Below, piece by piece: positions 1-64,000 of a DNA stretch of 64,000 nucleotides. Within the stretch, counting starts at the first letter, position 1; each line of letters starts with the position of its first letter. The notes beneath the pieces are model-generated. The model was not told the origin of the DNA, searched no databases, and saw nothing but the letters and a program-made list of their open reading frames with translations. This stretch comes from an uncultured Clostridia bacterium. GTDB taxonomy: Bacteria; Bacillota; Clostridia; Christensenellales; UBA1242. Position numbers and translations under genes: made by a program. Location of the stretch: positions 17,838-81,837 of the forward strand of contig CALBHW010000059.1 of the NCBI GenBank assembly GCA_937893125.1, read 5' to 3'.

Positions 1-1
1 A

Positions 2-3000
2 GCAAAATTTGAGTCTTTTGACGGAAATAATAAGGTTATTACAATCAAGAATTTCTCTCTTCCAGACCCAAGACTTACGTCAAATAAGGCAAATATTGGT
101 TTGTTTAGCACAATTTCATCGGGAACAATTGTGAAAAACCTTATCGTTGCGATTCCAAATAGTAAACGCGGAATTTACGAAAACGGCTCCACAAGACAAT
201 ATATTACAAATCTTGAAGCATATTCGTCGGTCAATTTCGGCGGAATTGCGGGTATAAACAACGGAATTATCACAAACTGTGACGTGGTTGCAATAAAATC
301 TAACCTTGAAAATGGTTATGTTGCGAACTTCTTGACAACCGCTCCATCGTCAGTTAATGTTGGTGGACTCGTTGGAACAAACAGTTCAAGCGGAATTATC
401 ACCAATTCGCGTGTTGGAAGAAAAGAAGTTGACATTTTAAGAACAAGTTATGTTGGTTCGGTAGTTGCGTCAAAAACGCGACTTCAAAACACAACAAACT
501 TCATTATGGCGCTTTATGGTGGCGGAAATGTCGGCGGATTTGTTGGTGTAAACGCGGGAACAATCTCGTCAAGTTATGTTGACAATTTGCAACTTGAAGT
601 TTATAGCGCAAGCGGAACATCTCCTATTAAGACAGCTGGATTTGCAGTTATAAACTCTGGTTACATCTATGGCTCTTATGCAAGTGGACCAGAAGAAGGT
701 GTAACAGGCAACTACTCAGTTTCAAGAAAACTTGGTGGCGGTATTTTCTCTAACGGTCTTGTATCTGGATTTGTGTTTAATAACGAAAATTACATTGCGG
801 ATTGCTATTCAAATATCAATCTTAGCGGAAATTACGAATTTGCTCTTCAATCGGAAAGAGTTTTGCATGACAAAGATTTGACCGATGTGTCATCGTCGCC
901 AGCGGTTGCGGGATTTGTGTATGTTAAGGACGAAAAATCTATTGTTAAGACATCATATTCACTTAGCAAAATCAAATCAAACAGCAGTTACGGGCCATTT
1001 GAAAGCCCAATCGGCGTTCAACTCAACACAAACAGCACTCAACTTGGCACAATTGAAAATTGCTACTATCTAAGAGAAGAAAGGGAAGATTTTCCAAGCA
1101 ACTTTGAAAGAGCAAAAGAGCTTTCAGACAATGCGGTCGTTGACTCTGAGGCAACAACTTTGTCGGGAATTAACCAATTTGCATTAACAAGTAGTTTTAA
1201 CGGCTTCTCATTTGACCCTGAAATTGATGATTTTAGCAACTTCTCAGGTCAAAGTTCGGGTGGCGTGTGGGCTATAAGAAAAGGTGAAAGCGGAAGTGGT
1301 TATCCAGAACTTATAAGCGCAAGCACAATTGCATTATCAAGTAGAATTTTGAACACTTCAAAAACGGACGGCACTCAAAAGAAATTCTTTACTTATATTG
1401 TCGACTACGAACTTGGTTCTTTAAATAACCCATATCTAATTAGCACAGCGGAACAATACAACAAAATTTTCAGCGACTATGCGGATAATTTGGAATATGA
1501 GAATACGGGTTCAAAGTATGTTTCAAATATAAGACTTATTAACAACCTTAATTTTAGTGGGCTTGAAGTTAAATCTACATCGATTGAATTTACTTCAATC
1601 ACAGGACAAATTTCGCTTTTCGATGGAAACTACCTTACTATGACGGGGCTTTCCTTGCAAGACACCAACGAAGGCAGTTACGCATTTGGTCTCTTTAAAG
1701 GTATTTATCGCGCGGGGGTTAAGAACTTAACTCTTGGCATTTCCGAAATCTCGGCGGGCTCAACAACGGCGGTCGGTGGACTTGCAGGTGTTATTGTAGA
1801 TAGTAACATTTCAAACGTTTCTCTTGTTCCAGCAGATGGCGGAAAGGGCGAAATATTCGGAAGAAATTATGTTGGTGCTCTAGCTGGAATTATCACTTCA
1901 AGTGACCCAGCAAGTAGAATCGACGAAGATAAGGACAAATTGTACTACATTTCTAACATCAATTCCACACTTTCAATTAAGAGTGACCAAGGTATTGACG
2001 CGTCGTCATCTCTTACGACGGCATTTAGAATTTGGCAAGATATTAGTCCAGTTTCAGACATTAGCGGTGTTTCTTCATCAGCGGGCAATTTAAGGCTTAA
2101 CAACCTTAACACAAATGTCGCATACGCTGGTGGCGTCGCGGGTGTTATCGACCTTAGACAAGACTATGTAACGAGTGGAAGTTCGGCAGTTATTTCAAAA
2201 GAAGTAGCATATAACATCCATGTCGGCGAATTCACTCCAACTACATCTATTATTTCTTCTTCAGCATTTAGTAATTCGGTTAAAATTTTGTCCAACTATG
2301 TCGGTGGATTGTTTGGAATGATAGGTTCGCAAACAATGGTTGCTAGGTCGGAATTTATCGTTGACGAAGATAGTTCTTTGTCGGCTTACAAGGTTGCGGG
2401 CGGACTTTCAGCGTTTAACTACGGAATGATCTCAAAATCATTTGTAGCGCACAACAAAGACAACAACCAAAGTGTTGACGAAGCACTTACAAGCTATATG
2501 GACGGCGGGAATGATGCTATTCAAATCAATTCGTCTTTGTATTCAAAGAGTAGCGAATACACTCCAAGATATATTGGCGGACTTGTCGGAATTAACGCGG
2601 GAAGTTTGGTTAACAACTCAGGTAGTATTATTGATTCATATAATAGAGTTGATGTGAGAAATCCTGGCTCTATTGCAGTTGGCGGAATCGTCGGCGGAAG
2701 TTATGTCGGTGAACTTAGAAATGTTTACACAACAGCAAGTTTGCTTGGCAACACTAATGCAACTGAAACCGTATATATCGGCGGAATAGTCGGAAGAATT
2801 TTTGATAGACCAACCGAAAATTTCTTTGTAGAAACCGCTAGCGGAAACAAGGTTTTAAATCTTAGCAACATTGTCGCTATGAATATATATAGCGAAAGCG
2901 ACTTTGACCTTTTGTACGAATTTGTAACACACAATGACGGGGCGATTGGCGCGCTTTATGGAAAATATATAAATCTTAAAGCGGACGGGACACAAGGAAT

Positions 3001-6000
3001 TGTGAGAATTGACCAAGGCGCAAGAGTTTACTTTAACCAATATGCGTTAAGGACATATGACGGAAGCGAAGTTTTCCAAGCGGGAAGAGACTCAACGTTT
3101 AATGTTGGCACATATATTACTGAAAAGGGCACAACATCTCTTATTAACCTTTGGGGTGCGTGCAAGACTGCAAGTTCTATAAATCTTTATGATAAATATT
3201 TAGCTAACTATATGGAAGGGTCGAGTTACTATGTTATTCAACCACATCAACTTTATAGGTTCTTGAAAAATGACGGTAATCCAGACTGTGCTCCACTTAG
3301 AAATACATACTTTGGTCCACTTAAATGGTCGAGAGATGTGTGGTCTTATAACGATGCTCAAATTCTTCCAACACTTGATTATGGATATAAGACGAGTGTA
3401 AGAAGAATTTACACAGCGCAAGAATTTATCGACGAAGTTTCTTCATCTAACAACTCCGAAATGACATATCTTATTATGAACGACCTTGATTTCAGTACCA
3501 TAGCATTTACTCCAATTAACAAGACTTTTGGCGGAAGAATCATCGGAAGTAGCGTTCAATATGTTGTGGACGGTGTGACATATTCAAGATATCCAATTTT
3601 GTTCAATCTTGATTATTCCTTGAATGCGGAATCGGCAACGAGAAGTTCTTACGCGTTATTCGAACACGCGAGCAACGCGACGATTTCAAATCTTAACATT
3701 GTCGTTAAGAATTACGATGTCAATTTTAGATCTGACCTTTCAACAACGGCAAAAGCGTCAGCCCTTATTGCTCTAGCGGAAGGCGTAACGCTTTCAAATG
3801 TCAATGTTTATAGTTCACTTCTTGGGAAAGTCTCGACTGTCGCGTCAAAATTGTCATATGCGTCATCGTTTAGTGGCGATTATAGCGTTACGCAAGGTTT
3901 GGCGGTTGATTCTGAGACGGGGAAATATACTCAAGCAAGTAGCGCGTATTTAAGAACAAAATATAATAACGAAACAAGACTTTATCAATATGTCGGAAAA
4001 CAAGGTAATATAGATGTTAATAGTTTTGTTATTCAATCAGTCACGGCGGAAGATGGTTCGTCCACTCCAGTAAGTGAAATAGCAAATATTCCAGTAAAGA
4101 CGGCAAAAATTAAGACAAACGCGGAATATTTTGGTGGACTTATTGCTTCAACGGGCGAAAGTACGGTTGTTATTGAAAATTGTAGCTCAAATATCGATGT
4201 TGAAATCGTTGTAACAAAGAAACTCAACAACGCTTACTACGGCGCAATTATCGGCGAAGGTAATGGCAAAATTAGAAGGTCGACTGCGTCTGGCGAAACG
4301 GGGACAAAGTTGTCCGTTCAATCAAGTTACAACCCAACGGGTGCATATAAAGATGTTGAAAATATGTATGTTGGCGGTATTGCAGGATTCTTCAAAGGCG
4401 AACTTGACTACATTTATATTGACAACTTGACAATTACGGTTGGCGGAAATCCAATAGGGAGTAAGAGCGAAAAAGCGTTTATTGTCAACACTCCAAGAGA
4501 AAGTGCGTCAGGTGGCGCGTATATTGGTGGTGTGGTCGGAAGCGCAAGCACATTTACTGCAAGCAAAGACTACACAAGTGGAAGTTTGAGCGAAATAAAT
4601 GTCACAAATATCAGAATTGAAACGACAGTTAAAGGACAACTCACCGTTGGTGGTGTTGTGGCTAGAAATGTCGCGACAATTTCTGGAATTTATATTAGAA
4701 ATCTCTCAAGTAGCACTTCGTCGGGCATTGTTGCTCATATTGACAACGGCTCAGCAAAGAATGTTTTAGGCGGTGTTGTCGGCGAAAATACAACATCGGC
4801 ACTTAGTGATGTTTATTCCAACCTTTCAATTAACACTATAAGTTCAGCATATGCTTCACTTTATGTGGGCGGTATTTTGGGACAAACAACTTCAACTATG
4901 GCACTTAGAAATGTCGTGAGTGACGCAAAAGCGATAACGCTTGACAAGATTAAGAAAGATGATGGCTATGACAATCTTGATTATGTCGTCATTGGTGGCG
5001 TTGTTGCAAGTGCTTCATCTCTTGAAGTTAGAAACATTTTGTCAACAGTTGACATTGTGGCTAGCCAAGATAGGGAAATGACTATTGGTGGCGCAATCGG
5101 AAATGTTGGGACAATTTCGACAGCGAATGCAATTGTTTTAGGGAACATTCTTCTTCGTCGTGGAATGGGCGTCGATAAAGACAGTTACTTCTATCTTGAC
5201 GAAGCGTCGAGATATAATGTCGGCGGATTTATCGGGAATGTTGAAACATCATTTGCGGTTTTGACTGACAATTCAAATCAAGAAAACCTTATTTTATCAA
5301 CAATTAGAGATTATGCGATAGGTCAAAAACTTGAAGTGTATGAAGGGAGTGTTATCGGCGGAAATTTGAGCAAAATCAATTTCTCGGGTCCACTTTTCAA
5401 AGTTTACTACAACGAAAATATTTCACTTGTAGCAAACAACAATGTTGTAAATCTCAGTACTCTTGCGACAGGACAAATTGTCGCGAGTGCGGACGACTTT
5501 ACATCTATTGACCAAGATGACTCGCTTATTACATTGTTTAAGGATATGCTCTCGAACTTCACATATTCTTCGGGCATTGTGCCACAATCAATTACTTATG
5601 TCGAAGGCACATCAACAACATTCTTTAACAACTATTATAGGGCAGTTGATAAAGAACCAGTTGTTGGTTCAAAACTTGCTCCACAAAAATTTGAAGGCGG
5701 AAATCCTACAAATAATACTTACTATGTTTTGGAAAGTGATTTGACATTAAGTAGTAGCATTTCAGCGGTAAACGGAAGCGATGTTTACACAGGCTGGGTC
5801 ATAAATTGCAGAGGTTTTGCAATAAAGGTTAGAAATGATAAGGGACTTGCTGTTTCGGCGTTTAGCGAAGTTACTGAAAATTCGGCAGTTGTCGGAATGC
5901 TTGTTACTGTAACTGATAATGTTGTTGATAATTTCTCGGCGATAGCGGATACAAATAACGGATTTATATTCTCTTGTGGCGTGTCGGGTAAGATAGCAAA

Positions 6001-9000
6001 CGATGAGAATCCTCAACAACCAGCAAGGGCGTTGACTTCACTTGTTTATAACAACCTTGGTGTTATTTCAAGGTCGTTCTCGACAGCAGAAATCGTATCT
6101 GACGGCGGATTTGGTCTTGTTGCGTACAATGGTAAGGAAGAAGCGAAAGAAAAAGTAGGAAATATTTACGACTCATTCTTCACAGGGTCAATTGTTGATA
6201 AGGCGGTTTCTGGAGATAGCGTTTTTGCAGGGATTGCACTTCAAAGTTACTATGGAGTTATGTCCAACAGTTACACAATGGCTGACATTGACACTTCAAA
6301 AGTAACTAATATTTATCCTATTATGCAAGTTGATTTTGCGGAAAATCCAAAACAAAATCTTTATCGTACGTTCTATGACTACATTGCTTACCTTGGTGAC
6401 TTTGAGGGAACAGTAAATGGTGTTGAAAGAACAAGAAGTATTGCAAACACTGATTCAACAAACAAGAGTTTCTTGACTGTTGGCGGAATTTATGTTTGGA
6501 CAACAACTTTCTCAGGCGACATAACAAAACGACTTGAAGGCTCGGACAATGACGAAAACTTGAACAATTTAGTTAACACTGTTACAAAGAGTATGACTGA
6601 TTTGTTCCAAACAAACTGGATTGGTCAAGCAAATAAAAACATCTTAATTGAAACATTTGTTGAAAAAGTTTGCTCACTCGAAGACACTGCAAACGCGGAT
6701 GACGCGAGAAAGCACCTTGACAACACTTGGTTTAACTATGGATACATTTCAAAAGATTTAAGTCGAGTTTATGTAGGGAATAATGCTTCAAAATATTTCC
6801 AAATGCTTTATTCGGGCAACGGGTTAGCAAGTAAAGAAAATATTACGGGCGCAAAAACGAGCACGGTCAAAGGTTTCTTAGACCAACCATATAGCATTAA
6901 ACACGGTGGACTTCTTGATATGCTTGTGACGGAAAATTGTTTGCTTAGCGAACCTATTTATAGACACTATTTGTTCACAAGAAACATCAGCCTTAAAAAA
7001 TACAATGGTTTGACCTATTGGTCAGAAAGTTGGGATCTTAACAACGCAGTTTTCATTGGTGACCTTGACGGTGACGGAAAACTTGTTTCAGATATGTTCT
7101 CAACCTATGGGCTTGTCCGTGCAATTCCGAATGCGGGCAACACAGGGCTTGTGACAAAGGTTAGAAACATCGTCTTTAACGGCTCCTACTCAAAGACAGG
7201 GCTTGTCGCTGGTTATATGGGCGGTGGCGAGATTTCGGGAATAAAGGTTCTTGACTCTTATTTGGGGCGCACGGGTGTTAACTATGTTTATAACGGCAAC
7301 CTTTTTGATACAAAGGTTGACGGCGTGGAATCGGCAAAACTTATGTCTGATCGCGCAATGAACAGTTTAAAAGCGTCTATTACCGAAATAACAGTCAAAG
7401 AAAATAATGTAACTACAACAAAGAGATTTATGGGCAAGAATAGGCTTAATGGTCAAGCGACTGTTTTTGCTGGCGGACTTGTAGGTTACATGACGGACGG
7501 ATTGATTACTGACATTGAGATTAACGGTCTTAACATTATGGCGTATAACCGTGTCGGCATTGCAAGTAAACTTTTCACAAAAGAAAATGGTTACAATGTA
7601 AATATCACAAGTGACACAAGTATGTATAATGACGACATCACCTACGCGGGTGGATTGGTCGGAATAATGACTGGTGGTGAAATTAAAGGCACACAAAATG
7701 TCATAAGAAATGGTTACATTTTAGCTACAGATAAGACAGAAAATAACGGCGTTGATATTTTGGGCGGTAGTGGTGACATTGTTGTAAGAAAACTTACAGT
7801 CGCGACATCGTTTGATGACCAACAATATTTGCAACCATATTCATATGTAGGCGGAATTGTGGGTTATATCGGAAAAGAAAAAGACAACACAAATATTCCT
7901 GTTATTAGCAACATTTCATTCGAGCAAAAATATGATGATGATTCTGATAAAACAGCAATTTCCTTGTATGGAATGATGAGTTTAGGTGGATTTGCGGGAA
8001 TTGTTGATGGCGGAAAAGTTCTTGCTTGCTCATACAACCTTCAATCAACGAACAATGACGCAAACAAACTTAGAGTCGGCTATGGCAAATGGACAAGAGT
8101 AGAAGAAGGTAGCAATAAGAGCATTAACCTTACTCTTGAAGATTTGAGTGGTGGAAATCTAGGTGGAGTTGAATCTGTTGTGGAAGGTGATTTCTTCTCA
8201 AATAGCGGCGAAAAACATAAGGTCACAATCCTTATAAACGACATATATGTAGGGGGAATTGCGGGGGCTATTTATAGCGGAACAATTTCATATTGTAAAT
8301 TTGATAAAGAGTCAGCAATGCATATGCAAACGACCAAGCTTAGTGGCTACGGAAACATTATGGTCGGCGGAATAGTTGGTGAGAGTTATGAAAGCAATTC
8401 TAGCGATCAATCGGTTGTTATAACCAATGTTGAAAGTAGAGGCTCAATCAATGTTCAAGGGGCAGTTGAAATTATTGTTGGCGGAGTTATTGGCCGTATG
8501 AGAAAAGGAACTGTTCAAAATGTTACGGTTGGTGGAGAAGAGTCAACTATTGAAATTAGAGCAACTTCAACTGAACTCTCAGCAAAAGCAAGTGGTTATA
8601 TTGACTGGGCAAACGGCAGTTCATTTATCAGAAATTCAGACCAAGCACAAAGTGCTTTTGAAAAATATATTCAAAGTGTTAAGGATAACTGGAGTGACTC
8701 AAAGAATGTTTGGGATTACACCAAAACAATTTATAAAGCAATTATAGAATTTGGTGATGACAACTACTGGAAAGCAGCGTGCGAAGTAAAAGGTTTGGCT
8801 CAACTTAGCTTCACCGCACAAAACGCGATGGCGGGTGGTGTTGTAGGTAAACTTATAAGCGGAGAACTTGAAGGTGACTACAATAAACAAGTTGACGGTT
8901 CATATCCAGAAGGAACGGAATATACAGGATATATTAAATTTGGAAAAGCTAGGATATATTCAACCGAATCTTCTGGCGGTGTTGTAGGAAAAATTGTGTA

Positions 9001-12000
9001 CAACGGCGACCCAGTTTCGGTTAAACATATTGAAGTCGGAAGCAATATTAGCGTTTTCAGCGCAGGTACAATTTCCTTTGTTATAAAAGGTCAAACATAT
9101 ACCTATGTTTCGTCTAATGCATACGCAAATATTGATGATGTTGTCGCGAAAGCTTTTAAAGATGATATGAAACTTGTTATCGACGCAGATTCAATAGCAA
9201 GCCTTAGCAATGTTTCTCTTTATGGAATTTTCGGACTTGGACTTTCCAAATCAAGCGCAGGCGGTATTGTTGGATATATTAAATATCAAGATACTACTTG
9301 GACTAATGAAGAATTGATTACCGTTTCAGACTGTGCAACTCACGGTTCGGTTGGTAGCGCACTTGCCACATATGTTGGCGGAATTGTAGGTCTTGTTTCC
9401 GACACATCGGGAAGAAATAAGCATACAATGATTAAAAATTGCACAAGTTCTTCTCTTCTTCGCGGATATTTACTCAAATCATTCGCAGGCGGAACAGTAG
9501 GATATTTAAATACTGGAACAGTTTACAATTGTGTGTCTTATGCTTCATTTGGTGATGCGTTTGAGACAATAGGAAATATGTTCTCATTAGCGCCAGACAA
9601 TTCAGCAAATAATGATGCTTGGAAGAATATTCTTGACGGAATTGCAAATATGCTTGTTGGCATTCCAAATATTTCAGGCGGTATCGTAGGATATTGTGAA
9701 GACGGTGTCGTAAGGGCATGCTCAACTGGCGAATGCGACTTTAACACATTTGGTTTTAAGATGTCATTTGTTCTAGGTGTTCGTGTTGCTGGCGGTATCG
9801 TTGGCGTCGCAGCGGGCGGAACATTTACGCCACAAGAAATTAAAGTGGTCAAAAAAGACGGAAAGGAAATCGAACAATACGAGTTTGGTATAATGCAAAA
9901 CAACGGAATTGTTTATTCTCTTTACGGCATTGCGGGCGGACTATTTGGTGTGGTTAGCGGTGCTGATGTGGAAATTGTTGGCTATCAAAACTCCAATTTC
10001 AGAATTGCAGATATTTTAGGTACAACTATTAGGCTTGCTTCTAGTGCTTTTGGTGCGGGTGACGCAGAAAAGAATTGGGAAAACTTCAAAAACGCTTTTG
10101 AAGATGAATGCAAGCGTACACTAGGCTTAAACGAAAATGGCATTGAACTAGGATTTATGATAAACAACTACCTTGGAATGGTTTTTGGACAAGTTGCTGG
10201 TGGTATCGTAGGTTATTATGATACAAACAATATGGCTACAAGCAGTAGAAAATCACTTTCAGGTTGTATAAATCTTGGTAGGGTGTACACTGGAATAATG
10301 TCAGCTTGGGCTTCAGTCAAGACAATGGCAAAAATGGTCTTATTCAATGAAAATGCAAGCAAAATGAATAATTCAGCGGTTTTAATTGAAATGCTTGCAG
10401 GATTAAGTGATTCAAACTTTGACACTGTTATGAATGACTATATTGCTCAGTTTGACTGGAAGCACGCGGAAATGGATGATATTCAAAGTTCAATTGAAGA
10501 TGGCTTGAGCCAAGCGACATTCTCAGCGGGATTTGTCATTGATGGCGAAAAAGTATCTTTACTTGACATCTTTATGGGTGCGGGACTTGAAAGTCTCTTC
10601 CCAATAAGTTTGGACGAAAATAACACATTGCTTCATTCAGAAGTTGAAATTGCGCAAGACATCCTTGATTTGGTTGAAGGAATAACGGTATTTAAGTATC
10701 ATCACAACCCAAATTGGAAGTTGTCGGATATGAAGGTCGGTGATAATGGCGTTGTTTCGAATGGACTTATAAGAGATGACGAAAAAATTTGTAAGATTGT
10801 AAATAACGAGCCAAAAAATTTGACCAATAAAGATCTTGAAGACGCAAAAGATAAAGGTCTTATCGTATTTAAAGATTTTTACCCAACAGCGATTTCCTTG
10901 ACAGAAGGCGACGATAATGAAGGCTCAAAAGTATGGATTGAGCCAACTATAAAAGGTTTTGGCGCGTCAGGCGGTATCGTTGGTATGATTAACGGTTACA
11001 AGAGTACTGGCGAACTTACAATCAATCTTACATTGAGTTGGACATTCACTGGAATTATGACAGGAGCATTTGCTTCAAGTGTCATCACTTCAAATGGTAT
11101 CGCAGGCGGTATCGTCGGCGTTGCGGGTTCTCCAACAATTGTTACATCGTCCTTTAACTTTACAAATGTTTTAGCTCGTATGGCGGGCGGAATTGTAGGA
11201 CTTGGAAATGATAAGGTTAAGGTCTTGTCATATCAAGGGGGCGCAACTAGTGAAACTGAATTTAAACACATTTTCACTGAAATAATAAACGCGATTATGG
11301 GCGTTGACGAATCAAGTAGACCAAGCGTATGTTATGGATCTGTTATGAATGCTGGTATGGTTAATGGTTCACTCTTTGCTGGCGGTATCTATGGATACGC
11401 AAATGGTGCAATGATTAACTCTCCCGAAATGGAAGAACTCTTCTATAGAGATCACAGTTTAGGAATTTATGTTGATGTTAATGGCAACAATATACTTCCA
11501 GATGATTGGGAAACCATCCTCGATGGTATAAATCTTAGTAAACTTGGAAATGCAAACATCCTTTCGGTAATCAACTCTGGTAGTGTGTTTAGTAATAGAT
11601 TTGCTGGCGGAATTGCAGGGTATTCGACAGGAAATTCTGGCTTCTACAACGCTAAAACAAGTGGAAATTGGTTTAGACTTCTTGGAAATTTGAGCTCTTG
11701 CACGAGTGTTGTTGATTCAATAAACGCTATAGAAGATTGGAATATTCTTAACCCTGAAAACAGAACAACAGGAAACAACGCACCTTGCTTCTATATAAGC
11801 GCTCCATATGCTGGCGGACTTGTTGGCTATTTGGATGATGGTGTTATTGGTGGAAGTTGTAGGGTCGGCACAAATGACGCAGTATCAATAAAAATTAAGA
11901 TTTCTGCACACTTCTATGACCCAAATACAGAAAATATGACCGATAGCGAAAAGGCAAAATATTTAGAGAATAACAAACCAAAATATACGGGCGGATTCGC

Positions 12001-15000
12001 TGGCGGTGTTGTTGGTATTATGGCTGGCGGAATTTTAGGAACAACTTATGAAAATAATGGTGTTGTTCAAAAAGTTGCGATTTCAGTAGGACACTCAACG
12101 ATGTTTGGCTTGACGGAAAACTTTATTATTCCTTATGTTGGTGGTGTGATTGGTGGATATGCTGTTCCGGGTGCAACGACGGCGGAAGCAATAAGGACGG
12201 TAGGTTTTGTTGAAAATTCGGCGGTTGTTTCAAACGGTTTGTTTACGGGCGGTGTTTTCGGTAGAATTATGAGTAACAAAAACATTGGACTTAACCTTGG
12301 TTCTTCTGAAACGGATAATCCTTATATTGTTGGAACGGTTCTTGAGTATGACAATAGTGGAAAACTTAAAACAACTGACAACAAGAGATTGATTATTAAA
12401 GGTAATGCTGGAACAATTTGTGGCGGAATTATAGGTTACCTTGAAAACAGTACTATTAAAAATGTTTTGTCTTGCGCAAAGATTATCGGAAGTAGAGGCT
12501 CAACAATGGGCGGAATTGTAGGGTGGCTTAGAGGCGGTACAATTTCAAATTGTGTTGTCTCACAACTTACAAGAAAGGAAGTTAAAGATTCTAAAGGCAA
12601 TAAAAAGGAAGTCCTTTCTATTGACTGGGATACAAAGGATAAGAAAGGAAATCCTGATTACTTGTTTAATTTAACAAACTCAGTAATCTCAAATGAAGAT
12701 GCAAAGACTGCTTTGAAAAATTACTTTACAGGTGATTCTTCATGGTCAAATGGCGGTTCGCTTGTTTGGTCGAGAATCCTTTCCGAATCTTATGTCGGCG
12801 GTATTGCTGGAAGAATAAGCGGGAACAAGACAGGTGGCGGACATAACATAGCAATTATTTCAAATTGCGTTATGTATGCTAATATGCAAGGTGGCGGTAA
12901 TACAGGTGGTATTGTAGGACATATGATAGGTAAAACTAGGGTCACACAATGCTACAACTTTGGTTCAATTCTTCGTGCGGGTAACGCGGGCGGAATTGTA
13001 GGACTTGCGGAAACTTATCAAGAAGATATGAAATCAGGTCAAACGATGAAGAATGATTCGCCAAACATTGCAAACGTTTATGTCGGAAGAGAACTCCTTG
13101 TCTCAGACGGCGTAAAAGCTGGCGGATTAAGTCTTATCAAATCAGTTCTCAATGAAGACGGCACATCGACTTCGGCAAAGAGAAAAGTGTTTAATGTCTT
13201 AGGAGAAGAAAGAAAAATCTATATGTATGACGATGCACTTTTGGTTCTTGACCTTGGCACTTCATCGGAAGAAGAAATTTCGTTGAAAGACCTTAAAGAA
13301 TTTTTTGGTGTGGGCGAAAACGACGGCTTGCAATCAATTACTGGAAGTATGAGCGTTGGCGGATTTGTGGGCGTACTAAGAGGCCATTCACATCTTGCGT
13401 CGGGCAAAGCGGGAATGCTTGTGAAGGTTGCAACGGAAGTTGACAAAAAGAATAAACTTGAAGATTTAAAACGTATGGTTCTTGCTTCCTATGGTGGCGA
13501 CATAATGGATTTGTTCGGTGACAAGTTTGGTAACATTGACGGCGTTGGCGCTGTCGGTGGCGTGGTCGGAACGGCGACTGAATTTGCTACCGTTGGAATG
13601 AGCGCTTCAGATGAGACATCTTTCTGGAATCAAGTTGTAGATATCTTAAAGGATATCTTTGGCTCACGAGGTCTAACTGAAGGTTACTTGCAGGGTGCTG
13701 GTATAGTAAGTGGCTGGTCAGCTGGTGGTTTAGTCGGAAAACTTTCTAATAAAGCAAAGATTGAGGGCGGAACGACTGCACTGCTTGTACGCGGTGAAAT
13801 ATACGCGGGCGGTGTTGTTGGCTTTGTGGACGGCGATGGAGAATCGCACATTAGAGGCGTAAAAAATTACAGCATATTTAATGTAAACACAAACGGTGTC
13901 ATAGCACTAAGTGGAGACACAATCAAAATTATTGATGACGCAATGAGTAAAGACGATGATGAAGATTTGACAACGGGCGAAGAAACTGGCGACGGAACAA
14001 CCGAAGATGATGAAACAGACATTATGTCTATCGTTAAAACATCTCTTGGTGGGCTTGTTGGCTACTACACAGGACAAGGCGAAATTAAAAATACGGGTAT
14101 GGACCCAATGCCTGTACTTGGGCTTTCAGTTGACGCGGATATTGTTCTTGACAAGTATTTTGCTGGCGGTTACATCGGACATCTTCATAATGCTGATTTG
14201 ACTTCAAACTTAATTTCAGTTCCAACAGATTCAAAAGATGTTAAACTTCAAGTGATTGGCGGTACGTTAAGTTACGCTGGTACGCTTGTTGGTAGAATTA
14301 GTGGTAAAGCTTCAATTGATGTCAATACAAAGAAAATAACTGCGGGCTTGCTCGAAAAATTTAGGACAAATGCTCTTGGAGCGGTTAAAGGTGCTGGTGG
14401 ACTTGTTGGCGCGATTACAAGTAATAGTAAATTTGCCGCTGGTGGGGATATTACATTTGAGCCTTCAAAGGTTACACTTAATATGCCAACTAACTTTGGT
14501 GCAACTCTTAGCGCGATGTCTGTCGGTGGTGCGGTCGGTGCAGTGCTTGATGATTCCGAATTAGTTTTGGGGTGCGATTTCAAGGTTGATGGTTCATTAA
14601 ATACGCCATTTGAAAAAGGCTATTCTGGCGGACTTGTTGGTATTGTAAAAGGAAAGATTACTGGTAACGGGCATACAATTTCAGCGGACGGCTATCCATT
14701 TGGCGCGGAAAGAGATGAGAGAAATCAAATTGATATGGACACAGTAAAAGAAACAACTATCGGTGGCGTCGCAGGCGTGCTTGATTCGGGCGAAATAGGT
14801 AATGTTAAGAACGCAATTTCTATTGAAGCAGGGCACAAATCGACTGTCGGCGGAATTGTCGGCTTGCTCGCTGGCGGAAAAATTCTTGATTGTCAAAATT
14901 CGGCTTCATTAAGTTTGATTTCTAAGAATGATAACGGCACAAGGGGCTCAGCGTCAAACACAACTCCTTGGAGTCAAGTATCTTCAAAGGGCAATTCTAC

Positions 15001-16189
15001 AAATGTGTACGGTCAAGACGGAAAGCCAATTAAGAGTTACAAGATTTTCAAAGATGCAGGTTATGATAAAGGTTCTATCGGCGGAATCGCTGGAAAATCT
15101 ACGAAATTTGCACTTTCAACTATTCTTACGACAACTGACTTCTCGTCAATTGACAAATTTGTTTCAACTGCTGAAATAAAAAATTGCGAGGTTAATGGTG
15201 CAGTTAGGGGCTTCTACTTCTATGGAAACGATAGTGAAAAAATTGAAGATAGAAGTGTTGCTGGCGACGAAGTACACACAACTCACATTGCTGATAAGCG
15301 TGGACAATATATTGGCTCAGTAGATAAACTTTCAAATGTCGATATGGGTGATGCAGAAGTCAAACGTGAATCGGTAGCGTCATTTGACCTTAAACAATTG
15401 ACATCCGCAGAAGGCATAATCAAGTTGCTTTCTACAAATGTTGATGACTTAGTCAAAACAACGCTTAGTGCAGATTACATTTATGCAACTTCTGCACAAT
15501 GGAAAGATAGAAATAAAGAAATTGATGACGAGAGCTTAAAAGAAAAAGCTTATGTCGTTGGATACAAACTTTTAACAAAATTTCATACATTCTCGCAAGT
15601 CAATGATAAAACTGTTGAATCTGTCCAAGATAAATATACTATTTATTTAAAGAAATCTGTTTCTAACGATATTAAACATATCACAACATTGGAAGAAGGT
15701 AGGCAGTTTAATCCAATAACTGAAGGTTATACCGAACAATACGAATGCGGGGAGGCAGAGCCTAGTGAAAAGCTTATAAAAACCCATGCTCAAATAAAGG
15801 CTTTGGAAGATTGCTTAACAAATCAAACTGATAATGGAGCAGTCGTTGTCGATGTTACAGATAATATAAAATTCAAATCAGGATCTTTTTTTAGCAATAA
15901 AGACGAAAAAGGACCAAATGAAGACTACGAGGAGTATATGTTTACTACAATAACTTGTGAATTAACTACTTTGAGTGTGTTTGTTGGCGGAAAGTACGAA
16001 GCAATGCAATATTGTGGCGGAGACATTGAAATGACAAGAAATGCTAGGTATAAGAAAGGATTTATGTCTGACCAAGCACAAAAAGCGTTGTTACTTGATG
16101 TGCTATACAAAATGAATGACACAGCCTATCTAACAATTCTTGAAGCACTAGATTCAGATTTTAAAATTCATTCAACTTTACTAGGCTAG
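2..16189 (+). CDS. Giant GLUG-like beta-helix repeat protein, 5' end outside the window (5,395 aa visible); putative surface/adhesin-like protein
   Basis: One uninterrupted frame runs from position 2. The ORF track starts at TTG 101, but codons 2-100 are open and read AKFESFDGNNKVITIKNFSLPDPRLTSNKANIG. That segment aligns with an internal segment of the downstream giant ORF, so the gene continues upstream. There are many tens of GG[ILVF][IVA]G rungs (VGGLVG, AGGIVG, IGGIVG...), often followed by G.I.NC. TAG stop at 16187-16189. Confidence 0.85.
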   Translation, partial: AKFESFDGNNKVITIKNFSLPDPRLTSNKANIGLFSTISSGTIVKNLIVAIPNSKRGIYENGSTRQYITNLEAYSSVNFGGIAGINNGIITNCDVVAIKSNLENGYVANFLTTAPSSVNVGGLVGTNSSSGIITNSRVGRKEVDILRTSYVGSVVASKTRLQNTTNFIMALYGGGNVGGFVGVNAGTISSSYVDNLQLEVYSASGTSPIKTAGFAVINSGYIYGSYASGPEEGVTGNYSVSRKLGGGIFSNGLVSGFVFNNENYIADCYSNINLSGNYEFALQSERVLHDKDLTDVSSSPAVAGFVYVKDEKSIVKTSYSLSKIKSNSSYGPFESPIGVQLNTNSTQLGTIENCYYLREEREDFPSNFERAKELSDNAVVDSEATTLSGINQFALTSSFNGFSFDPEIDDFSNFSGQSSGGVWAIRKGESGSGYPELISASTIALSSRILNTSKTDGTQKKFFTYIVDYELGSLNNPYLISTAEQYNKIFSDYADNLEYENTGSKYVSNIRLINNLNFSGLEVKSTSIEFTSITGQISLFDGNYLTMTGLSLQDTNEGSYAFGLFKGIYRAGVKNLTLGISEISAGSTTAVGGLAGVIVDSNISNVSLVPADGGKGEIFGRNYVGALAGIITSSDPASRIDEDKDKLYYISNINSTLSIKSDQGIDASSSLTTAFRIWQDISPVSDISGVSSSAGNLRLNNLNTNVAYAGGVAGVIDLRQDYVTSGSSAVISKEVAYNIHVGEFTPTTSIISSSAFSNSVKILSNYVGGLFGMIGSQTMVARSEFIVDEDSSLSAYKVAGGLSAFNYGMISKSFVAHNKDNNQSVDEALTSYMDGGNDAIQINSSLYSKSSEYTPRYIGGLVGINAGSLVNNSGSIIDSYNRVDVRNPGSIAVGGIVGGSYVGELRNVYTTASLLGNTNATETVYIGGIVGRIFDRPTENFFVETASGNKVLNLSNIVAMNIYSESDFDLLYEFVTHNDGAIGALYGKYINLKADGTQGIVRIDQGARVYFNQYALRTYDGSEVFQAGRDSTFNVGTYITEKGTTSLINLWGACKTASSINLYDKYLANYMEGSSYYVIQPHQLYRFLKNDGNPDCAPLRNTYFGPLKWSRDVWSYNDAQILPTLDYGYKTSVRRIYTAQEFIDEVSSSNNSEMTYLIMNDLDFSTIAFTPINKTFGGRIIGSSVQYVVDGVTYSRYPILFNLDYSLNAESATRSSYALFEHASNATISNLNIVVKNYDVNFRSDLSTTAKASALIALAEGVTLSNVNVYSSLLGKVSTVASKLSYASSFSGDYSVTQGLAVDSETGKYTQASSAYLRTKYNNETRLYQYVGKQGNIDVNSFVIQSVTAEDGSSTPVSEIANIPVKTAKIKTNAEYFGGLIASTGESTVVIENCSSNIDVEIVVTKKLNNAYYGAIIGEGNGKIRRSTASGETGTKLSVQSSYNPTGAYKDVENMYVGGIAGFFKGELDYIYIDNLTITVGGNPIGSKSEKAFIVNTPRESASGGAYIGGVVGSASTFTASKDYTSGSLSEINVTNIRIETTVKGQLTVGGVVARNVATISGIYIRNLSSSTSSGIVAHIDNGSAKNVLGGVVGENTTSALSDVYSNLSINTISSAYASLYVGGILGQTTSTMALRNVVSDAKAITLDKIKKDDGYDNLDYVVIGGVVASASSLEVRNILSTVDIVASQDREMTIGGAIGNVGTISTANAIVLGNILLRRGMGVDKDSYFYLDEASRYNVGGFIGNVETSFAVLTDNSNQENLILSTIRDYAIGQKLEVYEGSVIGGNLSKINFSGPLFKVYYNENISLVANNNVVNLSTLATGQIVASADDFTSIDQDDSLITLFKDMLSNFTYSSGIVPQSITYVEGTSTTFFNNYYRAVDKEPVVGSKLAPQKFEGGNPTNNTYYVLESDLTLSSSISAVNGSDVYTGWVINCRGFAIKVRNDKGLAVSAFSEVTENSAVVGMLVTVTDNVVDNFSAIADTNNGFIFSCGVSGKIANDENPQQPARALTSLVYNNLGVISRSFSTAEIVSDGGFGLVAYNGKEEAKEKVGNIYDSFFTGSIVDKAVSGDSVFAGIALQSYYGVMSNSYTMADIDTSKVTNIYPIMQVDFAENPKQNLYRTFYDYIAYLGDFEGTVNGVERTRSIANTDSTNKSFLTVGGIYVWTTTFSGDITKRLEGSDNDENLNNLVNTVTKSMTDLFQTNWIGQANKNILIETFVEKVCSLEDTANADDARKHLDNTWFNYGYISKDLSRVYVGNNASKYFQMLYSGNGLASKENITGAKTSTVKGFLDQPYSIKHGGLLDMLVTENCLLSEPIYRHYLFTRNISLKKYNGLTYWSESWDLNNAVFIGDLDGDGKLVSDMFSTYGLVRAIPNAGNTGLVTKVRNIVFNGSYSKTGLVAGYMGGGEISGIKVLDSYLGRTGVNYVYNGNLFDTKVDGVESAKLMSDRAMNSLKASITEITVKENNVTTTKRFMGKNRLNGQATVFAGGLVGYMTDGLITDIEINGLNIMAYNRVGIASKLFTKENGYNVNITSDTSMYNDDITYAGGLVGIMTGGEIKGTQNVIRNGYILATDKTENNGVDILGGSGDIVVRKLTVATSFDDQQYLQPYSYVGGIVGYIGKEKDNTNIPVISNISFEQKYDDDSDKTAISLYGMMSLGGFAGIVDGGKVLACSYNLQSTNNDANKLRVGYGKWTRVEEGSNKSINLTLEDLSGGNLGGVESVVEGDFFSNSGEKHKVTILINDIYVGGIAGAIYSGTISYCKFDKESAMHMQTTKLSGYGNIMVGGIVGESYESNSSDQSVVITNVESRGSINVQGAVEIIVGGVIGRMRKGTVQNVTVGGEESTIEIRATSTELSAKASGYIDWANGSSFIRNSDQAQSAFEKYIQSVKDNWSDSKNVWDYTKTIYKAIIEFGDDNYWKAACEVKGLAQLSFTAQNAMAGGVVGKLISGELEGDYNKQVDGSYPEGTEYTGYIKFGKARIYSTESSGGVVGKIVYNGDPVSVKHIEVGSNISVFSAGTISFVIKGQTYTYVSSNAYANIDDVVAKAFKDDMKLVIDADSIASLSNVSLYGIFGLGLSKSSAGGIVGYIKYQDTTWTNEELITVSDCATHGSVGSALATYVGGIVGLVSDTSGRNKHTMIKNCTSSSLLRGYLLKSFAGGTVGYLNTGTVYNCVSYASFGDAFETIGNMFSLAPDNSANNDAWKNILDGIANMLVGIPNISGGIVGYCEDGVVRACSTGECDFNTFGFKMSFVLGVRVAGGIVGVAAGGTFTPQEIKVVKKDGKEIEQYEFGIMQNNGIVYSLYGIAGGLFGVVSGADVEIVGYQNSNFRIADILGTTIRLASSAFGAGDAEKNWENFKNAFEDECKRTLGLNENGIELGFMINNYLGMVFGQVAGGIVGYYDTNNMATSSRKSLSGCINLGRVYTGIMSAWASVKTMAKMVLFNENASKMNNSAVLIEMLAGLSDSNFDTVMNDYIAQFDWKHAEMDDIQSSIEDGLSQATFSAGFVIDGEKVSLLDIFMGAGLESLFPISLDENNTLLHSEVEIAQDILDLVEGITVFKYHHNPNWKLSDMKVGDNGVVSNGLIRDDEKICKIVNNEPKNLTNKDLEDAKDKGLIVFKDFYPTAISLTEGDDNEGSKVWIEPTIKGFGASGGIVGMINGYKSTGELTINLTLSWTFTGIMTGAFASSVITSNGIAGGIVGVAGSPTIVTSSFNFTNVLARMAGGIVGLGNDKVKVLSYQGGATSETEFKHIFTEIINAIMGVDESSRPSVCYGSVMNAGMVNGSLFAGGIYGYANGAMINSPEMEELFYRDHSLGIYVDVNGNNILPDDWETILDGINLSKLGNANILSVINSGSVFSNRFAGGIAGYSTGNSGFYNAKTSGNWFRLLGNLSSCTSVVDSINAIEDWNILNPENRTTGNNAPCFYISAPYAGGLVGYLDDGVIGGSCRVGTNDAVSIKIKISAHFYDPNTENMTDSEKAKYLENNKPKYTGGFAGGVVGIMAGGILGTTYENNGVVQKVAISVGHSTMFGLTENFIIPYVGGVIGGYAVPGATTAEAIRTVGFVENSAVVSNGLFTGGVFGRIMSNKNIGLNLGSSETDNPYIVGTVLEYDNSGKLKTTDNKRLIIKGNAGTICGGIIGYLENSTIKNVLSCAKIIGSRGSTMGGIVGWLRGGTISNCVVSQLTRKEVKDSKGNKKEVLSIDWDTKDKKGNPDYLFNLTNSVISNEDAKTALKNYFTGDSSWSNGGSLVWSRILSESYVGGIAGRISGNKTGGGHNIAIISNCVMYANMQGGGNTGGIVGHMIGKTRVTQCYNFGSILRAGNAGGIVGLAETYQEDMKSGQTMKNDSPNIANVYVGRELLVSDGVKAGGLSLIKSVLNEDGTSTSAKRKVFNVLGEERKIYMYDDALLVLDLGTSSEEEISLKDLKEFFGVGENDGLQSITGSMSVGGFVGVLRGHSHLASGKAGMLVKVATEVDKKNKLEDLKRMVLASYGGDIMDLFGDKFGNIDGVGAVGGVVGTATEFATVGMSASDETSFWNQVVDILKDIFGSRGLTEGYLQGAGIVSGWSAGGLVGKLSNKAKIEGGTTALLVRGEIYAGGVVGFVDGDGESHIRGVKNYSIFNVNTNGVIALSGDTIKIIDDAMSKDDDEDLTTGEETGDGTTEDDETDIMSIVKTSLGGLVGYYTGQGEIKNTGMDPMPVLGLSVDADIVLDKYFAGGYIGHLHNADLTSNLISVPTDSKDVKLQVIGGTLSYAGTLVGRISGKASIDVNTKKITAGLLEKFRTNALGAVKGAGGLVGAITSNSKFAAGGDITFEPSKVTLNMPTNFGATLSAMSVGGAVGAVLDDSELVLGCDFKVDGSLNTPFEKGYSGGLVGIVKGKITGNGHTISADGYPFGAERDERNQIDMDTVKETTIGGVAGVLDSGEIGNVKNAISIEAGHKSTVGGIVGLLAGGKILDCQNSASLSLISKNDNGTRGSASNTTPWSQVSSKGNSTNVYGQDGKPIKSYKIFKDAGYDKGSIGGIAGKSTKFALSTILTTTDFSSIDKFVSTAEIKNCEVNGAVRGFYFYGNDSEKIEDRSVAGDEVHTTHIADKRGQYIGSVDKLSNVDMGDAEVKRESVASFDLKQLTSAEGIIKLLSTNVDDLVKTTLSADYIYATSAQWKDRNKEIDDESLKEKAYVVGYKLLTKFHTFSQVNDKTVESVQDKYTIYLKKSVSNDIKHITTLEEGRQFNPITEGYTEQYECGEAEPSEKLIKTHAQIKALEDCLTNQTDNGAVVVDVTDNIKFKSGSFFSNKDEKGPNEDYEEYMFTTITCELTTLSVFVGGKYEAMQYCGGDIEMTRNARYKKGFMSDQAQKALLLDVLYKMNDTAYLTILEALDSDFKIHSTLLG

Positions 16190-16439
16190 GGCGAAGCCTA
16201 GAAAAGATTTTGCTTAATAAGGGGCAAATTAGAAAAATTTTAGTAGAATTTCTTTTAAGACATTTAGATTTAAAAGTTTTCAAAATTTGTCCCTTGTAGC
16301 AAAAACAAAACAATTTTTAGTTTTGCAATTAGAAAATACTTATAAAATCAAATAAAAAATATTTTTAAAAGGATTTTTTGGGATATTCTTTTAAAAATTT
16401 GTGAGTTTAGGGTAAAATAATAAAAGGAAAAGGAAAAAA

Positions 16440-19400
16440 ATGAAAAGGTTTTTCAAAAGCGTTTTAGCATTTATATTTGTTCTATGCTGTTTTTCATTTA
16501 TTGGATGTGGCGACAAATATAGCGATCTTAAATTTTCGCTATCTTTTTCCTATTCCCAAACTGACACAGTAGAAATATTAAGTGATGGGACAAGAAGGGT
16601 CAAAACGACTGGGCTTGTTTTCGACGAAAAGTTGGATGGCAACTATACATTCTATTTATCCCAAAAAGACGTTTCTCAAAACAAATTCCCAAAAGCAACT
16701 TTAAAAGTTTCCTATTCTGGTTATCCAAGTGACTTTAATTTCGGGGCGACTGCGTCGTCAAGTAACACGGAAGTTTTATCAAACGCTATTAGTTCAAGAA
16801 AATCAGGGGATGACGCTTATTTAGACATTACTGTTTGTGGCGTGGGGCAAAGCGAGTTAACTGTTCTTAACAATGAAACGGGAAGGTCGCAAAAAATATA
16901 TGTCGATGTTAAAGGCGTTGCAAGTAGTTTAGCCTTTTCACAAAACAACATTGCTTTTGCGAATGTTTCAAGCGAGAATAGTAAAATCAATCTTTTAAGC
17001 TACCTTTCAACAAACGATACAACAAATTTGACTTTTAAGTTTGGTGTAAAAAATGGTGAAAATTTTACAGAATACGATTCAAGTACTTTGTCATCTACAT
17101 ATGGTCTAAGTTTTGATAAATCGACGGGAGAGTTGTCGCTTGATAGAAAAACGACTCTTTCAACACTTGATGTTTTAGCAATTTACACTAGCCCTATTGG
17201 CGATAATTTGCAAGCGGAAACAAGAATAAGATTTTTAAACGACATTACAGATTTCAATATTTACGCGGGTCAATCTTTTGAAGATACAAAAAATGAAAAT
17301 AACCGCATAAATTCGGAGTCTCTTCTTGAATTTTATTCCAATTTGACAGACGGAAGTTATAAGGATTTAGTTTTAGTCGCAAAATCTAATGGCGAAAAAG
17401 TCAAATTTGATTTGTCGCAAAACGAGACTTTCCCATTTACGACCGATATTGAAATTTCCGAAGTTAAGTATTTGACGGCGAGTTTAGTTTCAACGACCTA
17501 TGATAAGGCAACATATGCTTATCAAGTCGTGCGAGTTGTCGCAAGTAAAAATACAGAAGATAAGACTAAGTATGGTGAAGATAGGTCATATAACCTTGTA
17601 ATTTCTTGCGAGTATGCTGACTATACTGTTCCAAGTTATCCGCTTTTTAATACTATAAAAACTAAGGCGTATGACTTAATTAAGGCTTTTAAAGTTAATA
17701 ATGTAAAGGGTGCGTTGACTTTTTCCGACGCGCTCGAACAAGATATTTTCTTCAATTCTTCAGTTGTTGCGGGAGAAAAGTTTTTTGTTGAAATTTACGA
17801 CCAACCAACAATATTGCAAGAAAATTCAAAGTTTTTTGTCGAGTTCTATGACAAAGATAGGGCAAAACTTGAGAGAGTGAACGATTATCTTACTGTTTCC
17901 TATCAAGAAAAAAATTCTCAAAGAGTTGTTACATTAGAGAATAACGATTTTGGCGTCTTGGCGTTTAATAAAGAGACAACCTTTTATGTTAAACCAAGTG
18001 AAGGGTCGACTTTGCGTGCGGGCGACAAAATATATATGGCTTTTAGGGCGCAAAAACCAGCCGAAGAACAGGCGGTTGCTTTTTGCTTTCTAAATGTTTG
18101 TGAAGGGATTGAAAATATCTCTAAAATCGACTACTCATTTAATCAATTTCAAATTGGTGACGGCGACTATGTTTTAGATAATGATGGAAATAGAATCGTC
18201 GACACGGTGACAGATTCGTCAAATTTTGTTAAAGTAGACGAACATATCTATGAAAGCGAAAAAACTATCAACCTTGATAGTGATGTCGAAAATGTTTCAG
18301 CGTATGTGACACTTAGTTACACGCCAGTTACGGCAAAACTTAGCAACTTATCTGTTGTTTCAAAAAATACAAGCCTTGTTCAAGTCGTGAGAGCAGGTGA
18401 AGATAACGCGTTTGTCATTGTACCACAAAAAGTTACAAGTGAAGGCGGGGACGCAATTATTGAAATAACTGCAAGCAACTTGGTTGATATTTATAGAATA
18501 AGAGTCAAGGTTTACACCGCGATAAATAAGTTAAATGTAACTTTAAACGACCCAAAGGGCACAGCTCTTATAGTTAACGAAAATGGGGATGTTAAGTCTG
18601 CAATTGTCGAGTATCAAAAAAGATATGATCTCTCTGTTTCTATCCAACCTGTTTCAAAGAAATATGAGATAAAGTACGATGTTTATAGAGCGTCGAAAGC
18701 GGACGACAATTTGGTCGGGAGTTTAACTTGTGAATATAGTGATCTAACGATGAGTGTCATAAATGGCGTAAATAGCGGGCTTATAAACGATTCGAAATTC
18801 TCGTTTGACGCACATGATTTTGGATTTTCATTTGTTGATGACACAAAAGAATCATACATTCTTGTTTTGTCAATCATAAACGCAAACGGAACGATTATCA
18901 AAAGGGAAATAACTCTTTCTTCTTATGTTCCTGTTGCAACAATGGAAGTTTCTAGTTTTAGATCATCAATATATGATGCAAATAATATCTATTATGAAAA
19001 TAAAGTTCTAAATAACGTAATAAATGAAAAAAGTTTACTACTTGACGAAAGCGTTTTTGGTGTAAAAGTTAATTTGACTGGAAAAGGTGATAAAAATCCT
19101 ACTTATACGTTCCAAAATAATGGATATATAACGATTTCTATTGACGGTCAAAAAGAAACAACATATAAAATTCAAGACGGAACACTAACTAGCGGGAGTT
19201 TGGGACTCGGAACAAAAGTTAAGGCGCTTAGCCTTAGCCCAATAAGATTTGAGTCGGGCGACACATACTATATTTTTAGGTTGCAAGAAGAATATAAGAG
19301 CCAAAATTCAATAGGAAGTGTTCTTGTGACTGCGGGAATTGAACAATTTGGCAATCCTAATAAGGTCATTGAAAAATCGACAAAAATCGACATATTGCCA

Positions 19401-22400
19401 GTTTCGCAAGTTTTAGGACTTACACCTTCAACTACTGACATCAATTTTAAACAAGGGCAAACAAAGCCTGCGGAATTTCAAGTTGCGCTAGCGGGCGACA
19501 AAATAAAGAATGACAATCTTTTAACAAAAGTTATTGGAATAAAAAATTTTAGAAACCAAACTTACTATTTTGAAAGTGATGGCACTGACGGACTCTTTAG
19601 TCTTTCTTTGTCTGGTGCGGACTTAACTGCAAAAGATTATACTCTTAGCGTTTATTCGACCTTTATTGGTCAAGGTTTTGCAATTTTTGTCCCACAAGAT
19701 AAGGTGACGACAAAGGAAAATTTTGACAATTTCTTTAATTTTAGTTTTGTTACAATTAGTGATTTAACCTTAGAAGAGTTTGTCCCAAGAATGTTTTACA
19801 TTTTGGACAACGAAAATAATTATGTTTTGGCACATAGTTATGAAGAAAATAGGAATTATTATCTTCGCGTTGTTGATAGAGATGTTCTTTCGTCTGTGTA
19901 TAATGACATGGCGGTTGTAAATTTCTCTGTCAGCGACGGGCTTAGTATTCCATATCATATTTCAACATTAGACGACCTTTTATCTATTGGTGAAAGTCAA
20001 GAATCGGTTACAAAAAACTATATTTTGACAAAAGATATTGAAATCGGGAATAAAAATTTTGCTCCAATCGGAAATTATTATCACGTAAATTTGACCGAAG
20101 AACAATTTACAAATAGAGTTGACACATATTACATAAATGTTGATGGCTCGTTTGTTGTTGCGTCAAATTATGATGAAGACAATGTCTATTATGCATACGG
20201 ATTTAACGGCACTTTTACTGGGAAATATGTTATTCCAAGTTTAAAAGGTGACGACATAATAAGATACTATGATTTGACAGGAATAAATTATGAAGGAGTT
20301 AACCCTTCAAATGTAGACGGAATTTTTGCAAGACTTGGCGAAAATGGCAAAATTAGTGATTTAGGACTTGTTTTTGACACATATAATATGAGTTTTGCTT
20401 CGAATGCGGGCGGAGAAGAAGTGACAAATGTTGTCGGCGGACTTGTTGCAACAAATTTTGGGCGAATTGAAAATATTAGCGTAACATTTGACGGCTATTT
20501 TATTAAAACTGAAGAAAATTTGACACTTGGCGGAATCATTGGCGTAAACTATGGCACTTTTGATAATTCGACCATTAGAAATAGCGCAAAAACGACAGGC
20601 ACGATTATGATTGACTCTTCAAAACAAAACGCAGAACTTTTAATCGGCGGTTTTGTTGGCGAAAATAAGGGCGTAGTTATTGGTTCAAATAAAGTCGTTG
20701 ACTCATTTGATATTGCGTACGACGACCTAGGATTTGATTGTAACCTTATTTTGAGTGTTCAAGACCAATCGCAAAACGGGGAAGATTCAAACAAATCAAG
20801 CATCGGACTTGTGGCTGGAAAATCAATCGGACTTATATCAAATTTCGCTATTAACGGTAGAATTAGTGCTTCAAAAATGGACAATGTCGGCGGAATTGTA
20901 GGTTATATTGAATATGGCGAACTTCAAGTTGAGGACGACGGATATGCCTTAAAAGATAGTTATTCGATTGCTCGTGTCCAAGGCAGGTCGTATGTCGGCG
21001 GGGTAATTGGACAAACATTTGGTAGGGATTCAAATTTAGCAGTTAAGGTATATAACGTTAGTGCTGAAAATTACGATACGATGTCTTATGCAACTCGCGT
21101 ATTTGTACGCGGGAAAGATTATGTCGGTGGACTTGTCGGTCGTGCAATGTATTCAAAATTTGAATATTCCTATGTTGCAAGTTATTACAAATTTGACGAA
21201 AATAGTTTTGATATCGAAGGAGACAGGCTTGTTGGCGGATTTATTGGCAACGCACAAAATATAAGCGTTTCTCAATGCGCAAGTTTCATAAATGTTGAAG
21301 TTGGGGCAGGCGGAACAAATGGCGGACTATTTATTGCAATGTCAAGCGGTGTTTCAGCGCAAAACTCTTTTGCGTATGGATATGGCAAAAATTTGACAAC
21401 AAGAAATCTAGGTTTTGCAGTTTCCGACTACAACACAAACCAACTTTATATAATCTTTTACAATGTTAATGAAGACAATAAGTTGTATGTTAATAATGTC
21501 GAGAATAAAACAATTGATTCTATTTCAATAACTGAAAACAATTATTGGAAAAAGGCGGAAGAAGGAAGTTTAATCCCATATTATCTTCTAAAAGATGGCA
21601 AGCCACTTATGGCTGTTTCACCTACAATTGACGCAACGGTAAAAGAAGTTGAAAGTTACGAAAGATTTATTGGTGTCACAGGGCAAAAAGCGGTTGTTTT
21701 GTTCCTTGTAGAAGATAGTAGTGGTGTATACACTAACGAACAAATCGAGAGACTCAACACAATTGATGTCGGAGACATCTTTGATATTGATATTGACCCA
21801 TTGACATATAAGACATCAAAAATTTCAATTAGTACAACAAAGCCAACTGACATTTTGACAATTAGTGACGGCAAAATTGTCCTTAAAAAAGAAGGCAATG
21901 TAACTCTTAAAATAGCGTCTAAACTTACGACATTGTCAAATACGGAAATCGAAATTATTGTTATGAAAGGCGTGTCTGATGTAAAGGTTTACTCAAACGA
22001 CTCTGTTTTGCGTGACATTTCAGGCTCAACTATGGAAGTTGTCAAAAATAGTCCACAAACGCTATATTCTAGGGCAACATATGATAGAACACTTGACGGA
22101 AAAAATATTTCATTTAGGGCGTCTAGCAAGGGAATAGGTGTAAGATTTATGATTGACAAAACGAACATCCCAGCGGAATACAAGGACAATCTAAACGCAA
22201 TTCTTGCCTTTAATAATGTCGGCTGGGAAAACTTGCCAGAACTTGATTATCAGTTCGTCGACATTGAAGATTCTACAAATATAACTCTTATTGCTAAACT
22301 TGCACAAGAAAATGCAATTGCAATTTCCTACATTCCTTTCATAAGAAAAACTGTTTCTGGCGTTTTAACAACTATTCTTCTTGACAAATTAAAAGGCGAA

Positions 22401-25400
22401 TTTGACCTTATTATTAAGAGTGGGGCAACAAACATTGTTATTGAAAATAATGTCGACCCAAATGTTGTTATGGGACAACTTGAAAAATTCTCATTTGTTA
22501 TTACCGCTTATACAGATGTTGCGGGAGATACAATTGAGTATTATTGCGACAAAGTGCTTGATGGCACGACAATTGATGTCTCAAGTGTTAAAAAATCTTC
22601 TTCTAACGGTCAAATTTCATATACATTCACATTCTTCTATGTGAATAAACTTGAACCTTTAAAAGAATCCTTATATTACACATTTGAGTTCTATGCGTCA
22701 TCGAACCCACTTTCGACTAAGCAAATTACAATAACAATTACGCCACAAAAAGATTTGAACAGCATTTCTTCGCGTGTATACTCAGAAAGAGATAAAGACT
22801 TCCCACAATCACCAAGCCAAAACAATATTATATATAACGGGCGTCCTGCACTTTTAACTCTTGAAGCGTATCCATATCTAGCGGATTTCACAACGCTTAG
22901 ACTTAGGTATTTGACTTCTTCAACAAAAGCACTTTCAATTACGCAACTTGAATATAACGCTTCGCAAGCGGGGTCGGGCAATATGTTTAGCGTCAACCTA
23001 AATTACGGTGCGGAATATGATAGCACGGGAGCACTCATTGTGAGAAAGGAAAGTGCGCAAGATGTCTATGTAGGGAACGGCAACGGCGTGTATTCTTACA
23101 GTAGATTCTTCTTCTTTAGCCTTCTCATTCCAAGTGATACGGCTGATAAATCAGTGTATAATTTGATTGTCGATGTCGTGGATAGTAAGGGAAATATAGT
23201 ATTCTCGCAACCAATTGTTTTAAACACACTTTCAAAAACGGAAGTCGACCTTAAATTTGATGAAAGGTTTAAGGGCGCTGATGAAACATACTATCTTCCA
23301 GTCAACACAAAACAAAAACTTGATGTTGTAACAACAAATAATTATGAGACGGCAAATTGGGAAGTTTCGTCAACGGATGTAGTCTTGACACAAAGACAAA
23401 AGGAAATTTTCACTCCATACCTTGAAAATGGAGCATATTATGTCAACACTATGAATTTTAGCAAAAACGAGTTCTCAACTGACCTTATAGGAAAGACAAT
23501 TAAACTTACGTTGACTCTTGATAGCGGAAAAACGGCAGATGCAAAATCTATTTTATTCAACTTGTCACTCTTTACTGTAACAAACATCTCAGCAAACGGC
23601 GTGACTGACGGATATATGTCGGTTAAAAATTCCACAACGACTCCACTTCTTGTAGATATTGAAGCAGTTTACGACGAAAGCGTCGTGACTAGCGCAAATA
23701 ACTGGTACACAACTTGGTTTAACAAGTTCGGGGAAGATAATTCTGACTCTCTTTATCAACTTTTGACAAATAGCGGTTATTCAATTAGAGAGAACTTTGC
23801 GGATTATATTGCAAGTTTGCAAGAAAAGGTAACGAAAGCAAGTTTTGATTCAAAAGCAAAAGACGATTCCGCCTTTGTATCTGGCGTTTGGCTATACAAA
23901 AATGCGGAAGGAACGCTTAGTGCATTAAGATGTGGTTCGACTTATAATAACAAAACATTTGGCGTCGAAAATTATGAAGGTTACGTTGCAATTTATGGAT
24001 ATGAAGAAGATGTTAATTCGAGTTTGTCTTTGAATGTTAGACTTTCTTACTCAAATAGAAAAGACTCGGTTACATATAGGGGCATTCCAAATGTCGAAAA
24101 TTACAATTACGATGCGTCTGTCTATTCAAGTGTATTTACTTTCTCGCAAGATTTCATCTTAAACTTTGTTTCGGCACTTTCATTCTATAATCCAACACCT
24201 GTGTCGAGCGTAAAAGAATTTATGGAACTTGAAAATGACGAAAGCGGTGATTATAGGCTTATTTCTGACCTTATTTTGACGGATTTTAGACCTTTTGAAG
24301 CAAAATTTAAGAGTTTTGACGGTAATAATTATAAAATTTATATTTTGAGTTTTGCGGATACATCAAACGAGTCATCGTCGGGCAGTTTTGGGCTTTTCAC
24401 AAACATTTCATCAAGCACAATGATTTGCAATACGACAGTCTACTACACAAGTAGGGTGGATTATGATAGTAGAATTCAAGGCTATGTGCCACGTTCAACT
24501 CCAATGACACTTGACATTTCGGCTTACTCGTCAGTTAGATTTGGCGGGCTAAGCGTTACAAATAATGGCGTTATCACAAATTGTAAGGTGTCGGGGGCTG
24601 TTTCAATCGATTCTACGCGTGCTTCATCTTCTTCTAATCTTATGGGCGGACTTGTAAGTAGCAACGCTAGTTCAGGTTTTATTACAAATTCAAAGGTTAT
24701 TGACTTTAACTTTACCGCAAGCGGACAAATCGGCGGTTTTGTTGGAAAGAACGACGGAATGATTGTATCGAGCGCTTTTGAAAATAGCCAAATCCTTGGG
24801 CTTTCAGCAAATTGCGATATTGGTGGGTTTGTTTATGAAAACTCAGGCTCAATTTCCGAAAGTTTTGTACAAGGCGCAAGGGCAACGACCGATAGCGACA
24901 TAAGAAATACTGGTAGCGGAATTATTAGCCGTCTCGGTGGCAACATTGGTGCGTTTGTTTATGCAAATAACGCAACAATCAGTGATTGTTATACAAACAT
25001 TTTGGCTTCAACAAGTAAAAATAAATCGGGCTTTGTTTATACTGATAGTGGTTCGAGCGTTATAAGTAGGTGCTATTCAATCTTCTACAAGGCTTCGGGC
25101 GACAATACAACGGCTATTTATCCTTTTGTTGGACCAAATGGCGACGATATTCCACCAAGAGTTGTTGTCAATGGAACGCTAAACAATTGCTACTACTTAA
25201 CAGTCAAAACAAGTGGCTATTGGGCAACTGACTTGTTCTACACATCGTCTAGCCAAACTACTTCAGCTTATCAAACTCCAGACAATAAAAAGGCGTTTGG
25301 GCTTGAAGTTGACGACTTTGCGACGCACGATAGTTTTGCTAATTTTGATATGTCGTTAAAACCAAACACAGTAACTGTCGCATACAAGCAATATTATTAT

Positions 25401-28400
25401 GTCGACGGCTACACCTGGGTGATTATTGGCGGAAAACCACTTATTGTCTCAACATTAACGGATACAATAAGTATGCATAGTTACATTGGTAAAAAGAAAA
25501 ATTACTATCTTGATGACCAAGTTCTGTATAATTTGACTGAAGGGACAAAATTCCACACTGAAAGCACGGACGTTGGGCTAGAAAATAATTTGACCCTTAC
25601 AAAGTACTTTATTGAAAATACTGACGGCGTTTATAATGAAAAAGATGTTGTTTTCACAAAACTATACAACAAATCGCTTGCTCAAAGCACTTTTGAATAT
25701 AAGTTGGATAATGACTATTCATTGAAACTTGTGGCAAGTGAGACGGCGGAAGGCTTAAAATTTTCGTCAGCAGAATATGGCAACGGTGAAAAACAAATTT
25801 TGGATATAAAGGTTTTGTCAAAAGATAATATCTACATTGACCAAGATGACAATTTTAGGGCAAATGACACTGTCGTTATTGAAACCAATGACGCGGGCGA
25901 CATTTCAAGAATTACTCTTAAAACTCTTCAAAGCGCGTCCTATTACTATTCTGAAAATGTAAAGGATGTGTCTGAGCTTAAAGGAACAAGGACAAATCCA
26001 TATCTACTTTATGATTATGAGTCTTTTGTTGAGACATTGTCGGAAGATACGGACGGAAAGTTCTATAGACTTGTTAGAGATATTGATTTAGGAAACTCTT
26101 TTGTTAAGACATCTTCAAAGACATTTAGGGGCGTTTTACAAGGCAATCATATGACTTTGAGTAATCTTGCAATTTCCTACTTTAATAACCAAGAAAAAGT
26201 GGAAGATATGCATCTAAATCAAGAGTCATTCGGACTTTTTGCGGAGATTGCAACGGCAACAAAGGCGTCAATGCAAGATACGGTTATCAGTAATATTACA
26301 TTAAATGTGTCGGAAGTTATTTCAAATTCACACAAATATGTTGGTGCTTTATCAGGTAGACTCCTTGGTGGCAATGGCTCTAAAAAGATTTTCCTAAACA
26401 ACATAAACATTGTTGGAGATAGCAACACTTATCTTGCTGGCAAAAACGCAGTTGGTGCGTTGTCAGGGTTTGCAACGGGGAATGTTATTATAAAAGATAT
26501 TAACGTGTCGGCGTCTGTAAATGCGACATATAATGCACTGCTAAACAAAAAAGACATGCTGTACATTCGCGGGGCTTCGACTGACAAGGTGTCTTATGCG
26601 GGCGGAGTTGTAGGAATTTTCGATGTTACGGAAGTCGTTGACCCTTCAACCCTTAAAAACTATAACGCAAGTAATGTGAAAATTGACTCTTCGCGTGTTT
26701 ATCAAGGCAACATCGTCGGCTCGGCGTTTGGACTTGTTGGCGAAAATGCAATTGTGAATTATGTAAATGTTGAGTTTGACTTGGAAAGCAATTCTTACAT
26801 TAAAGCAACTGTCTATGCAGGCGGTTTAGTGGGTGAAAATAGGGGAAGAATTATAAGTTCTTCTGTAAAGTATCTTGGTCAAGAGTCAATGACAATGGAT
26901 ATCGCTCCAAGGCTTGACACGGCGGATAATATTTTCTTTGAAACACCAAACAACACCATTTCGGGACTCGGTGGACTTGTGGGGCTCAATAACGGTGGAT
27001 TTATTTCAAATTCCATTTCGACCCTAAATGTTAGAAACAAAACATCTGTCGTTGTCGGTGGCGCGGTAGGAAGAATGGTTGGTGGCGGACTTATAAATGT
27101 CGTTGCGACGGGCGCGGTTCTTGGTAGCAAAGTTGTTGGCGGGTTTATTGGCTCAGTCAATGATAGAGACATTTTAACAACGACCGAAGCGGGCTACAAC
27201 AAAAATGCTTTCCTTGACTTCACAAATTCTACGGTTAAAAAGAATTTTAATGCAAGAAGCGTTTATATGGGCGGAAATACTTTGCCAGATAATGTCACAA
27301 CACTTATTTCGTCTTGCGTTGCGGGTAATAACTATTTGTCAAGCGACTATTATGCACTAAATAATTTACTTATTTCAAATGAATACGCCTTTGCTGGATT
27401 TATTGGAATTATCGCGTTTTATTCAGAAAATGATGCAATAAGTCCAAATTGCAAAGATGCGATTATGTATGGCAATAAGAGTTATTTTGTGAACACACTT
27501 TATAGTTCTCAAAACACAAGTACCGTTTCAAAATATCTAAATTCAACCTATTATTCATCAAAACTTGATATTTTGTTTAGCAAAACGAGCGAAACAAACA
27601 TTTTGGGCAATGACGGCGAGCAAATGGTTTATCCATACAGAGTGCAAGATTTCTACTACGAGTCACAACAATCGGGTGTTTCTTATTCAATTAAAAAATA
27701 CACCAACACTCAAGAAGGAATCGACAGCCCAGTCATTTCAAGTGAACACGACAAGATTATTGATACAATTTACGAATTTGTTTCATACTCGCACGAATCA
27801 ATAAAAAATTCTTCCGAACTTTATACCGAAATTAACTACGACAAAGACGGTGATTGGAATACTGAATACAAAAACCGCTCCTACGACTGGTACAAAGCGC
27901 GTTTTGGAAAGTTCTATTATAAGAAAGTGGGCGAAAACATCGTAACGACAAACGATACAACTAGCGAATACGGCGAGTATATCCAAGTAACTGACACTGA
28001 AAGAGAAAACTTTATGAATTTCTATGAAGTTTCTAAAGATATTTTCGTAAAAATTTACTATATTTCAAGCCCAGTTGTGGAACATTTTGATTATTCAAGA
28101 AAGTTTACAAACACTAATAGCGAAATTTCTTTCACTGGCGAAAGCAAGGATAAAGTAAACGGCTACACATATAACAACCTTGACGAAATTAAAAAACAAA
28201 CGGCAATTATAATAAACGGCGTTCAAATTCCTATAACATTCAATGAAGGAGACTATGTAGAAGTAACGCAAGGTGAAGGGGAAGACAAAGAGTTTTTAAA
28301 CGGAACATACACTTCCTATCCAAATTTGACTCTTCCAAACGGGTGCGTTGTATCAAAACTTGTTTTTGAAGTGACTAAGGAAACCCTTGAAAATTCGGCG

Positions 28401-31400
28401 GTTACATTTGTTGTTAATAATGTTGAAATAACTTATTCTCTTACAAATGTTCCACTAAATAAAAAAGGTTTAACTTATCTTGAGTCGTCCTCTCGTGGTG
28501 AAGCGACTGCGTACGAACTAAAAGTTTCGACAAAACGCGTCATTTATAACGCCTACGAAAACGGCTACTGGTCATTTGATGATAACTTCTACTCAGACGA
28601 TTTCTCTCTTGCAACAAAATATCCAACAAACCTTGAGATTGCTGAGACTTACATTTGGAGTAGATTTGCTTCAAACGATGTCGGCGAGTCAATTAGGTCA
28701 GCAGAAGATTTAGCAAGAGTTGCAAGTAATGTCAATAGCGGGAAAAATAGTTATGAAGGAATAACATTGACTCTTGAAAATGACATTGATTTGAGTGGAA
28801 AATATTGGATTCCAATTGGAACGCTTGAACATCCATTTAAGGGCGAGTTTGACGGCAACGGGAAGAGTATTCAATATGTATCCGTAAATCAAAATTCAAA
28901 TGGTGTAACTTTTGATAGCACTGGCAATGTCAAATATGAGCCAACTCAAAATTACTTAGATTATTCGGGGCTTTTTGGTGTAATTAGTGGTGCAAACATT
29001 CACGACCTTTCAATCCTTGGAGGGGAAGTCGCGGGACTTGTTTCTGGCGGACTAGTCGGAAGGGCGGAAAATAGCACAATTTCAAACATCTTAAATAGAA
29101 ATAGCGCTTTTGGACTTGAAGTTGCTGGTGGAATAGTGGGCGAACTTGTGGGCGGAAGTTTGACAAATAGCAACAATTATGCACTAGTCACACTATCAAG
29201 CGTTGACGCACTTGATTTGTATGCTGGTGGGCTTGTGGGACAAGCGAAAGATACAACAATTGGTAATGATGAACATAATGTCGTTTCAAATTCGGGCAAA
29301 ATTACTGCGATTTCAACATATACAAGTTACATTGCAACAAATAGTCTTGTTAACTTGCATGTCGGCGGACTTGTCGGCAAAATGACAAATACAACACTAT
29401 CATACGCGCAAAATTCGGGGCTGATTAAGGTTCAAACAAACGCACATAAGCTGTACATTGGTGGAGCAGTAGGCGAAACGGAAAATGGCACCGTTCACGA
29501 TGTCAAAAATAACGGACAACTTGATGTTTCTCATTCTGGCGTTTATCAAGAGACGCATTCGGTGCTTGAAAACACTGCTCTTGACAAAGTGGAAAACGGA
29601 GAATACATTTATTCGACAGTTGATGTCGGTGGCGTTGTTGGATTATCAAGCAATTCGCTTAGCCTTTTGTCAAATTTGTCGTCAATTAAATTTGACGCAA
29701 TGTCGACAAATTCTTCGCATATTTCGTTAGGCGGAATTGTGGGAAGGTTAAAAAATGTTATTGATAATAAACTAACAGTTAGTGAATCTTACAATTCTGG
29801 AAGTATAGAATCTACATCCACGAATTCGACTACATTTGGGATCGGTGGCGTTGTTGGAACAATTGATTTAAACAAGTCAACTTTTGCTTCGTTTAGTGAC
29901 CCAATCGTTATTATATCAAACAACTACAATTCAGGTTCACTTTCAAGCGACAGCGTTTGTTTTGTCTACATGGGTGGCGTTGCTGGGTATGCTTATAACG
30001 AAAAAACAGTATCGCTTGGCGAATGTGTTATGCTCCAAAACAACATAAATATTGGATATGTAACAATTTATGATTATGTGGGGACAAGAAACGCGCTTGG
30101 CGCAATCATTGGTTCGTCAGCAAATTGCCTTCTAGTTAACCCATATGGCGATTTTAGTAGCGAAAATGTACTAGATAGAGTCTCATTTGACCTAAACAAC
30201 TTCTATTTGTCTGGTAGCGCGTATAGCGGAAGCAAGGTTTTCACTGGTTACTCAGTAAAAACTAGCGACGGGACATTTGACCCAGCAAGCGAAGTTGTTG
30301 ACGATAGTTTCTATAAAGAAGATAGCAAATTCTTCTTCTCGAAATCACTCTCTTCAACTGACCTTAAATTAAAAGCAAGTTTTGAAATGAGAAAAAAGAG
30401 TGAGACGGAAGATACAAGTTTTGCCTATGATTTTGATAACATTTGGGAACAAAAATATGGTACTTGGTATCCAACCTTGAAGAGAAATAAGAATACATCT
30501 TACTGGATAGATAATGCAAAAGAAGTTGTAACATCATCAACAGTTTACAATATTTCGACAGCAGATGAGTTGTCATATATGGCAAAAATGATAAATAGTG
30601 GCGAACTTGCAAGTTCAAACATCACAATTCGCCTAACTAAATCAATTGATTTGTCAAATAAGTTCTTTACACCTATTGGCACAACAAATAATCCGTTTAG
30701 AGGTACATTTGATGGCGGTTTCTACGAAATAAAGAACTTAACAATTGACGGCGATAGTAAGTATGTCGAATCGAACGGAAACGAAAGTTTTTCTAACGAT
30801 TTTGGTGGCTTGTTTGGTGTAACAAATGGCGCAACAATCAAAAATCTTGGCATCGAAAATCCTGTTGTTCAAGAAGTTTTGTATGCGTCGGGCGTTGTAT
30901 CTCAAGCAACGAACAGTTCGCTTGTCAGCTTGTATACTGATAGTGCGGAGTCAAGTCTTACGACATCTCCAAGTAAGATTGAAGGGACTTTTGGCGCGGG
31001 TGGAATAGTGTGTTCACTTATAAATAGCAAAGACTTCGGCAATGTCAAAAAGGGACTTTACAATAGTTACAACAATGTCTATGTTTTAGCGGGCGCGGAA
31101 AATGCTTCAAAAGTGGGCGGACTTGTAGGCGAAATGGTTGCAAGTTTCACCTATAACTGCTACAACAACTACTACGGCGTTGTGACTGTTACTGATTCTG
31201 GAACTTCGGCAGGTGGAGTCGTTATCGGAAGGGCAGACAAAGACAGTAAAATCGGAAATGTTTTCAATCTTTCACCAAAACTTAATTCCTTAAAAGGTAA
31301 TTCTGTTGATAACGGACCTGCGCTTTATAGATTGTCGCTTGAAGACGGCAAGGTTTACAAAACGGAAGAAACACTTTCTTTTGATATTTTGGAAGATTAT

Positions 31401-33320
31401 GTTGACAATCCAAAGAGCGAAATTTGGACAAAAGAATATAGCTTGAACCCATCGGCGGTGGCAAATTATCCTTCTCTTAGCGGTCTTAATAGAGAATGGA
31501 AAAACTCTCCAAGCGAAGCACTTATAAGTTTTGATTATGATGGCACGAACAAACAACCTATTTATAACTACATTGATAGCATAAAGAAAGTTTATAACGA
31601 TGAAGGCGTTTTGACATCGGGCAAACTTGAATATTCGCTTCCTAACTTCGCAAAAGATAGTTTCTATGACGCGGTTGTCAGAAAAATTTATCTTATCACA
31701 AGTGAAGAAGACCTTGTTTGGGTTGCGAACAATGTCAATAATGGAAATCTTTTGACATCGGGTGTTGAGTTTATGTTGTTAAAAGACCTTGATTTAAGTG
31801 GAAGATATTTCACTCCAATTGGGCTTAATAGGACATACTCATTCAACGGAATTTTCAACTTCAACGGACATGTGATTAAGGGATTAACTATTGATTCTAA
31901 CTTTGTTTATTCGGGACTCTTTGGTTACACACAAAATGCGCTTATCATAAATGGATATCTAACAAATGCCTTTATCAAAATTAGGGCTAATGTGCCAAAT
32001 ATGAAAGCGTACGCAGGGGCGCTTGTTGGCTTTGCAGAAAACACAAATATCAAAAATATGGTTGTTTCGACTTGCCTTACAATTTCAAGTAGTGGCGGGA
32101 CATATGTTGGCGGTGTGGTTGGATATTACACAAAATCAAAGACCACTTGCGGAATAAATAATGTTCGCGTATACGGTTCGTCAACCCATGTCGACCTAGG
32201 TGAATACAAAAGTCAAATTACCGAAAAAAGCATTCAAGAAGGCGAGGTAAGCATTGCGGGCTTCTCGGTAGATGGCGGAACATATGTCGGTGGCGTTGTA
32301 GGCTACGCGGTTGCGACGGCAAAAGACGAAGATGAAAAATCAAAAATTACAAGTCTTGTAAGTTACGCAACAGTAAACACGGTCGTTATCGGTCTTTCGA
32401 TGTCTCAACTTACAACCGCTCATGTAGGGGTCGGTGGCGTTCTAGGATATGGCGCAGACCTTGTAAAACTTGATGCGTGCTATGTTCCTGATACGGCAAA
32501 GGCAAAATCATATTCAAATAGATTTGACTCGGTAGGTGGAATTGCTGGCTACAACGAAAATGGTGAAATTAAGAATTGTAAATTTGACGGCTACGTTGAA
32601 CCAAGGTCATCGGACGGAAGGCTAGCGGGACAAATTTGGTCGTATGTCGGCGGAATTGTCGGAATTTGCGACGGCGGGGTTGTTTCTTCTTGCTTTACCG
32701 ACAAGGGAACGACAATCACAAATGCTTCAAATAAAGACTATTCGGCGGGTGCAATTATTGGGCTTGCAAGATATAAATCGTTTGCAAACGACGAAATTTC
32801 CGTTTACATTAACTCCACTTCAAGCGGGTTTGGTTCAACTGAAAAAGCAAATCCTGTTGGAAAAATCGAAAACGCTGATGGTTCATCAACGGCAGACAAA
32901 GATGTCTATAAAATCGGTTCTGGCGAAGTAACAAAGGACAACGGGTTTAGTTCGGAACTTTGGGGTACGGGTGGAGTTCTTAATTGCAAAAAGATTTTTG
33001 TTATGGGTGGCGGAAAAGAATCTTTTGACGCAATAACTGGCACTGGCGAAGCGGACTTCAAGTCTCTTCTTGCGCCTGGTGGTGTGGATACTCCAGCGGG
33101 AATTACAATTGACGACCTAAATACACTTATGCTTCGTGGCGTTTCAAGTGGAAAAATTGGGATTGTATATGTTATGGGCGAAACGCAAAATGGCACGCTT
33201 TCCTATGTCTACTTTGAGACTGATTTGACTGCGGACGACGCGAGTGAAATATCTATTTTAAACCACTTGGGATCGGGGCTTGCGGACGACGTAATTGTTT
33301 GCTTTATTACAAAAAAATAA
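16440..33320 (+). CDS. Giant predicted lipoprotein (5,626 aa) with Ig-like arrays and six cap+GLUG-like beta-helix modules; putative surface protein
   Basis: ATG is preceded by a purine-rich RBS (AAAGGAAAAGGA). The N-terminus MKRFFKSVLAFIFVLCCFSFIGCGD is a signal peptide with a lipobox-like FIGC. Big_2-like segments are present (e.g. VVSKNTSLVQVVRAGEDNAFVIV...GGDAIIEITASN). Repeated caps occur such as IRSAEDLARVASNVNSGKNSYEGITLTLENDIDLSGKYWIPIGTLEHPFKGEFDGNGKSI, followed by GGLVG/GGIVG/GGVVG rungs. TAA stop is followed by a terminator. Confidence 0.9.
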   Translation: MKRFFKSVLAFIFVLCCFSFIGCGDKYSDLKFSLSFSYSQTDTVEILSDGTRRVKTTGLVFDEKLDGNYTFYLSQKDVSQNKFPKATLKVSYSGYPSDFNFGATASSSNTEVLSNAISSRKSGDDAYLDITVCGVGQSELTVLNNETGRSQKIYVDVKGVASSLAFSQNNIAFANVSSENSKINLLSYLSTNDTTNLTFKFGVKNGENFTEYDSSTLSSTYGLSFDKSTGELSLDRKTTLSTLDVLAIYTSPIGDNLQAETRIRFLNDITDFNIYAGQSFEDTKNENNRINSESLLEFYSNLTDGSYKDLVLVAKSNGEKVKFDLSQNETFPFTTDIEISEVKYLTASLVSTTYDKATYAYQVVRVVASKNTEDKTKYGEDRSYNLVISCEYADYTVPSYPLFNTIKTKAYDLIKAFKVNNVKGALTFSDALEQDIFFNSSVVAGEKFFVEIYDQPTILQENSKFFVEFYDKDRAKLERVNDYLTVSYQEKNSQRVVTLENNDFGVLAFNKETTFYVKPSEGSTLRAGDKIYMAFRAQKPAEEQAVAFCFLNVCEGIENISKIDYSFNQFQIGDGDYVLDNDGNRIVDTVTDSSNFVKVDEHIYESEKTINLDSDVENVSAYVTLSYTPVTAKLSNLSVVSKNTSLVQVVRAGEDNAFVIVPQKVTSEGGDAIIEITASNLVDIYRIRVKVYTAINKLNVTLNDPKGTALIVNENGDVKSAIVEYQKRYDLSVSIQPVSKKYEIKYDVYRASKADDNLVGSLTCEYSDLTMSVINGVNSGLINDSKFSFDAHDFGFSFVDDTKESYILVLSIINANGTIIKREITLSSYVPVATMEVSSFRSSIYDANNIYYENKVLNNVINEKSLLLDESVFGVKVNLTGKGDKNPTYTFQNNGYITISIDGQKETTYKIQDGTLTSGSLGLGTKVKALSLSPIRFESGDTYYIFRLQEEYKSQNSIGSVLVTAGIEQFGNPNKVIEKSTKIDILPVSQVLGLTPSTTDINFKQGQTKPAEFQVALAGDKIKNDNLLTKVIGIKNFRNQTYYFESDGTDGLFSLSLSGADLTAKDYTLSVYSTFIGQGFAIFVPQDKVTTKENFDNFFNFSFVTISDLTLEEFVPRMFYILDNENNYVLAHSYEENRNYYLRVVDRDVLSSVYNDMAVVNFSVSDGLSIPYHISTLDDLLSIGESQESVTKNYILTKDIEIGNKNFAPIGNYYHVNLTEEQFTNRVDTYYINVDGSFVVASNYDEDNVYYAYGFNGTFTGKYVIPSLKGDDIIRYYDLTGINYEGVNPSNVDGIFARLGENGKISDLGLVFDTYNMSFASNAGGEEVTNVVGGLVATNFGRIENISVTFDGYFIKTEENLTLGGIIGVNYGTFDNSTIRNSAKTTGTIMIDSSKQNAELLIGGFVGENKGVVIGSNKVVDSFDIAYDDLGFDCNLILSVQDQSQNGEDSNKSSIGLVAGKSIGLISNFAINGRISASKMDNVGGIVGYIEYGELQVEDDGYALKDSYSIARVQGRSYVGGVIGQTFGRDSNLAVKVYNVSAENYDTMSYATRVFVRGKDYVGGLVGRAMYSKFEYSYVASYYKFDENSFDIEGDRLVGGFIGNAQNISVSQCASFINVEVGAGGTNGGLFIAMSSGVSAQNSFAYGYGKNLTTRNLGFAVSDYNTNQLYIIFYNVNEDNKLYVNNVENKTIDSISITENNYWKKAEEGSLIPYYLLKDGKPLMAVSPTIDATVKEVESYERFIGVTGQKAVVLFLVEDSSGVYTNEQIERLNTIDVGDIFDIDIDPLTYKTSKISISTTKPTDILTISDGKIVLKKEGNVTLKIASKLTTLSNTEIEIIVMKGVSDVKVYSNDSVLRDISGSTMEVVKNSPQTLYSRATYDRTLDGKNISFRASSKGIGVRFMIDKTNIPAEYKDNLNAILAFNNVGWENLPELDYQFVDIEDSTNITLIAKLAQENAIAISYIPFIRKTVSGVLTTILLDKLKGEFDLIIKSGATNIVIENNVDPNVVMGQLEKFSFVITAYTDVAGDTIEYYCDKVLDGTTIDVSSVKKSSSNGQISYTFTFFYVNKLEPLKESLYYTFEFYASSNPLSTKQITITITPQKDLNSISSRVYSERDKDFPQSPSQNNIIYNGRPALLTLEAYPYLADFTTLRLRYLTSSTKALSITQLEYNASQAGSGNMFSVNLNYGAEYDSTGALIVRKESAQDVYVGNGNGVYSYSRFFFFSLLIPSDTADKSVYNLIVDVVDSKGNIVFSQPIVLNTLSKTEVDLKFDERFKGADETYYLPVNTKQKLDVVTTNNYETANWEVSSTDVVLTQRQKEIFTPYLENGAYYVNTMNFSKNEFSTDLIGKTIKLTLTLDSGKTADAKSILFNLSLFTVTNISANGVTDGYMSVKNSTTTPLLVDIEAVYDESVVTSANNWYTTWFNKFGEDNSDSLYQLLTNSGYSIRENFADYIASLQEKVTKASFDSKAKDDSAFVSGVWLYKNAEGTLSALRCGSTYNNKTFGVENYEGYVAIYGYEEDVNSSLSLNVRLSYSNRKDSVTYRGIPNVENYNYDASVYSSVFTFSQDFILNFVSALSFYNPTPVSSVKEFMELENDESGDYRLISDLILTDFRPFEAKFKSFDGNNYKIYILSFADTSNESSSGSFGLFTNISSSTMICNTTVYYTSRVDYDSRIQGYVPRSTPMTLDISAYSSVRFGGLSVTNNGVITNCKVSGAVSIDSTRASSSSNLMGGLVSSNASSGFITNSKVIDFNFTASGQIGGFVGKNDGMIVSSAFENSQILGLSANCDIGGFVYENSGSISESFVQGARATTDSDIRNTGSGIISRLGGNIGAFVYANNATISDCYTNILASTSKNKSGFVYTDSGSSVISRCYSIFYKASGDNTTAIYPFVGPNGDDIPPRVVVNGTLNNCYYLTVKTSGYWATDLFYTSSSQTTSAYQTPDNKKAFGLEVDDFATHDSFANFDMSLKPNTVTVAYKQYYYVDGYTWVIIGGKPLIVSTLTDTISMHSYIGKKKNYYLDDQVLYNLTEGTKFHTESTDVGLENNLTLTKYFIENTDGVYNEKDVVFTKLYNKSLAQSTFEYKLDNDYSLKLVASETAEGLKFSSAEYGNGEKQILDIKVLSKDNIYIDQDDNFRANDTVVIETNDAGDISRITLKTLQSASYYYSENVKDVSELKGTRTNPYLLYDYESFVETLSEDTDGKFYRLVRDIDLGNSFVKTSSKTFRGVLQGNHMTLSNLAISYFNNQEKVEDMHLNQESFGLFAEIATATKASMQDTVISNITLNVSEVISNSHKYVGALSGRLLGGNGSKKIFLNNINIVGDSNTYLAGKNAVGALSGFATGNVIIKDINVSASVNATYNALLNKKDMLYIRGASTDKVSYAGGVVGIFDVTEVVDPSTLKNYNASNVKIDSSRVYQGNIVGSAFGLVGENAIVNYVNVEFDLESNSYIKATVYAGGLVGENRGRIISSSVKYLGQESMTMDIAPRLDTADNIFFETPNNTISGLGGLVGLNNGGFISNSISTLNVRNKTSVVVGGAVGRMVGGGLINVVATGAVLGSKVVGGFIGSVNDRDILTTTEAGYNKNAFLDFTNSTVKKNFNARSVYMGGNTLPDNVTTLISSCVAGNNYLSSDYYALNNLLISNEYAFAGFIGIIAFYSENDAISPNCKDAIMYGNKSYFVNTLYSSQNTSTVSKYLNSTYYSSKLDILFSKTSETNILGNDGEQMVYPYRVQDFYYESQQSGVSYSIKKYTNTQEGIDSPVISSEHDKIIDTIYEFVSYSHESIKNSSELYTEINYDKDGDWNTEYKNRSYDWYKARFGKFYYKKVGENIVTTNDTTSEYGEYIQVTDTERENFMNFYEVSKDIFVKIYYISSPVVEHFDYSRKFTNTNSEISFTGESKDKVNGYTYNNLDEIKKQTAIIINGVQIPITFNEGDYVEVTQGEGEDKEFLNGTYTSYPNLTLPNGCVVSKLVFEVTKETLENSAVTFVVNNVEITYSLTNVPLNKKGLTYLESSSRGEATAYELKVSTKRVIYNAYENGYWSFDDNFYSDDFSLATKYPTNLEIAETYIWSRFASNDVGESIRSAEDLARVASNVNSGKNSYEGITLTLENDIDLSGKYWIPIGTLEHPFKGEFDGNGKSIQYVSVNQNSNGVTFDSTGNVKYEPTQNYLDYSGLFGVISGANIHDLSILGGEVAGLVSGGLVGRAENSTISNILNRNSAFGLEVAGGIVGELVGGSLTNSNNYALVTLSSVDALDLYAGGLVGQAKDTTIGNDEHNVVSNSGKITAISTYTSYIATNSLVNLHVGGLVGKMTNTTLSYAQNSGLIKVQTNAHKLYIGGAVGETENGTVHDVKNNGQLDVSHSGVYQETHSVLENTALDKVENGEYIYSTVDVGGVVGLSSNSLSLLSNLSSIKFDAMSTNSSHISLGGIVGRLKNVIDNKLTVSESYNSGSIESTSTNSTTFGIGGVVGTIDLNKSTFASFSDPIVIISNNYNSGSLSSDSVCFVYMGGVAGYAYNEKTVSLGECVMLQNNINIGYVTIYDYVGTRNALGAIIGSSANCLLVNPYGDFSSENVLDRVSFDLNNFYLSGSAYSGSKVFTGYSVKTSDGTFDPASEVVDDSFYKEDSKFFFSKSLSSTDLKLKASFEMRKKSETEDTSFAYDFDNIWEQKYGTWYPTLKRNKNTSYWIDNAKEVVTSSTVYNISTADELSYMAKMINSGELASSNITIRLTKSIDLSNKFFTPIGTTNNPFRGTFDGGFYEIKNLTIDGDSKYVESNGNESFSNDFGGLFGVTNGATIKNLGIENPVVQEVLYASGVVSQATNSSLVSLYTDSAESSLTTSPSKIEGTFGAGGIVCSLINSKDFGNVKKGLYNSYNNVYVLAGAENASKVGGLVGEMVASFTYNCYNNYYGVVTVTDSGTSAGGVVIGRADKDSKIGNVFNLSPKLNSLKGNSVDNGPALYRLSLEDGKVYKTEETLSFDILEDYVDNPKSEIWTKEYSLNPSAVANYPSLSGLNREWKNSPSEALISFDYDGTNKQPIYNYIDSIKKVYNDEGVLTSGKLEYSLPNFAKDSFYDAVVRKIYLITSEEDLVWVANNVNNGNLLTSGVEFMLLKDLDLSGRYFTPIGLNRTYSFNGIFNFNGHVIKGLTIDSNFVYSGLFGYTQNALIINGYLTNAFIKIRANVPNMKAYAGALVGFAENTNIKNMVVSTCLTISSSGGTYVGGVVGYYTKSKTTCGINNVRVYGSSTHVDLGEYKSQITEKSIQEGEVSIAGFSVDGGTYVGGVVGYAVATAKDEDEKSKITSLVSYATVNTVVIGLSMSQLTTAHVGVGGVLGYGADLVKLDACYVPDTAKAKSYSNRFDSVGGIAGYNENGEIKNCKFDGYVEPRSSDGRLAGQIWSYVGGIVGICDGGVVSSCFTDKGTTITNASNKDYSAGAIIGLARYKSFANDEISVYINSTSSGFGSTEKANPVGKIENADGSSTADKDVYKIGSGEVTKDNGFSSELWGTGGVLNCKKIFVMGGGKESFDAITGTGEADFKSLLAPGGVDTPAGITIDDLNTLMLRGVSSGKIGIVYVMGETQNGTLSYVYFETDLTADDASEISILNHLGSGLADDVIVCFITKK

Positions 33321-33362
33321 ATTATATTTTTGTAACGGGCTTAACTAGGCTCCATTAGACTT

Positions 33363-33406
33363 AAAAAAATGCTAACTTTCTTTTTATCGAAGGTTAGCAT
33401 TTTTTG
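33363..33406 (+). terminator. Rho-independent terminator after the second giant gene
   Basis: 12-bp stem ATGCTAACTTTC (33369-33380) / GAAGGTTAGCAT (33389-33400) with one G-U pair and an 8-nt loop, followed by TTTTT. The upstream A-run makes it potentially bidirectional. Confidence 0.7.
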
Positions 33407-33608
33407 ACTTTTTTTTAAAAAAATAGTTGTTGTGATTTTTTTTAAAGTAGTTTTAAAAGATTGCGTTACTTTTTAATTTGTTTTTTTAAACTTCGTGTTT
33501 TTATGTTAAAATTATGTTATAATCGCTAAATAGCATTTCTTTTAATATGAAAAACATTTTGCTCGCGTAGCTATAAACTTTTTAATTTTGTTATCTTGGG
33601 TATGTATC

Positions 33609-33788
33609 TTAAAATAGACTTGTTCTGCTACAATTTCGGCAATTTTGGCAAGTTGTTGTTTGTGTGTTTTGTCCCATAAGTGCTAGGAGTAGTAGAAGTA
33701 AAAAGTTGGTGTTTGTGTTTAGGTTTGTGTCTGTCGCCGATGTGAAAATTGACAAAAGCAAAACGAGTAAAAAATAATTTGTATCCAT
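33609..33788 (-). CDS. Small hydrophobic peptide (59 aa) with C-terminal CxxCxxC motif, hypothetical
   Basis: Internal ATG (33788) of the 97-aa track ORF is preceded by AAAGGGGG with 4-nt spacing. Product: MDTNYFLLVLLLSIFTSATDTNLNTNTNFLLLLLLALMGQNTQTTTCQNCRNCSRTSLF. It has two short Leu-rich hydrophobic stretches and the tail CQNCRNC. It lies divergent from the ArsR-family gene. I recognise no homolog. Confidence 0.3.
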   Translation of the reverse strand: MDTNYFLLVLLLSIFTSATDTNLNTNTNFLLLLLLALMGQNTQTTTCQNCRNCSRTSLF

Positions 33789-34086
33789 AGAACCCCCTTT
33801 TAATAACAAAATTTTTTTATGCGATAGTATTTTATGAAAAACCAAGTGCTTTTTGTGTATGTTTAACTTTTTACATTTATTTTGATAGAAATTTAAGTAC
33901 ACAAAAAAAACAAGAAAAACTTGTTGTATAAAAAGAACAACGATTTTAGGTCCTTAATTTTGTAAAAACGAAAATGTTGTAATAGCCATTAAAAAAAATA
34001 AAAGCGCCACATTCGATAAAACAAAGCCTTTTTGTCTATATTTCGCTATTTTTTTTAAAAATCTTCTTTTTTAGTAAAAAAAATTT

Positions 34087-34095
34087 TGATATACT
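34087..34095 (+). promoter_or_regulatory. Extended -10 element (TGATATACT) upstream of the ArsR-family gene
   Basis: TGnTATACT lies 26 nt upstream of the ATG. No good -35 element was seen. Confidence 0.35.
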
Positions 34096-34120
34096 GAAAG
34101 TGAAAAAGTGGGGGTGAAAA

Positions 34121-34462
34121 ATGAGCGAACAATATCTCGCGATAGACAATGCAACGCTTTTTAATTTGCAGTATTATATGCCAGAGCAAACAACTTTGCG
34201 ACAACTTGCAAATGCTTTTAGTGCGTTTTCGGACAAAACACGACTAGAAATTTTGTCCGCGCTTGCACTAAGTCCTATGTGCGTTGGAGAATTGTCGAGA
34301 TACCTTAAACTCAACCAAACAACCTTGAGCCACCAGTTGCGACTTCTGAAAGATATTGGAGCGGTTACATATAAGAGATATGGAAAAATAATAGTTTACA
34401 AGTTGAAAGACGATATTATTTCGGAAATTTTATCGCGTGGGGTTGACTTTATTTTAAAATGA
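34121..34462 (+). CDS. ArsR/SmtB-family winged-helix transcriptional regulator
   Basis: 113 aa. RBS GTGGGGGTG lies upstream. The ArsR-type HTH region reads RLEILSALALSPMCVGELSRYLKLNQTTLSHQLRLLKDIGAV. Confidence 0.85.
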   Translation: MSEQYLAIDNATLFNLQYYMPEQTTLRQLANAFSAFSDKTRLEILSALALSPMCVGELSRYLKLNQTTLSHQLRLLKDIGAVTYKRYGKIIVYKLKDDIISEILSRGVDFILK

Positions 34463-34709
34463 CCGTTTAAAATGATGTTTTTTTAAAAAATTTTTAAAAT
34501 AGTATTTATTTTTAGAAAGACCTTTTAAAATGACTTATTAAAATCACAATTAAAAAAATAACATTTAAAACACTTAATATAGTGTTCAACAAAACTTTTA
34601 ATAAAACATTTTTTAAGACTTTTAAAATTAGTTTTTATACTACCTTTTAATTTTTTTTACTTAAAACACAAAAAAATGAAGAAAAAGAGATAAAAAAAAT
34701 AGTTTTTTT

Positions 34710-34718
34710 TGTTATGAT
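34710..34718 (+). promoter_or_regulatory. Extended -10 element (TGTTATGAT) upstream of uvrC
   Basis: TGnTATGAT lies ~30 nt upstream of ATG 34749. It overlaps the track's alternative start at 34719, which argues against that start. Confidence 0.35.
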
Positions 34719-34748
34719 ATGTTAAAATATCTTAGCAAGGGATTTATT

Positions 34749-36560
34749 ATGGAAATAAAAGATAAGTTGAAAGATTTGCCACTCAGTCCAGGTGTTTACA
34801 TTATGAAGGACAAATTTGGCAACATTATTTATATCGGAAAGGCTAAACGACTAAAAAATAGGGTTAGCCAATATTTTTTAAACAAAAATCATGCCGAAAA
34901 AGTCAAAAGTATGGTGTCGCAAGTCGCCGATTTTGATTATATTTTGACAAATAGTGAACTTGATGCGCTTGTTCTTGAATGTAATTTAATAAAAAAACAT
35001 CAACCTTTTTACAATATTTTACTCAAAGACGGCAAAAGTTATCCTTATATCAAACTCGATTTAGACGAAGATTTCCCAAAACTTGAAGTTGTTAGGAAAA
35101 TCAAAAAGGGGAACGCAAAATATTTTGGACCATATTTTGGAATAAGTCCAAACGAAATCGTTTCTGCCGTAAGTTACGCTTATCCAATTCGAACTTGCGA
35201 TAAAAAGATCAAGGAACACGGCAAACTTCAAAAGGGTTGCTTAAATTATGATTTAGGTATTTGCGCTGGTCCTTGTATGCATAGAATTACAAAAGAAGAA
35301 TACGCAAGTTACATCCCAAAAGTGTGTGACTTTTTGTCGGGCAAGGACGACACTGTTTACAACATAATTTGCAAAAAAATGGAACAAGCGGTTGAAGTCG
35401 AAAATTTTGAACTCGCAATTAAACTTCGCGACCTTAAATTTATGCTTGTTAAACTTCGCGAACGCGCCGTTACGGCACTCACAAAAACGGACAATATTGA
35501 TGTCTTTGGAATGGCTCAAAGCGACTTTTTTGTTGTATTTTCCGTGCTTATCATAAGGCAAGGCAAGATGATGGGCTGTAAAAATTATAGTTTTGACAAC
35601 TCAAACATAGACGGCGACCTTATGCTTGAATCATTTTTGACTCAATATTATCAAATAAACAAACTTTTTCCAGATAAAATTCTTCTTCCGCTAAATGTCG
35701 ACCCAGATGACGCACTTTTTAAGTCTATCAGTGCGTCGCTTGGCAAGAAGCTTGAAGTTTTGACGCCACAAAAGGGTGTGAATAAGCAACTCGTTTCGCA
35801 AGCAAACAAAAATGCGGAAGAGTATCTCAATAAAAATTGCGAGTTAAATTCAAGAAAAAAACGCAAAAGAATGGACACTTTGACCAATCTTCAAGATATT
35901 TTGGGATTAAGGAATTTGCCACTTAGGATGGAATGCTACGATATTTCAAACATCTCTGGCACAAACTCCGTGTGTAGTATGGTCGTTTTCTTAAACGGTC
36001 TTAAAGCGTCAAAACATTATAGAAAATTTAAAATTAAAAATGTTGTAGGTCCAAACGATTTTGAGAGCTTAAAGGAAAGTATTACAAGGCGTCTCGAAAA
36101 GTTAAAAAGCGACGATATGAGCTTTTCTTCTCGTCCAGACCTTATTGTTATTGACGGCGGAAAAGGACAAATAAACACTTGTCATGACCTTATAAAATCT
36201 TACGACGAAAATATAGATGTGATAAGCTTAGCCAAAAGAGAAGAAGAAATTTTTGTTGAGGACTGCCCAGTTTCGGTTAAGCTTTCAAAAGATAGCGACG
36301 AACTCAAACTTCTTCAAAAGTTGCGTGACGAAGCCCACCACTTTGCAATAACGTTTCATAGAAGTCTAAGAAAAAAGAAACAAATTGAGAGCGTCCTTGA
36401 CGACATCGAAGGACTTGGAAAAATTAAAAAGGAAGCGCTTATCGAAAAATTTAAGAGCGTAAGAAAACTTAAAAAAGCGTCCGCGGAAGACCTTATAACT
36501 GTTAGCGGAATTACGCCTAAAATAGCGAGCGAAATAATTTCAAAACTAGAAGAATATTAA
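34749..36560 (+). CDS. uvrC: Excinuclease ABC subunit C (UvrC)
   Basis: GIY-YIG motif PGVYIMKDKFGNIIYIGKAKRLKNRVSQYF and a C-terminal helix-hairpin-helix region (GLGKIKKEALIEKF...AEDLITVSGI). Start set at ATG 34749, which has an AAGGGA RBS 6 nt upstream and gives the usual UvrC N-terminus. The track start at 34719 has no RBS. Confidence 0.93.
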   Translation: MEIKDKLKDLPLSPGVYIMKDKFGNIIYIGKAKRLKNRVSQYFLNKNHAEKVKSMVSQVADFDYILTNSELDALVLECNLIKKHQPFYNILLKDGKSYPYIKLDLDEDFPKLEVVRKIKKGNAKYFGPYFGISPNEIVSAVSYAYPIRTCDKKIKEHGKLQKGCLNYDLGICAGPCMHRITKEEYASYIPKVCDFLSGKDDTVYNIICKKMEQAVEVENFELAIKLRDLKFMLVKLRERAVTALTKTDNIDVFGMAQSDFFVVFSVLIIRQGKMMGCKNYSFDNSNIDGDLMLESFLTQYYQINKLFPDKILLPLNVDPDDALFKSISASLGKKLEVLTPQKGVNKQLVSQANKNAEEYLNKNCELNSRKKRKRMDTLTNLQDILGLRNLPLRMECYDISNISGTNSVCSMVVFLNGLKASKHYRKFKIKNVVGPNDFESLKESITRRLEKLKSDDMSFSSRPDLIVIDGGKGQINTCHDLIKSYDENIDVISLAKREEEIFVEDCPVSVKLSKDSDELKLLQKLRDEAHHFAITFHRSLRKKKQIESVLDDIEGLGKIKKEALIEKFKSVRKLKKASAEDLITVSGITPKIASEIISKLEEY

Positions 36561-36589
36561 AAACTTGTCCAAACTGTTTTAATTTAGAG

Positions 36590-36628
36590 CCTAAACGCAT
36601 AAAAATAACTATGCGTTTAGGTTTTTTT
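36590..36628 (+). terminator. Rho-independent terminator after uvrC
   Basis: Perfect 11-bp stem CCTAAACGCAT (36590-36600) / ATGCGTTTAGG (36611-36621), 10-nt loop, then T7. Confidence 0.75.
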
Positions 36629-37651
36629 AAGTCTAAAAAGTTTCATAGCGCTTTTTGGAGCGTGGTTTTTTGCATGGGATTTGTGTGCTTTTTGATATTT
36701 ATGCCCTTGGTTGTTTTTAATGAATCAAATTATAAGTTGAATATAAATAAAATCTATGAAAGTTCAGATAGCCCCAAATGCGTCTTAAATTTATTTCATA
36801 TTGAGACCTTTGAAGGCGGAAGTTTTAGTCGCGGAAAATATCTTGAAAGGCAAGCAAGTAAGTTTAATAAACAATTCAAAAATTGCTACATTGTTGTAAA
36901 AACTTTGTCTTTACACGAACTTGAAATGAACTTGGCGGACAATAATAAAGCGGACATCTATTCTTTTTCATGCGGAGCGGGGGCTTATATCGCGGGGCTA
37001 CTTAAAGAGCTTGATAAAAACAATAATACTCGTGACGACCTTAAAGACTATGGCAAAATAGGCGGAAAACTGCTCGCTTATCCATACATTTTATCAGGTT
37101 ATGTCTTGTTTTCTTATGACAATTTGGCGGGCGAAGATGAAAGGCTAGACGATTTAGTCAAGACAAAAAAGGTGGGCAAAAAAGAGTATGTTGGGTTAAG
37201 TCTCAGTAGTGGAACACAAGGACTCGAAGTTTTAAAGGTAAACAACATTTCTCTTTTAGACGCGGACGCGACAGTTTTTCCTTCGTCTTATGAAGCCTAT
37301 CAAAATTTTTTAAAAAAGAAAAGTGTAAGTCTGCTTGGAACGAATAGAGATTTTGCAAGACTCAAAAACCGCGAAGAAAATGGGGGAATTTCAGCAATAA
37401 GATACAACTATTTAGGTGGTTTTAGTGACCTTGTGCAATATGTGGGAGTGACAAAAAGCGGAAATGACTATAAAGAATATTATAGCGACCTTTTTGCAAA
37501 ATTTTTGACGACAGACAACTGCCAAAACGACCTAGCAAATTATGGGCTTTTTTCGACGAACGGAAAAAATATTTATTCGTCAGGCGATTATTTAGATTTT
37601 GAAAATGAGTTAATAAAAAGTTTAAAATCAAGAAATGTTTTTGAAAAATAA
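36611..37651 (+). CDS. Hypothetical membrane-anchored protein (N-terminal TM helix, extracytoplasmic domain)
   Basis: 346-aa ORF. It has a basic N-terminus, then the hydrophobic helix AFWSVVFCMGFVCFLIFMPLVVF, and the remainder is hydrophilic. No family recognised. The start is uncertain because ATG 36611 lies inside the 3' arm of the uvrC terminator and has no RBS. Confidence 0.6.
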   Translation: MRLGFFKSKKFHSAFWSVVFCMGFVCFLIFMPLVVFNESNYKLNINKIYESSDSPKCVLNLFHIETFEGGSFSRGKYLERQASKFNKQFKNCYIVVKTLSLHELEMNLADNNKADIYSFSCGAGAYIAGLLKELDKNNNTRDDLKDYGKIGGKLLAYPYILSGYVLFSYDNLAGEDERLDDLVKTKKVGKKEYVGLSLSSGTQGLEVLKVNNISLLDADATVFPSSYEAYQNFLKKKSVSLLGTNRDFARLKNREENGGISAIRYNYLGGFSDLVQYVGVTKSGNDYKEYYSDLFAKFLTTDNCQNDLANYGLFSTNGKNIYSSGDYLDFENELIKSLKSRNVFEK

Positions 37652-37683
37652 GCAAAAAAAGCTAAAAAAACATAAAAAATAGT

Positions 37684-38586
37684 GTGAAAATTAAATATTT
37701 TTTACCAATTTTAAAAAATGAGATGCCAGAAGTTGTTGTAAGTAAAAAAAAGAAATTTAGCGAGCTTACAACTTTTGGCATAGGTGGAAAAATCGGCGCT
37801 TACGTAAAAATAGACGACCGAAAAGTTTTGTTTAAACTTCTTAGACTTTTAAAGTTATATAGAGTCAAATATTTTATTCTTGGACGTGGAAGCAATTTGC
37901 TTGCGGGGGATACTTTTCACGACCTTTTTGTCATTCATATTAACTTTAACGAACTTTTTTGCTTTAATAACAAAATCGTGTGTGGCGCGGGGGTAAATTT
38001 ATTTAGACTAAATACTTTTGCGTGCGAAAATGGACTTTCTGGACTTGAATGGAGTTATGGTATTCCTGGTAGTGTTGGTGGGGCTGTTTATGGAAATGCG
38101 GGAAGTTTTGGCGGAGAAATGGGAAAAGTTGTACAATATGTTTATTACACGGACGGGGAACATTTATATAGAAAAAGCGGAGAAGAGTTAAATTTTAGCT
38201 ATAGAAAAAGTTATTTTTCTAATAAAAACTATGTTATTTTGCGTGTTGTTTTAAATTTATCATCGAAAGAAAAAGAAGAAATAAAAATGTTGTGCGAAAA
38301 TAATTTTGAAAAGAAAAAGGCTCTTCAACCATACGAAAAAAGAAGTGCGGGAAGTGTTTTTAAAAGACCGCTTGGTACTTTTGCGCCCATTTTAATTGAA
38401 AAGTGTAATTTGAAAGGTTTAATTATGGGGGACGCTCAAATTTCCACAAAACATTGTGGATTTATTGTAAATTTAAACGGAAATGCCAAATTTAGAGATG
38501 TTTACTCGCTTTTAAAACGCACAAAAAGAGTGGTTTTTAGAGAGTTTAAAGTTAAACTTGAAGAAGAGATTGTTATTTTAAAATGA
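37684..38586 (+). CDS. murB: UDP-N-acetylenolpyruvoylglucosamine reductase (MurB)
   Basis: Motifs TTFGIGG, GRGSNLL, GLSGLEWSYGIPGSVGGAVYGNAGSFGGE and SAGSVFKRP. GTG start without a clear RBS. In-frame ATG 37723 is an alternative start. Confidence 0.9.
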   Translation: MKIKYFLPILKNEMPEVVVSKKKKFSELTTFGIGGKIGAYVKIDDRKVLFKLLRLLKLYRVKYFILGRGSNLLAGDTFHDLFVIHINFNELFCFNNKIVCGAGVNLFRLNTFACENGLSGLEWSYGIPGSVGGAVYGNAGSFGGEMGKVVQYVYYTDGEHLYRKSGEELNFSYRKSYFSNKNYVILRVVLNLSSKEKEEIKMLCENNFEKKKALQPYEKRSAGSVFKRPLGTFAPILIEKCNLKGLIMGDAQISTKHCGFIVNLNGNAKFRDVYSLLKRTKRVVFREFKVKLEEEIVILK

Positions 38587-38663
38587 AAAGATTTTAGTGT
38601 TCTAAAAAACACATAAAAAATTGTGAAAAGTATTGCATATTTTAGGACAAAATAAAAAATAAA

Positions 38664-38672
38664 TGATATAAT
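38664..38672 (+). promoter_or_regulatory. Extended -10 element (TGATATAAT) upstream of whiA
   Basis: Consensus TGnTATAAT with a partial -35 (AGGACA, 17-nt spacer). Implies a ~70-nt leader to whiA. Confidence 0.4.
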
Positions 38673-38747
38673 GCTTACAATGGAAAGGTGTGAGCCTAAA
38701 TTTTGCGTGGCGTGATTTTTTAGGTTGGGGCACATTTAAGGAGAAGT

Positions 38748-39728
38748 ATGTCGTTTGCACATGAAGTTAAACAAGAAGTTTTAAACGCAAATATCGAAAA
38801 TGAGTGCTGTAAATTAGCGTTTTTGTCGGCTGTCATTCATTCTTGCGGGGAACTAATTAAGCGTGGGAAAGATATTTTTGTCGTGCTTAAAACGGATATG
38901 GAAGAATTGTTCCCAAAGGTAAATGAATGTTTGTCTACGCTTTATGGCGAAAAAGCGACGATTGAAAGGGATGAAGATAACAATATAAATAAACTCGACC
39001 GCTTTATTATAACTCTCCCAATAAATGTCACAAAAAGGATTCTTTTTGACTGCGGGATTGCAAAATTTAATCTTGACAACGAATTTTCGCTTTGGGTGGG
39101 TTTGGACGAGCATATTTTGGAAAGTGAATGTTGTGAGAGAAGTTATGTTAAGGGCGTTTTTGCGACCGCTTCTACTTCAAATATTGTTTTAAACGACGAA
39201 AAGGGCAAAAATAGAACTTTTAGCGGTTATCATTGGGAATTTAATTTTGTTGATGAGCGTTTTTGTGATGACTTTTCAAGTTTGCTTTTTAAACTCGGCA
39301 TAACGAACAAAAAAAGTAAGCGAAAAAATCTCTTTGTTTTGTACATAAAAGAAGCGGACAAGGTTAGTGACCTTTTTGCGCTTGTTGGTGCGTACAAAGG
39401 GCTTCTTAGACTTCAAAATGAAATGGCAATCCGCGAAGTGAGAAACAACATAAATAGGCAAAACAATTGTTTGAACGCAAATATAACTAAGACTGTAAAT
39501 GCGAGTCTAAGGCAAGTTAACGCAATAAACAAAATCCAAGACACAATAGGGTTTGAAAGTTTGCCAGCCAATTTGCGCGAACTTTGTCTTGTGCGTCTTG
39601 CGAATCCCGAAGAGTCGCTTGACAACTTGACAAAACTGCTTTCAACTACTATAACTAAAAGTGGCATAAACCACCAGTTTAATAGGTTAATAAAAATAGC
39701 AGATAAAATTGAAAACAATAAATTGTAA
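38748..39728 (+). CDS. whiA: Sporulation/cell-division regulator WhiA
   Basis: RBS AAGGAGAAG. N-terminus MSFAHEVKQEVL...ECCKLAFLSAVIHSCGEL is typical of WhiA. C-terminal HTH region LVRLANPEESLDNLTKLL...TKSGINHQFNRL. Confidence 0.9.
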   Translation: MSFAHEVKQEVLNANIENECCKLAFLSAVIHSCGELIKRGKDIFVVLKTDMEELFPKVNECLSTLYGEKATIERDEDNNINKLDRFIITLPINVTKRILFDCGIAKFNLDNEFSLWVGLDEHILESECCERSYVKGVFATASTSNIVLNDEKGKNRTFSGYHWEFNFVDERFCDDFSSLLFKLGITNKKSKRKNLFVLYIKEADKVSDLFALVGAYKGLLRLQNEMAIREVRNNINRQNNCLNANITKTVNASLRQVNAINKIQDTIGFESLPANLRELCLVRLANPEESLDNLTKLLSTTITKSGINHQFNRLIKIADKIENNKL

Positions 39729-39873
39729 AACTCGAAAATCAAACCAAAAGCAATTTGTTTGGCTATTTTACTTTATAAAAAACCAGTTTAAAATTGTTTA
39801 TGTTTTGTGGGGAGCTTAGCAAAACTAAAACTTGATATAAAAAACAAGTTAGAAAATCAAAAGAAGGGCGAAA

Positions 39874-42800
39874 ATGAAGAATTTTGTGCATTTGCATATC
39901 CATACCGAATATAGTTTGCTTGACGGAGCGGCAAAAGTTAAGGACCTTGTAAAAACTGTAAAGGAACAAGGGGCGAACGCTGTCGCTATAACTGACCACG
40001 GGACAATGGCGGGTGCGCTTGTTTTTTTTGCCGAATGCTACAAAAACGGAATTAAGCCTATTATCGGGTGCGAGTTTTATGTCGCAATGGATAGGACATA
40101 TAAGCAAGGGAAACCGGACAACGGACATTTGATTTTGATTGCAAAAAACAACGAAGGCTATCACAATCTTTTAAAACTCAACGCTATTGCGGCGAAAGAA
40201 GGGTTTTATTATAAGCCAAGAATTGACTATGATGTCTTGGAACAACACTCAAAAGGACTTATTTGCCTTTCTGCTTGTCTTGCGGGACACATTCCACAAT
40301 ATCTTTTGAAAAGAGAATTTGACGAAGCATATAAGTTGGGACTTAGGCTCAAAAATATGTTTGATGAAGGTGATTTTTACATTGAACTTCAAAATCACCA
40401 CTTGCCAGAACAAATGGAAATTTTGGAGCCACTAAATGAACTAGCAAAAAAACTCGGTGTTAAGACGGTCGCCACAAATGACGCTCACTACATTAAGCGC
40501 GAGGATGCCGAAATGCAAGATGTTTTGATGTGTATCCAGATGGGAAAATTTCTTGACGATACGGATAGGCTTCGTTTTTCAACCGACGAATTTTATGTAA
40601 AGACGCGAGAAGAAATGGAAGAAGTTTTAGGCGCGTACCCAGAAGCGCTTGATACAACACAAGAAATTGCGGACAAGTGTTTTGTCACAATTAAGGCAAA
40701 GTCTCATAAGGATATCCCTAATCTTCCTGACAATTGCACCTTGCGTGACAATGAAAACTTTATTCCAAAATACACAGTTGAAGGAATGACAACTTACGAA
40801 TTTCTTAAAAAACTTTGCTATGACGGCTTGAAAGATAGATATCCTGTTATTACGCCAGAAATTCAAAAAAGGGCGGACTATGAACTTGATATTATTAGGG
40901 AGCAAGGCTTTGTCGAGTACTTCCTTGTTGTTTGGGACTATATAAACTACGCTAGACAACACAATATTCCAGTTGGCCCTGGGCGTGGAAGTGGGGCGGG
41001 AAGTATTGTTGCGTACACGAGCGGAATTACGCGTGTTGACCCTATTAAATATAACCTTCTTTTTGAAAGATTTATTCACCGTGAACGTGTTTCGATGCCC
41101 GATTTCGACGTCGACTTTTGTTATGATAGAAGACCAGAAGTTATTGAGTATGCGAAGAGAAAATATGGAAAAGACAATGTCGCTTATATTGGCACATTTG
41201 GTACGATGGCTGCCAAAAACGCCATTCGTGATGTTGCAAGAGTACTTAGATTTCCGCTTGCTGAAGTGGGAAAAATTTGCAAGGAAATCCCAGCAAAACT
41301 TCCAGAAGGCATAAAAAAGCCACCTGTTTTGAAATATTATTTTGGAAGAACGGGCAAGGAAGAAGATGAAAAATATATTATTCCAACACTCAAAAAACTT
41401 TATGATGAGGACGACCGCGTAAAACGAGTTATCGATATGTCAATTAAACTTGAAGGTATGCCAAGGCAGACTTCAACACACGCGTGCGGAATTTTGATTG
41501 CTCCAGAACCAGTTGACACATATGTTCCACTTTTAAGAAACGGCGAAGAAATTGCGACCCAATATTCGATGATTGAGCTCGAAGATTTGGGACTTCTTAA
41601 AATGGACTTTTTGGGACTTAGGACTCTTACTGATATTGATAAGGCGCTTAAACTTATAAAACGAATCCATAATGTCGATATAGACTTTTACAATATGGAA
41701 TATAACGACGCAAATGTCTTTAAACTCATTTCGTCGGGGAACACGGATGCCATTTTCCAACTTGAAGGTGGAGGCATGAAGTCCTTTATGAAAAAGTTGA
41801 AGCCCGACAACTTGGAAGATATTATCGCTGGAATTTCTCTTTATCGTCCAGGCCCTATGAAATATATTGATTCATATGTTAAAAACAAACACAATCCAGC
41901 GGGGATAAAATATGACCATCCATGTTTAAAACCTATTCTTGAAGCAACATATGGAATTATTGTTTATCAAGAGCAAGTTATGCAGATTGTTCAAGCAATG
42001 GCGGGATATTCGCTAGGGCAAGCCGATATGGTTCGTCGTATTATGGGTAAGAAAAAGGTCGAAAAAATGGCTGCCGAAAAAGAAAAATTTATTTATGGCT
42101 GGCAAGACCCTAAAGGTGAAAAGAGTATTGAAGGTGCATTAAAACGCGGAGTTCCAGAAGATATTGCAAGAAAAGTCTTTGCGGATATGGAAGATTTCGC
42201 AAAATACGCTTTCAACAAATCTCACGCTGCTGCATATGCCTATTTATCCTATCAAACGGCGTACTTAAAGTGCTATTATGAAGTCGAATTTATTGTTGCG
42301 GTTTTGAATAATAGAATCACATCAATCGACGAAATTAAAAAATATATCATTTATGCGCGCGGGCAAGGAATAGAAGTTTTGCCACCAGACATCAATAAAT
42401 CAGAAACATATTTTAGCGTTGAAGACGGCAAAATTCGTTTTGGTCTTGCGGCGATTAAAAATGTGGGAATTGGTGTCGTTGAAGAAATAATTAAAGATAG
42501 AGAAGAACGCGGAAATTATACAGATTTACACGACTTTGTGGAAAGAACGCAAACAAAGGGCGTAAATAAGCGTTGTATTGAAAGCCTGATTTTGGCAGGC
42601 GCTTTCGATGGCTTCGGGGCGCATAGGTCGCAACTTATGAGCGTCTATGAAAGTGTTATTGAAGTCGTTGCAAAGGACATTAAGAATAGGGCAACAGGTC
42701 AATTTAGTTTGTTTGACGATATGTCAATGGTGTCCACTAAAAAAGTTAAACTTCCTGAAATGGCGGAGTACACAAAGTCAACAAAATTAAAATTTGAAAA

Positions 42801-43476
42801 ACAAGTTTTAGGAATGTATTTGTCGGGTCACCCACTTGACAACTATATGGACGAATTTAATAACTTTACCTTTAATGCGTCGATGATTTCAAAGGGCGAT
42901 GAACAAGATGTCGAAGAAGACGAAGAAGATATGGAAAACGACCAAGTCGAAGACGATAGCGGGCTTAAAAACGAAATGCCAGTCGTTTGTGGCGGGTCGA
43001 TTGAAGAAGTTAGAAAACTTTTCTCAAAATCAACCAATAAAGAAATGGCAATTGTATCAGTTGAAGACCTTTACGGGACATTTGAAGTTATGTTTTTCCC
43101 AAAACTTTTTGATAGATATAGGTCGCTTCTTGTCGAAGATAGCCTAATTAAAATCCACGGAAAAGTCTCTATTCGTGACGGTGGTGACGTGACGATTTTG
43201 GCGGATAGAATTGAACCTATGGGACAACACGCTGAAGCGGAAACTCAACAAAAAGCGCACCAAAAAACATTGTATTTAAAATACGATACTCAAAATGGAA
43301 TTGTTCACAATAATGTGCTTGCAATTTTGAAAAGTTATCCAGGCAATGTGCCCGTCATCGTAAAATGCACATACTACAATAGAGCGTTTAAGTTGGGGGT
43401 AAGTATTTCGGTGAGTGACCTTCTTATGACGGAACTTTATTCTCTTCTTGATGAAGAAAATATAAAGTTGATTTAG
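39874..43476 (+). CDS. dnaE: DNA polymerase III alpha subunit, DnaE type
   Basis: 1,200 aa. PHP domain FVHLHIHTEYSLLDGA, catalytic-core motifs GPGRGSGAGSIVAY and MPDFDVDF, plus HhH and OB regions. Confidence 0.95.
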   Translation: MKNFVHLHIHTEYSLLDGAAKVKDLVKTVKEQGANAVAITDHGTMAGALVFFAECYKNGIKPIIGCEFYVAMDRTYKQGKPDNGHLILIAKNNEGYHNLLKLNAIAAKEGFYYKPRIDYDVLEQHSKGLICLSACLAGHIPQYLLKREFDEAYKLGLRLKNMFDEGDFYIELQNHHLPEQMEILEPLNELAKKLGVKTVATNDAHYIKREDAEMQDVLMCIQMGKFLDDTDRLRFSTDEFYVKTREEMEEVLGAYPEALDTTQEIADKCFVTIKAKSHKDIPNLPDNCTLRDNENFIPKYTVEGMTTYEFLKKLCYDGLKDRYPVITPEIQKRADYELDIIREQGFVEYFLVVWDYINYARQHNIPVGPGRGSGAGSIVAYTSGITRVDPIKYNLLFERFIHRERVSMPDFDVDFCYDRRPEVIEYAKRKYGKDNVAYIGTFGTMAAKNAIRDVARVLRFPLAEVGKICKEIPAKLPEGIKKPPVLKYYFGRTGKEEDEKYIIPTLKKLYDEDDRVKRVIDMSIKLEGMPRQTSTHACGILIAPEPVDTYVPLLRNGEEIATQYSMIELEDLGLLKMDFLGLRTLTDIDKALKLIKRIHNVDIDFYNMEYNDANVFKLISSGNTDAIFQLEGGGMKSFMKKLKPDNLEDIIAGISLYRPGPMKYIDSYVKNKHNPAGIKYDHPCLKPILEATYGIIVYQEQVMQIVQAMAGYSLGQADMVRRIMGKKKVEKMAAEKEKFIYGWQDPKGEKSIEGALKRGVPEDIARKVFADMEDFAKYAFNKSHAAAYAYLSYQTAYLKCYYEVEFIVAVLNNRITSIDEIKKYIIYARGQGIEVLPPDINKSETYFSVEDGKIRFGLAAIKNVGIGVVEEIIKDREERGNYTDLHDFVERTQTKGVNKRCIESLILAGAFDGFGAHRSQLMSVYESVIEVVAKDIKNRATGQFSLFDDMSMVSTKKVKLPEMAEYTKSTKLKFEKQVLGMYLSGHPLDNYMDEFNNFTFNASMISKGDEQDVEEDEEDMENDQVEDDSGLKNEMPVVCGGSIEEVRKLFSKSTNKEMAIVSVEDLYGTFEVMFFPKLFDRYRSLLVEDSLIKIHGKVSIRDGGDVTILADRIEPMGQHAEAETQQKAHQKTLYLKYDTQNGIVHNNVLAILKSYPGNVPVIVKCTYYNRAFKLGVSISVSDLLMTELYSLLDEENIKLI

Positions 43477-43546
43477 CGTGCTTACTTAATAAATAATATT
43501 GTTTAAATAAAATTTTTCTAGGAAATAGTTAAAAAGGAAAGAGAAA

Positions 43547-44518
43547 ATGGAAGTAAAAAATATCGCAGTTTTAACAAGTGGTGGCGACGCGCAAGGGATG
43601 AACACTGCAATAAACATTATTGTTAGAGTGGCGCGCGCAAGACGAATTTGGGTTTATGGTGTTTTGGAAGGATATAAGGGACTTTTTAATGACCAATTTG
43701 TTCAACTTGACGAGCAAATAGTTGAAAATATCGGCTTTATGGGCGGAAGTTTTCTTAAAACGTCAAGATTTGTAGACTTTAAGAATCCTTCTGTCGTAAA
43801 AAAATCAGCAGAAAATTTAAAAGCACGCAACATCGACGCACTTATCGTGCTTGGCGGTGACGGGTCATATAAGGGAGCACTAGACCTTGTTAAAGAAGGA
43901 GTGAATGTAATTTGTATCCCAGCGACAATTGATAATGACCTTAGATATACGTCGCGTTGTCTTGGATTTGACACGGCAGTCAACAATTCTTGCAAGTATA
44001 TAGAAGATGTAAAACAAACAATGGACGCTTTAAGCCGCGGTGTTGTATTTGAAGTCATGGGAAGATATTGCGGAGATATAGCGCTTTATAGCGCTTGTTC
44101 GACAGCGTGCGACTTAATTGCCGTTCCTGAAAAACCAACGACTGAAAAAGAAATCATTGAAAAGGTTAAACTTCACATAAAAAGAACAAATAAAGCGCCT
44201 ACAATTGTTGTTGCAGAGCATCAATTTGACGTCGTTGATTTGTCTAAAAAACTTACCAAGGAGACGGGCGTCGACTTTAAATATTCAATTGTTGGCTACA
44301 TTCAACGCGGGGGCGCACCTTCCGTTCTAGATAAAGCTCTTGCAATGCAATTCGCAGTTAAAGCGGTCAATTTGATTGAAAAAGGCATATTTAACCGCGC
44401 AATTGGCTATAAAGACGATGTTGCATTTGATATGGATTTAAGTGACGCACTAAAAAGCGAATATAATTTCAATTACGACCTTTTGCAACTTTTCTATTCG
44501 TTAAACGAAAAGAATTAG
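43547..44518 (+). CDS. pfkA: ATP-dependent 6-phosphofructokinase
   Basis: Motifs TSGGDAQGMNTAI, LGGDGSYKGA, IPATIDNDL, VMGRYCGDIAL and GYIQRGGAPS. RBS AAAGGAAAGAG. Confidence 0.93.
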   Translation: MEVKNIAVLTSGGDAQGMNTAINIIVRVARARRIWVYGVLEGYKGLFNDQFVQLDEQIVENIGFMGGSFLKTSRFVDFKNPSVVKKSAENLKARNIDALIVLGGDGSYKGALDLVKEGVNVICIPATIDNDLRYTSRCLGFDTAVNNSCKYIEDVKQTMDALSRGVVFEVMGRYCGDIALYSACSTACDLIAVPEKPTTEKEIIEKVKLHIKRTNKAPTIVVAEHQFDVVDLSKKLTKETGVDFKYSIVGYIQRGGAPSVLDKALAMQFAVKAVNLIEKGIFNRAIGYKDDVAFDMDLSDALKSEYNFNYDLLQLFYSLNEKN

Positions 44519-44607
44519 TGCGAAAATTTTAAAGACAAGCACTTAATTTTTTTTAAAGTTGTAACAAAATAAAATTTGGCTAAAACTTATTAAAAGTATT
44601 ATTTTAC

Positions 44608-44650
44608 AAAAAAATATCTAGTTAAGAGTGCATAATTAGATATTTTTCTT
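44608..44650. terminator. Putative bidirectional terminator between pfkA (+) and the 86-aa gene (-)
   Basis: 9-bp stem AAATATCTA (44612-44620) / TAGATATTT (44637-44645), flanked by an A-run upstream and a T-run downstream. Confidence 0.5.
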
Positions 44651-44689
44651 TTATTGTCAAAAACACTTTTATAATGTTTGTTAAAAAAA

Positions 44690-44950
44690 CTATCTTGACA
44701 TATCTTCAATTACAAGTTTGTCAAATCTTACGCTTTCGGGAAAATCGCTTGGGGTGAAAGTTGTGTTTCTAAATTGTAAAAAGTGTGCAAGATGTTTTGT
44801 AACGACAATTGGAGTCGCAATGTCCAACTTTTCGCACATTGGAGTTAAATAGTCAAAAAATTTATAAATATCAAAAGTGGACGCGTCTTCATAGACCGTG
44901 TCTTTGATTATTTTTTCATTTTTCATAACTTTTGCCCAAATTCTGACCAT
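44690..44950 (-). CDS. Hypothetical small protein (86 aa)
   Basis: Strong RBS (AAAAAGGAGAAATT before the ATG on the - strand). The sequence looks globular and is not low-complexity. No family recognised. Confidence 0.6.
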   Translation of the reverse strand: MVRIWAKVMKNEKIIKDTVYEDASTFDIYKFFDYLTPMCEKLDIATPIVVTKHLAHFLQFRNTTFTPSDFPESVRFDKLVIEDMSR

Positions 44951-45265
44951 AATTTCTCCTTTTTAGTGCTAAAACATTTCATTTATTATAGCAAACATTT
45001 TATTTTTGCGCTATTTATTTTTAACAACTATTTTACTTTTTCATAAAATAGTATATCAATATTTGATTGAGTAATGGGAAATAGTAAAAAAAGACAATAA
45101 AAGATGGTTGAATTAAAAAGGGAAAAGTAAATAAAAATAATAAGAGTTTTGTCTTGTATATAAGTCACTTTTAGATTTCAAAACTATTCTTAAAATAAGT
45201 CATAATTAAAAAAATAATAAAATAATTTTAATAAAAAACAAATTTTATGAATTAAAAGAATTTTC

Positions 45266-45294
45266 TTGACATAAAATATATAATCAACTATAAT
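45266..45294 (+). promoter_or_regulatory. Consensus sigma-A-type promoter upstream of greA
   Basis: TTGACA (45266-45271), a 17-nt spacer, then TATAAT (45289-45294). Both hexamers match consensus perfectly. The leader to the greA ATG is ~93 nt. Confidence 0.65.
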
Positions 45295-45393
45295 TGTCGT
45301 TGCGAGTTTAAGAGAATATGTGAAATTTGAGATGTTGTATTGCTTAAAAAGGCGGTATTGCATTTTTTTTAAAACTTAAACCAGGAGGTAAAA

Positions 45394-45876
45394 ATGGAAA
45401 ACGAAATTTATCTAACAAAGGAAGGCTACAAGGCTTTACAAGAAAGGCTCGATTACCTTAAATCAACAAAAAGGGACGAAGTCTCAAAAAGAATCGGTAT
45501 TGCAAGAGAATTTGGCGACCTTAGCGAGAATTCAGAATATGATGCAGCAAAGGAAGAACAAGCACAACTCGAACAAGAGATTTTGGAAATTGAAAATAAA
45601 CTCAGATTTGGCAAAGTTATTGACAAAAAGACTATTGATACTAGCGTAGTAAACGCTGGTTGTACGGTCAGACTTAAAGACCTTGATTTTGACGATGAGT
45701 TTGAATATAAGATTGTTGGCTCGACAGAGAGCGACCCTTCAAAAGGAATTATCTCCAACGAGTCGCCAGTAGGCAAGGCTCTTCTTGGTAAGAAAAAGTG
45801 TGACAAAGTTATGGTTATCCTTCCACAAAACAACAACGCAACAATTCGCCTTGAAATCCTTGACATTAAAGCGTAA
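45394..45876 (+). CDS. greA: Transcription elongation factor GreA
   Basis: RBS AGGAGG. The sequence LTKEGYKALQERLDYLKSTKRDEVSKRIGIAREFGDLSENSEYDAAKEEQ is typical of the GreA coiled-coil domain. A C-terminal FKBP-like domain is present. Confidence 0.95.
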   Translation: MENEIYLTKEGYKALQERLDYLKSTKRDEVSKRIGIAREFGDLSENSEYDAAKEEQAQLEQEILEIENKLRFGKVIDKKTIDTSVVNAGCTVRLKDLDFDDEFEYKIVGSTESDPSKGIISNESPVGKALLGKKKCDKVMVILPQNNNATIRLEILDIKA

Positions 45877-45904
45877 AAATTGTTTATAAAGTTAAAACCA
45901 TAAA

Positions 45905-45937
45905 AAGAAGCGTATCGTTTAGATGCGCTTCTTTGTA
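45905..45937 (+). terminator. Terminator after greA
   Basis: 12-bp stem AAGAAGCGTATC / GATGCGCTTCTT with one G-U pair and a 5-nt loop. The T-tract is short and imperfect (TTTGT). Confidence 0.55.
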
Positions 45938-46033
45938 ATAAAGTTGATTTTAGAAAAAAAGTTTAAAATTGTGGTTATTAAAAAACTTTTCAAATATTTT
46001 TTTTTGTGATATTATGATATGTAGAATAGGCGT

Positions 46034-47038
46034 ATGGGGATAAAACCTTGTAAAAAGACCTATTTTGAAAAAAAAATGATAGAATTTAGCGATTTAATTA
46101 GTAAAAATATTCAATATAAAGAACTTATTTCGCAAACGCAAAACTGTGCGTCTTTTTTGTTTTCGTCGCCAGATGAGGTGTTGGTGACAAATTTTTCGTA
46201 TATGTTTGCAAAGTTTTTACTTTGCTCGAGCGAAAATAAACCTTGCGGATTATGTGAAAATTGCAAAAAAGTTGACCTTTTATCTCATAGCGACCTTATT
46301 ATTTATCCTAAAAACCACAAGGGGATATTGGTCGAAGATATTAAAAATTTGATTGATAATGTATATCTTTCGCCTGTTGAAAGTGACAAAAAGGTGTTTG
46401 TTTTGAACAATTTTTCGCTTGCGACCATACAATCGCAAAATAAATTGCTTAAAATTCTCGAAGAACCACCTAGAAATGTTTATATAATTTTAAATGTAAC
46501 AAACGAAAGTAAAGTCTTGCCAACGATTTTTTCTAGGTGCAAAAAAATTAGATTAAACAAACTTAGTGACGATGAAATTGTTTTGGCGCTAAAAGACAAA
46601 GCGACAGACAGTGTCGTTGACCTCGCGACGGGGGATTTAACTAAGGCGCTAAACTTTTCAAAAGATACGTATTTTGTTGAAACTTACAAAGCTTGCCTTG
46701 ATACATTAAAAAATATGAAAGACAGTAAAATGGTGCTTAATTTTAGCACTAGGCTCGTGAGTAAAAAGGGCGAAATAGGGACTGTTCTTACCATTTTAGA
46801 GTCTTTTTATCGCGATATGCTTTTAATTAGATTAGGGCAAGAGAGCCTTGTCAAAAATCAAAATATTTTATTAGAATTAAAAACAATTTCGCTAGATTAC
46901 GACGCCGACGCTATCGATAAAATTATAAAAAAACTTTACGAAGTTAAACGCGCGGTTGATTTTAATTGCAATGAAAGTTATCTAATTGACAACCTTTTGT
47001 TGTACATTTTGGAGGTAAAATATTTATGCAAATTGTAG
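46034..47038 (+). CDS. holB: DNA polymerase III delta-prime subunit (HolB)
   Basis: Degenerate P-loop region (FLFSSPDEV), zinc module CGLCENCKK, the sensor motif TIFSRCKKI, and clamp-loader AAA+ layout. The start is uncertain: ATG 46076 (MIEFSDL...) is an alternative. An extended -10-like TGATATTAT lies at 46007-46015. Confidence 0.85.
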   Translation: MGIKPCKKTYFEKKMIEFSDLISKNIQYKELISQTQNCASFLFSSPDEVLVTNFSYMFAKFLLCSSENKPCGLCENCKKVDLLSHSDLIIYPKNHKGILVEDIKNLIDNVYLSPVESDKKVFVLNNFSLATIQSQNKLLKILEEPPRNVYIILNVTNESKVLPTIFSRCKKIRLNKLSDDEIVLALKDKATDSVVDLATGDLTKALNFSKDTYFVETYKACLDTLKNMKDSKMVLNFSTRLVSKKGEIGTVLTILESFYRDMLLIRLGQESLVKNQNILLELKTISLDYDADAIDKIIKKLYEVKRAVDFNCNESYLIDNLLLYILEVKYLCKL

Positions 47039-48114
47039 AAGTTAGATTGAAATTCGATAGTAGATTATATACTCTTTTTAACAACAAATTTGACCTTAAA
47101 AAGGGCGATTTTGTCGTGTGCGAAAGTGCTGTTGGGGAAAGTTACGGACAAGTTGAATGTGTGAAAGATTTTCACGAGAAGTTGCCAGATGACGCAAAAA
47201 ATATTTTAAGAATTGCAAACGAAGCGGACGCAAAACATTACGAAGATGTTGTCCAAAAATCGCGTGAAGCGGTTAAAACAACGGAAGAACTTGTAAAAAG
47301 ACTTGGTCTTGAAATGAATGTCGTTAACGCGGAATATTCTTTTGATTTGTCAAAAGTTGTTATAGATTTTATTGCGGAAGATAGAGTTGATTTTCGCGAC
47401 CTTATAAAAGAACTCGTATCTACACTTAAAACAAGAATCGAACTTAAACAAATCGGCATTCGCGAGCAGGCAAAAATTGTAGGTGGAATCGGAATCTGCG
47501 GACGTCCTTGTTGTTGTAGCTCATATTTAAAGGATTTTGAAAAGGTGTCAATTAAAATGGCAAAAGTTCAAGGACTTGCACTTAATCCACAAAAAATTAG
47601 TGGCGCGTGCGGACGACTTATGTGTTGCCTTAGTTACGAAAACGAATTTTATTCGGATATGTCAAAAAATATGCCAAAAATCAATAGCGAAGTTGAGACA
47701 AATGACGGAAAAGGAACTGTAGTTTATCAAAATATGTTAAAGGAAACTGTTTCAGTGAAGTTTGTTGATAATGACGGAACAACAACAATAAAGGACTACA
47801 ATTTAAAGGATATAAAATTTAAGTCGCAAGTTAAGCCTTCAAATGAAACGGTTTTAAGTGCAAAAGAAGAAAACAGAAAACAAGTTGAAAATAAAGAAAA
47901 TTTACAAAAAAGTGCAAAAAATATAAATAAATCAACAAAAATTGACCAAAAAACAAGTAAAAGCAACCAAAACCCAGGTAAAACAAGCGAAAAACATAAT
48001 AATGTTAAAACGCAAGAAAAGGACGCGAAACCAAATAAAACAGATAAAAAGGTCAATTTTAATCAAAAGAAACCAAATAGAAAGAAATTTCATTTGGGCA
48101 AAGAGAGCAAATAA
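47026..48114 (+). CDS. ricT: PSP1-domain protein RicT/YaaT with a Lys-rich C-terminal extension
   Basis: GGAGG RBS. Overlaps the holB end by 13 nt. Cys-rich PSP1 core: GICGRPCCCSSYLKDFEKVSIKMAKVQGLALNPQKISGACGRLMCCLSYE. The last ~100 aa are K/N/Q-rich low complexity. Confidence 0.9.
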   Translation: MQIVEVRLKFDSRLYTLFNNKFDLKKGDFVVCESAVGESYGQVECVKDFHEKLPDDAKNILRIANEADAKHYEDVVQKSREAVKTTEELVKRLGLEMNVVNAEYSFDLSKVVIDFIAEDRVDFRDLIKELVSTLKTRIELKQIGIREQAKIVGGIGICGRPCCCSSYLKDFEKVSIKMAKVQGLALNPQKISGACGRLMCCLSYENEFYSDMSKNMPKINSEVETNDGKGTVVYQNMLKETVSVKFVDNDGTTTIKDYNLKDIKFKSQVKPSNETVLSAKEENRKQVENKENLQKSAKNINKSTKIDQKTSKSNQNPGKTSEKHNNVKTQEKDAKPNKTDKKVNFNQKKPNRKKFHLGKESK

Positions 48115-48785
48115 TGGTTGATATAAATCAAAACCAATTTTATATAAAAGATGACGAAAAGTTAGAACCACTCTTGATTGGTGATTATAAAATTTTGCAA
48201 AGTAGCAAAAAATATAGATTTTCACGTGATAGTGTTCTTTTGGCGGACTTTTGCGAAATTAAGAAAAGTGATTTTGTTGTTGATTTTTGCTCAGGAAGTG
48301 GAATTGTAGCCTTTTTGGTTAAAATTAACAAAAATCCCTATAAAATTGTTGGGCTTGAAATCGATAGTGAGTTTGTAGATATGGCTAATAGGTCTAAGAT
48401 GTACAACAAGTTTGATAATGTTGACTTTATAAACGGAGATGTGAAACTTGCAACAAATTTCTTTAAAAAGGGAAGTGTCGATGTTATTACTTGCAACCCA
48501 CCTTACTACAAAAATCTTCCAACAAACACAATTTGTCAAAATGAGCGCGCAAAGTATGAAGTTGAATTGAATTTAGAAAATTTACTTAAAAGTGCAAGTG
48601 ATATTTTAAAAACTAATGGAAAACTTTTTATGAGTTATAGAGTGGATAGGCTTCAAGAACTGTGCGTTGTCGCAAAAGAAAATAACTTATGCTTAAAAAA
48701 GATCAAATTTATAAAAGAATCAAACAACAACATTATGCTTGCCAAGTTTGTAAAAAATGGTAAATATGGCGTGAAAATCGAATAA
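48114..48785 (+). CDS. SAM-dependent methyltransferase, YabB/TrmN6-like (N6-adenine type NPPY motif)
   Basis: SAM-binding motif VVDFCSGSGIVAFL and catalytic CNPPYY. The start overlaps the ricT stop (TAATG). Its position after ricT matches yabB in Bacillus. Confidence 0.8.
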   Translation: MVDINQNQFYIKDDEKLEPLLIGDYKILQSSKKYRFSRDSVLLADFCEIKKSDFVVDFCSGSGIVAFLVKINKNPYKIVGLEIDSEFVDMANRSKMYNKFDNVDFINGDVKLATNFFKKGSVDVITCNPPYYKNLPTNTICQNERAKYEVELNLENLLKSASDILKTNGKLFMSYRVDRLQELCVVAKENNLCLKKIKFIKESNNNIMLAKFVKNGKYGVKIE

Positions 48786-48894
48786 TTTTGCTTATTTTTC
48801 AGGGAGTGAGTAAATTTTACCTTTTATACTCCAATTATAAAAAAGTTTTTTTAAAAAATTTAAGTAGAAGTGTAACAACTTTTACTTATTTTTT

Positions 48895-49401
48895 TTACAT
48901 AAATCTACATAATAGACAACTTATAACCGTTCCTGCAAGGGTTGCAATTAGTGCACAAGGGACGGCATAAAAAAGGCGTTTGACTTTTACTTGTGAAAGG
49001 TAAAGTGTTGTTACATAAAATACCGTGTCGCAACTTCCGACAATGACGCTTGCACATCTCCCTATATAACTATCCACACCATAAGTTGAGAAAATGTCAT
49101 TTAAAATTGCAAGACTGCCATTCCCAGAAAAGGGCTTTAGAAGCACAAGTTCACAAAGTTCACTAGGGATACCAATTAAGTTAAATGCGGGCGAAATAAA
49201 ATGTGCAATAAGGGAAGCTAGTCCACTTATTCTAATAAATTGCACCATAATCATTATTGTGACAAGATAGGGAAAAATGCTTACAACAAGCGGGATGCTT
49301 TGTTTTGCGCCACCAATAAAAGAACTATAAACATTGACTTTTTTCATTTTTGCATAAACAAAAGTGAAAAGTATTAAAACGGGAAGAAGATATATACTCA
49401 T
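48895..49401 (-). CDS. spmB: Spore maturation protein B (nucleoside-recognition-domain membrane protein)
   Basis: 168-aa polytopic membrane protein immediately downstream of spmA. Sequence is SpmB-like (GIPSELCELVLLKPFSGNGSLAIL). Confidence 0.8.
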   Translation of the reverse strand: MSIYLLPVLILFTFVYAKMKKVNVYSSFIGGAKQSIPLVVSIFPYLVTIMIMVQFIRISGLASLIAHFISPAFNLIGIPSELCELVLLKPFSGNGSLAILNDIFSTYGVDSYIGRCASVIVGSCDTVFYVTTLYLSQVKVKRLFYAVPCALIATLAGTVISCLLCRFM

Positions 49402-49522
49402 TTGAATCCTTTATTTTTTGAAGGTTTTTGAGCCTTTATTTTTAAAATGCAATCTTTTGTAAGACTACTAAAAATTTTTAAAGTGACAAAAAGAGAAATG
49501 TTTATAAATGCAATTAAATATC

Positions 49523-50095
49523 TCATTTTTTTGCTCTTTTTTTTCTATATTTTTCGCATAAAAGTGCAAGCGCTATGCCTACTACTGTCGTCAAAATTGC
49601 TGAAATGATTGTCGGAAGGATTATGCTACTTGCACTAGCACTTCCTGCCGTTATTCTAAGACCTATAACGGTCGTCGGCAAAATTTGCATTGAAGTTGAC
49701 GCGAAAATTATAAGCATCATCATAGGTCTATTGGCGTCACCGCTACCGTCGTCAAGACGTTTCATAGCGCGCATTCCTAGTGGAGTTGCAGCGCCACCCA
49801 TACCTAAAATATTACAGGAAATGTTCATACAAATAAGTTCGTTTGTTTCTTCGTCCAAATTTCCAAAAATTTTTCTAGTAACTGGCGTCAAAAATTTTGA
49901 CAATTTTTTATTCATTCCGCTGTCCTCCATAACCTGTAAAATCCCAAGCCACACGGAATAAATGGCGCAAAGGCTAAGACAAAGTTTTAATGTGCTTTCA
50001 CTTGCTTCTAGCATGGACGGAAGGACGATTTCGGGGTTAATATATAGCAAAATACATATGGACACTACAATGAGCCAAAACCAAATTTTATTCAT
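49523..50095 (-). CDS. spmA: Spore maturation protein A (nucleoside-recognition-domain membrane protein)
   Basis: 190-aa membrane protein with the SpmA-like motif NILGMGGAATPLGMRAMKRL. Confidence 0.8.
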   Translation of the reverse strand: MNKIWFWLIVVSICILLYINPEIVLPSMLEASESTLKLCLSLCAIYSVWLGILQVMEDSGMNKKLSKFLTPVTRKIFGNLDEETNELICMNISCNILGMGGAATPLGMRAMKRLDDGSGDANRPMMMLIIFASTSMQILPTTVIGLRITAGSASASSIILPTIISAILTTVVGIALALLCEKYRKKRAKK

Positions 50096-50145
50096 AATAA
50101 TACTTATGTTTTTTCAAAAAAGACTATGCAAAAAAAGTTGTCCCG

Positions 50146-50154
50146 TGATATAAT
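50146..50154 (+). promoter_or_regulatory. Extended -10 promoter element (TGATATAAT) immediately upstream of tatD
   Basis: Consensus TGnTATAAT ends 6 nt before the tatD ATG (50161). No Shine-Dalgarno lies between them. Confidence 0.5.
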
Positions 50155-50160
50155 ACAAAT

Positions 50161-50922
50161 ATGTTAGATGCACATTGTCATATTTATGACTCAAAATTAG
50201 ACGATAAAAGAGACGAAATACTAAAAAATTTGTCGCAAACTGGACAAATTTGCATTTGTAGTAGCGACAACGTCGAAAATAGTAAAAAAAGTGTCGAACT
50301 TGCCCAAAAATACGATTTTATCTACGCTACTGTTGGCACACATCCACACGAAGTAGAACAATTTTTAGATTCCGATTTAGACATTTATCGGGAAATGTTA
50401 AAAAGCAAAAAAGTTGTTGCTGTTGGGGAAATTGGGCTTGATTATTATTATGATAAAGACATAAAAGAAAAGCAAAAAGAAGTCCTTGTGAAACAAATTA
50501 AATTTGCGGATGAGGTAAATAAACCTTGCGTTTTTCACATTCGCGAAGCAACAGAAGATTTTATAAATATTCTTAAAGAGAATAAAAAATATTTTAAACG
50601 ACCTTCGATGATTCATTCGTTTAGCGGGAGCATTGAGACTGCAAAATTCTATCTTGATATGGGTTTATATATTTCCATAAATGGAATAGCAACCTTTAAA
50701 AATGCGGGCAAGATTTTAGATGTTATAAAATTTGTTCCACTTGAAAAAATGCTTATAGAAACAGACAGTCCATATTTAACGCCCGTTCCACATCGTGGAG
50801 AGACAAATAGACCCGAATATGTCTATTTTGTGGCACAAAAGATTGCTGAAATCAAGGGCGAAAGCGTAGAAAAAGTGATAACACAAACTGAAAACAACGC
50901 AAAAAAGCTTTTTAGCATTTAA
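50161..50922 (+). CDS. tatD: TatD-family metal-dependent hydrolase/DNase (YabD-like)
   Basis: N-terminal MLDAHCHI metal-binding motif, plus GEIGLDYYY, IHSFSG and ETDSPYLTPVPHRG. Confidence 0.92.
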   Translation: MLDAHCHIYDSKLDDKRDEILKNLSQTGQICICSSDNVENSKKSVELAQKYDFIYATVGTHPHEVEQFLDSDLDIYREMLKSKKVVAVGEIGLDYYYDKDIKEKQKEVLVKQIKFADEVNKPCVFHIREATEDFINILKENKKYFKRPSMIHSFSGSIETAKFYLDMGLYISINGIATFKNAGKILDVIKFVPLEKMLIETDSPYLTPVPHRGETNRPEYVYFVAQKIAEIKGESVEKVITQTENNAKKLFSI

Positions 50923-50966
50923 TTTGACTGGCACAAAATTAGCCATTTTTTGATGTAAAAATGAGT

Positions 50967-50999
50967 GTTATCCACAAAAAATGCGTTACTGTGGATAAC
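50967..50999. promoter_or_regulatory. Inverted pair of perfect consensus DnaA boxes (also a 10-bp hairpin)
   Basis: TTATCCACA at 50968-50976 on the + strand. TGTGGATAA at 50990-50998 is TTATCCACA on the - strand. Together they form the inverted repeat GTTATCCACA-N13-TGTGGATAAC. Confidence 0.6.
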
Positions 51000-51025
51000 T
51001 TTAAATTAAAAAAGGGAAGAACAAA

Positions 51026-51835
51026 ATGCAAGATAAAAATTTTAAATTTAAAAAAGAATTTGGGCAAAACTTTATCTTTGATAAAGTCTTTTTGTCATCT
51101 CTTGTGAAATCTTTTTCTTTAGACCCAAAGTCAAATATCTTAGAAATTGGCGCTGGAATGGGAACATTAAGCGAATGTTTGGCAGAGAATTTTAAAAGAG
51201 TTGTTAGTTTTGAAATTGACAAAACTTTGACGGAGCATTTGGGAAAAGTTGAAAGTAGACACGGCAATTTGCATTTTGTTTTCCAAGATGTTTTAAAGGA
51301 AAACATAAATAAAATTGACGACATTTTTGGTGGCGAAAAATATTTTCTTATTGCAAATCTTCCTTATTACATTACTTCACCTATAATTTTTAAATTTTTG
51401 CTTGAAACAAATAATCTACTTGAAATGTTTGTTATGGTACAAAAAGAGGTTGGTGTGCGTTTTTGTGGGGAAGTTGGGTCAAAAGATTACGGTGTTCCGA
51501 CTGTTATTTTAAACACTTTTGGGGAAACTAGCATCGTTAAAAATGTGGGTAGAAAATTGTTTACCCCACCGCCAAAAGTTGATTCGTGTATTATTAAAAT
51601 CAGCCTAAATAAGAACAAATTTGATATTGACTTACCATCTCAATACCATAAATTTGTAAGTGCGTGTTTTGTCGCTAAAAGAAAGACTTTGTATAATAAT
51701 CTTTGTATGTCGGGAATTGATAAAAAAGCAGCAAAAGAGTTGATTTTGGGGCTTAATCTAAAAGAAAATGTACGGCCAGAAGAAGTTTCTTGTGAAAATT
51801 ATGTAAAACTTTACAAAATGATTTATTCAAAATAA
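51026..51835 (+). CDS. rsmA: 16S rRNA (adenine1518/1519-N6)-dimethyltransferase RsmA/KsgA
   Basis: Motifs FGQNFI, ILEIGAGMGTLS and ANLPYYITSPIIFK. Confidence 0.93.
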   Translation: MQDKNFKFKKEFGQNFIFDKVFLSSLVKSFSLDPKSNILEIGAGMGTLSECLAENFKRVVSFEIDKTLTEHLGKVESRHGNLHFVFQDVLKENINKIDDIFGGEKYFLIANLPYYITSPIIFKFLLETNNLLEMFVMVQKEVGVRFCGEVGSKDYGVPTVILNTFGETSIVKNVGRKLFTPPPKVDSCIIKISLNKNKFDIDLPSQYHKFVSACFVAKRKTLYNNLCMSGIDKKAAKELILGLNLKENVRPEEVSCENYVKLYKMIYSK

Positions 51836-51972
51836 TATAAAAAACACACTTTCAAAAGGAAATTCACATATAAATAACATAGTTTTACAAAAGTCGTCTT
51901 TTTTTGACAAAAGGCGGAAAGAATTTTGTAAAAAATTTTGTTATTATATAAAAAACTTTAGGAAGGTGTAAT

Positions 51973-53001
51973 GTGCAAGAACTTGCAAAAACTCTTATTC
52001 TAAATAACGACCACGACGGTGCTTTCAAGGCTATCGTGAGTTTAAAAAAGAAGGAAAAATCTAGCATAAAGTTTTTTGGCAAAAATAGTTTGCCAAGGAG
52101 CCTCGCTATTGGCATAAAACAAGACAAAAAAATTGTTAAAATTCCGCTAGACATAAAAGAGAATGCGGGAAAATTTGATTTGGGCGATGTCGATTTGTCG
52201 AACAAATTATTGTGTGCCGTGGTTGATATTTCAAACCCATTTTGTCCTGAGATTTTGCTTAGTGGAAGCCAAAATTCAAGTGTGGTCAATTCCAACATCG
52301 AAAATGCATTTGTGCAAGGAAAACCCGATGACGCGTCCGTTCTTTACGAAGAAACAAGTGACAATGATATTGAGAAATTGATTGATAAGAACTTGGAAGA
52401 TGACGCGAAAACAACATATTTTGACGCGTGCGCACACTGCAAATATAGAGAAGCCTTTTATAAGGAAGGCGGAAGTATGTGTTACAGAAAGACGCCAAGC
52501 CACGATGAAAGTGTGGTAAAACAAGGTGAGAAAAGTGATACTCAAATTTTATCTCAAAAAGAGCATAAACCAAACCAAAATTTTGAAAAAGATGTCATAA
52601 AAGAAGAAAAAACTAGTGATGATTCTTTAAATCACGAAGAAAATAGAGAAGAAGAGTCAAGGTCTTTTTATGACCAAGTTAAACCGCAAATTGACGCGCT
52701 TTTTAATAAATACGAGCCTTGTGACGACCTTTGCAATATGATTCCATATTCTAAATGGGTCAAAATTATTTACGACAAGGATAATAATTTTTATGTCTTA
52801 GGGCTGATTTTTGACGAAAGTGGCAATGTTTTGTATATTTGCTATGGAATGCCCGCAAGGAACTCAAATACTCCGCCAGACGAACTTGAAGAATACGCGG
52901 GATTTATTCCTAAAAATGCCCAAGAACCTGACGGCGAAGGGTATTTCGTCGTGTGCCAAGACGGCGAAACGGGGCGCACTCTGAAAATAGATTTGATGTA
53001 A
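51973..53001 (+). CDS. Hypothetical protein (342 aa)
   Basis: GTG start preceded by GGAAGGTG. Long ORF with non-repetitive composition, including an acidic/Ser-rich central region and the C-terminal segment WVKIIYDKDNNFYVLGLIFDESGNVLYICYGMP. No family recognised. Preferred over the overlapping 137-aa - strand ORF. Confidence 0.6.
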   Translation: MQELAKTLILNNDHDGAFKAIVSLKKKEKSSIKFFGKNSLPRSLAIGIKQDKKIVKIPLDIKENAGKFDLGDVDLSNKLLCAVVDISNPFCPEILLSGSQNSSVVNSNIENAFVQGKPDDASVLYEETSDNDIEKLIDKNLEDDAKTTYFDACAHCKYREAFYKEGGSMCYRKTPSHDESVVKQGEKSDTQILSQKEHKPNQNFEKDVIKEEKTSDDSLNHEENREEESRSFYDQVKPQIDALFNKYEPCDDLCNMIPYSKWVKIIYDKDNNFYVLGLIFDESGNVLYICYGMPARNSNTPPDELEEYAGFIPKNAQEPDGEGYFVVCQDGETGRTLKIDLM

Positions 53002-53196
53002 AATACAATTGCTAGGATTTATTTTAAGCGTGACTAAAATTTGTTTACATACAATTGTGGTTGGCGAAAGTAAATTAGTGCAAAATTAAGATAGTTTTAA
53101 ATGTCTACTTTTTAAGCGTTATCTAATGCTTTTTTAAGTCACGAAAACTTTTTTTAATTAAAACAACATATAAATAGTTATTTTTAGTCTAAATAA

Positions 53197-53225
53197 TTGA
53201 CAAATGGATAGAATTTTGATAGTAT
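53197..53225 (+). promoter_or_regulatory. Putative sigma-A-type promoter upstream of the lipoprotein gene
   Basis: TTGACA (53197-53202), a 17-nt spacer, then TAGTAT (53220-53225), with TG at the extended -10 position (TGATAGTAT). Confidence 0.45.
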
Positions 53226-53353
53226 TCTTGTTGTAAATGACCATAAGGGGAAGTTTTTGCTTTAAAAAGACGAATAAACCCCAAAAATTGCTTTTATATA
53301 AGGCTTAAAGGTGGTTTTTACACAACATTTTACATTTAAAAGAGGTTTAGACT

Positions 53354-54760
53354 TTGAAAAAGAAATTTTTAGCGGTTCTATCATTTGTTTTTATGTTCGC
53401 TCTTGTGCTTTTTGGATGTAGTTCCATTCATTTGTCAAACGGCCCAAGTTCAACTGACCCTGTCTACGGAAACGGCGGATCAGCAGTTGTTAAGGGCGAC
53501 TATCTATATTTTGCAAATGCTTTTATTGACTACAATTTGCTTAATAATGGCGACAATGTGTACGATAAAAAGAGCGAATTTACGCCATATGCAATTTATA
53601 GAACAAAACTTAACAGCGCGGGAAGAGTTGTTCTAAACGATGAAGGCGTCCCTGAAAAAGCGGAACTTTTGACTTACAATATCGGGGGATATGAATATGC
53701 GGGACTTTACATTTTTGGGAACTATTTGTACTACACAACTCCATATTCAAATACAACTAGCAGTAACGAAACAAAGAGAGGTCGTGTGAGGTTTGAAAGA
53801 GTTGCTCTTGACGGCACGGGACACGAAATTGTTTATAAAGCGGACGACTACACAAGCGAATGCGAATACAAAATGGTTTACATTGACGGAAATGTTTTTA
53901 TTGTTTATAAGACAAAAGACAAAGAAATAAAACTTATTTCTGTCGACGCAAGGAAAAATGTTAAGACTTCTTCAATTGCGACATCGATTGAATCGTATGC
54001 AGTTTTTGACCAAAAAAATATCGATAAGGATAACAAAGTTTCTGATGTCAACAAATACATTTATTATGTCTTAAAAGAAAACGACGAGTACGTAATGTAT
54101 AGGGCGAATTTCTTTACAAAAGAAAGTGAAGTCTTTATGCGTGGCGGGGCGGATGAAATTGTCGTGAAAGAAGTTAGAAATGATAGGGTTTATTATACTG
54201 AAGGTGGTAAGTTGTATTCAAGAATTGATAGTAACCTTGTCAAAAAGTATTCGGATATTTCAACGGCTTCGGATAGTAGTAGCGTAAGTTCAATTTCAAG
54301 TTATCTTGTTTTGGACGGTACACTTGGGAATTTGGATAGAGGTGTTATAGGTGTTCTTAAAAATGATTCAAACTATTATGTAACATATTTTAATAGCACA
54401 TATTCAAGAGAAATCGAACTTTCGGACGACAAGTCAAAGGATGTTACACTTATCGCTTCACAAGAAAATCATTTCTTTTATCAAATAAGCGGAGATGACG
54501 CACTTTATAGATGTGATTTGAACTTTGATGTCGTGTCGGGCGTTTATAGGGTTGAAAATTATTCAACAACAAAAATTGCAACGAAATTTTCTTCAACAGT
54601 AAGCGATAAAACAATGTTTGACTTTGACAACGACAGAATTTATGTCTATGAACAAGTCGACAATTCAATTTATAGTTATCTTACAATGTATATGACAAAT
54701 GTAGATTTTGCTTTTAAAGATGGAGAAAATCTTGTTGGGCAATATATCGGGAATAAGTAA
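53354..54760 (+). CDS. Predicted lipoprotein with beta-propeller-like repeats (DUF5050-like)
   Basis: TTG start with an AAAGAGG RBS. Signal peptide with lipobox MKKKFLAVLSFVFMFALVLFGCSS. Recurrent Y-rich blade-like segments are present (GDYLYFAN, GNYLYYTTP, RVYYTEGGKLYS, HFFYQISGDDALYRC). Confidence 0.7.
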   Translation: MKKKFLAVLSFVFMFALVLFGCSSIHLSNGPSSTDPVYGNGGSAVVKGDYLYFANAFIDYNLLNNGDNVYDKKSEFTPYAIYRTKLNSAGRVVLNDEGVPEKAELLTYNIGGYEYAGLYIFGNYLYYTTPYSNTTSSNETKRGRVRFERVALDGTGHEIVYKADDYTSECEYKMVYIDGNVFIVYKTKDKEIKLISVDARKNVKTSSIATSIESYAVFDQKNIDKDNKVSDVNKYIYYVLKENDEYVMYRANFFTKESEVFMRGGADEIVVKEVRNDRVYYTEGGKLYSRIDSNLVKKYSDISTASDSSSVSSISSYLVLDGTLGNLDRGVIGVLKNDSNYYVTYFNSTYSREIELSDDKSKDVTLIASQENHFFYQISGDDALYRCDLNFDVVSGVYRVENYSTTKIATKFSSTVSDKTMFDFDNDRIYVYEQVDNSIYSYLTMYMTNVDFAFKDGENLVGQYIGNK

Positions 54761-54909
54761 GTCACTTTTATTTTAATTCAAAAATTAAAAGGGCTGGTAA
54801 AAAAAATAGTAAAAAATGTGTGATTTTAGGGACAAGAGGTCAATAAAAGTCATACATTTTTTTTGTAATTAAGACAAAACATTTGATAAAATTAAAAATA
54901 TATAATAAA

Positions 54910-54966
54910 TTCGATAATTTTTGTGAAAATAGTACCTTTTTCTACATTTTAAGACAAAATTCGACA
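54910..54966. promoter_or_regulatory. Candidate Spo0A boxes upstream of spo0A
   Basis: TTCGACA at 54960-54966 is the reverse complement of the 0A-box consensus TGTCGAA. A one-mismatch copy, TTCGATA, lies at 54910-54916. Both sit in the shared context AAATTCGA(C/T)AA, 50 nt apart. Confidence 0.4.
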
Positions 54967-54996
54967 AGGTTAAACTATAAATATCTTCTTTCTTTG

Positions 54997-55005
54997 TGCT
55001 ATCAT
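54997..55005 (+). promoter_or_regulatory. Extended -10-like element (TGCTATCAT) upstream of spo0A
   Basis: TGnTATCAT lies ~33 nt upstream of the spo0A ATG. No clear -35 element. Confidence 0.35.
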
Positions 55006-55037
55006 TTAAGTATCAATAAAAAAAATAAGGAGAAAAA

Positions 55038-55799
55038 ATGGACACCTATAAAGTTGTTTTACTTGACGAAAGTTTGGTAGAAAGAACCAATTACAAAGAA
55101 GCCTTTATGAAGGACGGCAATTTTGAGATTGTCGGAGAAGCAACAGACGGACAAAAGGGGCTCGAAATCATAAAACGCGGACAACCAAATTTGATTGTTA
55201 TGGATTTGGTGCTTGAAAGTTTTGATGGCTTTGAACTCTTGGAAAAACTTAAAGAAGAGAAGGTTGACTCAAAAATCTTTGTAGTTTCGTCGCTTAAAAA
55301 CGACGGATTTATTCAAAAGGCGGTTGACCTTGGAGCATCATATTATATGGTGAAACCAACAATTTCCGATTTGCTTGTCAAACGCGCAAGAGAGTTGTTT
55401 GAAAATCCGGTTTCGGAAAGAGATTTATCTATACAAAAGAACGCCAAAGTGCGCGCAATTGAAGAAAAATTAAGTAATATTTTCATCACAATTGGCATCC
55501 CAGCGCACATTAAAGGCTACCAATTTTTAAGGGAAGCAATTAAACTTGCTATGAAAGAGCCAAGCATAATAAATTCCATCACAGGAGAGTTGTATCCATC
55601 CATAGCGACTCAATTTTCCACAAGTGCGAGCAAGGTCGAGCGGGCAATAAGGCATGCAATAGAGGTCGCGTGGAATCGCGGAAAAATTGAAAATATCAAT
55701 TCAATTTTTGGAATCCAAATTTACAACGCGAACGAAAAGCCAACAAACGGCGAGTTTATTGCACTTGTTGCGGATAAAATGCTCTTTGAAGGGGCGTAG
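55038..55799 (+). CDS. spo0A: Stage 0 sporulation master regulator Spo0A
   Basis: RBS AAGGAG. The receiver domain has the phospho-acceptor context NLIVMDLVL. The Spo0A-specific C-terminal domain reads GIPAHIKGYQFLREAI...SKVERAIRHAIEVAWNRG...KPTNGEFIALVADKM. Confidence 0.95.
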   Translation: MDTYKVVLLDESLVERTNYKEAFMKDGNFEIVGEATDGQKGLEIIKRGQPNLIVMDLVLESFDGFELLEKLKEEKVDSKIFVVSSLKNDGFIQKAVDLGASYYMVKPTISDLLVKRARELFENPVSERDLSIQKNAKVRAIEEKLSNIFITIGIPAHIKGYQFLREAIKLAMKEPSIINSITGELYPSIATQFSTSASKVERAIRHAIEVAWNRGKIENINSIFGIQIYNANEKPTNGEFIALVADKMLFEGA

Positions 55800-55847
55800 A
55801 AAAATGCAAAAATGGGAACATTTTTGACCTAGTAAAAACACAAAATG

Positions 55848-55878
55848 AAAGGGTAGTTAAAATTAACTATCCTTTTTT
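55848..55878 (+). terminator. Rho-independent terminator after spo0A
   Basis: 8-bp stem GGGTAGTT / AACTATCC with one G-U pair, followed by T6. Confidence 0.65.
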
Positions 55879-56255
55879 ATGCTTGAAATGATGGGCTTAA
55901 AAAATATGAAAGGGGAAAATAGTTGCATAAATTAAAATATGCCTAAATTCGTAAAATTGAGTTATAAAATATACCAGTACGATTTAAAAAAAGGAAAACA
56001 AGGTGTAGTAAATTGCCATTTAAGGTATTTTAAAATAAAATCCCAGTTAATTTTTGATTTCTTTTATGTCGCAAATTTATAGGACTTTTTTCTTTAAAAA
56101 TGCCTTAAAAAAGAACAAAAAGTATGTAAAAAGCATATTTAAAATAAAAAAATAAAAAAATTTCAAAAAAGACAATTTTTTTTGTTAAAATTGCTTGTCT
56201 AATTTGTAATTATGTGCTACTTTTTCGTTGTAACATTATTACAAATGGAGTTGTT

Positions 56256-56738
56256 ATGAAAAATCAAACCTATATCAGATGCCCTAGATGTGAACTAAAT
56301 TATATTCTAAAAAAAGATAAATTTTGCAATGTTTGCAAAATGGAAATGAAAGCGCTTGGCACTTTGGGTGCAGAAGAAAATACTGACCTTGAAATTTGCC
56401 CAATTTGCAAGACAAATTACATTGGACCTGACGAAGAAATGTGCGCGTCGTGTGCGAGAGAACGCGAATTCGAGGAAAACGAGGACGAAAAGGGAGAAGA
56501 TGGACTTTGGAACAACTTTACTCCACTTGCTGACGACGACCCTGTTTATGACGATAAAGATGATGATGACGACCTTGAATCCCTTGAAGGATTAGATGAC
56601 ACGGGGATTTCAGGCGATGACGATATGGACTTATCTCTTGACGACGAGGACGAAGAAAGCCTTGATGAAGACGAAGATGGCGAAGACGATTTAGACGGCG
56701 ACTTTGACGAGACTGACGACGAAGATGACGAAGAATAA
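56256..56738 (+). CDS. Double zinc-ribbon protein with a long poly-acidic C-terminal tail, hypothetical
   Basis: Start moved to ATG 56256, which has a GGAG RBS 7 nt upstream. Two CxxC...CxxC units: CPRCELNYILKKDKFCNVC and CPICKTNYIGPDEEMCASC. The C-terminal ~90 aa are dominated by D/E (DDDPVYDDKDDDDDLESLEGLDD...DEDEDGEDDLDGDFDETDDEDDEE). Confidence 0.7.
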   Translation: MKNQTYIRCPRCELNYILKKDKFCNVCKMEMKALGTLGAEENTDLEICPICKTNYIGPDEEMCASCAREREFEENEDEKGEDGLWNNFTPLADDDPVYDDKDDDDDLESLEGLDDTGISGDDDMDLSLDDEDEESLDEDEDGEDDLDGDFDETDDEDDEE

Positions 56739-57174
56739 TCTTTAAATATTTATATATAGACATCATATTAAATATTTATTTTCAAATTTTAATTATTTTA
56801 ACTAGTAGTGCAAATAGTTAACTCTTTTGCATCCTTTTAGATGTGTCTAAAACTTTAAAAAGAAAATAAATTCAATTTTCGCGTCAACTTATTTGTTTTC
56901 TTGATTGTGCCCATCCTTTTTTCTTTTGTTATTTTAACTAAACTAAAATAAATTGAATGATTTGTTAAACAAGCTCAAAACGTGTGCCAGTGCGTTCACG
57001 AGGCAAATTCTTGTTTTTAAATAGCCATTGGTTTTGCTGTCGTTTTAGATGCCGACACGATTTTTGGCTTTTTAAAAGATAAAGTATTTTGTAATGTTTT
57101 GAACTGTGTCTCATGCTCAATAAATTTTGATTAAAAACTTTTCTTTTGGCAAAAATTGCTTTAAGGAGAGTTAT

Positions 57175-57417
57175 ATGAGAAAGGGGATATTAAACTTAAA
57201 CGAGATTAAGGATAAGATTTTGGCAATTAAGGGCAAAGATATAGACATTACAATAAACCGCGGACGAAAAAAATATGACAGATTTAGCGGGGTGGTCGAG
57301 AATATTTATCCATCTGTTTTTACCGTCAAAATTTTTAATGATAGACAACTTAAAAATGTAACTTGCTCGTATTCCGATGTTTTATGCGGTGATGTCCTTA
57401 TAAGCGAAAAAATGTAG
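57175..57417 (+). CDS. veg: Veg protein (biofilm/sporulation-associated small protein)
   Basis: Start set at ATG 57175, preceded by AAGGAGAG. The sequence LNEIKDKILAIKGKDIDITINRGRKKYDRFSGVVENIYPSVFTVKI matches the Veg family. Confidence 0.88.
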   Translation: MRKGILNLNEIKDKILAIKGKDIDITINRGRKKYDRFSGVVENIYPSVFTVKIFNDRQLKNVTCSYSDVLCGDVLISEKM

Positions 57418-57542
57418 AAAAAGGTTTACATTTCTAAAAAAAATCTAAAATTTTATCATAAAAATGAAAATTGCTTTGTATTCATATATCAAATGAACAA
57501 AAGGCAATTTTTTTAATGCTTTTTGGCTAAGGGGGTAGAATT

Positions 57543-59054
57543 TTGGAAAATACTGACAAACTTGACGTAGCCACAAGAACAAAATTAGGAGAGACACAAG
57601 TCAGAACTTCTGTGTCAGTGAACTTTGTGGGCGACGCCAAAATTACAAAGGTATTGACTGCTAGTGTTAGACCCGTTGTTTCGAATGTGGTCAGCGCGTC
57701 GGGGGCGGTCAGATTTGACGGCGAGATTTGCTATGATTTTATGGTCGTCTTAGAAAATGGCGAAGTGGCGCCTTATAGCGAGAGAGCAAAATTTGAAGGT
57801 AGCATAGAAGACTCTCTTGTAAAAGAGGGAATGCCTGTTAGTTTAGCCTTTCATGTGGTTGAAGTAAACAGTACGCAAAATGGCGAATATGCGTCGGTTG
57901 TGGAGTTTACGGCATACATTGTTGAAACAAATTCCGACCTTGCGTGCGCTGTTCCGCCAGAAGGTGTTATGACTCGCGAAGAAGAAATTTGTTTTGACTC
58001 ACTTGTCGCAAACGGGGAATATGAAGGCTCGACTACAATTGACATCCAAAAGGATAACAAGGTTAGCAAAATCCTTTTTGTACGCAGTTTTGCGTCTATT
58101 AAGTCAATTTTGCCTTCAAATGACTACTTTGCAATAACGGGCGATATTTACACAACGATTGTCACTCAATCAGAAGAAGGGCAAATTAAGACAACAACGC
58201 GCGAAACGTCATTTAGTGAAGAAGTCGAAGCAAAAGGCGTGAATAAGGATTCAAATATTCAAGCAAACATTCATATGCTTGAAACGACTGTTAGTGAAAA
58301 TGCTGAAGGTAATACATTTATTTTTGACCTTCCATATTCTATTAGTTTTACGGCGTACAATAGAAACCAAACTAAATGTGTATGTGACGCGTACAGTTTG
58401 ACAAATGAAGTTAATTTGACTACATCTTCTCTCGTTAAAGACGATTTTTCGACAACCAAACTTGCCGAAGAAAATTTGCTTACAAACTTTACTCTTTCAA
58501 ATGACATTGTGTCAATTGACAAAATTTTGGCGGTTGTGCCACTAAATTTGCAAATTGTAAATTATGACATAAAATGTAATGAAACATTGGTCGAAGGCAT
58601 TGCGAGCGTCAACATCGTTTATAACCACGAAGACGACGATGGAAATAACATCTTAAATTCGGTTGATATTGAGGTCCCATATTCTGTCAACTTTGGAACT
58701 ATGGACACAAAAGAAACTGATAGCGTGAGACTTGCACTTTCGTTTGGAGACATAAATGTAAAGGCTAGACACGGTAGAGAGCTCGAAATTCTTTGCGAAC
58801 TCAAACTTAATTATTCTATTGCAAGTCAAAACATTTCAACTGTTACAACTGAAATTACTTTAGGCGAAGAAAAACCGCCAAAAGATTGCGCTCTAGAAAT
58901 ATATGTCGCAAGAGAAGAAGAAACATTATGGGATGTTGCTAAAAAACTTAATATCACTATTGCTGACCTTTTATCTCAAAATGGAGAGTTGTCTCTTCCG
59001 CTAAAAGACGGTCAAAAAATCATTGCATATAATAGGCTTACGCAAGATTATTAA
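57543..59054 (+). CDS. SipL/SpoVID-like spore-coat morphogenetic protein candidate (DUF3794/SPOCS-like repeats + C-terminal LysM)
   Basis: TTG start with an AAGGGGG RBS. Clear C-terminal LysM domain (LEIYVAREEETLWDVAKKLNITIADLLSQNGELSLPLKDGQKIIAYN). The N-terminal ~440 aa beta-rich repeats resemble DUF3794. Location next to veg fits. Confidence 0.65.
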   Translation: MENTDKLDVATRTKLGETQVRTSVSVNFVGDAKITKVLTASVRPVVSNVVSASGAVRFDGEICYDFMVVLENGEVAPYSERAKFEGSIEDSLVKEGMPVSLAFHVVEVNSTQNGEYASVVEFTAYIVETNSDLACAVPPEGVMTREEEICFDSLVANGEYEGSTTIDIQKDNKVSKILFVRSFASIKSILPSNDYFAITGDIYTTIVTQSEEGQIKTTTRETSFSEEVEAKGVNKDSNIQANIHMLETTVSENAEGNTFIFDLPYSISFTAYNRNQTKCVCDAYSLTNEVNLTTSSLVKDDFSTTKLAEENLLTNFTLSNDIVSIDKILAVVPLNLQIVNYDIKCNETLVEGIASVNIVYNHEDDDGNNILNSVDIEVPYSVNFGTMDTKETDSVRLALSFGDINVKARHGRELEILCELKLNYSIASQNISTVTTEITLGEEKPPKDCALEIYVAREEETLWDVAKKLNITIADLLSQNGELSLPLKDGQKIIAYNRLTQDY

Positions 59055-59293
59055 AAAAGGCTGAAAATTGTTTAAAACCGCTTTAAAAGCATACAAGTGG
59101 ACGCTTTTTAGAAAAAAATAAAAAATGAAAATGGCGTTTTTAGAAAATGAAGAGTTATATGTTTTTTAAAACAAAACAAGTAAATTCCTTAAAAATCACC
59201 AAAAAATGCCTTTTAAGACCTTTTTATAAAGGTAAGCACTAAAATAGTTTAAAAATAAAAATATGGTCAATAATTTTTTCGTAGGGAGTTAAA

Positions 59294-59818
59294 ATGAAAA
59301 AGTTTATTGCCATATTTTTTTGTTTATTTTTGGTGGGTGGGTTGATTTTTTTAGGAACAAGAGAAACAGAATCGAGTCACACAGAATATTTAAGGATACA
59401 TATTAGAGCGGATAGTAATAGTGCCGTCGACCAAGATATAAAATATATAATTAAGGACCAAATTGTGGACTTTTTGACCCCAGTTATATCTTCTTGCACG
59501 ACAAAAGACGAGTTTGAAGAAAAAATAAATCAAAATTTATCACAAATTACACGAATAGCAAACGAAATTCTTGCACACAATAACCTTGATTATAGAAGTT
59601 CGGCAAAACTCACGAATGAATATTTCCCAGTTAGAACCTATGGGAATTTGACATTGGATAGCGGATATTATGACGCGCTCATAGTTAATCTTGGTTCGGG
59701 GAAGGGAGACAATTGGTGGTGTGTTGTCTATCCACCGTTGTGTTTTGTAAATTCAAATACGACCTATGTCTATAAAAGCCGACTTCTAGAAACTATAAGA
59801 AAGTTTTTTGGAGGGTAA
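59294..59818 (+). CDS. spoIIR: Stage II sporulation protein R (SpoIIR)
   Basis: N-terminal signal/TM segment. Motifs YLRIHIRADSNSAVDQDIKYIIKD and GKGDNWWCVVYPPLCF are characteristic of SpoIIR. Confidence 0.9.
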   Translation: MKKFIAIFFCLFLVGGLIFLGTRETESSHTEYLRIHIRADSNSAVDQDIKYIIKDQIVDFLTPVISSCTTKDEFEEKINQNLSQITRIANEILAHNNLDYRSSAKLTNEYFPVRTYGNLTLDSGYYDALIVNLGSGKGDNWWCVVYPPLCFVNSNTTYVYKSRLLETIRKFFGG

Positions 59819-60490
59819 ATGAAAAGGTATTTGTTGGTCTTGTGTATGTGTTTGCTACTTATTGTGGGTGTGTCGTTTGCTGTGACATCATATCTTTTGC
59901 CACAAACTAGCCCAGTTGTCACCTATACCGCAACGACATCAGAAAACAAGGCAATTCAGAAAAAATTAAAACAACTTGGTTACTACAAAGGAAAAATCGA
60001 CGGCATAATCGGTTCGCAAAGTTTGAAGGCAATTAAAAAATTTCAAAAGGATTATGGCTTGAAAGTCGACGGAATTGTAGGTAAAAACACGGCTAAGGCG
60101 CTTGGAATAACCATTTCATCGTCAAACACAAAGCAATCATCGTCCGACCTTTATCTTCTTGCGAAGTGTGTCCACGCTGAAGCGCGCGGAGAGCCTTACG
60201 TGGGGAAAGTTGCTGTTGCTGCGGTTATTTTAAATAGGGTAAAAAGTTCTCAATTTCCGAACACAATTGCTGGCGTAATCTATCAGCCTTACGCTTTTAC
60301 GGCGGTAACTGACGGGCAAATTAACCTTGAACCAGACAAATCAGCTTACAACGCGGCGCGTGACGCTATGAACGGATGGGACCCAACCTATGGAAGTTTG
60401 TTTTACTACAATCCAGCCAAAACGACGAGCAAGTGGATTTATTCTAGGCAGGTTGTGACGACTATTGGCGACCACGTCTTTGCACTTTAA
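59819..60490 (+). CDS. sleB: Spore cortex-lytic enzyme SleB-like (PG_binding_1 + cell-wall hydrolase domain)
   Basis: Signal sequence, peptidoglycan-binding repeat IQKKLKQLGYYKGKIDGIIGSQSLKAIKKFQKDYGLKVDGIVGKNT, and hydrolase core LLAKCVHAEARGEPYVGKVAVAAVILNRV...AGVIYQPYAFTAV. It is followed by ypeB. Confidence 0.88.
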   Translation: MKRYLLVLCMCLLLIVGVSFAVTSYLLPQTSPVVTYTATTSENKAIQKKLKQLGYYKGKIDGIIGSQSLKAIKKFQKDYGLKVDGIVGKNTAKALGITISSSNTKQSSSDLYLLAKCVHAEARGEPYVGKVAVAAVILNRVKSSQFPNTIAGVIYQPYAFTAVTDGQINLEPDKSAYNAARDAMNGWDPTYGSLFYYNPAKTTSKWIYSRQVVTTIGDHVFAL

Positions 60491-60502
60491 AAGGAGTTTA
60501 AA

Positions 60503-61909
60503 ATGAAAAAAGCATTTATAATAACTGTTTCAATTTTAAGCGTTGTAATCGTGGGACTAATTGTTGCTCTTTCACTTACAACGACTAATTTGACATCGAC
60601 TTCGGCGAGTTTAGAAAGCATTTATCAAAGAAATTTCTATGATTTGGTTGCAAATGTTAATAATATGGAAGTTGAAGTGAGCAAGCTTATGGTCTCAAAT
60701 GACTCCACAAGTCAACAGAAAATTTTGAGTAATCTAAAACAGCAATCAAGTGACGCGGAAGGGACTTTAAGTTATCTTCCAGTGTCGAGTGATGTTCTTA
60801 TGGAAACAACCCAATTTATGAATAAACTAAACGGATATTGTTCGTCGCTTATAACTTACAAACAAGGAAAAATTGAAGATGAAGATTATGTCGCGTTGTC
60901 GCAAGTTATGAAAAGTATTGCAAGCATAAAACAAGAATTAAATTCCGTTATGGAAAAAATAATGATGGGTTATAGAATCTCTGACAATTTGGGCGGTCAA
61001 GGCGTCGAAAATGATAATTTTAGCGCAAATTTCTCTTCTTTTTCAAACGACACAATTGCATACCCAAGTTTAATTTATGATGGACCATTCTCGGATAGCC
61101 TTAATAACAAATCAATTAAGGGGCTTGTGGGCGAAAATATTTCGCAAGAGCAAGCGACTTTAAAAGTACAAGAAATTTATGGCAATAACGCAGAAATTTC
61201 CTTCAAAAACGAAACGAAGGGGCGTTTTGAAACTTATGACTATCAAGTTAAGTTAAATGATAAGACCTATTTTGTTCAAATTACCAAAAAGGGCGGATTT
61301 TTATTGACTGTAAGTGCAAATGTTACGGAGCCATCTCAATCAAATGAGCAAGCACAATCGGGGACTGATAGTGGAAGTAAGCCTAGTACGGATGTTGATG
61401 AAAGTATAAAAATAAGTCAAATTGATGCAAAAACTTCGGCAAATGACCGCGCAATTGATTTGGCAACCAAGTTCGCAAAAGAAAGAGGTCTTAAAGATAT
61501 GGAATGCGTATGGTCGGCGAGTTCAAATAAAACGGCATATGTCAACCTTGCACCTGTTATTGATGATATAATTATGTATCCTGACCTAATTAAGGTAAAA
61601 GTTGATTTGACGGATGAAACAATAGTAGGTTGGGAAGCGTCAAGTTACGCATATAACCATGTTGAAAGGGAAGATTTGGTCGCGACGTTAAGTTCTACAG
61701 ACGCAAAAAAGAAAGTTAGTTCAAATTTAACTATTGATGACCAAAAATTGTGCGTTATACCGCTAGACTTTGTCGGTGAAACATTGGCGTATGAATTCTC
61801 GGGAGACTACGAAGGCTATAAATATTATTTGTATATCGACGCGTATACGGGCGACCAAGTAAGAGTCCTTAGAGTCATCCAAACAAACGAAGGCGAGCTT
61901 GTTTTGTAA
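60503..61909 (+). CDS. ypeB: Germination protein YpeB
   Basis: RBS AAGGAG. N-terminal TM helix, YpeB-type N-domain (LESIYQRNFYDLVANVNNMEVEVSKL) and C-terminal PepSY-like repeats. Position after sleB is conserved. Confidence 0.85.
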   Translation: MKKAFIITVSILSVVIVGLIVALSLTTTNLTSTSASLESIYQRNFYDLVANVNNMEVEVSKLMVSNDSTSQQKILSNLKQQSSDAEGTLSYLPVSSDVLMETTQFMNKLNGYCSSLITYKQGKIEDEDYVALSQVMKSIASIKQELNSVMEKIMMGYRISDNLGGQGVENDNFSANFSSFSNDTIAYPSLIYDGPFSDSLNNKSIKGLVGENISQEQATLKVQEIYGNNAEISFKNETKGRFETYDYQVKLNDKTYFVQITKKGGFLLTVSANVTEPSQSNEQAQSGTDSGSKPSTDVDESIKISQIDAKTSANDRAIDLATKFAKERGLKDMECVWSASSNKTAYVNLAPVIDDIIMYPDLIKVKVDLTDETIVGWEASSYAYNHVEREDLVATLSSTDAKKKVSSNLTIDDQKLCVIPLDFVGETLAYEFSGDYEGYKYYLYIDAYTGDQVRVLRVIQTNEGELVL

Positions 61910-61940
61910 AAAATTTTCAAAACAACTAAATAATGGATAA

Positions 61941-61976
61941 AAAATCCTGTTTTACGGTGTAAAGCGGGGTTTTTTG
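61941..61976 (+). terminator. Rho-independent terminator after ypeB
   Basis: 10-bp stem CCTGTTTTAC / GTAAAGCGGG with two G-U pairs and a 3-nt loop, followed by a T-run. The flanking A-run can extend the stem. Confidence 0.65.
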
Positions 61977-62159
61977 TGTTAAAATATGAAAAAATTGTAG
62001 AAAAAAAGAAGATAGAGAACTCAAATCACCTAAAAAATTCGAGTTTTTCTTAATTTAAAAAATTTTTTTTGATTTTATTTTGAAAAATTTTCAAAATAAT
62101 TATTGCTTTACTTTTTTTTTGATGTAGTTTATACTATCCTTAACTAGGGGTGACAAATA

Positions 62160-63293
62160 GTGGAAAATTTAAACGAAGCATCTATGAGACATCTTAGCAT
62201 CTTTGCTTTGCGTGATATAGCGCGTAATGTCGGTGTTAAATGCCCAACAGTACTAAAAAAAGAGCAACTTATTGACCAAATTATGAAAATAATGTCGGGA
62301 GAAATCGTCCCTGAAATTCCAAAAAGTAGACAAGGGCGACCACCTAAAAATAGGGCAAAAATCACAGTCTCGAAAGAAGATGAAGATTTAAACGCTATTT
62401 TTAACGATAAGGAAGTTAAAATTGAGTTTAGTCCAGAAGAAGCAAAATGGCTTTTTTGTGACAATGCGGAAAAAAGTGGCATTTATGATAATAAATTTGA
62501 CTTTCGTGATGGTGAAGGGTATGTTAACTTTGTAAATGATAGACTTTATGTCTTTCCTTTTGAAAACAATTATGGTCGTGATTACGCGATTCTTTTACCA
62601 AAAGCGGTTGAACCAACGCCAGCTTTAAGGTCGGGGGACTTGGTTAAGTGCTTGTATAAGTATTCGGAAAATTGTCGATTTATGGTTTGTAACAAAATCA
62701 AGAATATGCCTGAATTCGAAGCGGAAAGACCATTTTTTGATAGTATTAAGCGTATTATTCCAACTAAACCTATCGAAATTTTGTCTAAAAAGGTCAAACT
62801 TGGGGACAAAATCATTGTAAAAGTCAACAATTTTAGTGATTATCCTGATGCCGTGAAAAAAATCAATTCACAAGTTAAAGATTGTACTGTCTTAAATCTT
62901 GTTCTTGACTCGCTTGTTGAAGATGATTATTCGGAAGTTGAAACAATGCGTTCATATGCGGGTGACTCGACAAGTAAAAACACAATGATTGTTAAACTCG
63001 CAACCGACAGAGTTAAAAGGCTTGTCGAAGAAGGCAAAAATGTTGTCCTTTGTATTAACGAACTTTTAAAAATTGTTAAATTTCAAAATTATTTGTATGG
63101 CTATGATTATGGTTCGGTTAGGACGAGTTCTTTTTCAAGTGTTTTAAGTTTAATTAAACTTGCTGGTGCTTACGAAAATGGTGCAACGGTTACTATTTTT
63201 GCAATCGTTAAAAATGATAAAGTTTCGCAATGTGGCGATTATCTTTTAAACGAACTAGAGAATATGAATTGCAAAATTTACGAAGAATATTGA
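62160..63293 (+). CDS. Rho-derived protein lacking the P-loop (Rho_N + degenerate OB + degenerate RecA-like core, C-terminally short)
   Basis: GTG start with AGGGGTG upstream. The Rho N-terminal SAP-like helix pair reads LSIFALRDIARNVGVKCPTVLKKEQLIDQIMKI. By-eye collinearity with E. coli Rho: KRLVEEGKNVVLCINELLKIV aligns with [21 protein letters not shown], and NGATVTIFAIV aligns with GGSLTIIATAL. There is no GxxxxGK[ST] anywhere. At the Walker-A position the sequence is KLGDKIIVKVNNFSDYP. Confidence 0.55.
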   Translation: MENLNEASMRHLSIFALRDIARNVGVKCPTVLKKEQLIDQIMKIMSGEIVPEIPKSRQGRPPKNRAKITVSKEDEDLNAIFNDKEVKIEFSPEEAKWLFCDNAEKSGIYDNKFDFRDGEGYVNFVNDRLYVFPFENNYGRDYAILLPKAVEPTPALRSGDLVKCLYKYSENCRFMVCNKIKNMPEFEAERPFFDSIKRIIPTKPIEILSKKVKLGDKIIVKVNNFSDYPDAVKKINSQVKDCTVLNLVLDSLVEDDYSEVETMRSYAGDSTSKNTMIVKLATDRVKRLVEEGKNVVLCINELLKIVKFQNYLYGYDYGSVRTSSFSSVLSLIKLAGAYENGATVTIFAIVKNDKVSQCGDYLLNELENMNCKIYEEY

Positions 63294-63331
63294 TTTTTTT
63301 AAAAATAATAGCAAAAAAATTAAAAAATGAT

Positions 63332-63371
63332 AAAAAACGCATTAGATTTGTGATAATCTAATGCGTTTTTT
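63332..63371. terminator. Bidirectional-type terminator hairpin, copy 1 (after the Rho-like gene)
   Basis: A6, then an 11-bp perfect stem CGCATTAGATT / AATCTAATGCG with a 6-nt loop, then T6. Confidence 0.75.
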
Positions 63372-63468
63372 GTGTTTTTAAAAGGTCATCATTTTTCTTA
63401 TATTTAAAGGCGTTACTTTTTAGTTATAGCTAAAAATTTAAATTTTAGTGTAAAGATAGGTTTGTAAT

Positions 63469-63507
63469 AAAAAACACATTAGGTTTTAACAATCTAATGT
63501 GTTTTTT
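63469..63507. terminator. Bidirectional-type terminator hairpin, copy 2 (downstream of the convergent - strand gene)
   Basis: A6, then an 11-bp stem CACATTAGGTT / AATCTAATGTG with one G-U pair and a 5-nt loop, then T6. Lies 59 nt past the - strand gene's stop. Confidence 0.7.
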
Positions 63508-63565
63508 GTATATTTTATCCTTTTAAGAATATTTTTGCTTTTATTCTTACTTTTTTAGGTAAAGC

Positions 63566-64000
63566 CTATTTTACTCTCATACGAGTACGAAGTTTAATGA
63601 TAACAATTATAAGCACTGTAACCGCTACGACTGAGACAATAATAATGATGATTGCAAATGTGTTAAGCGGGTCGGTTTTGTTGACTCTAAACGATGAAAT
63701 TGTGTTGCCAGTCTCAGTTTTTACTTGAATGAAGTATGAATATGACCTTGTAAGAGTGAAGGTCGAGATTGATGATGTTTCATTTTCGTCGATAGCAAAT
63801 CTTGCAAATTCATAGAACGCGTTTGAGTCTGTATTGTAGACATAAACTACGATATAGCACCTTCCGAGTTGGTTATAGATGTAACTTGGATTGTAAGAAA
63901 CGTCAATATTTGATGTCGTCGTTTCACCATATGGAATGCTACACGAAATTGATGGGACATAGTCGTTAATAAGGAACGAGTAGGTAAGTTGGTCGGTCGC
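63566..64000 (-). CDS. C-terminal fragment (144 aa) of a tail-anchored/extracytoplasmic protein; 5' end outside the window
   Basis: Not in the ORF track because no start lies in the window. The - strand frame is open from 64000 to the TAG at 63566-63568. It ends ...FRVNKTDPLNTFAIIIIIVSVVAVTVLIIVIIKLRTRMRVK*, a hydrophobic helix plus a basic tail. The upstream part is beta-rich (YIVVYVYNTDSNAFYEFARFAI). Confidence 0.55.
   Translation of the reverse strand, partial: ATDQLTYSFLINDYVPSISCSIPYGETTTSNIDVSYNPSYIYNQLGRCYIVVYVYNTDSNAFYEFARFAIDENETSSISTFTLTRSYSYFIQVKTETGNTISSFRVNKTDPLNTFAIIIIIVSVVAVTVLIIVIIKLRTRMRVK

Follow-up and report, generated by a model that had tools for sequence, protein, structure and literature searches.

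Two tandem giant genes of an uncultured Clostridia bacterium belong to a large family of predicted GLUG beta-helix lipoproteins

The window analysed here, a stretch of 64,000 nt from a contig of an uncultured Clostridia bacterium (CALBHW010000059.1), is dominated by two giant co-directional open reading frames, ORF1 and ORF2, which on recomputation take up 52% of its length, the same share as in the sequence-only reading that preceded this work. That reading had also given ORF1 as 5,395 visible residues open at the left edge and ORF2 as 5,626 residues, and both figures agree with the in-frame translation. The ORF1 frame is uninterrupted from base 2, its sole stop is at 16187-16189, and the window start falls within a cap motif (AKFESFDGNN...). 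The source contig, ENA ERZ27300227:k119_115835 with 122,710 nt, continues for about 17.8 kb to the left of the window. The features of the locus are as follows.

2..16189, + strand: ORF1, C-terminal 5,395 aa of a p1-type giant protein of about 8,000 aa (frame translation)
2..3151, + strand: ORF1 part of the core conserved in the family, with beta-helix units at aa 1-355 and at aa 457-1050 (BLAST to ORF2, alignment A2, module HMM)
3368..5170, + strand: ORF1 cap and GLUG module, aa 1123-1723 (module HMM matches 1123-1294, 1285-1532 and 1525-1723)
7355..10378, + strand: ORF1 long GLUG rung arrays, aa 2452-3459 (module HMM, GGxxG positions, tile-to-tile similarity)
12284..15325, + strand: ORF1 distal GLUG rung arrays, aa 4095-5108 (module HMM, GGxxG positions)
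15326..16186, + strand: ORF1 C-terminal 287 aa, without GLUG rungs (no Pfam match at E<=1)
16190..16439, no strand: AT-rich 250-nt spacer between ORF1 and ORF2 (sequence)
16440..33320, + strand: ORF2, complete p2-type giant predicted lipoprotein, 5,626 aa, ATG start (ORF list)
16440..16508, + strand: ORF2 signal peptide and lipobox, MKRFFKSVLAFIFVLCCFSFIG|C, with the Cys23 codon at 16506-16508 (hydrophobic window, lipobox pattern)
16518..19910, + strand: aa 27-1157, about 10-11 predicted beta-sandwich domains of Ig-like type, modelled confidently as far as about aa 1105 (AlphaFold2, Foldseek)
19911..21569, + strand: ORF2 GLUG module 1, aa 1158-1710 (module HMM, Pfam Glug, C-cap regex)
21570..23984, + strand: ORF2 non-GLUG stretch, aa 1711-2515 (no Pfam match; kept within the p2-type subfamily, A3 consensus)
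23985..27167, + strand: ORF2 family-conserved core, aa 2516-3576 (A2 alignment with ORF1, P0001 and P0002)
28680..29891, + strand: ORF2 canonical cap and GLUG beta-helix module, aa 4081-4484 (AlphaFold2 model m87ad989da838)
30531..31313, + strand: ORF2 cap and GLUG module, aa 4698-4958 (module HMM E 5e-40, cap phmmer match)
31668..32990, + strand: ORF2 cap and GLUG module, aa 5077-5517 (module HMM E 9e-40 and 2e-15, Pfam Glug at tile residues 1564-1584)
32991..33317, + strand: ORF2 C-terminal 109 aa, weakly conserved in the A3 consensus (no Pfam match)
33364..33415, + strand: intrinsic-terminator-like hairpin, 17-bp stem and T-run, 44 nt past the ORF2 stop

ORF2 follows ORF1 directly, with no small ORF between them, and a purine-rich ribosome-binding stretch lies immediately 5' of its ATG. 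The two genes may be co-transcribed: a scan of the spacer returned no terminator-like site, although it found weak promoter-like sites at 16390-16418. No convincing gene was seen in the 700 nt 3' of ORF2. Farther downstream lie uvrC, murB, whiA, dnaE, pfkA, greA, holB, ricT, tatD and rsmA, as well as the sporulation genes spo0A, spoIIR, sleB and ypeB, so that the remainder of the window, earlier described as housekeeping, consists of housekeeping and sporulation genes. Neither an Rfam match nor secretion-system genes were found in the window.

The length of ORF1 had been put at more than 5,300 residues, which has to be corrected upwards. Its aa 1-5395 align end to end, at 79% identity, with residues 2592-7963 of a 7,963-aa relative (P0133), and it is 51% identical over 3,759 aa to the protein at L001. 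Since it is collinear with the C-terminal 5,372 aa of P0133, we estimate that the N-terminus is short by about 2,590 residues in the window and that the full protein measures about 7,960-7,990 aa. The opposite end of ORF1 is kept to the last residues in P0133, P0146 and P0149 and is not polymorphic; these final 287 aa, which like the final 109 aa of ORF2 match no Pfam family, would lie at the distal tip should the protein be anchored by its N-terminus. In polymorphic toxins and contact-dependent inhibition effectors a variable C-terminal toxin domain precedes a cognate immunity gene; searches of Pfam, NCBIfam and PDB sequences detected no toxin domain in the giants.

Rungs centred on GG[ILVF][IVA]G had been recognised in both proteins, and indeed ORF1 contains 48 copies of the motif and ORF2 contains 24, far above the 0.4 and 0.2 copies in residue shuffles. 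The additional statement that rungs often end in I.NC holds in a weaker form, as the enrichment is just mild (10 versus 3.6 and 7 versus 3.5). The strict cap motif is confined to ORF2, at aa 4087 and aa 5088; a further clear copy lies at aa 4704. A profile search adds degenerate caps at about aa 1158, 2560 and 3175 of ORF2 and about aa 457, 1123 and 2339 of ORF1. The claim that both ORFs are built from the same parts is thus limited to the profile level and fails at the level of regular expressions. In neither giant were BLAST-detectable internal repeats present, the repeats being highly diverged.

The rungs had been assigned to the GLUG motif, and the Pfam model (PF07581, gathering score 20.5 bits) exceeded its threshold in three of six tiles: ORF1 tile 1 (28.3 bits), ORF2 tile 1 (30.9) and ORF2 tile 3 (22.4), with no score in the other three. 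In ORF2 module 1 the best Glug stretch is aa 1331-1349, and a regular expression places the closing W...P.L C-cap at about aa 1703. The beta-helix nature of the arrays was examined on one ORF2 module, for which AlphaFold2 predicted a capped right-handed beta-helix (pLDDT mostly >85 with two short dips, residues 22-425 of the tile). Its top Foldseek matches among solved structures were 3n6z, 7uvk, 7uvl, 6xja and 6xjb. This module is therefore predicted to fold like solved GLUG-containing right-handed parallel beta-helices. The combination of cap and GLUG module also occurs in about 100 shorter extracellular proteins, where it is partnered with SLH domains, a T9SS tail, Listeria-Bacteroides repeats or flagellin.

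The Ig-like arrays reported for ORF2 were likewise recovered by modelling. Its first ~1,100 aa, predicted from a 17-sequence alignment (A3), form about 10-11 beta-sandwich domains, almost all beta (mean pLDDT 81.5), which in Foldseek match titin, DSCAM, protocadherins/cadherin and the Bacillus S-layer proteins EA1, Sap, SbsB and SbsC at E 1e-21 to 1e-11. The sequence pattern of aa 1711-2515 suggests further Ig-like domains. In the core that follows, a conserved insert separates two beta-helix units of GLUG type that carry an asparagine/glycine ladder.

As to how the proteins are held, the sequence-only reading saw no LPXTG, SLH or choline-binding anchor at either C-terminus. Our searches agree: the pattern LP.[TSA][GAN] and a C-terminal hydrophobic window are absent from both ORFs, and no SLH or choline-binding/CW_binding domain was matched in Pfam. 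What was overlooked is the other end of ORF2. Its N-terminus, MKRFFK-SVLAFIFVLCCFSFIG-C23, fits the Gram-positive lipobox pattern, and the signal peptide is the sole strongly hydrophobic window of the protein; no hydrophobic segment was seen in the window part of ORF1. G22 and C23 are invariant in the subfamily alignment A4, and the mature start CGDKYSDLKF fits C-[GNDSK]-x-[KR]-Y-x-x-L, which is present in most family representatives. Lipidation and signal peptidase II cleavage are accordingly predicted for ORF2. A lipobox regular expression flags about 100 of 149 family representatives, and by a looser test 118 are both full-length and lipobox-bearing. Nearly all complete relatives begin in this way. 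The N-terminus of ORF1 lies outside the window; it probably carries a lipobox as well, judging from its relatives P0133 (79% identical in the shared part) and P0146/L001 (47-51% identical). Type V secretion exoproteins (autotransporters, TpsA/FHA) were considered and rejected, as Pfam matched neither a C-terminal beta-barrel nor an N-terminal TPS domain and the host, whose nearest genome match is an Oscillospiraceae MAG, belongs to the sporulating Clostridia.

The two giants had been called a paralogous pair. The relationship is real, but the similarity was overstated, as BLAST aligns only ORF1 aa 1-357 with ORF2 aa 2621-2920 (34% identity) and aa 472-936 with aa 3182-3576 (25%). They represent two anciently diverged subfamilies, of about 8k (p1) and 5.6k aa (p2), with a core of about 1,000 aa and the overall layout in common. 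A profile of this core (A2, ~1,060 aa) retrieves more than 150 giants at E<1e-110 with HMMER, and the family counts at least 150 clusters (50% identity); its proteins, 3,400-8,000 aa long, are already in databases as unnamed hypothetical proteins. ORF1 and ORF2 are not isolated oddities; the earlier reading was right about the large coding investment and missed the large database family. A reading of the pair as orphans was discarded for the same reason: a word-indexed protein search gave two core matches and none for ORF2 aa 1-1157, and all its matches were of 1,298 aa or less, whereas exhaustive HMMER searches gave hundreds.

The layout of the family is regular. The core occupies ORF2 aa 2516-3576 and ORF1 window aa 1-1050, corresponding to about residue 2592 onward in P0133. 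Across all size classes of the 118 full-length representatives its median start lies at 2,250-2,720 aa, while the medians of the residues beyond it are 111, 1,530, 1,900, 2,955 and 3,730 aa by size class. Length variation sits distal to the core, which itself lies about 2,000-3,000 aa from the predicted lipidated N-terminus. Over its whole length ORF2 aligns collinearly with P0132 (55% identity) and with some ten further cluster representatives of 5.5-6.0k aa (31-39%). The tandem of an 8k-type followed by a 5.6k-type gene recurs in a distant relative (L016), where the C-terminal half of a p1-type gene ends about 130 nt before a p2-type gene 35-38% identical to ORF2. A second giant-giant tandem was found elsewhere (L017), next to rpoB-rpoC, and 3.5k-type relatives adjoin yabP and spoVT in two lineages. 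A three-gene array with a 3.5k-type gene upstream of ORF1 was considered and abandoned, since the 3.5k-type genes inspected stand alone beside yabP.

Both ORFs are intact and under purifying selection. In three independent assemblies ORF2 measures 5,626, 5,629 and 5,627 aa, and the two orthologues share identical HTH-uvrC-murB-whiA-dnaE synteny. Over about 2,950 codons of the ORF2 tail dN/dS is 0.064 (dS ~1.1), compared with 0.014-0.031 for uvrC, whiA and dnaE, and protein identity among orthologues is 86-88% versus 96-97% for the neighbours. The only DNA repeats are GGxxG-coding stretches of 30-42 nt at 60-80% identity, which makes a collapse of repeats during assembly unlikely.

The closest structural relatives of the ORF2 module, with the same capped GLUG-rung beta-helix, are the IgA1 proteases of S. 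pneumoniae (6XJA/6XJB) and G. haemolysans (7UVK) and BACOVA_03286 of B. ovatus, a putative IgA1 protease (3N6Z). The beta-helix of the S. pneumoniae enzyme has no catalytic role and is part of the N-terminal domain, which makes contact with the Fab of IgA1 (PMC7695701). IgA1 proteases are wall-anchored and have one helix per chain, whereas the window giants have many, are 3-4 times larger and carry a predicted N-terminal lipid anchor. Membership of the M26 IgA1 metalloendopeptidases (ZmpA/ZmpB/ZmpC) was rejected: HExxH occurs in neither ORF, no M26 Pfam model or IgA1-protease PDB sequence was matched, and PF05342 and G5 were not detected.

In size (5,000-10,000 aa) and in the Ig-like stalk, the window giants resemble Ebh of S. 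aureus, SiiE of Salmonella and the 7,651-aa adhesin of Mobiluncus mulieris. Such giant repeat adhesins rely on a T1SS, on LPXTG or on a membrane anchor at the C-terminus, and the tandem repeats that make them up are nearly identical, in contrast to the highly diverged repeats and N-terminal lipobox found here, and unlike these Ig-like proteins the window giants have more than half of the chain as beta-helix. To our knowledge, an N-terminal lipid anchor on a protein of 5,600-8,000 aa would be unusual against the giant adhesins compared. Ebh, SiiE and the Mobiluncus adhesin are described as the largest genes of their genomes, with presumed surface roles (PMC6272769, PMC10619420).

Two further giants are comparable by description. 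TasL of Vibrio fischeri is a very large lipoprotein and a selective cell-cell adhesion factor for T6SS killing (bioRxiv 10.1101/2021.04.26.440508). It offers a functional precedent for a giant lipoprotein as a contact factor, with no sequence relation claimed, although its host is diderm and it is T6SS-associated, unlike the window with its lack of secretion-system genes. Haloquadratum walsbyi secretes the giant protein halomucin (HmuI), the repeats of which match large exoproteins that frequently carry a GLUG-domain annotation; halomucin differs in being archaeal, in its CTLD domains and in not being described as a lipoprotein in that report (PMC3119063). A beta-solenoid in a surface protein of a gut Firmicute, the SRRP binding region of Limosilactobacillus reuteri (5NY0), ranked tenth in Foldseek, a weak match to the ORF2 module (E 0.07, probability 0.28). 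Glycosylation, export through the accessory Sec system and an LPXTG anchor characterise SRRPs, and none of these traits was seen for the window giants.

Starting from the lipobox, the predicted Ig-like and IgA1-protease-type folds, the family architecture and the recurring tandem, we suggest, with confidence slightly better than even, that ORF1 and ORF2 are members of a Clostridia family of lipid-anchored, long, semi-rigid surface fibrils with ligand-binding beta-helix faces. Each protein would be exported by Sec, receive diacylglyceryl on its lipobox cysteine and then be cut by signal peptidase II, so that its N-terminus holds it on the outside of the cytoplasmic membrane. The proximal stalk (about 2,500 aa; in ORF2 about 11 Ig-like domains, one GLUG beta-helix and the non-GLUG stretch in that order) would extend across the wall and further out and display the conserved ~1,060-aa double beta-helix core. 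Past the core would project the capped GLUG beta-helices specific to each subfamily, spanning about 2,000 aa in ORF2 and about 4,400 aa in ORF1. Their faces might bind glycans or proteins of host or dietary origin, or else other cells, and the co-directional pair would place two fibre lengths on one cell. Adhesion or coating seems the most likely role of such surface-exposed, extended fibrils; because neither giant contains a ligand-binding domain of known specificity, the adhesive role is argued by analogy.

A bolder version, which we regard as speculative and quite improbable, is that the pair builds a hitherto unrecognised two-tier fibrillar layer of gut Clostridia. The stalk would act as a ruler that sets the core at a fixed height, e.g. 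just outside the wall, the 5.6k and 8k arrays would reach two heights, and both proteins may interact via the core.

Rather unlikely, but the best placed of the rivals, is a non-adhesive protective coat or spacer, in which dense giant fibrils without specific ligands would screen the wall against phage, host factors, drying out or undesired contacts. The anatomy suits shielding equally well in most respects, no lectin or binding domain is recognisable, and the ORF2 protein outpaces its neighbours in evolutionary rate by a factor of 2-3, a behaviour shared with exposed surface layers. Analogues are the giant surface proteins of S. aureus and halomucin, whose database relatives include some with a GLUG-domain annotation (PMC3119063). 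On the other hand, dN/dS is low overall and the core is strongly conserved family-wide, which speaks for an interaction that is specific and conserved and against bulk filling, and the solved IgA1-protease beta-helix sits in a Fab-binding domain.

Surface-tethered enzymes are an improbable alternative, in which some beta-helix modules or unassigned stretches would work as polysaccharide lyases, glycosidases or proteases on polymers from the diet or the host. Pectate lyases, GH28 enzymes and tailspike depolymerases are right-handed beta-helices that turn up further down the Foldseek ranking, in some shorter matches GLUG modules occur together with PF05342, the N-terminal region of the M26 protease, and about 40% of ORF2 (aa 1711-2515, 3721-4059, 4490-4700 and 5518-5626) and several stretches of ORF1 are without an assigned fold. 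However, the enzyme matches reach only E 0.05-1 and a probability below 0.35, against 0.95-1.0 for the non-catalytic IgA1-protease type. The earlier observation that no catalytic motif is visible also stands. HExxH is missing, Pfam, NCBIfam and PDB sequences showed no catalytic family, and Glug was the sole family found; the NCBIfam search gave no match at all, and the PDB sequence search of both proteins returned nothing meaningful.

Less probable still are sporulation-specific envelope parts, whether in the forespore intermembrane space or as spore-surface appendages or exosporium-like fibres. The host is a spore-former (spo0A, spoIIR, sleB, ypeB), and 3.5k-type relatives neighbour yabP and spoVT, but the link runs solely through gene neighbourhood, the window pair adjoins uvrC, murB and dnaE, another tandem lies beside rpoB-rpoC, and no spore-coat or exosporium domain was detected. 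The idea of mis-assembled repeats, or of pseudogenes staying open by chance, which drew on the metagenome-assembly source, the repeat-rich protein and a split tail on a related scaffold (L010), is essentially refuted by the lack of long DNA repeats, the matching lengths in three assemblies, the low dN/dS, the end-to-end collinear homologues at 31-79% identity and the finding that the supposed frameshift in L010 is a run of N in the scaffold and not gene damage.

Under the preferred fibril reading, the fixed-length stalk and conserved core constitute a concrete structural hypothesis open to testing. The pair costs its host about 41 kb of coding sequence (about 24 kb for ORF1 at ~7,960 aa and 16.9 kb for ORF2), and the family sits in core-genome neighbourhoods (uvrC, rpoB, yabP). 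Given the at least 150 clusters, the cost of tens of kilobases, the purifying selection and these neighbourhoods, it is probably one of the chief determinants of the cell surface. Oscillospiraceae- and Christensenella-type Clostridia are mostly uncultured, and their contact with their surroundings is little understood. Paired giants of this kind had been thought uncharacterised, and we too found no study of the family in the literature on GLUG and giant proteins, nor a Pfam or NCBIfam model besides the 28-residue Glug motif; a family model there would improve the annotation of many MAGs. Other giants of Oscillospiraceae, recorded in a giant-gene survey, are of the RCC1 type and not GLUG lipoproteins (bioRxiv 10.1101/2023.11.21.568195), and the nearest item in the GLUG literature was a GLUG-domain protein that a functional metagenomic screen registered as activating NF-kB (PMC8480279).

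Translation of the window confirmed the two giant, co-directional open reading frames described by the sequence-only reading, which together fill 52% of its length:

2-16189, plus strand: ORF1, 5,395 residues visible, stop-free inside, stop codon at 16187-16189, open at the left edge
16440-33320, plus strand: ORF2, complete, 5,626 aa

The GG[ILVF][IVA]G rungs number 48 in ORF1 and 24 in ORF2 (0.4 and 0.2 in shuffled sequence), and Pfam bore out their assignment to the GLUG motif: the 28-residue Glug (PF07581) was the sole match, and three of the six tiles exceeded its gathering score of 20.5 bits (28.3, 30.9 and 22.4 bits). The cap, the first of the module parts ascribed to both ORFs, was found by the strict regular expression in ORF2 alone (aa 4087 and 5088); additional caps came to light with phmmer and with a profile made from homologues in databases, in ORF2 (4704, ~1158, ~2560, ~3175) and also in ORF1 (~457, ~1123, ~2339). 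The non-rung stretches had no Pfam match even at E≤1, the giants had none in NCBIfam, and PDB sequence searches with both proteins returned nothing.

HExxH and LPXTG are, as had been noted, absent from both proteins, and no hydrophobic segment was found in either except the N-terminus of ORF2, an anchor signal that was overlooked when no anchor was seen at the C-termini. It reads MKRFFKSVLAFIFVLCCFSFIG, followed directly by CGDKY, and in it a basic n-region leads into a hydrophobic core and the lipobox; G22 and C23 are invariant across the alignment of ORF2-like (p2-type) proteins. A lipobox regular expression flagged about 100 of 149 family representatives, usually with C-x-x-[KR]-Y-x-x-L next, and under a looser test 118 scored as full-length and lipobox-bearing. 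The family giants are predicted to be lipoproteins tethered at the N-terminus, which would make the C-terminus the distal tip.

A profile of the ~1,060-aa conserved core (A2), built from ORF1 aa 1-936, ORF2 aa 2516-3576 and the database relatives P0001 and P0002, was searched against 1.84 billion cluster representatives. It matched 8,382 at E≤1e-3 and 858 at E≤1e-30; the best 150, all below 1e-110, are giants, and the weaker matches will include generic GLUG proteins. Sequence databases already list family members, either as hypothetical proteins with no name or as ‘GLUG motif-containing’ proteins. The medians per size class point to a plan of lipid anchor, stalk of ~2,500 aa, conserved core and variable distal extension.

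Size classes of the 118 full-length, lipobox-bearing representatives among the best 150 A2 matches (medians)
3.2-4.1k aa: 64 representatives; core start 2,457 aa; 111 residues past core
4.1-5.2k aa: 9 representatives; core start 2,254 aa; 1,530 residues past core
5.2-6.1k aa (ORF2 type): 22 representatives; core start 2,505 aa; 1,900 residues past core
6.1-7.2k aa: 7 representatives; core start 2,400 aa; 2,955 residues past core
7.2-8.0k aa (ORF1 type): 16 representatives; core start 2,717 aa; 3,730 residues past core

About a dozen representatives of 5.5-6.0k aa align collinearly with ORF2 over the full length (31-55% identity). The description of ORF1 and ORF2 as a paralogous pair holds for their common core (34% and 25% identity) and modules, but their likeness goes no further, and they belong to two old subfamilies and are not a recent duplication. 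ORF1, reported as longer than 5,300 aa and indeed open at the left edge, is probably much larger when complete. All of its 5,395 aa align with residues 2592-7963 of the 7,963-aa relative P0133 at 79% identity, with coinciding C-termini. In an Oscillospiraceae MAG locus from a genome-collection scan (L001), 61% identical over ORF1 aa 1-400 and 51% over 3,759 collinear residues, the ORF begins with a lipobox and has 2,523 codons ahead of the counterpart of window residue 1. This collinearity puts the predicted complete ORF1 at about 7,960-7,990 aa; the source contig, reaching ~17.8 kb left of the window, has room enough for its start.

A scan of JGI metagenomes with p2-type N-termini recovered a second such tandem (L016, Ga0247841_10000512). 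Its upstream giant is visible for 3,288 aa or more, aligns collinearly with the C-terminal half of the ORF1-like (p1-type) P0152 and P0157 and ends ~130 nt before a p2-type gene only 35-38% identical to ORF2, which indicates that the 8k-then-5.6k order is conserved over a long evolutionary distance. The window scan found no terminator-like hairpin between ORF1 and ORF2 and a strong one past ORF2 (33364-33405); co-transcription of the two genes is possible. Another family tandem, from a different lineage (L017, 1-18433), consists of one giant visible as its C-terminal 1,321 aa or more, followed by the 4,732-aa P0224; it lies directly upstream of rpoB-rpoC, and a terminator hairpin and an AT-rich promoter region separate the giants. 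The 3.5k-aa members P0145 and P0165 are single genes divergent to yabP in two lineages (L012, 10001-20908; L018, 10001-20716). The neighbourhood is conserved: upstream lie dus, a murJ-like gene and hbs, with spoVT in L018 alone, and on the downstream side L012 and L013 have queH.

An artefact is a less likely explanation of the giants. The only repeats at the DNA level in 1-33400 are 30-42 nt long, encode the GGxxG rung and share 60-80% identity, and thus offer nothing that assembly would collapse. The source contig of the window (ENA ERZ27300227, k119_115835, 122,710 nt) carries a gene call for this 5,626-aa product, and in close relatives from other samples the orthologues measure 5,629 aa (Logan SRR29834390) and 5,627 aa (SRR30770035), with identical synteny to an ArsR-type HTH gene, uvrC, murB, whiA and dnaE. 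Among these genomes ORF2 is 86-88% identical (~2,950 comparable codons) versus 96-97% for uvrC, whiA and dnaE, and its Nei-Gojobori dN/dS is 0.064 versus 0.014-0.031 for housekeeping genes (dS ~0.7-1.2). The pace of ORF2 evolution is two to three times that of core genes. Given its intact orthologues and low dN/dS, ORF2 is a functional gene under purifying selection. An apparent split of this gene in scaffold L010 proved to be a run of N.

With ORF2 aa 4060-4719 as query, 103 shorter proteins were found, most with PF07581. Their other domains vary (PF05342, the M26 N-terminal region; Listeria-Bacteroides repeats; SLH; T9SS tail; flagellin domains), so the module is a widespread extracellular one. 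AlphaFold2, given a 40-sequence alignment, modelled tile residues 22-425 (ORF2 aa 4081-4484), with pLDDT mostly above 85, as regular beta rungs preceded by a helix cap at the N-terminal end. The best Foldseek neighbour in the PDB was 3n6z (E 2.8e-5), the B. ovatus protein BACOVA_03286, labelled ‘putative IgA1 protease’. Next came IgA1-protease structures from G. haemolysans (7uvk, 7uvl) and S. pneumoniae (6xja, 6xjb), and below these ranked generic beta-helix enzymes and tailspikes (E above 0.04, low probability). The beta-helix proposed for the GLUG arrays is thereby supported for one module. An enzymatic role of the giants is less likely. The S. pneumoniae IgA1 protease has a non-catalytic beta-helix (residues 781-1070) within its N-terminal domain, which binds the Fab of IgA1 and controls access to the active site (PMC7695701). 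Several modules end in W...[YF]P.L, and such closures suggest a series of discrete capped helices and not a single continuous solenoid. The Ig-like arrays noted in ORF2 were also supported: aa 27-1157, aligned with 16 subfamily representatives, gave a nearly all-beta model (mean pLDDT 81.5) of ~10-11 domains of ~100 aa, which matched titin I-band, DSCAM, protocadherins and the Bacillus/Geobacillus S-layer proteins EA1, Sap, SbsB and SbsC (E 1e-21 to 1e-11 overall).

An export signal with lipobox, an Ig-like stalk and multiple capped GLUG beta-helices are thus observed or strongly predicted in the giants, as are purifying selection, a core-genome location and the lack of any detectable catalytic, toxin or wall-anchor domain. 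We suggest that the giants would be lipidated and would reach out from the membrane, across the wall, as long fibrils, whose beta-helix faces may bind external ligands. The Fab-binding domain of IgA1 protease offers a precedent for such binding, and TasL of Vibrio, a large lipoprotein, for selective cell-cell contact. The main rival is a non-adhesive shielding role, for which halomucin is an analogue, with relatives that include proteins annotated GLUG-domain. Giant bacterial surface proteins of Ig-like and beta-helix repeats are already a known kind. In the literature searched, we found no description of the GLUG giant lipoprotein family as such, and the anchoring of proteins as large as 5,600-8,000 aa by a lipid at the N-terminus, the fixed-length stalk with conserved core and the conserved two-size tandem appear undescribed.

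The remaining window genes serve housekeeping and sporulation (uvrC, murB, whiA, dnaE, pfkA, greA, holB, ricT, tatD, rsmA, spo0A, spoIIR, sleB, ypeB); the last four show that the host was rightly called a spore-former. A spore-surface role for the giants is less likely. GC skew is positive throughout, in keeping with nearly all genes lying on one strand. The following were also noted downstream of ORF2:

33406-34120: ~700 nt from the ORF2 terminator to the ArsR-type gene, with no convincing gene and no Rfam match
33609-33902, minus strand: sole ORF in that gap, low-complexity, 97 aa
33749-33778: promoter-like site, 11/12 match
34121-34462: 113-aa ArsR/HTH_20-type regulator between ORF2 and uvrC, its position kept in all related contigs inspected (L005-L009)
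36611-37651: 346-aa ORF between uvrC and murB, no Pfam or NCBIfam match
51973-53001, 53354-54760, 57543-59054: three ORFs of 342-503 aa amid sporulation/housekeeping genes, no NCBIfam match

The 346-aa ORF keeps its synteny in related genomes, at 84-87% identity versus 96-97% for its neighbours and a dN/dS of ~0.10-0.12. The G+C content of ORF1 (39-41% in 1-16000) exceeds that of most downstream genes (31-35% in 34000-64000), which fits the coding of glycine-rich (GGN) rungs and does not require a foreign origin.
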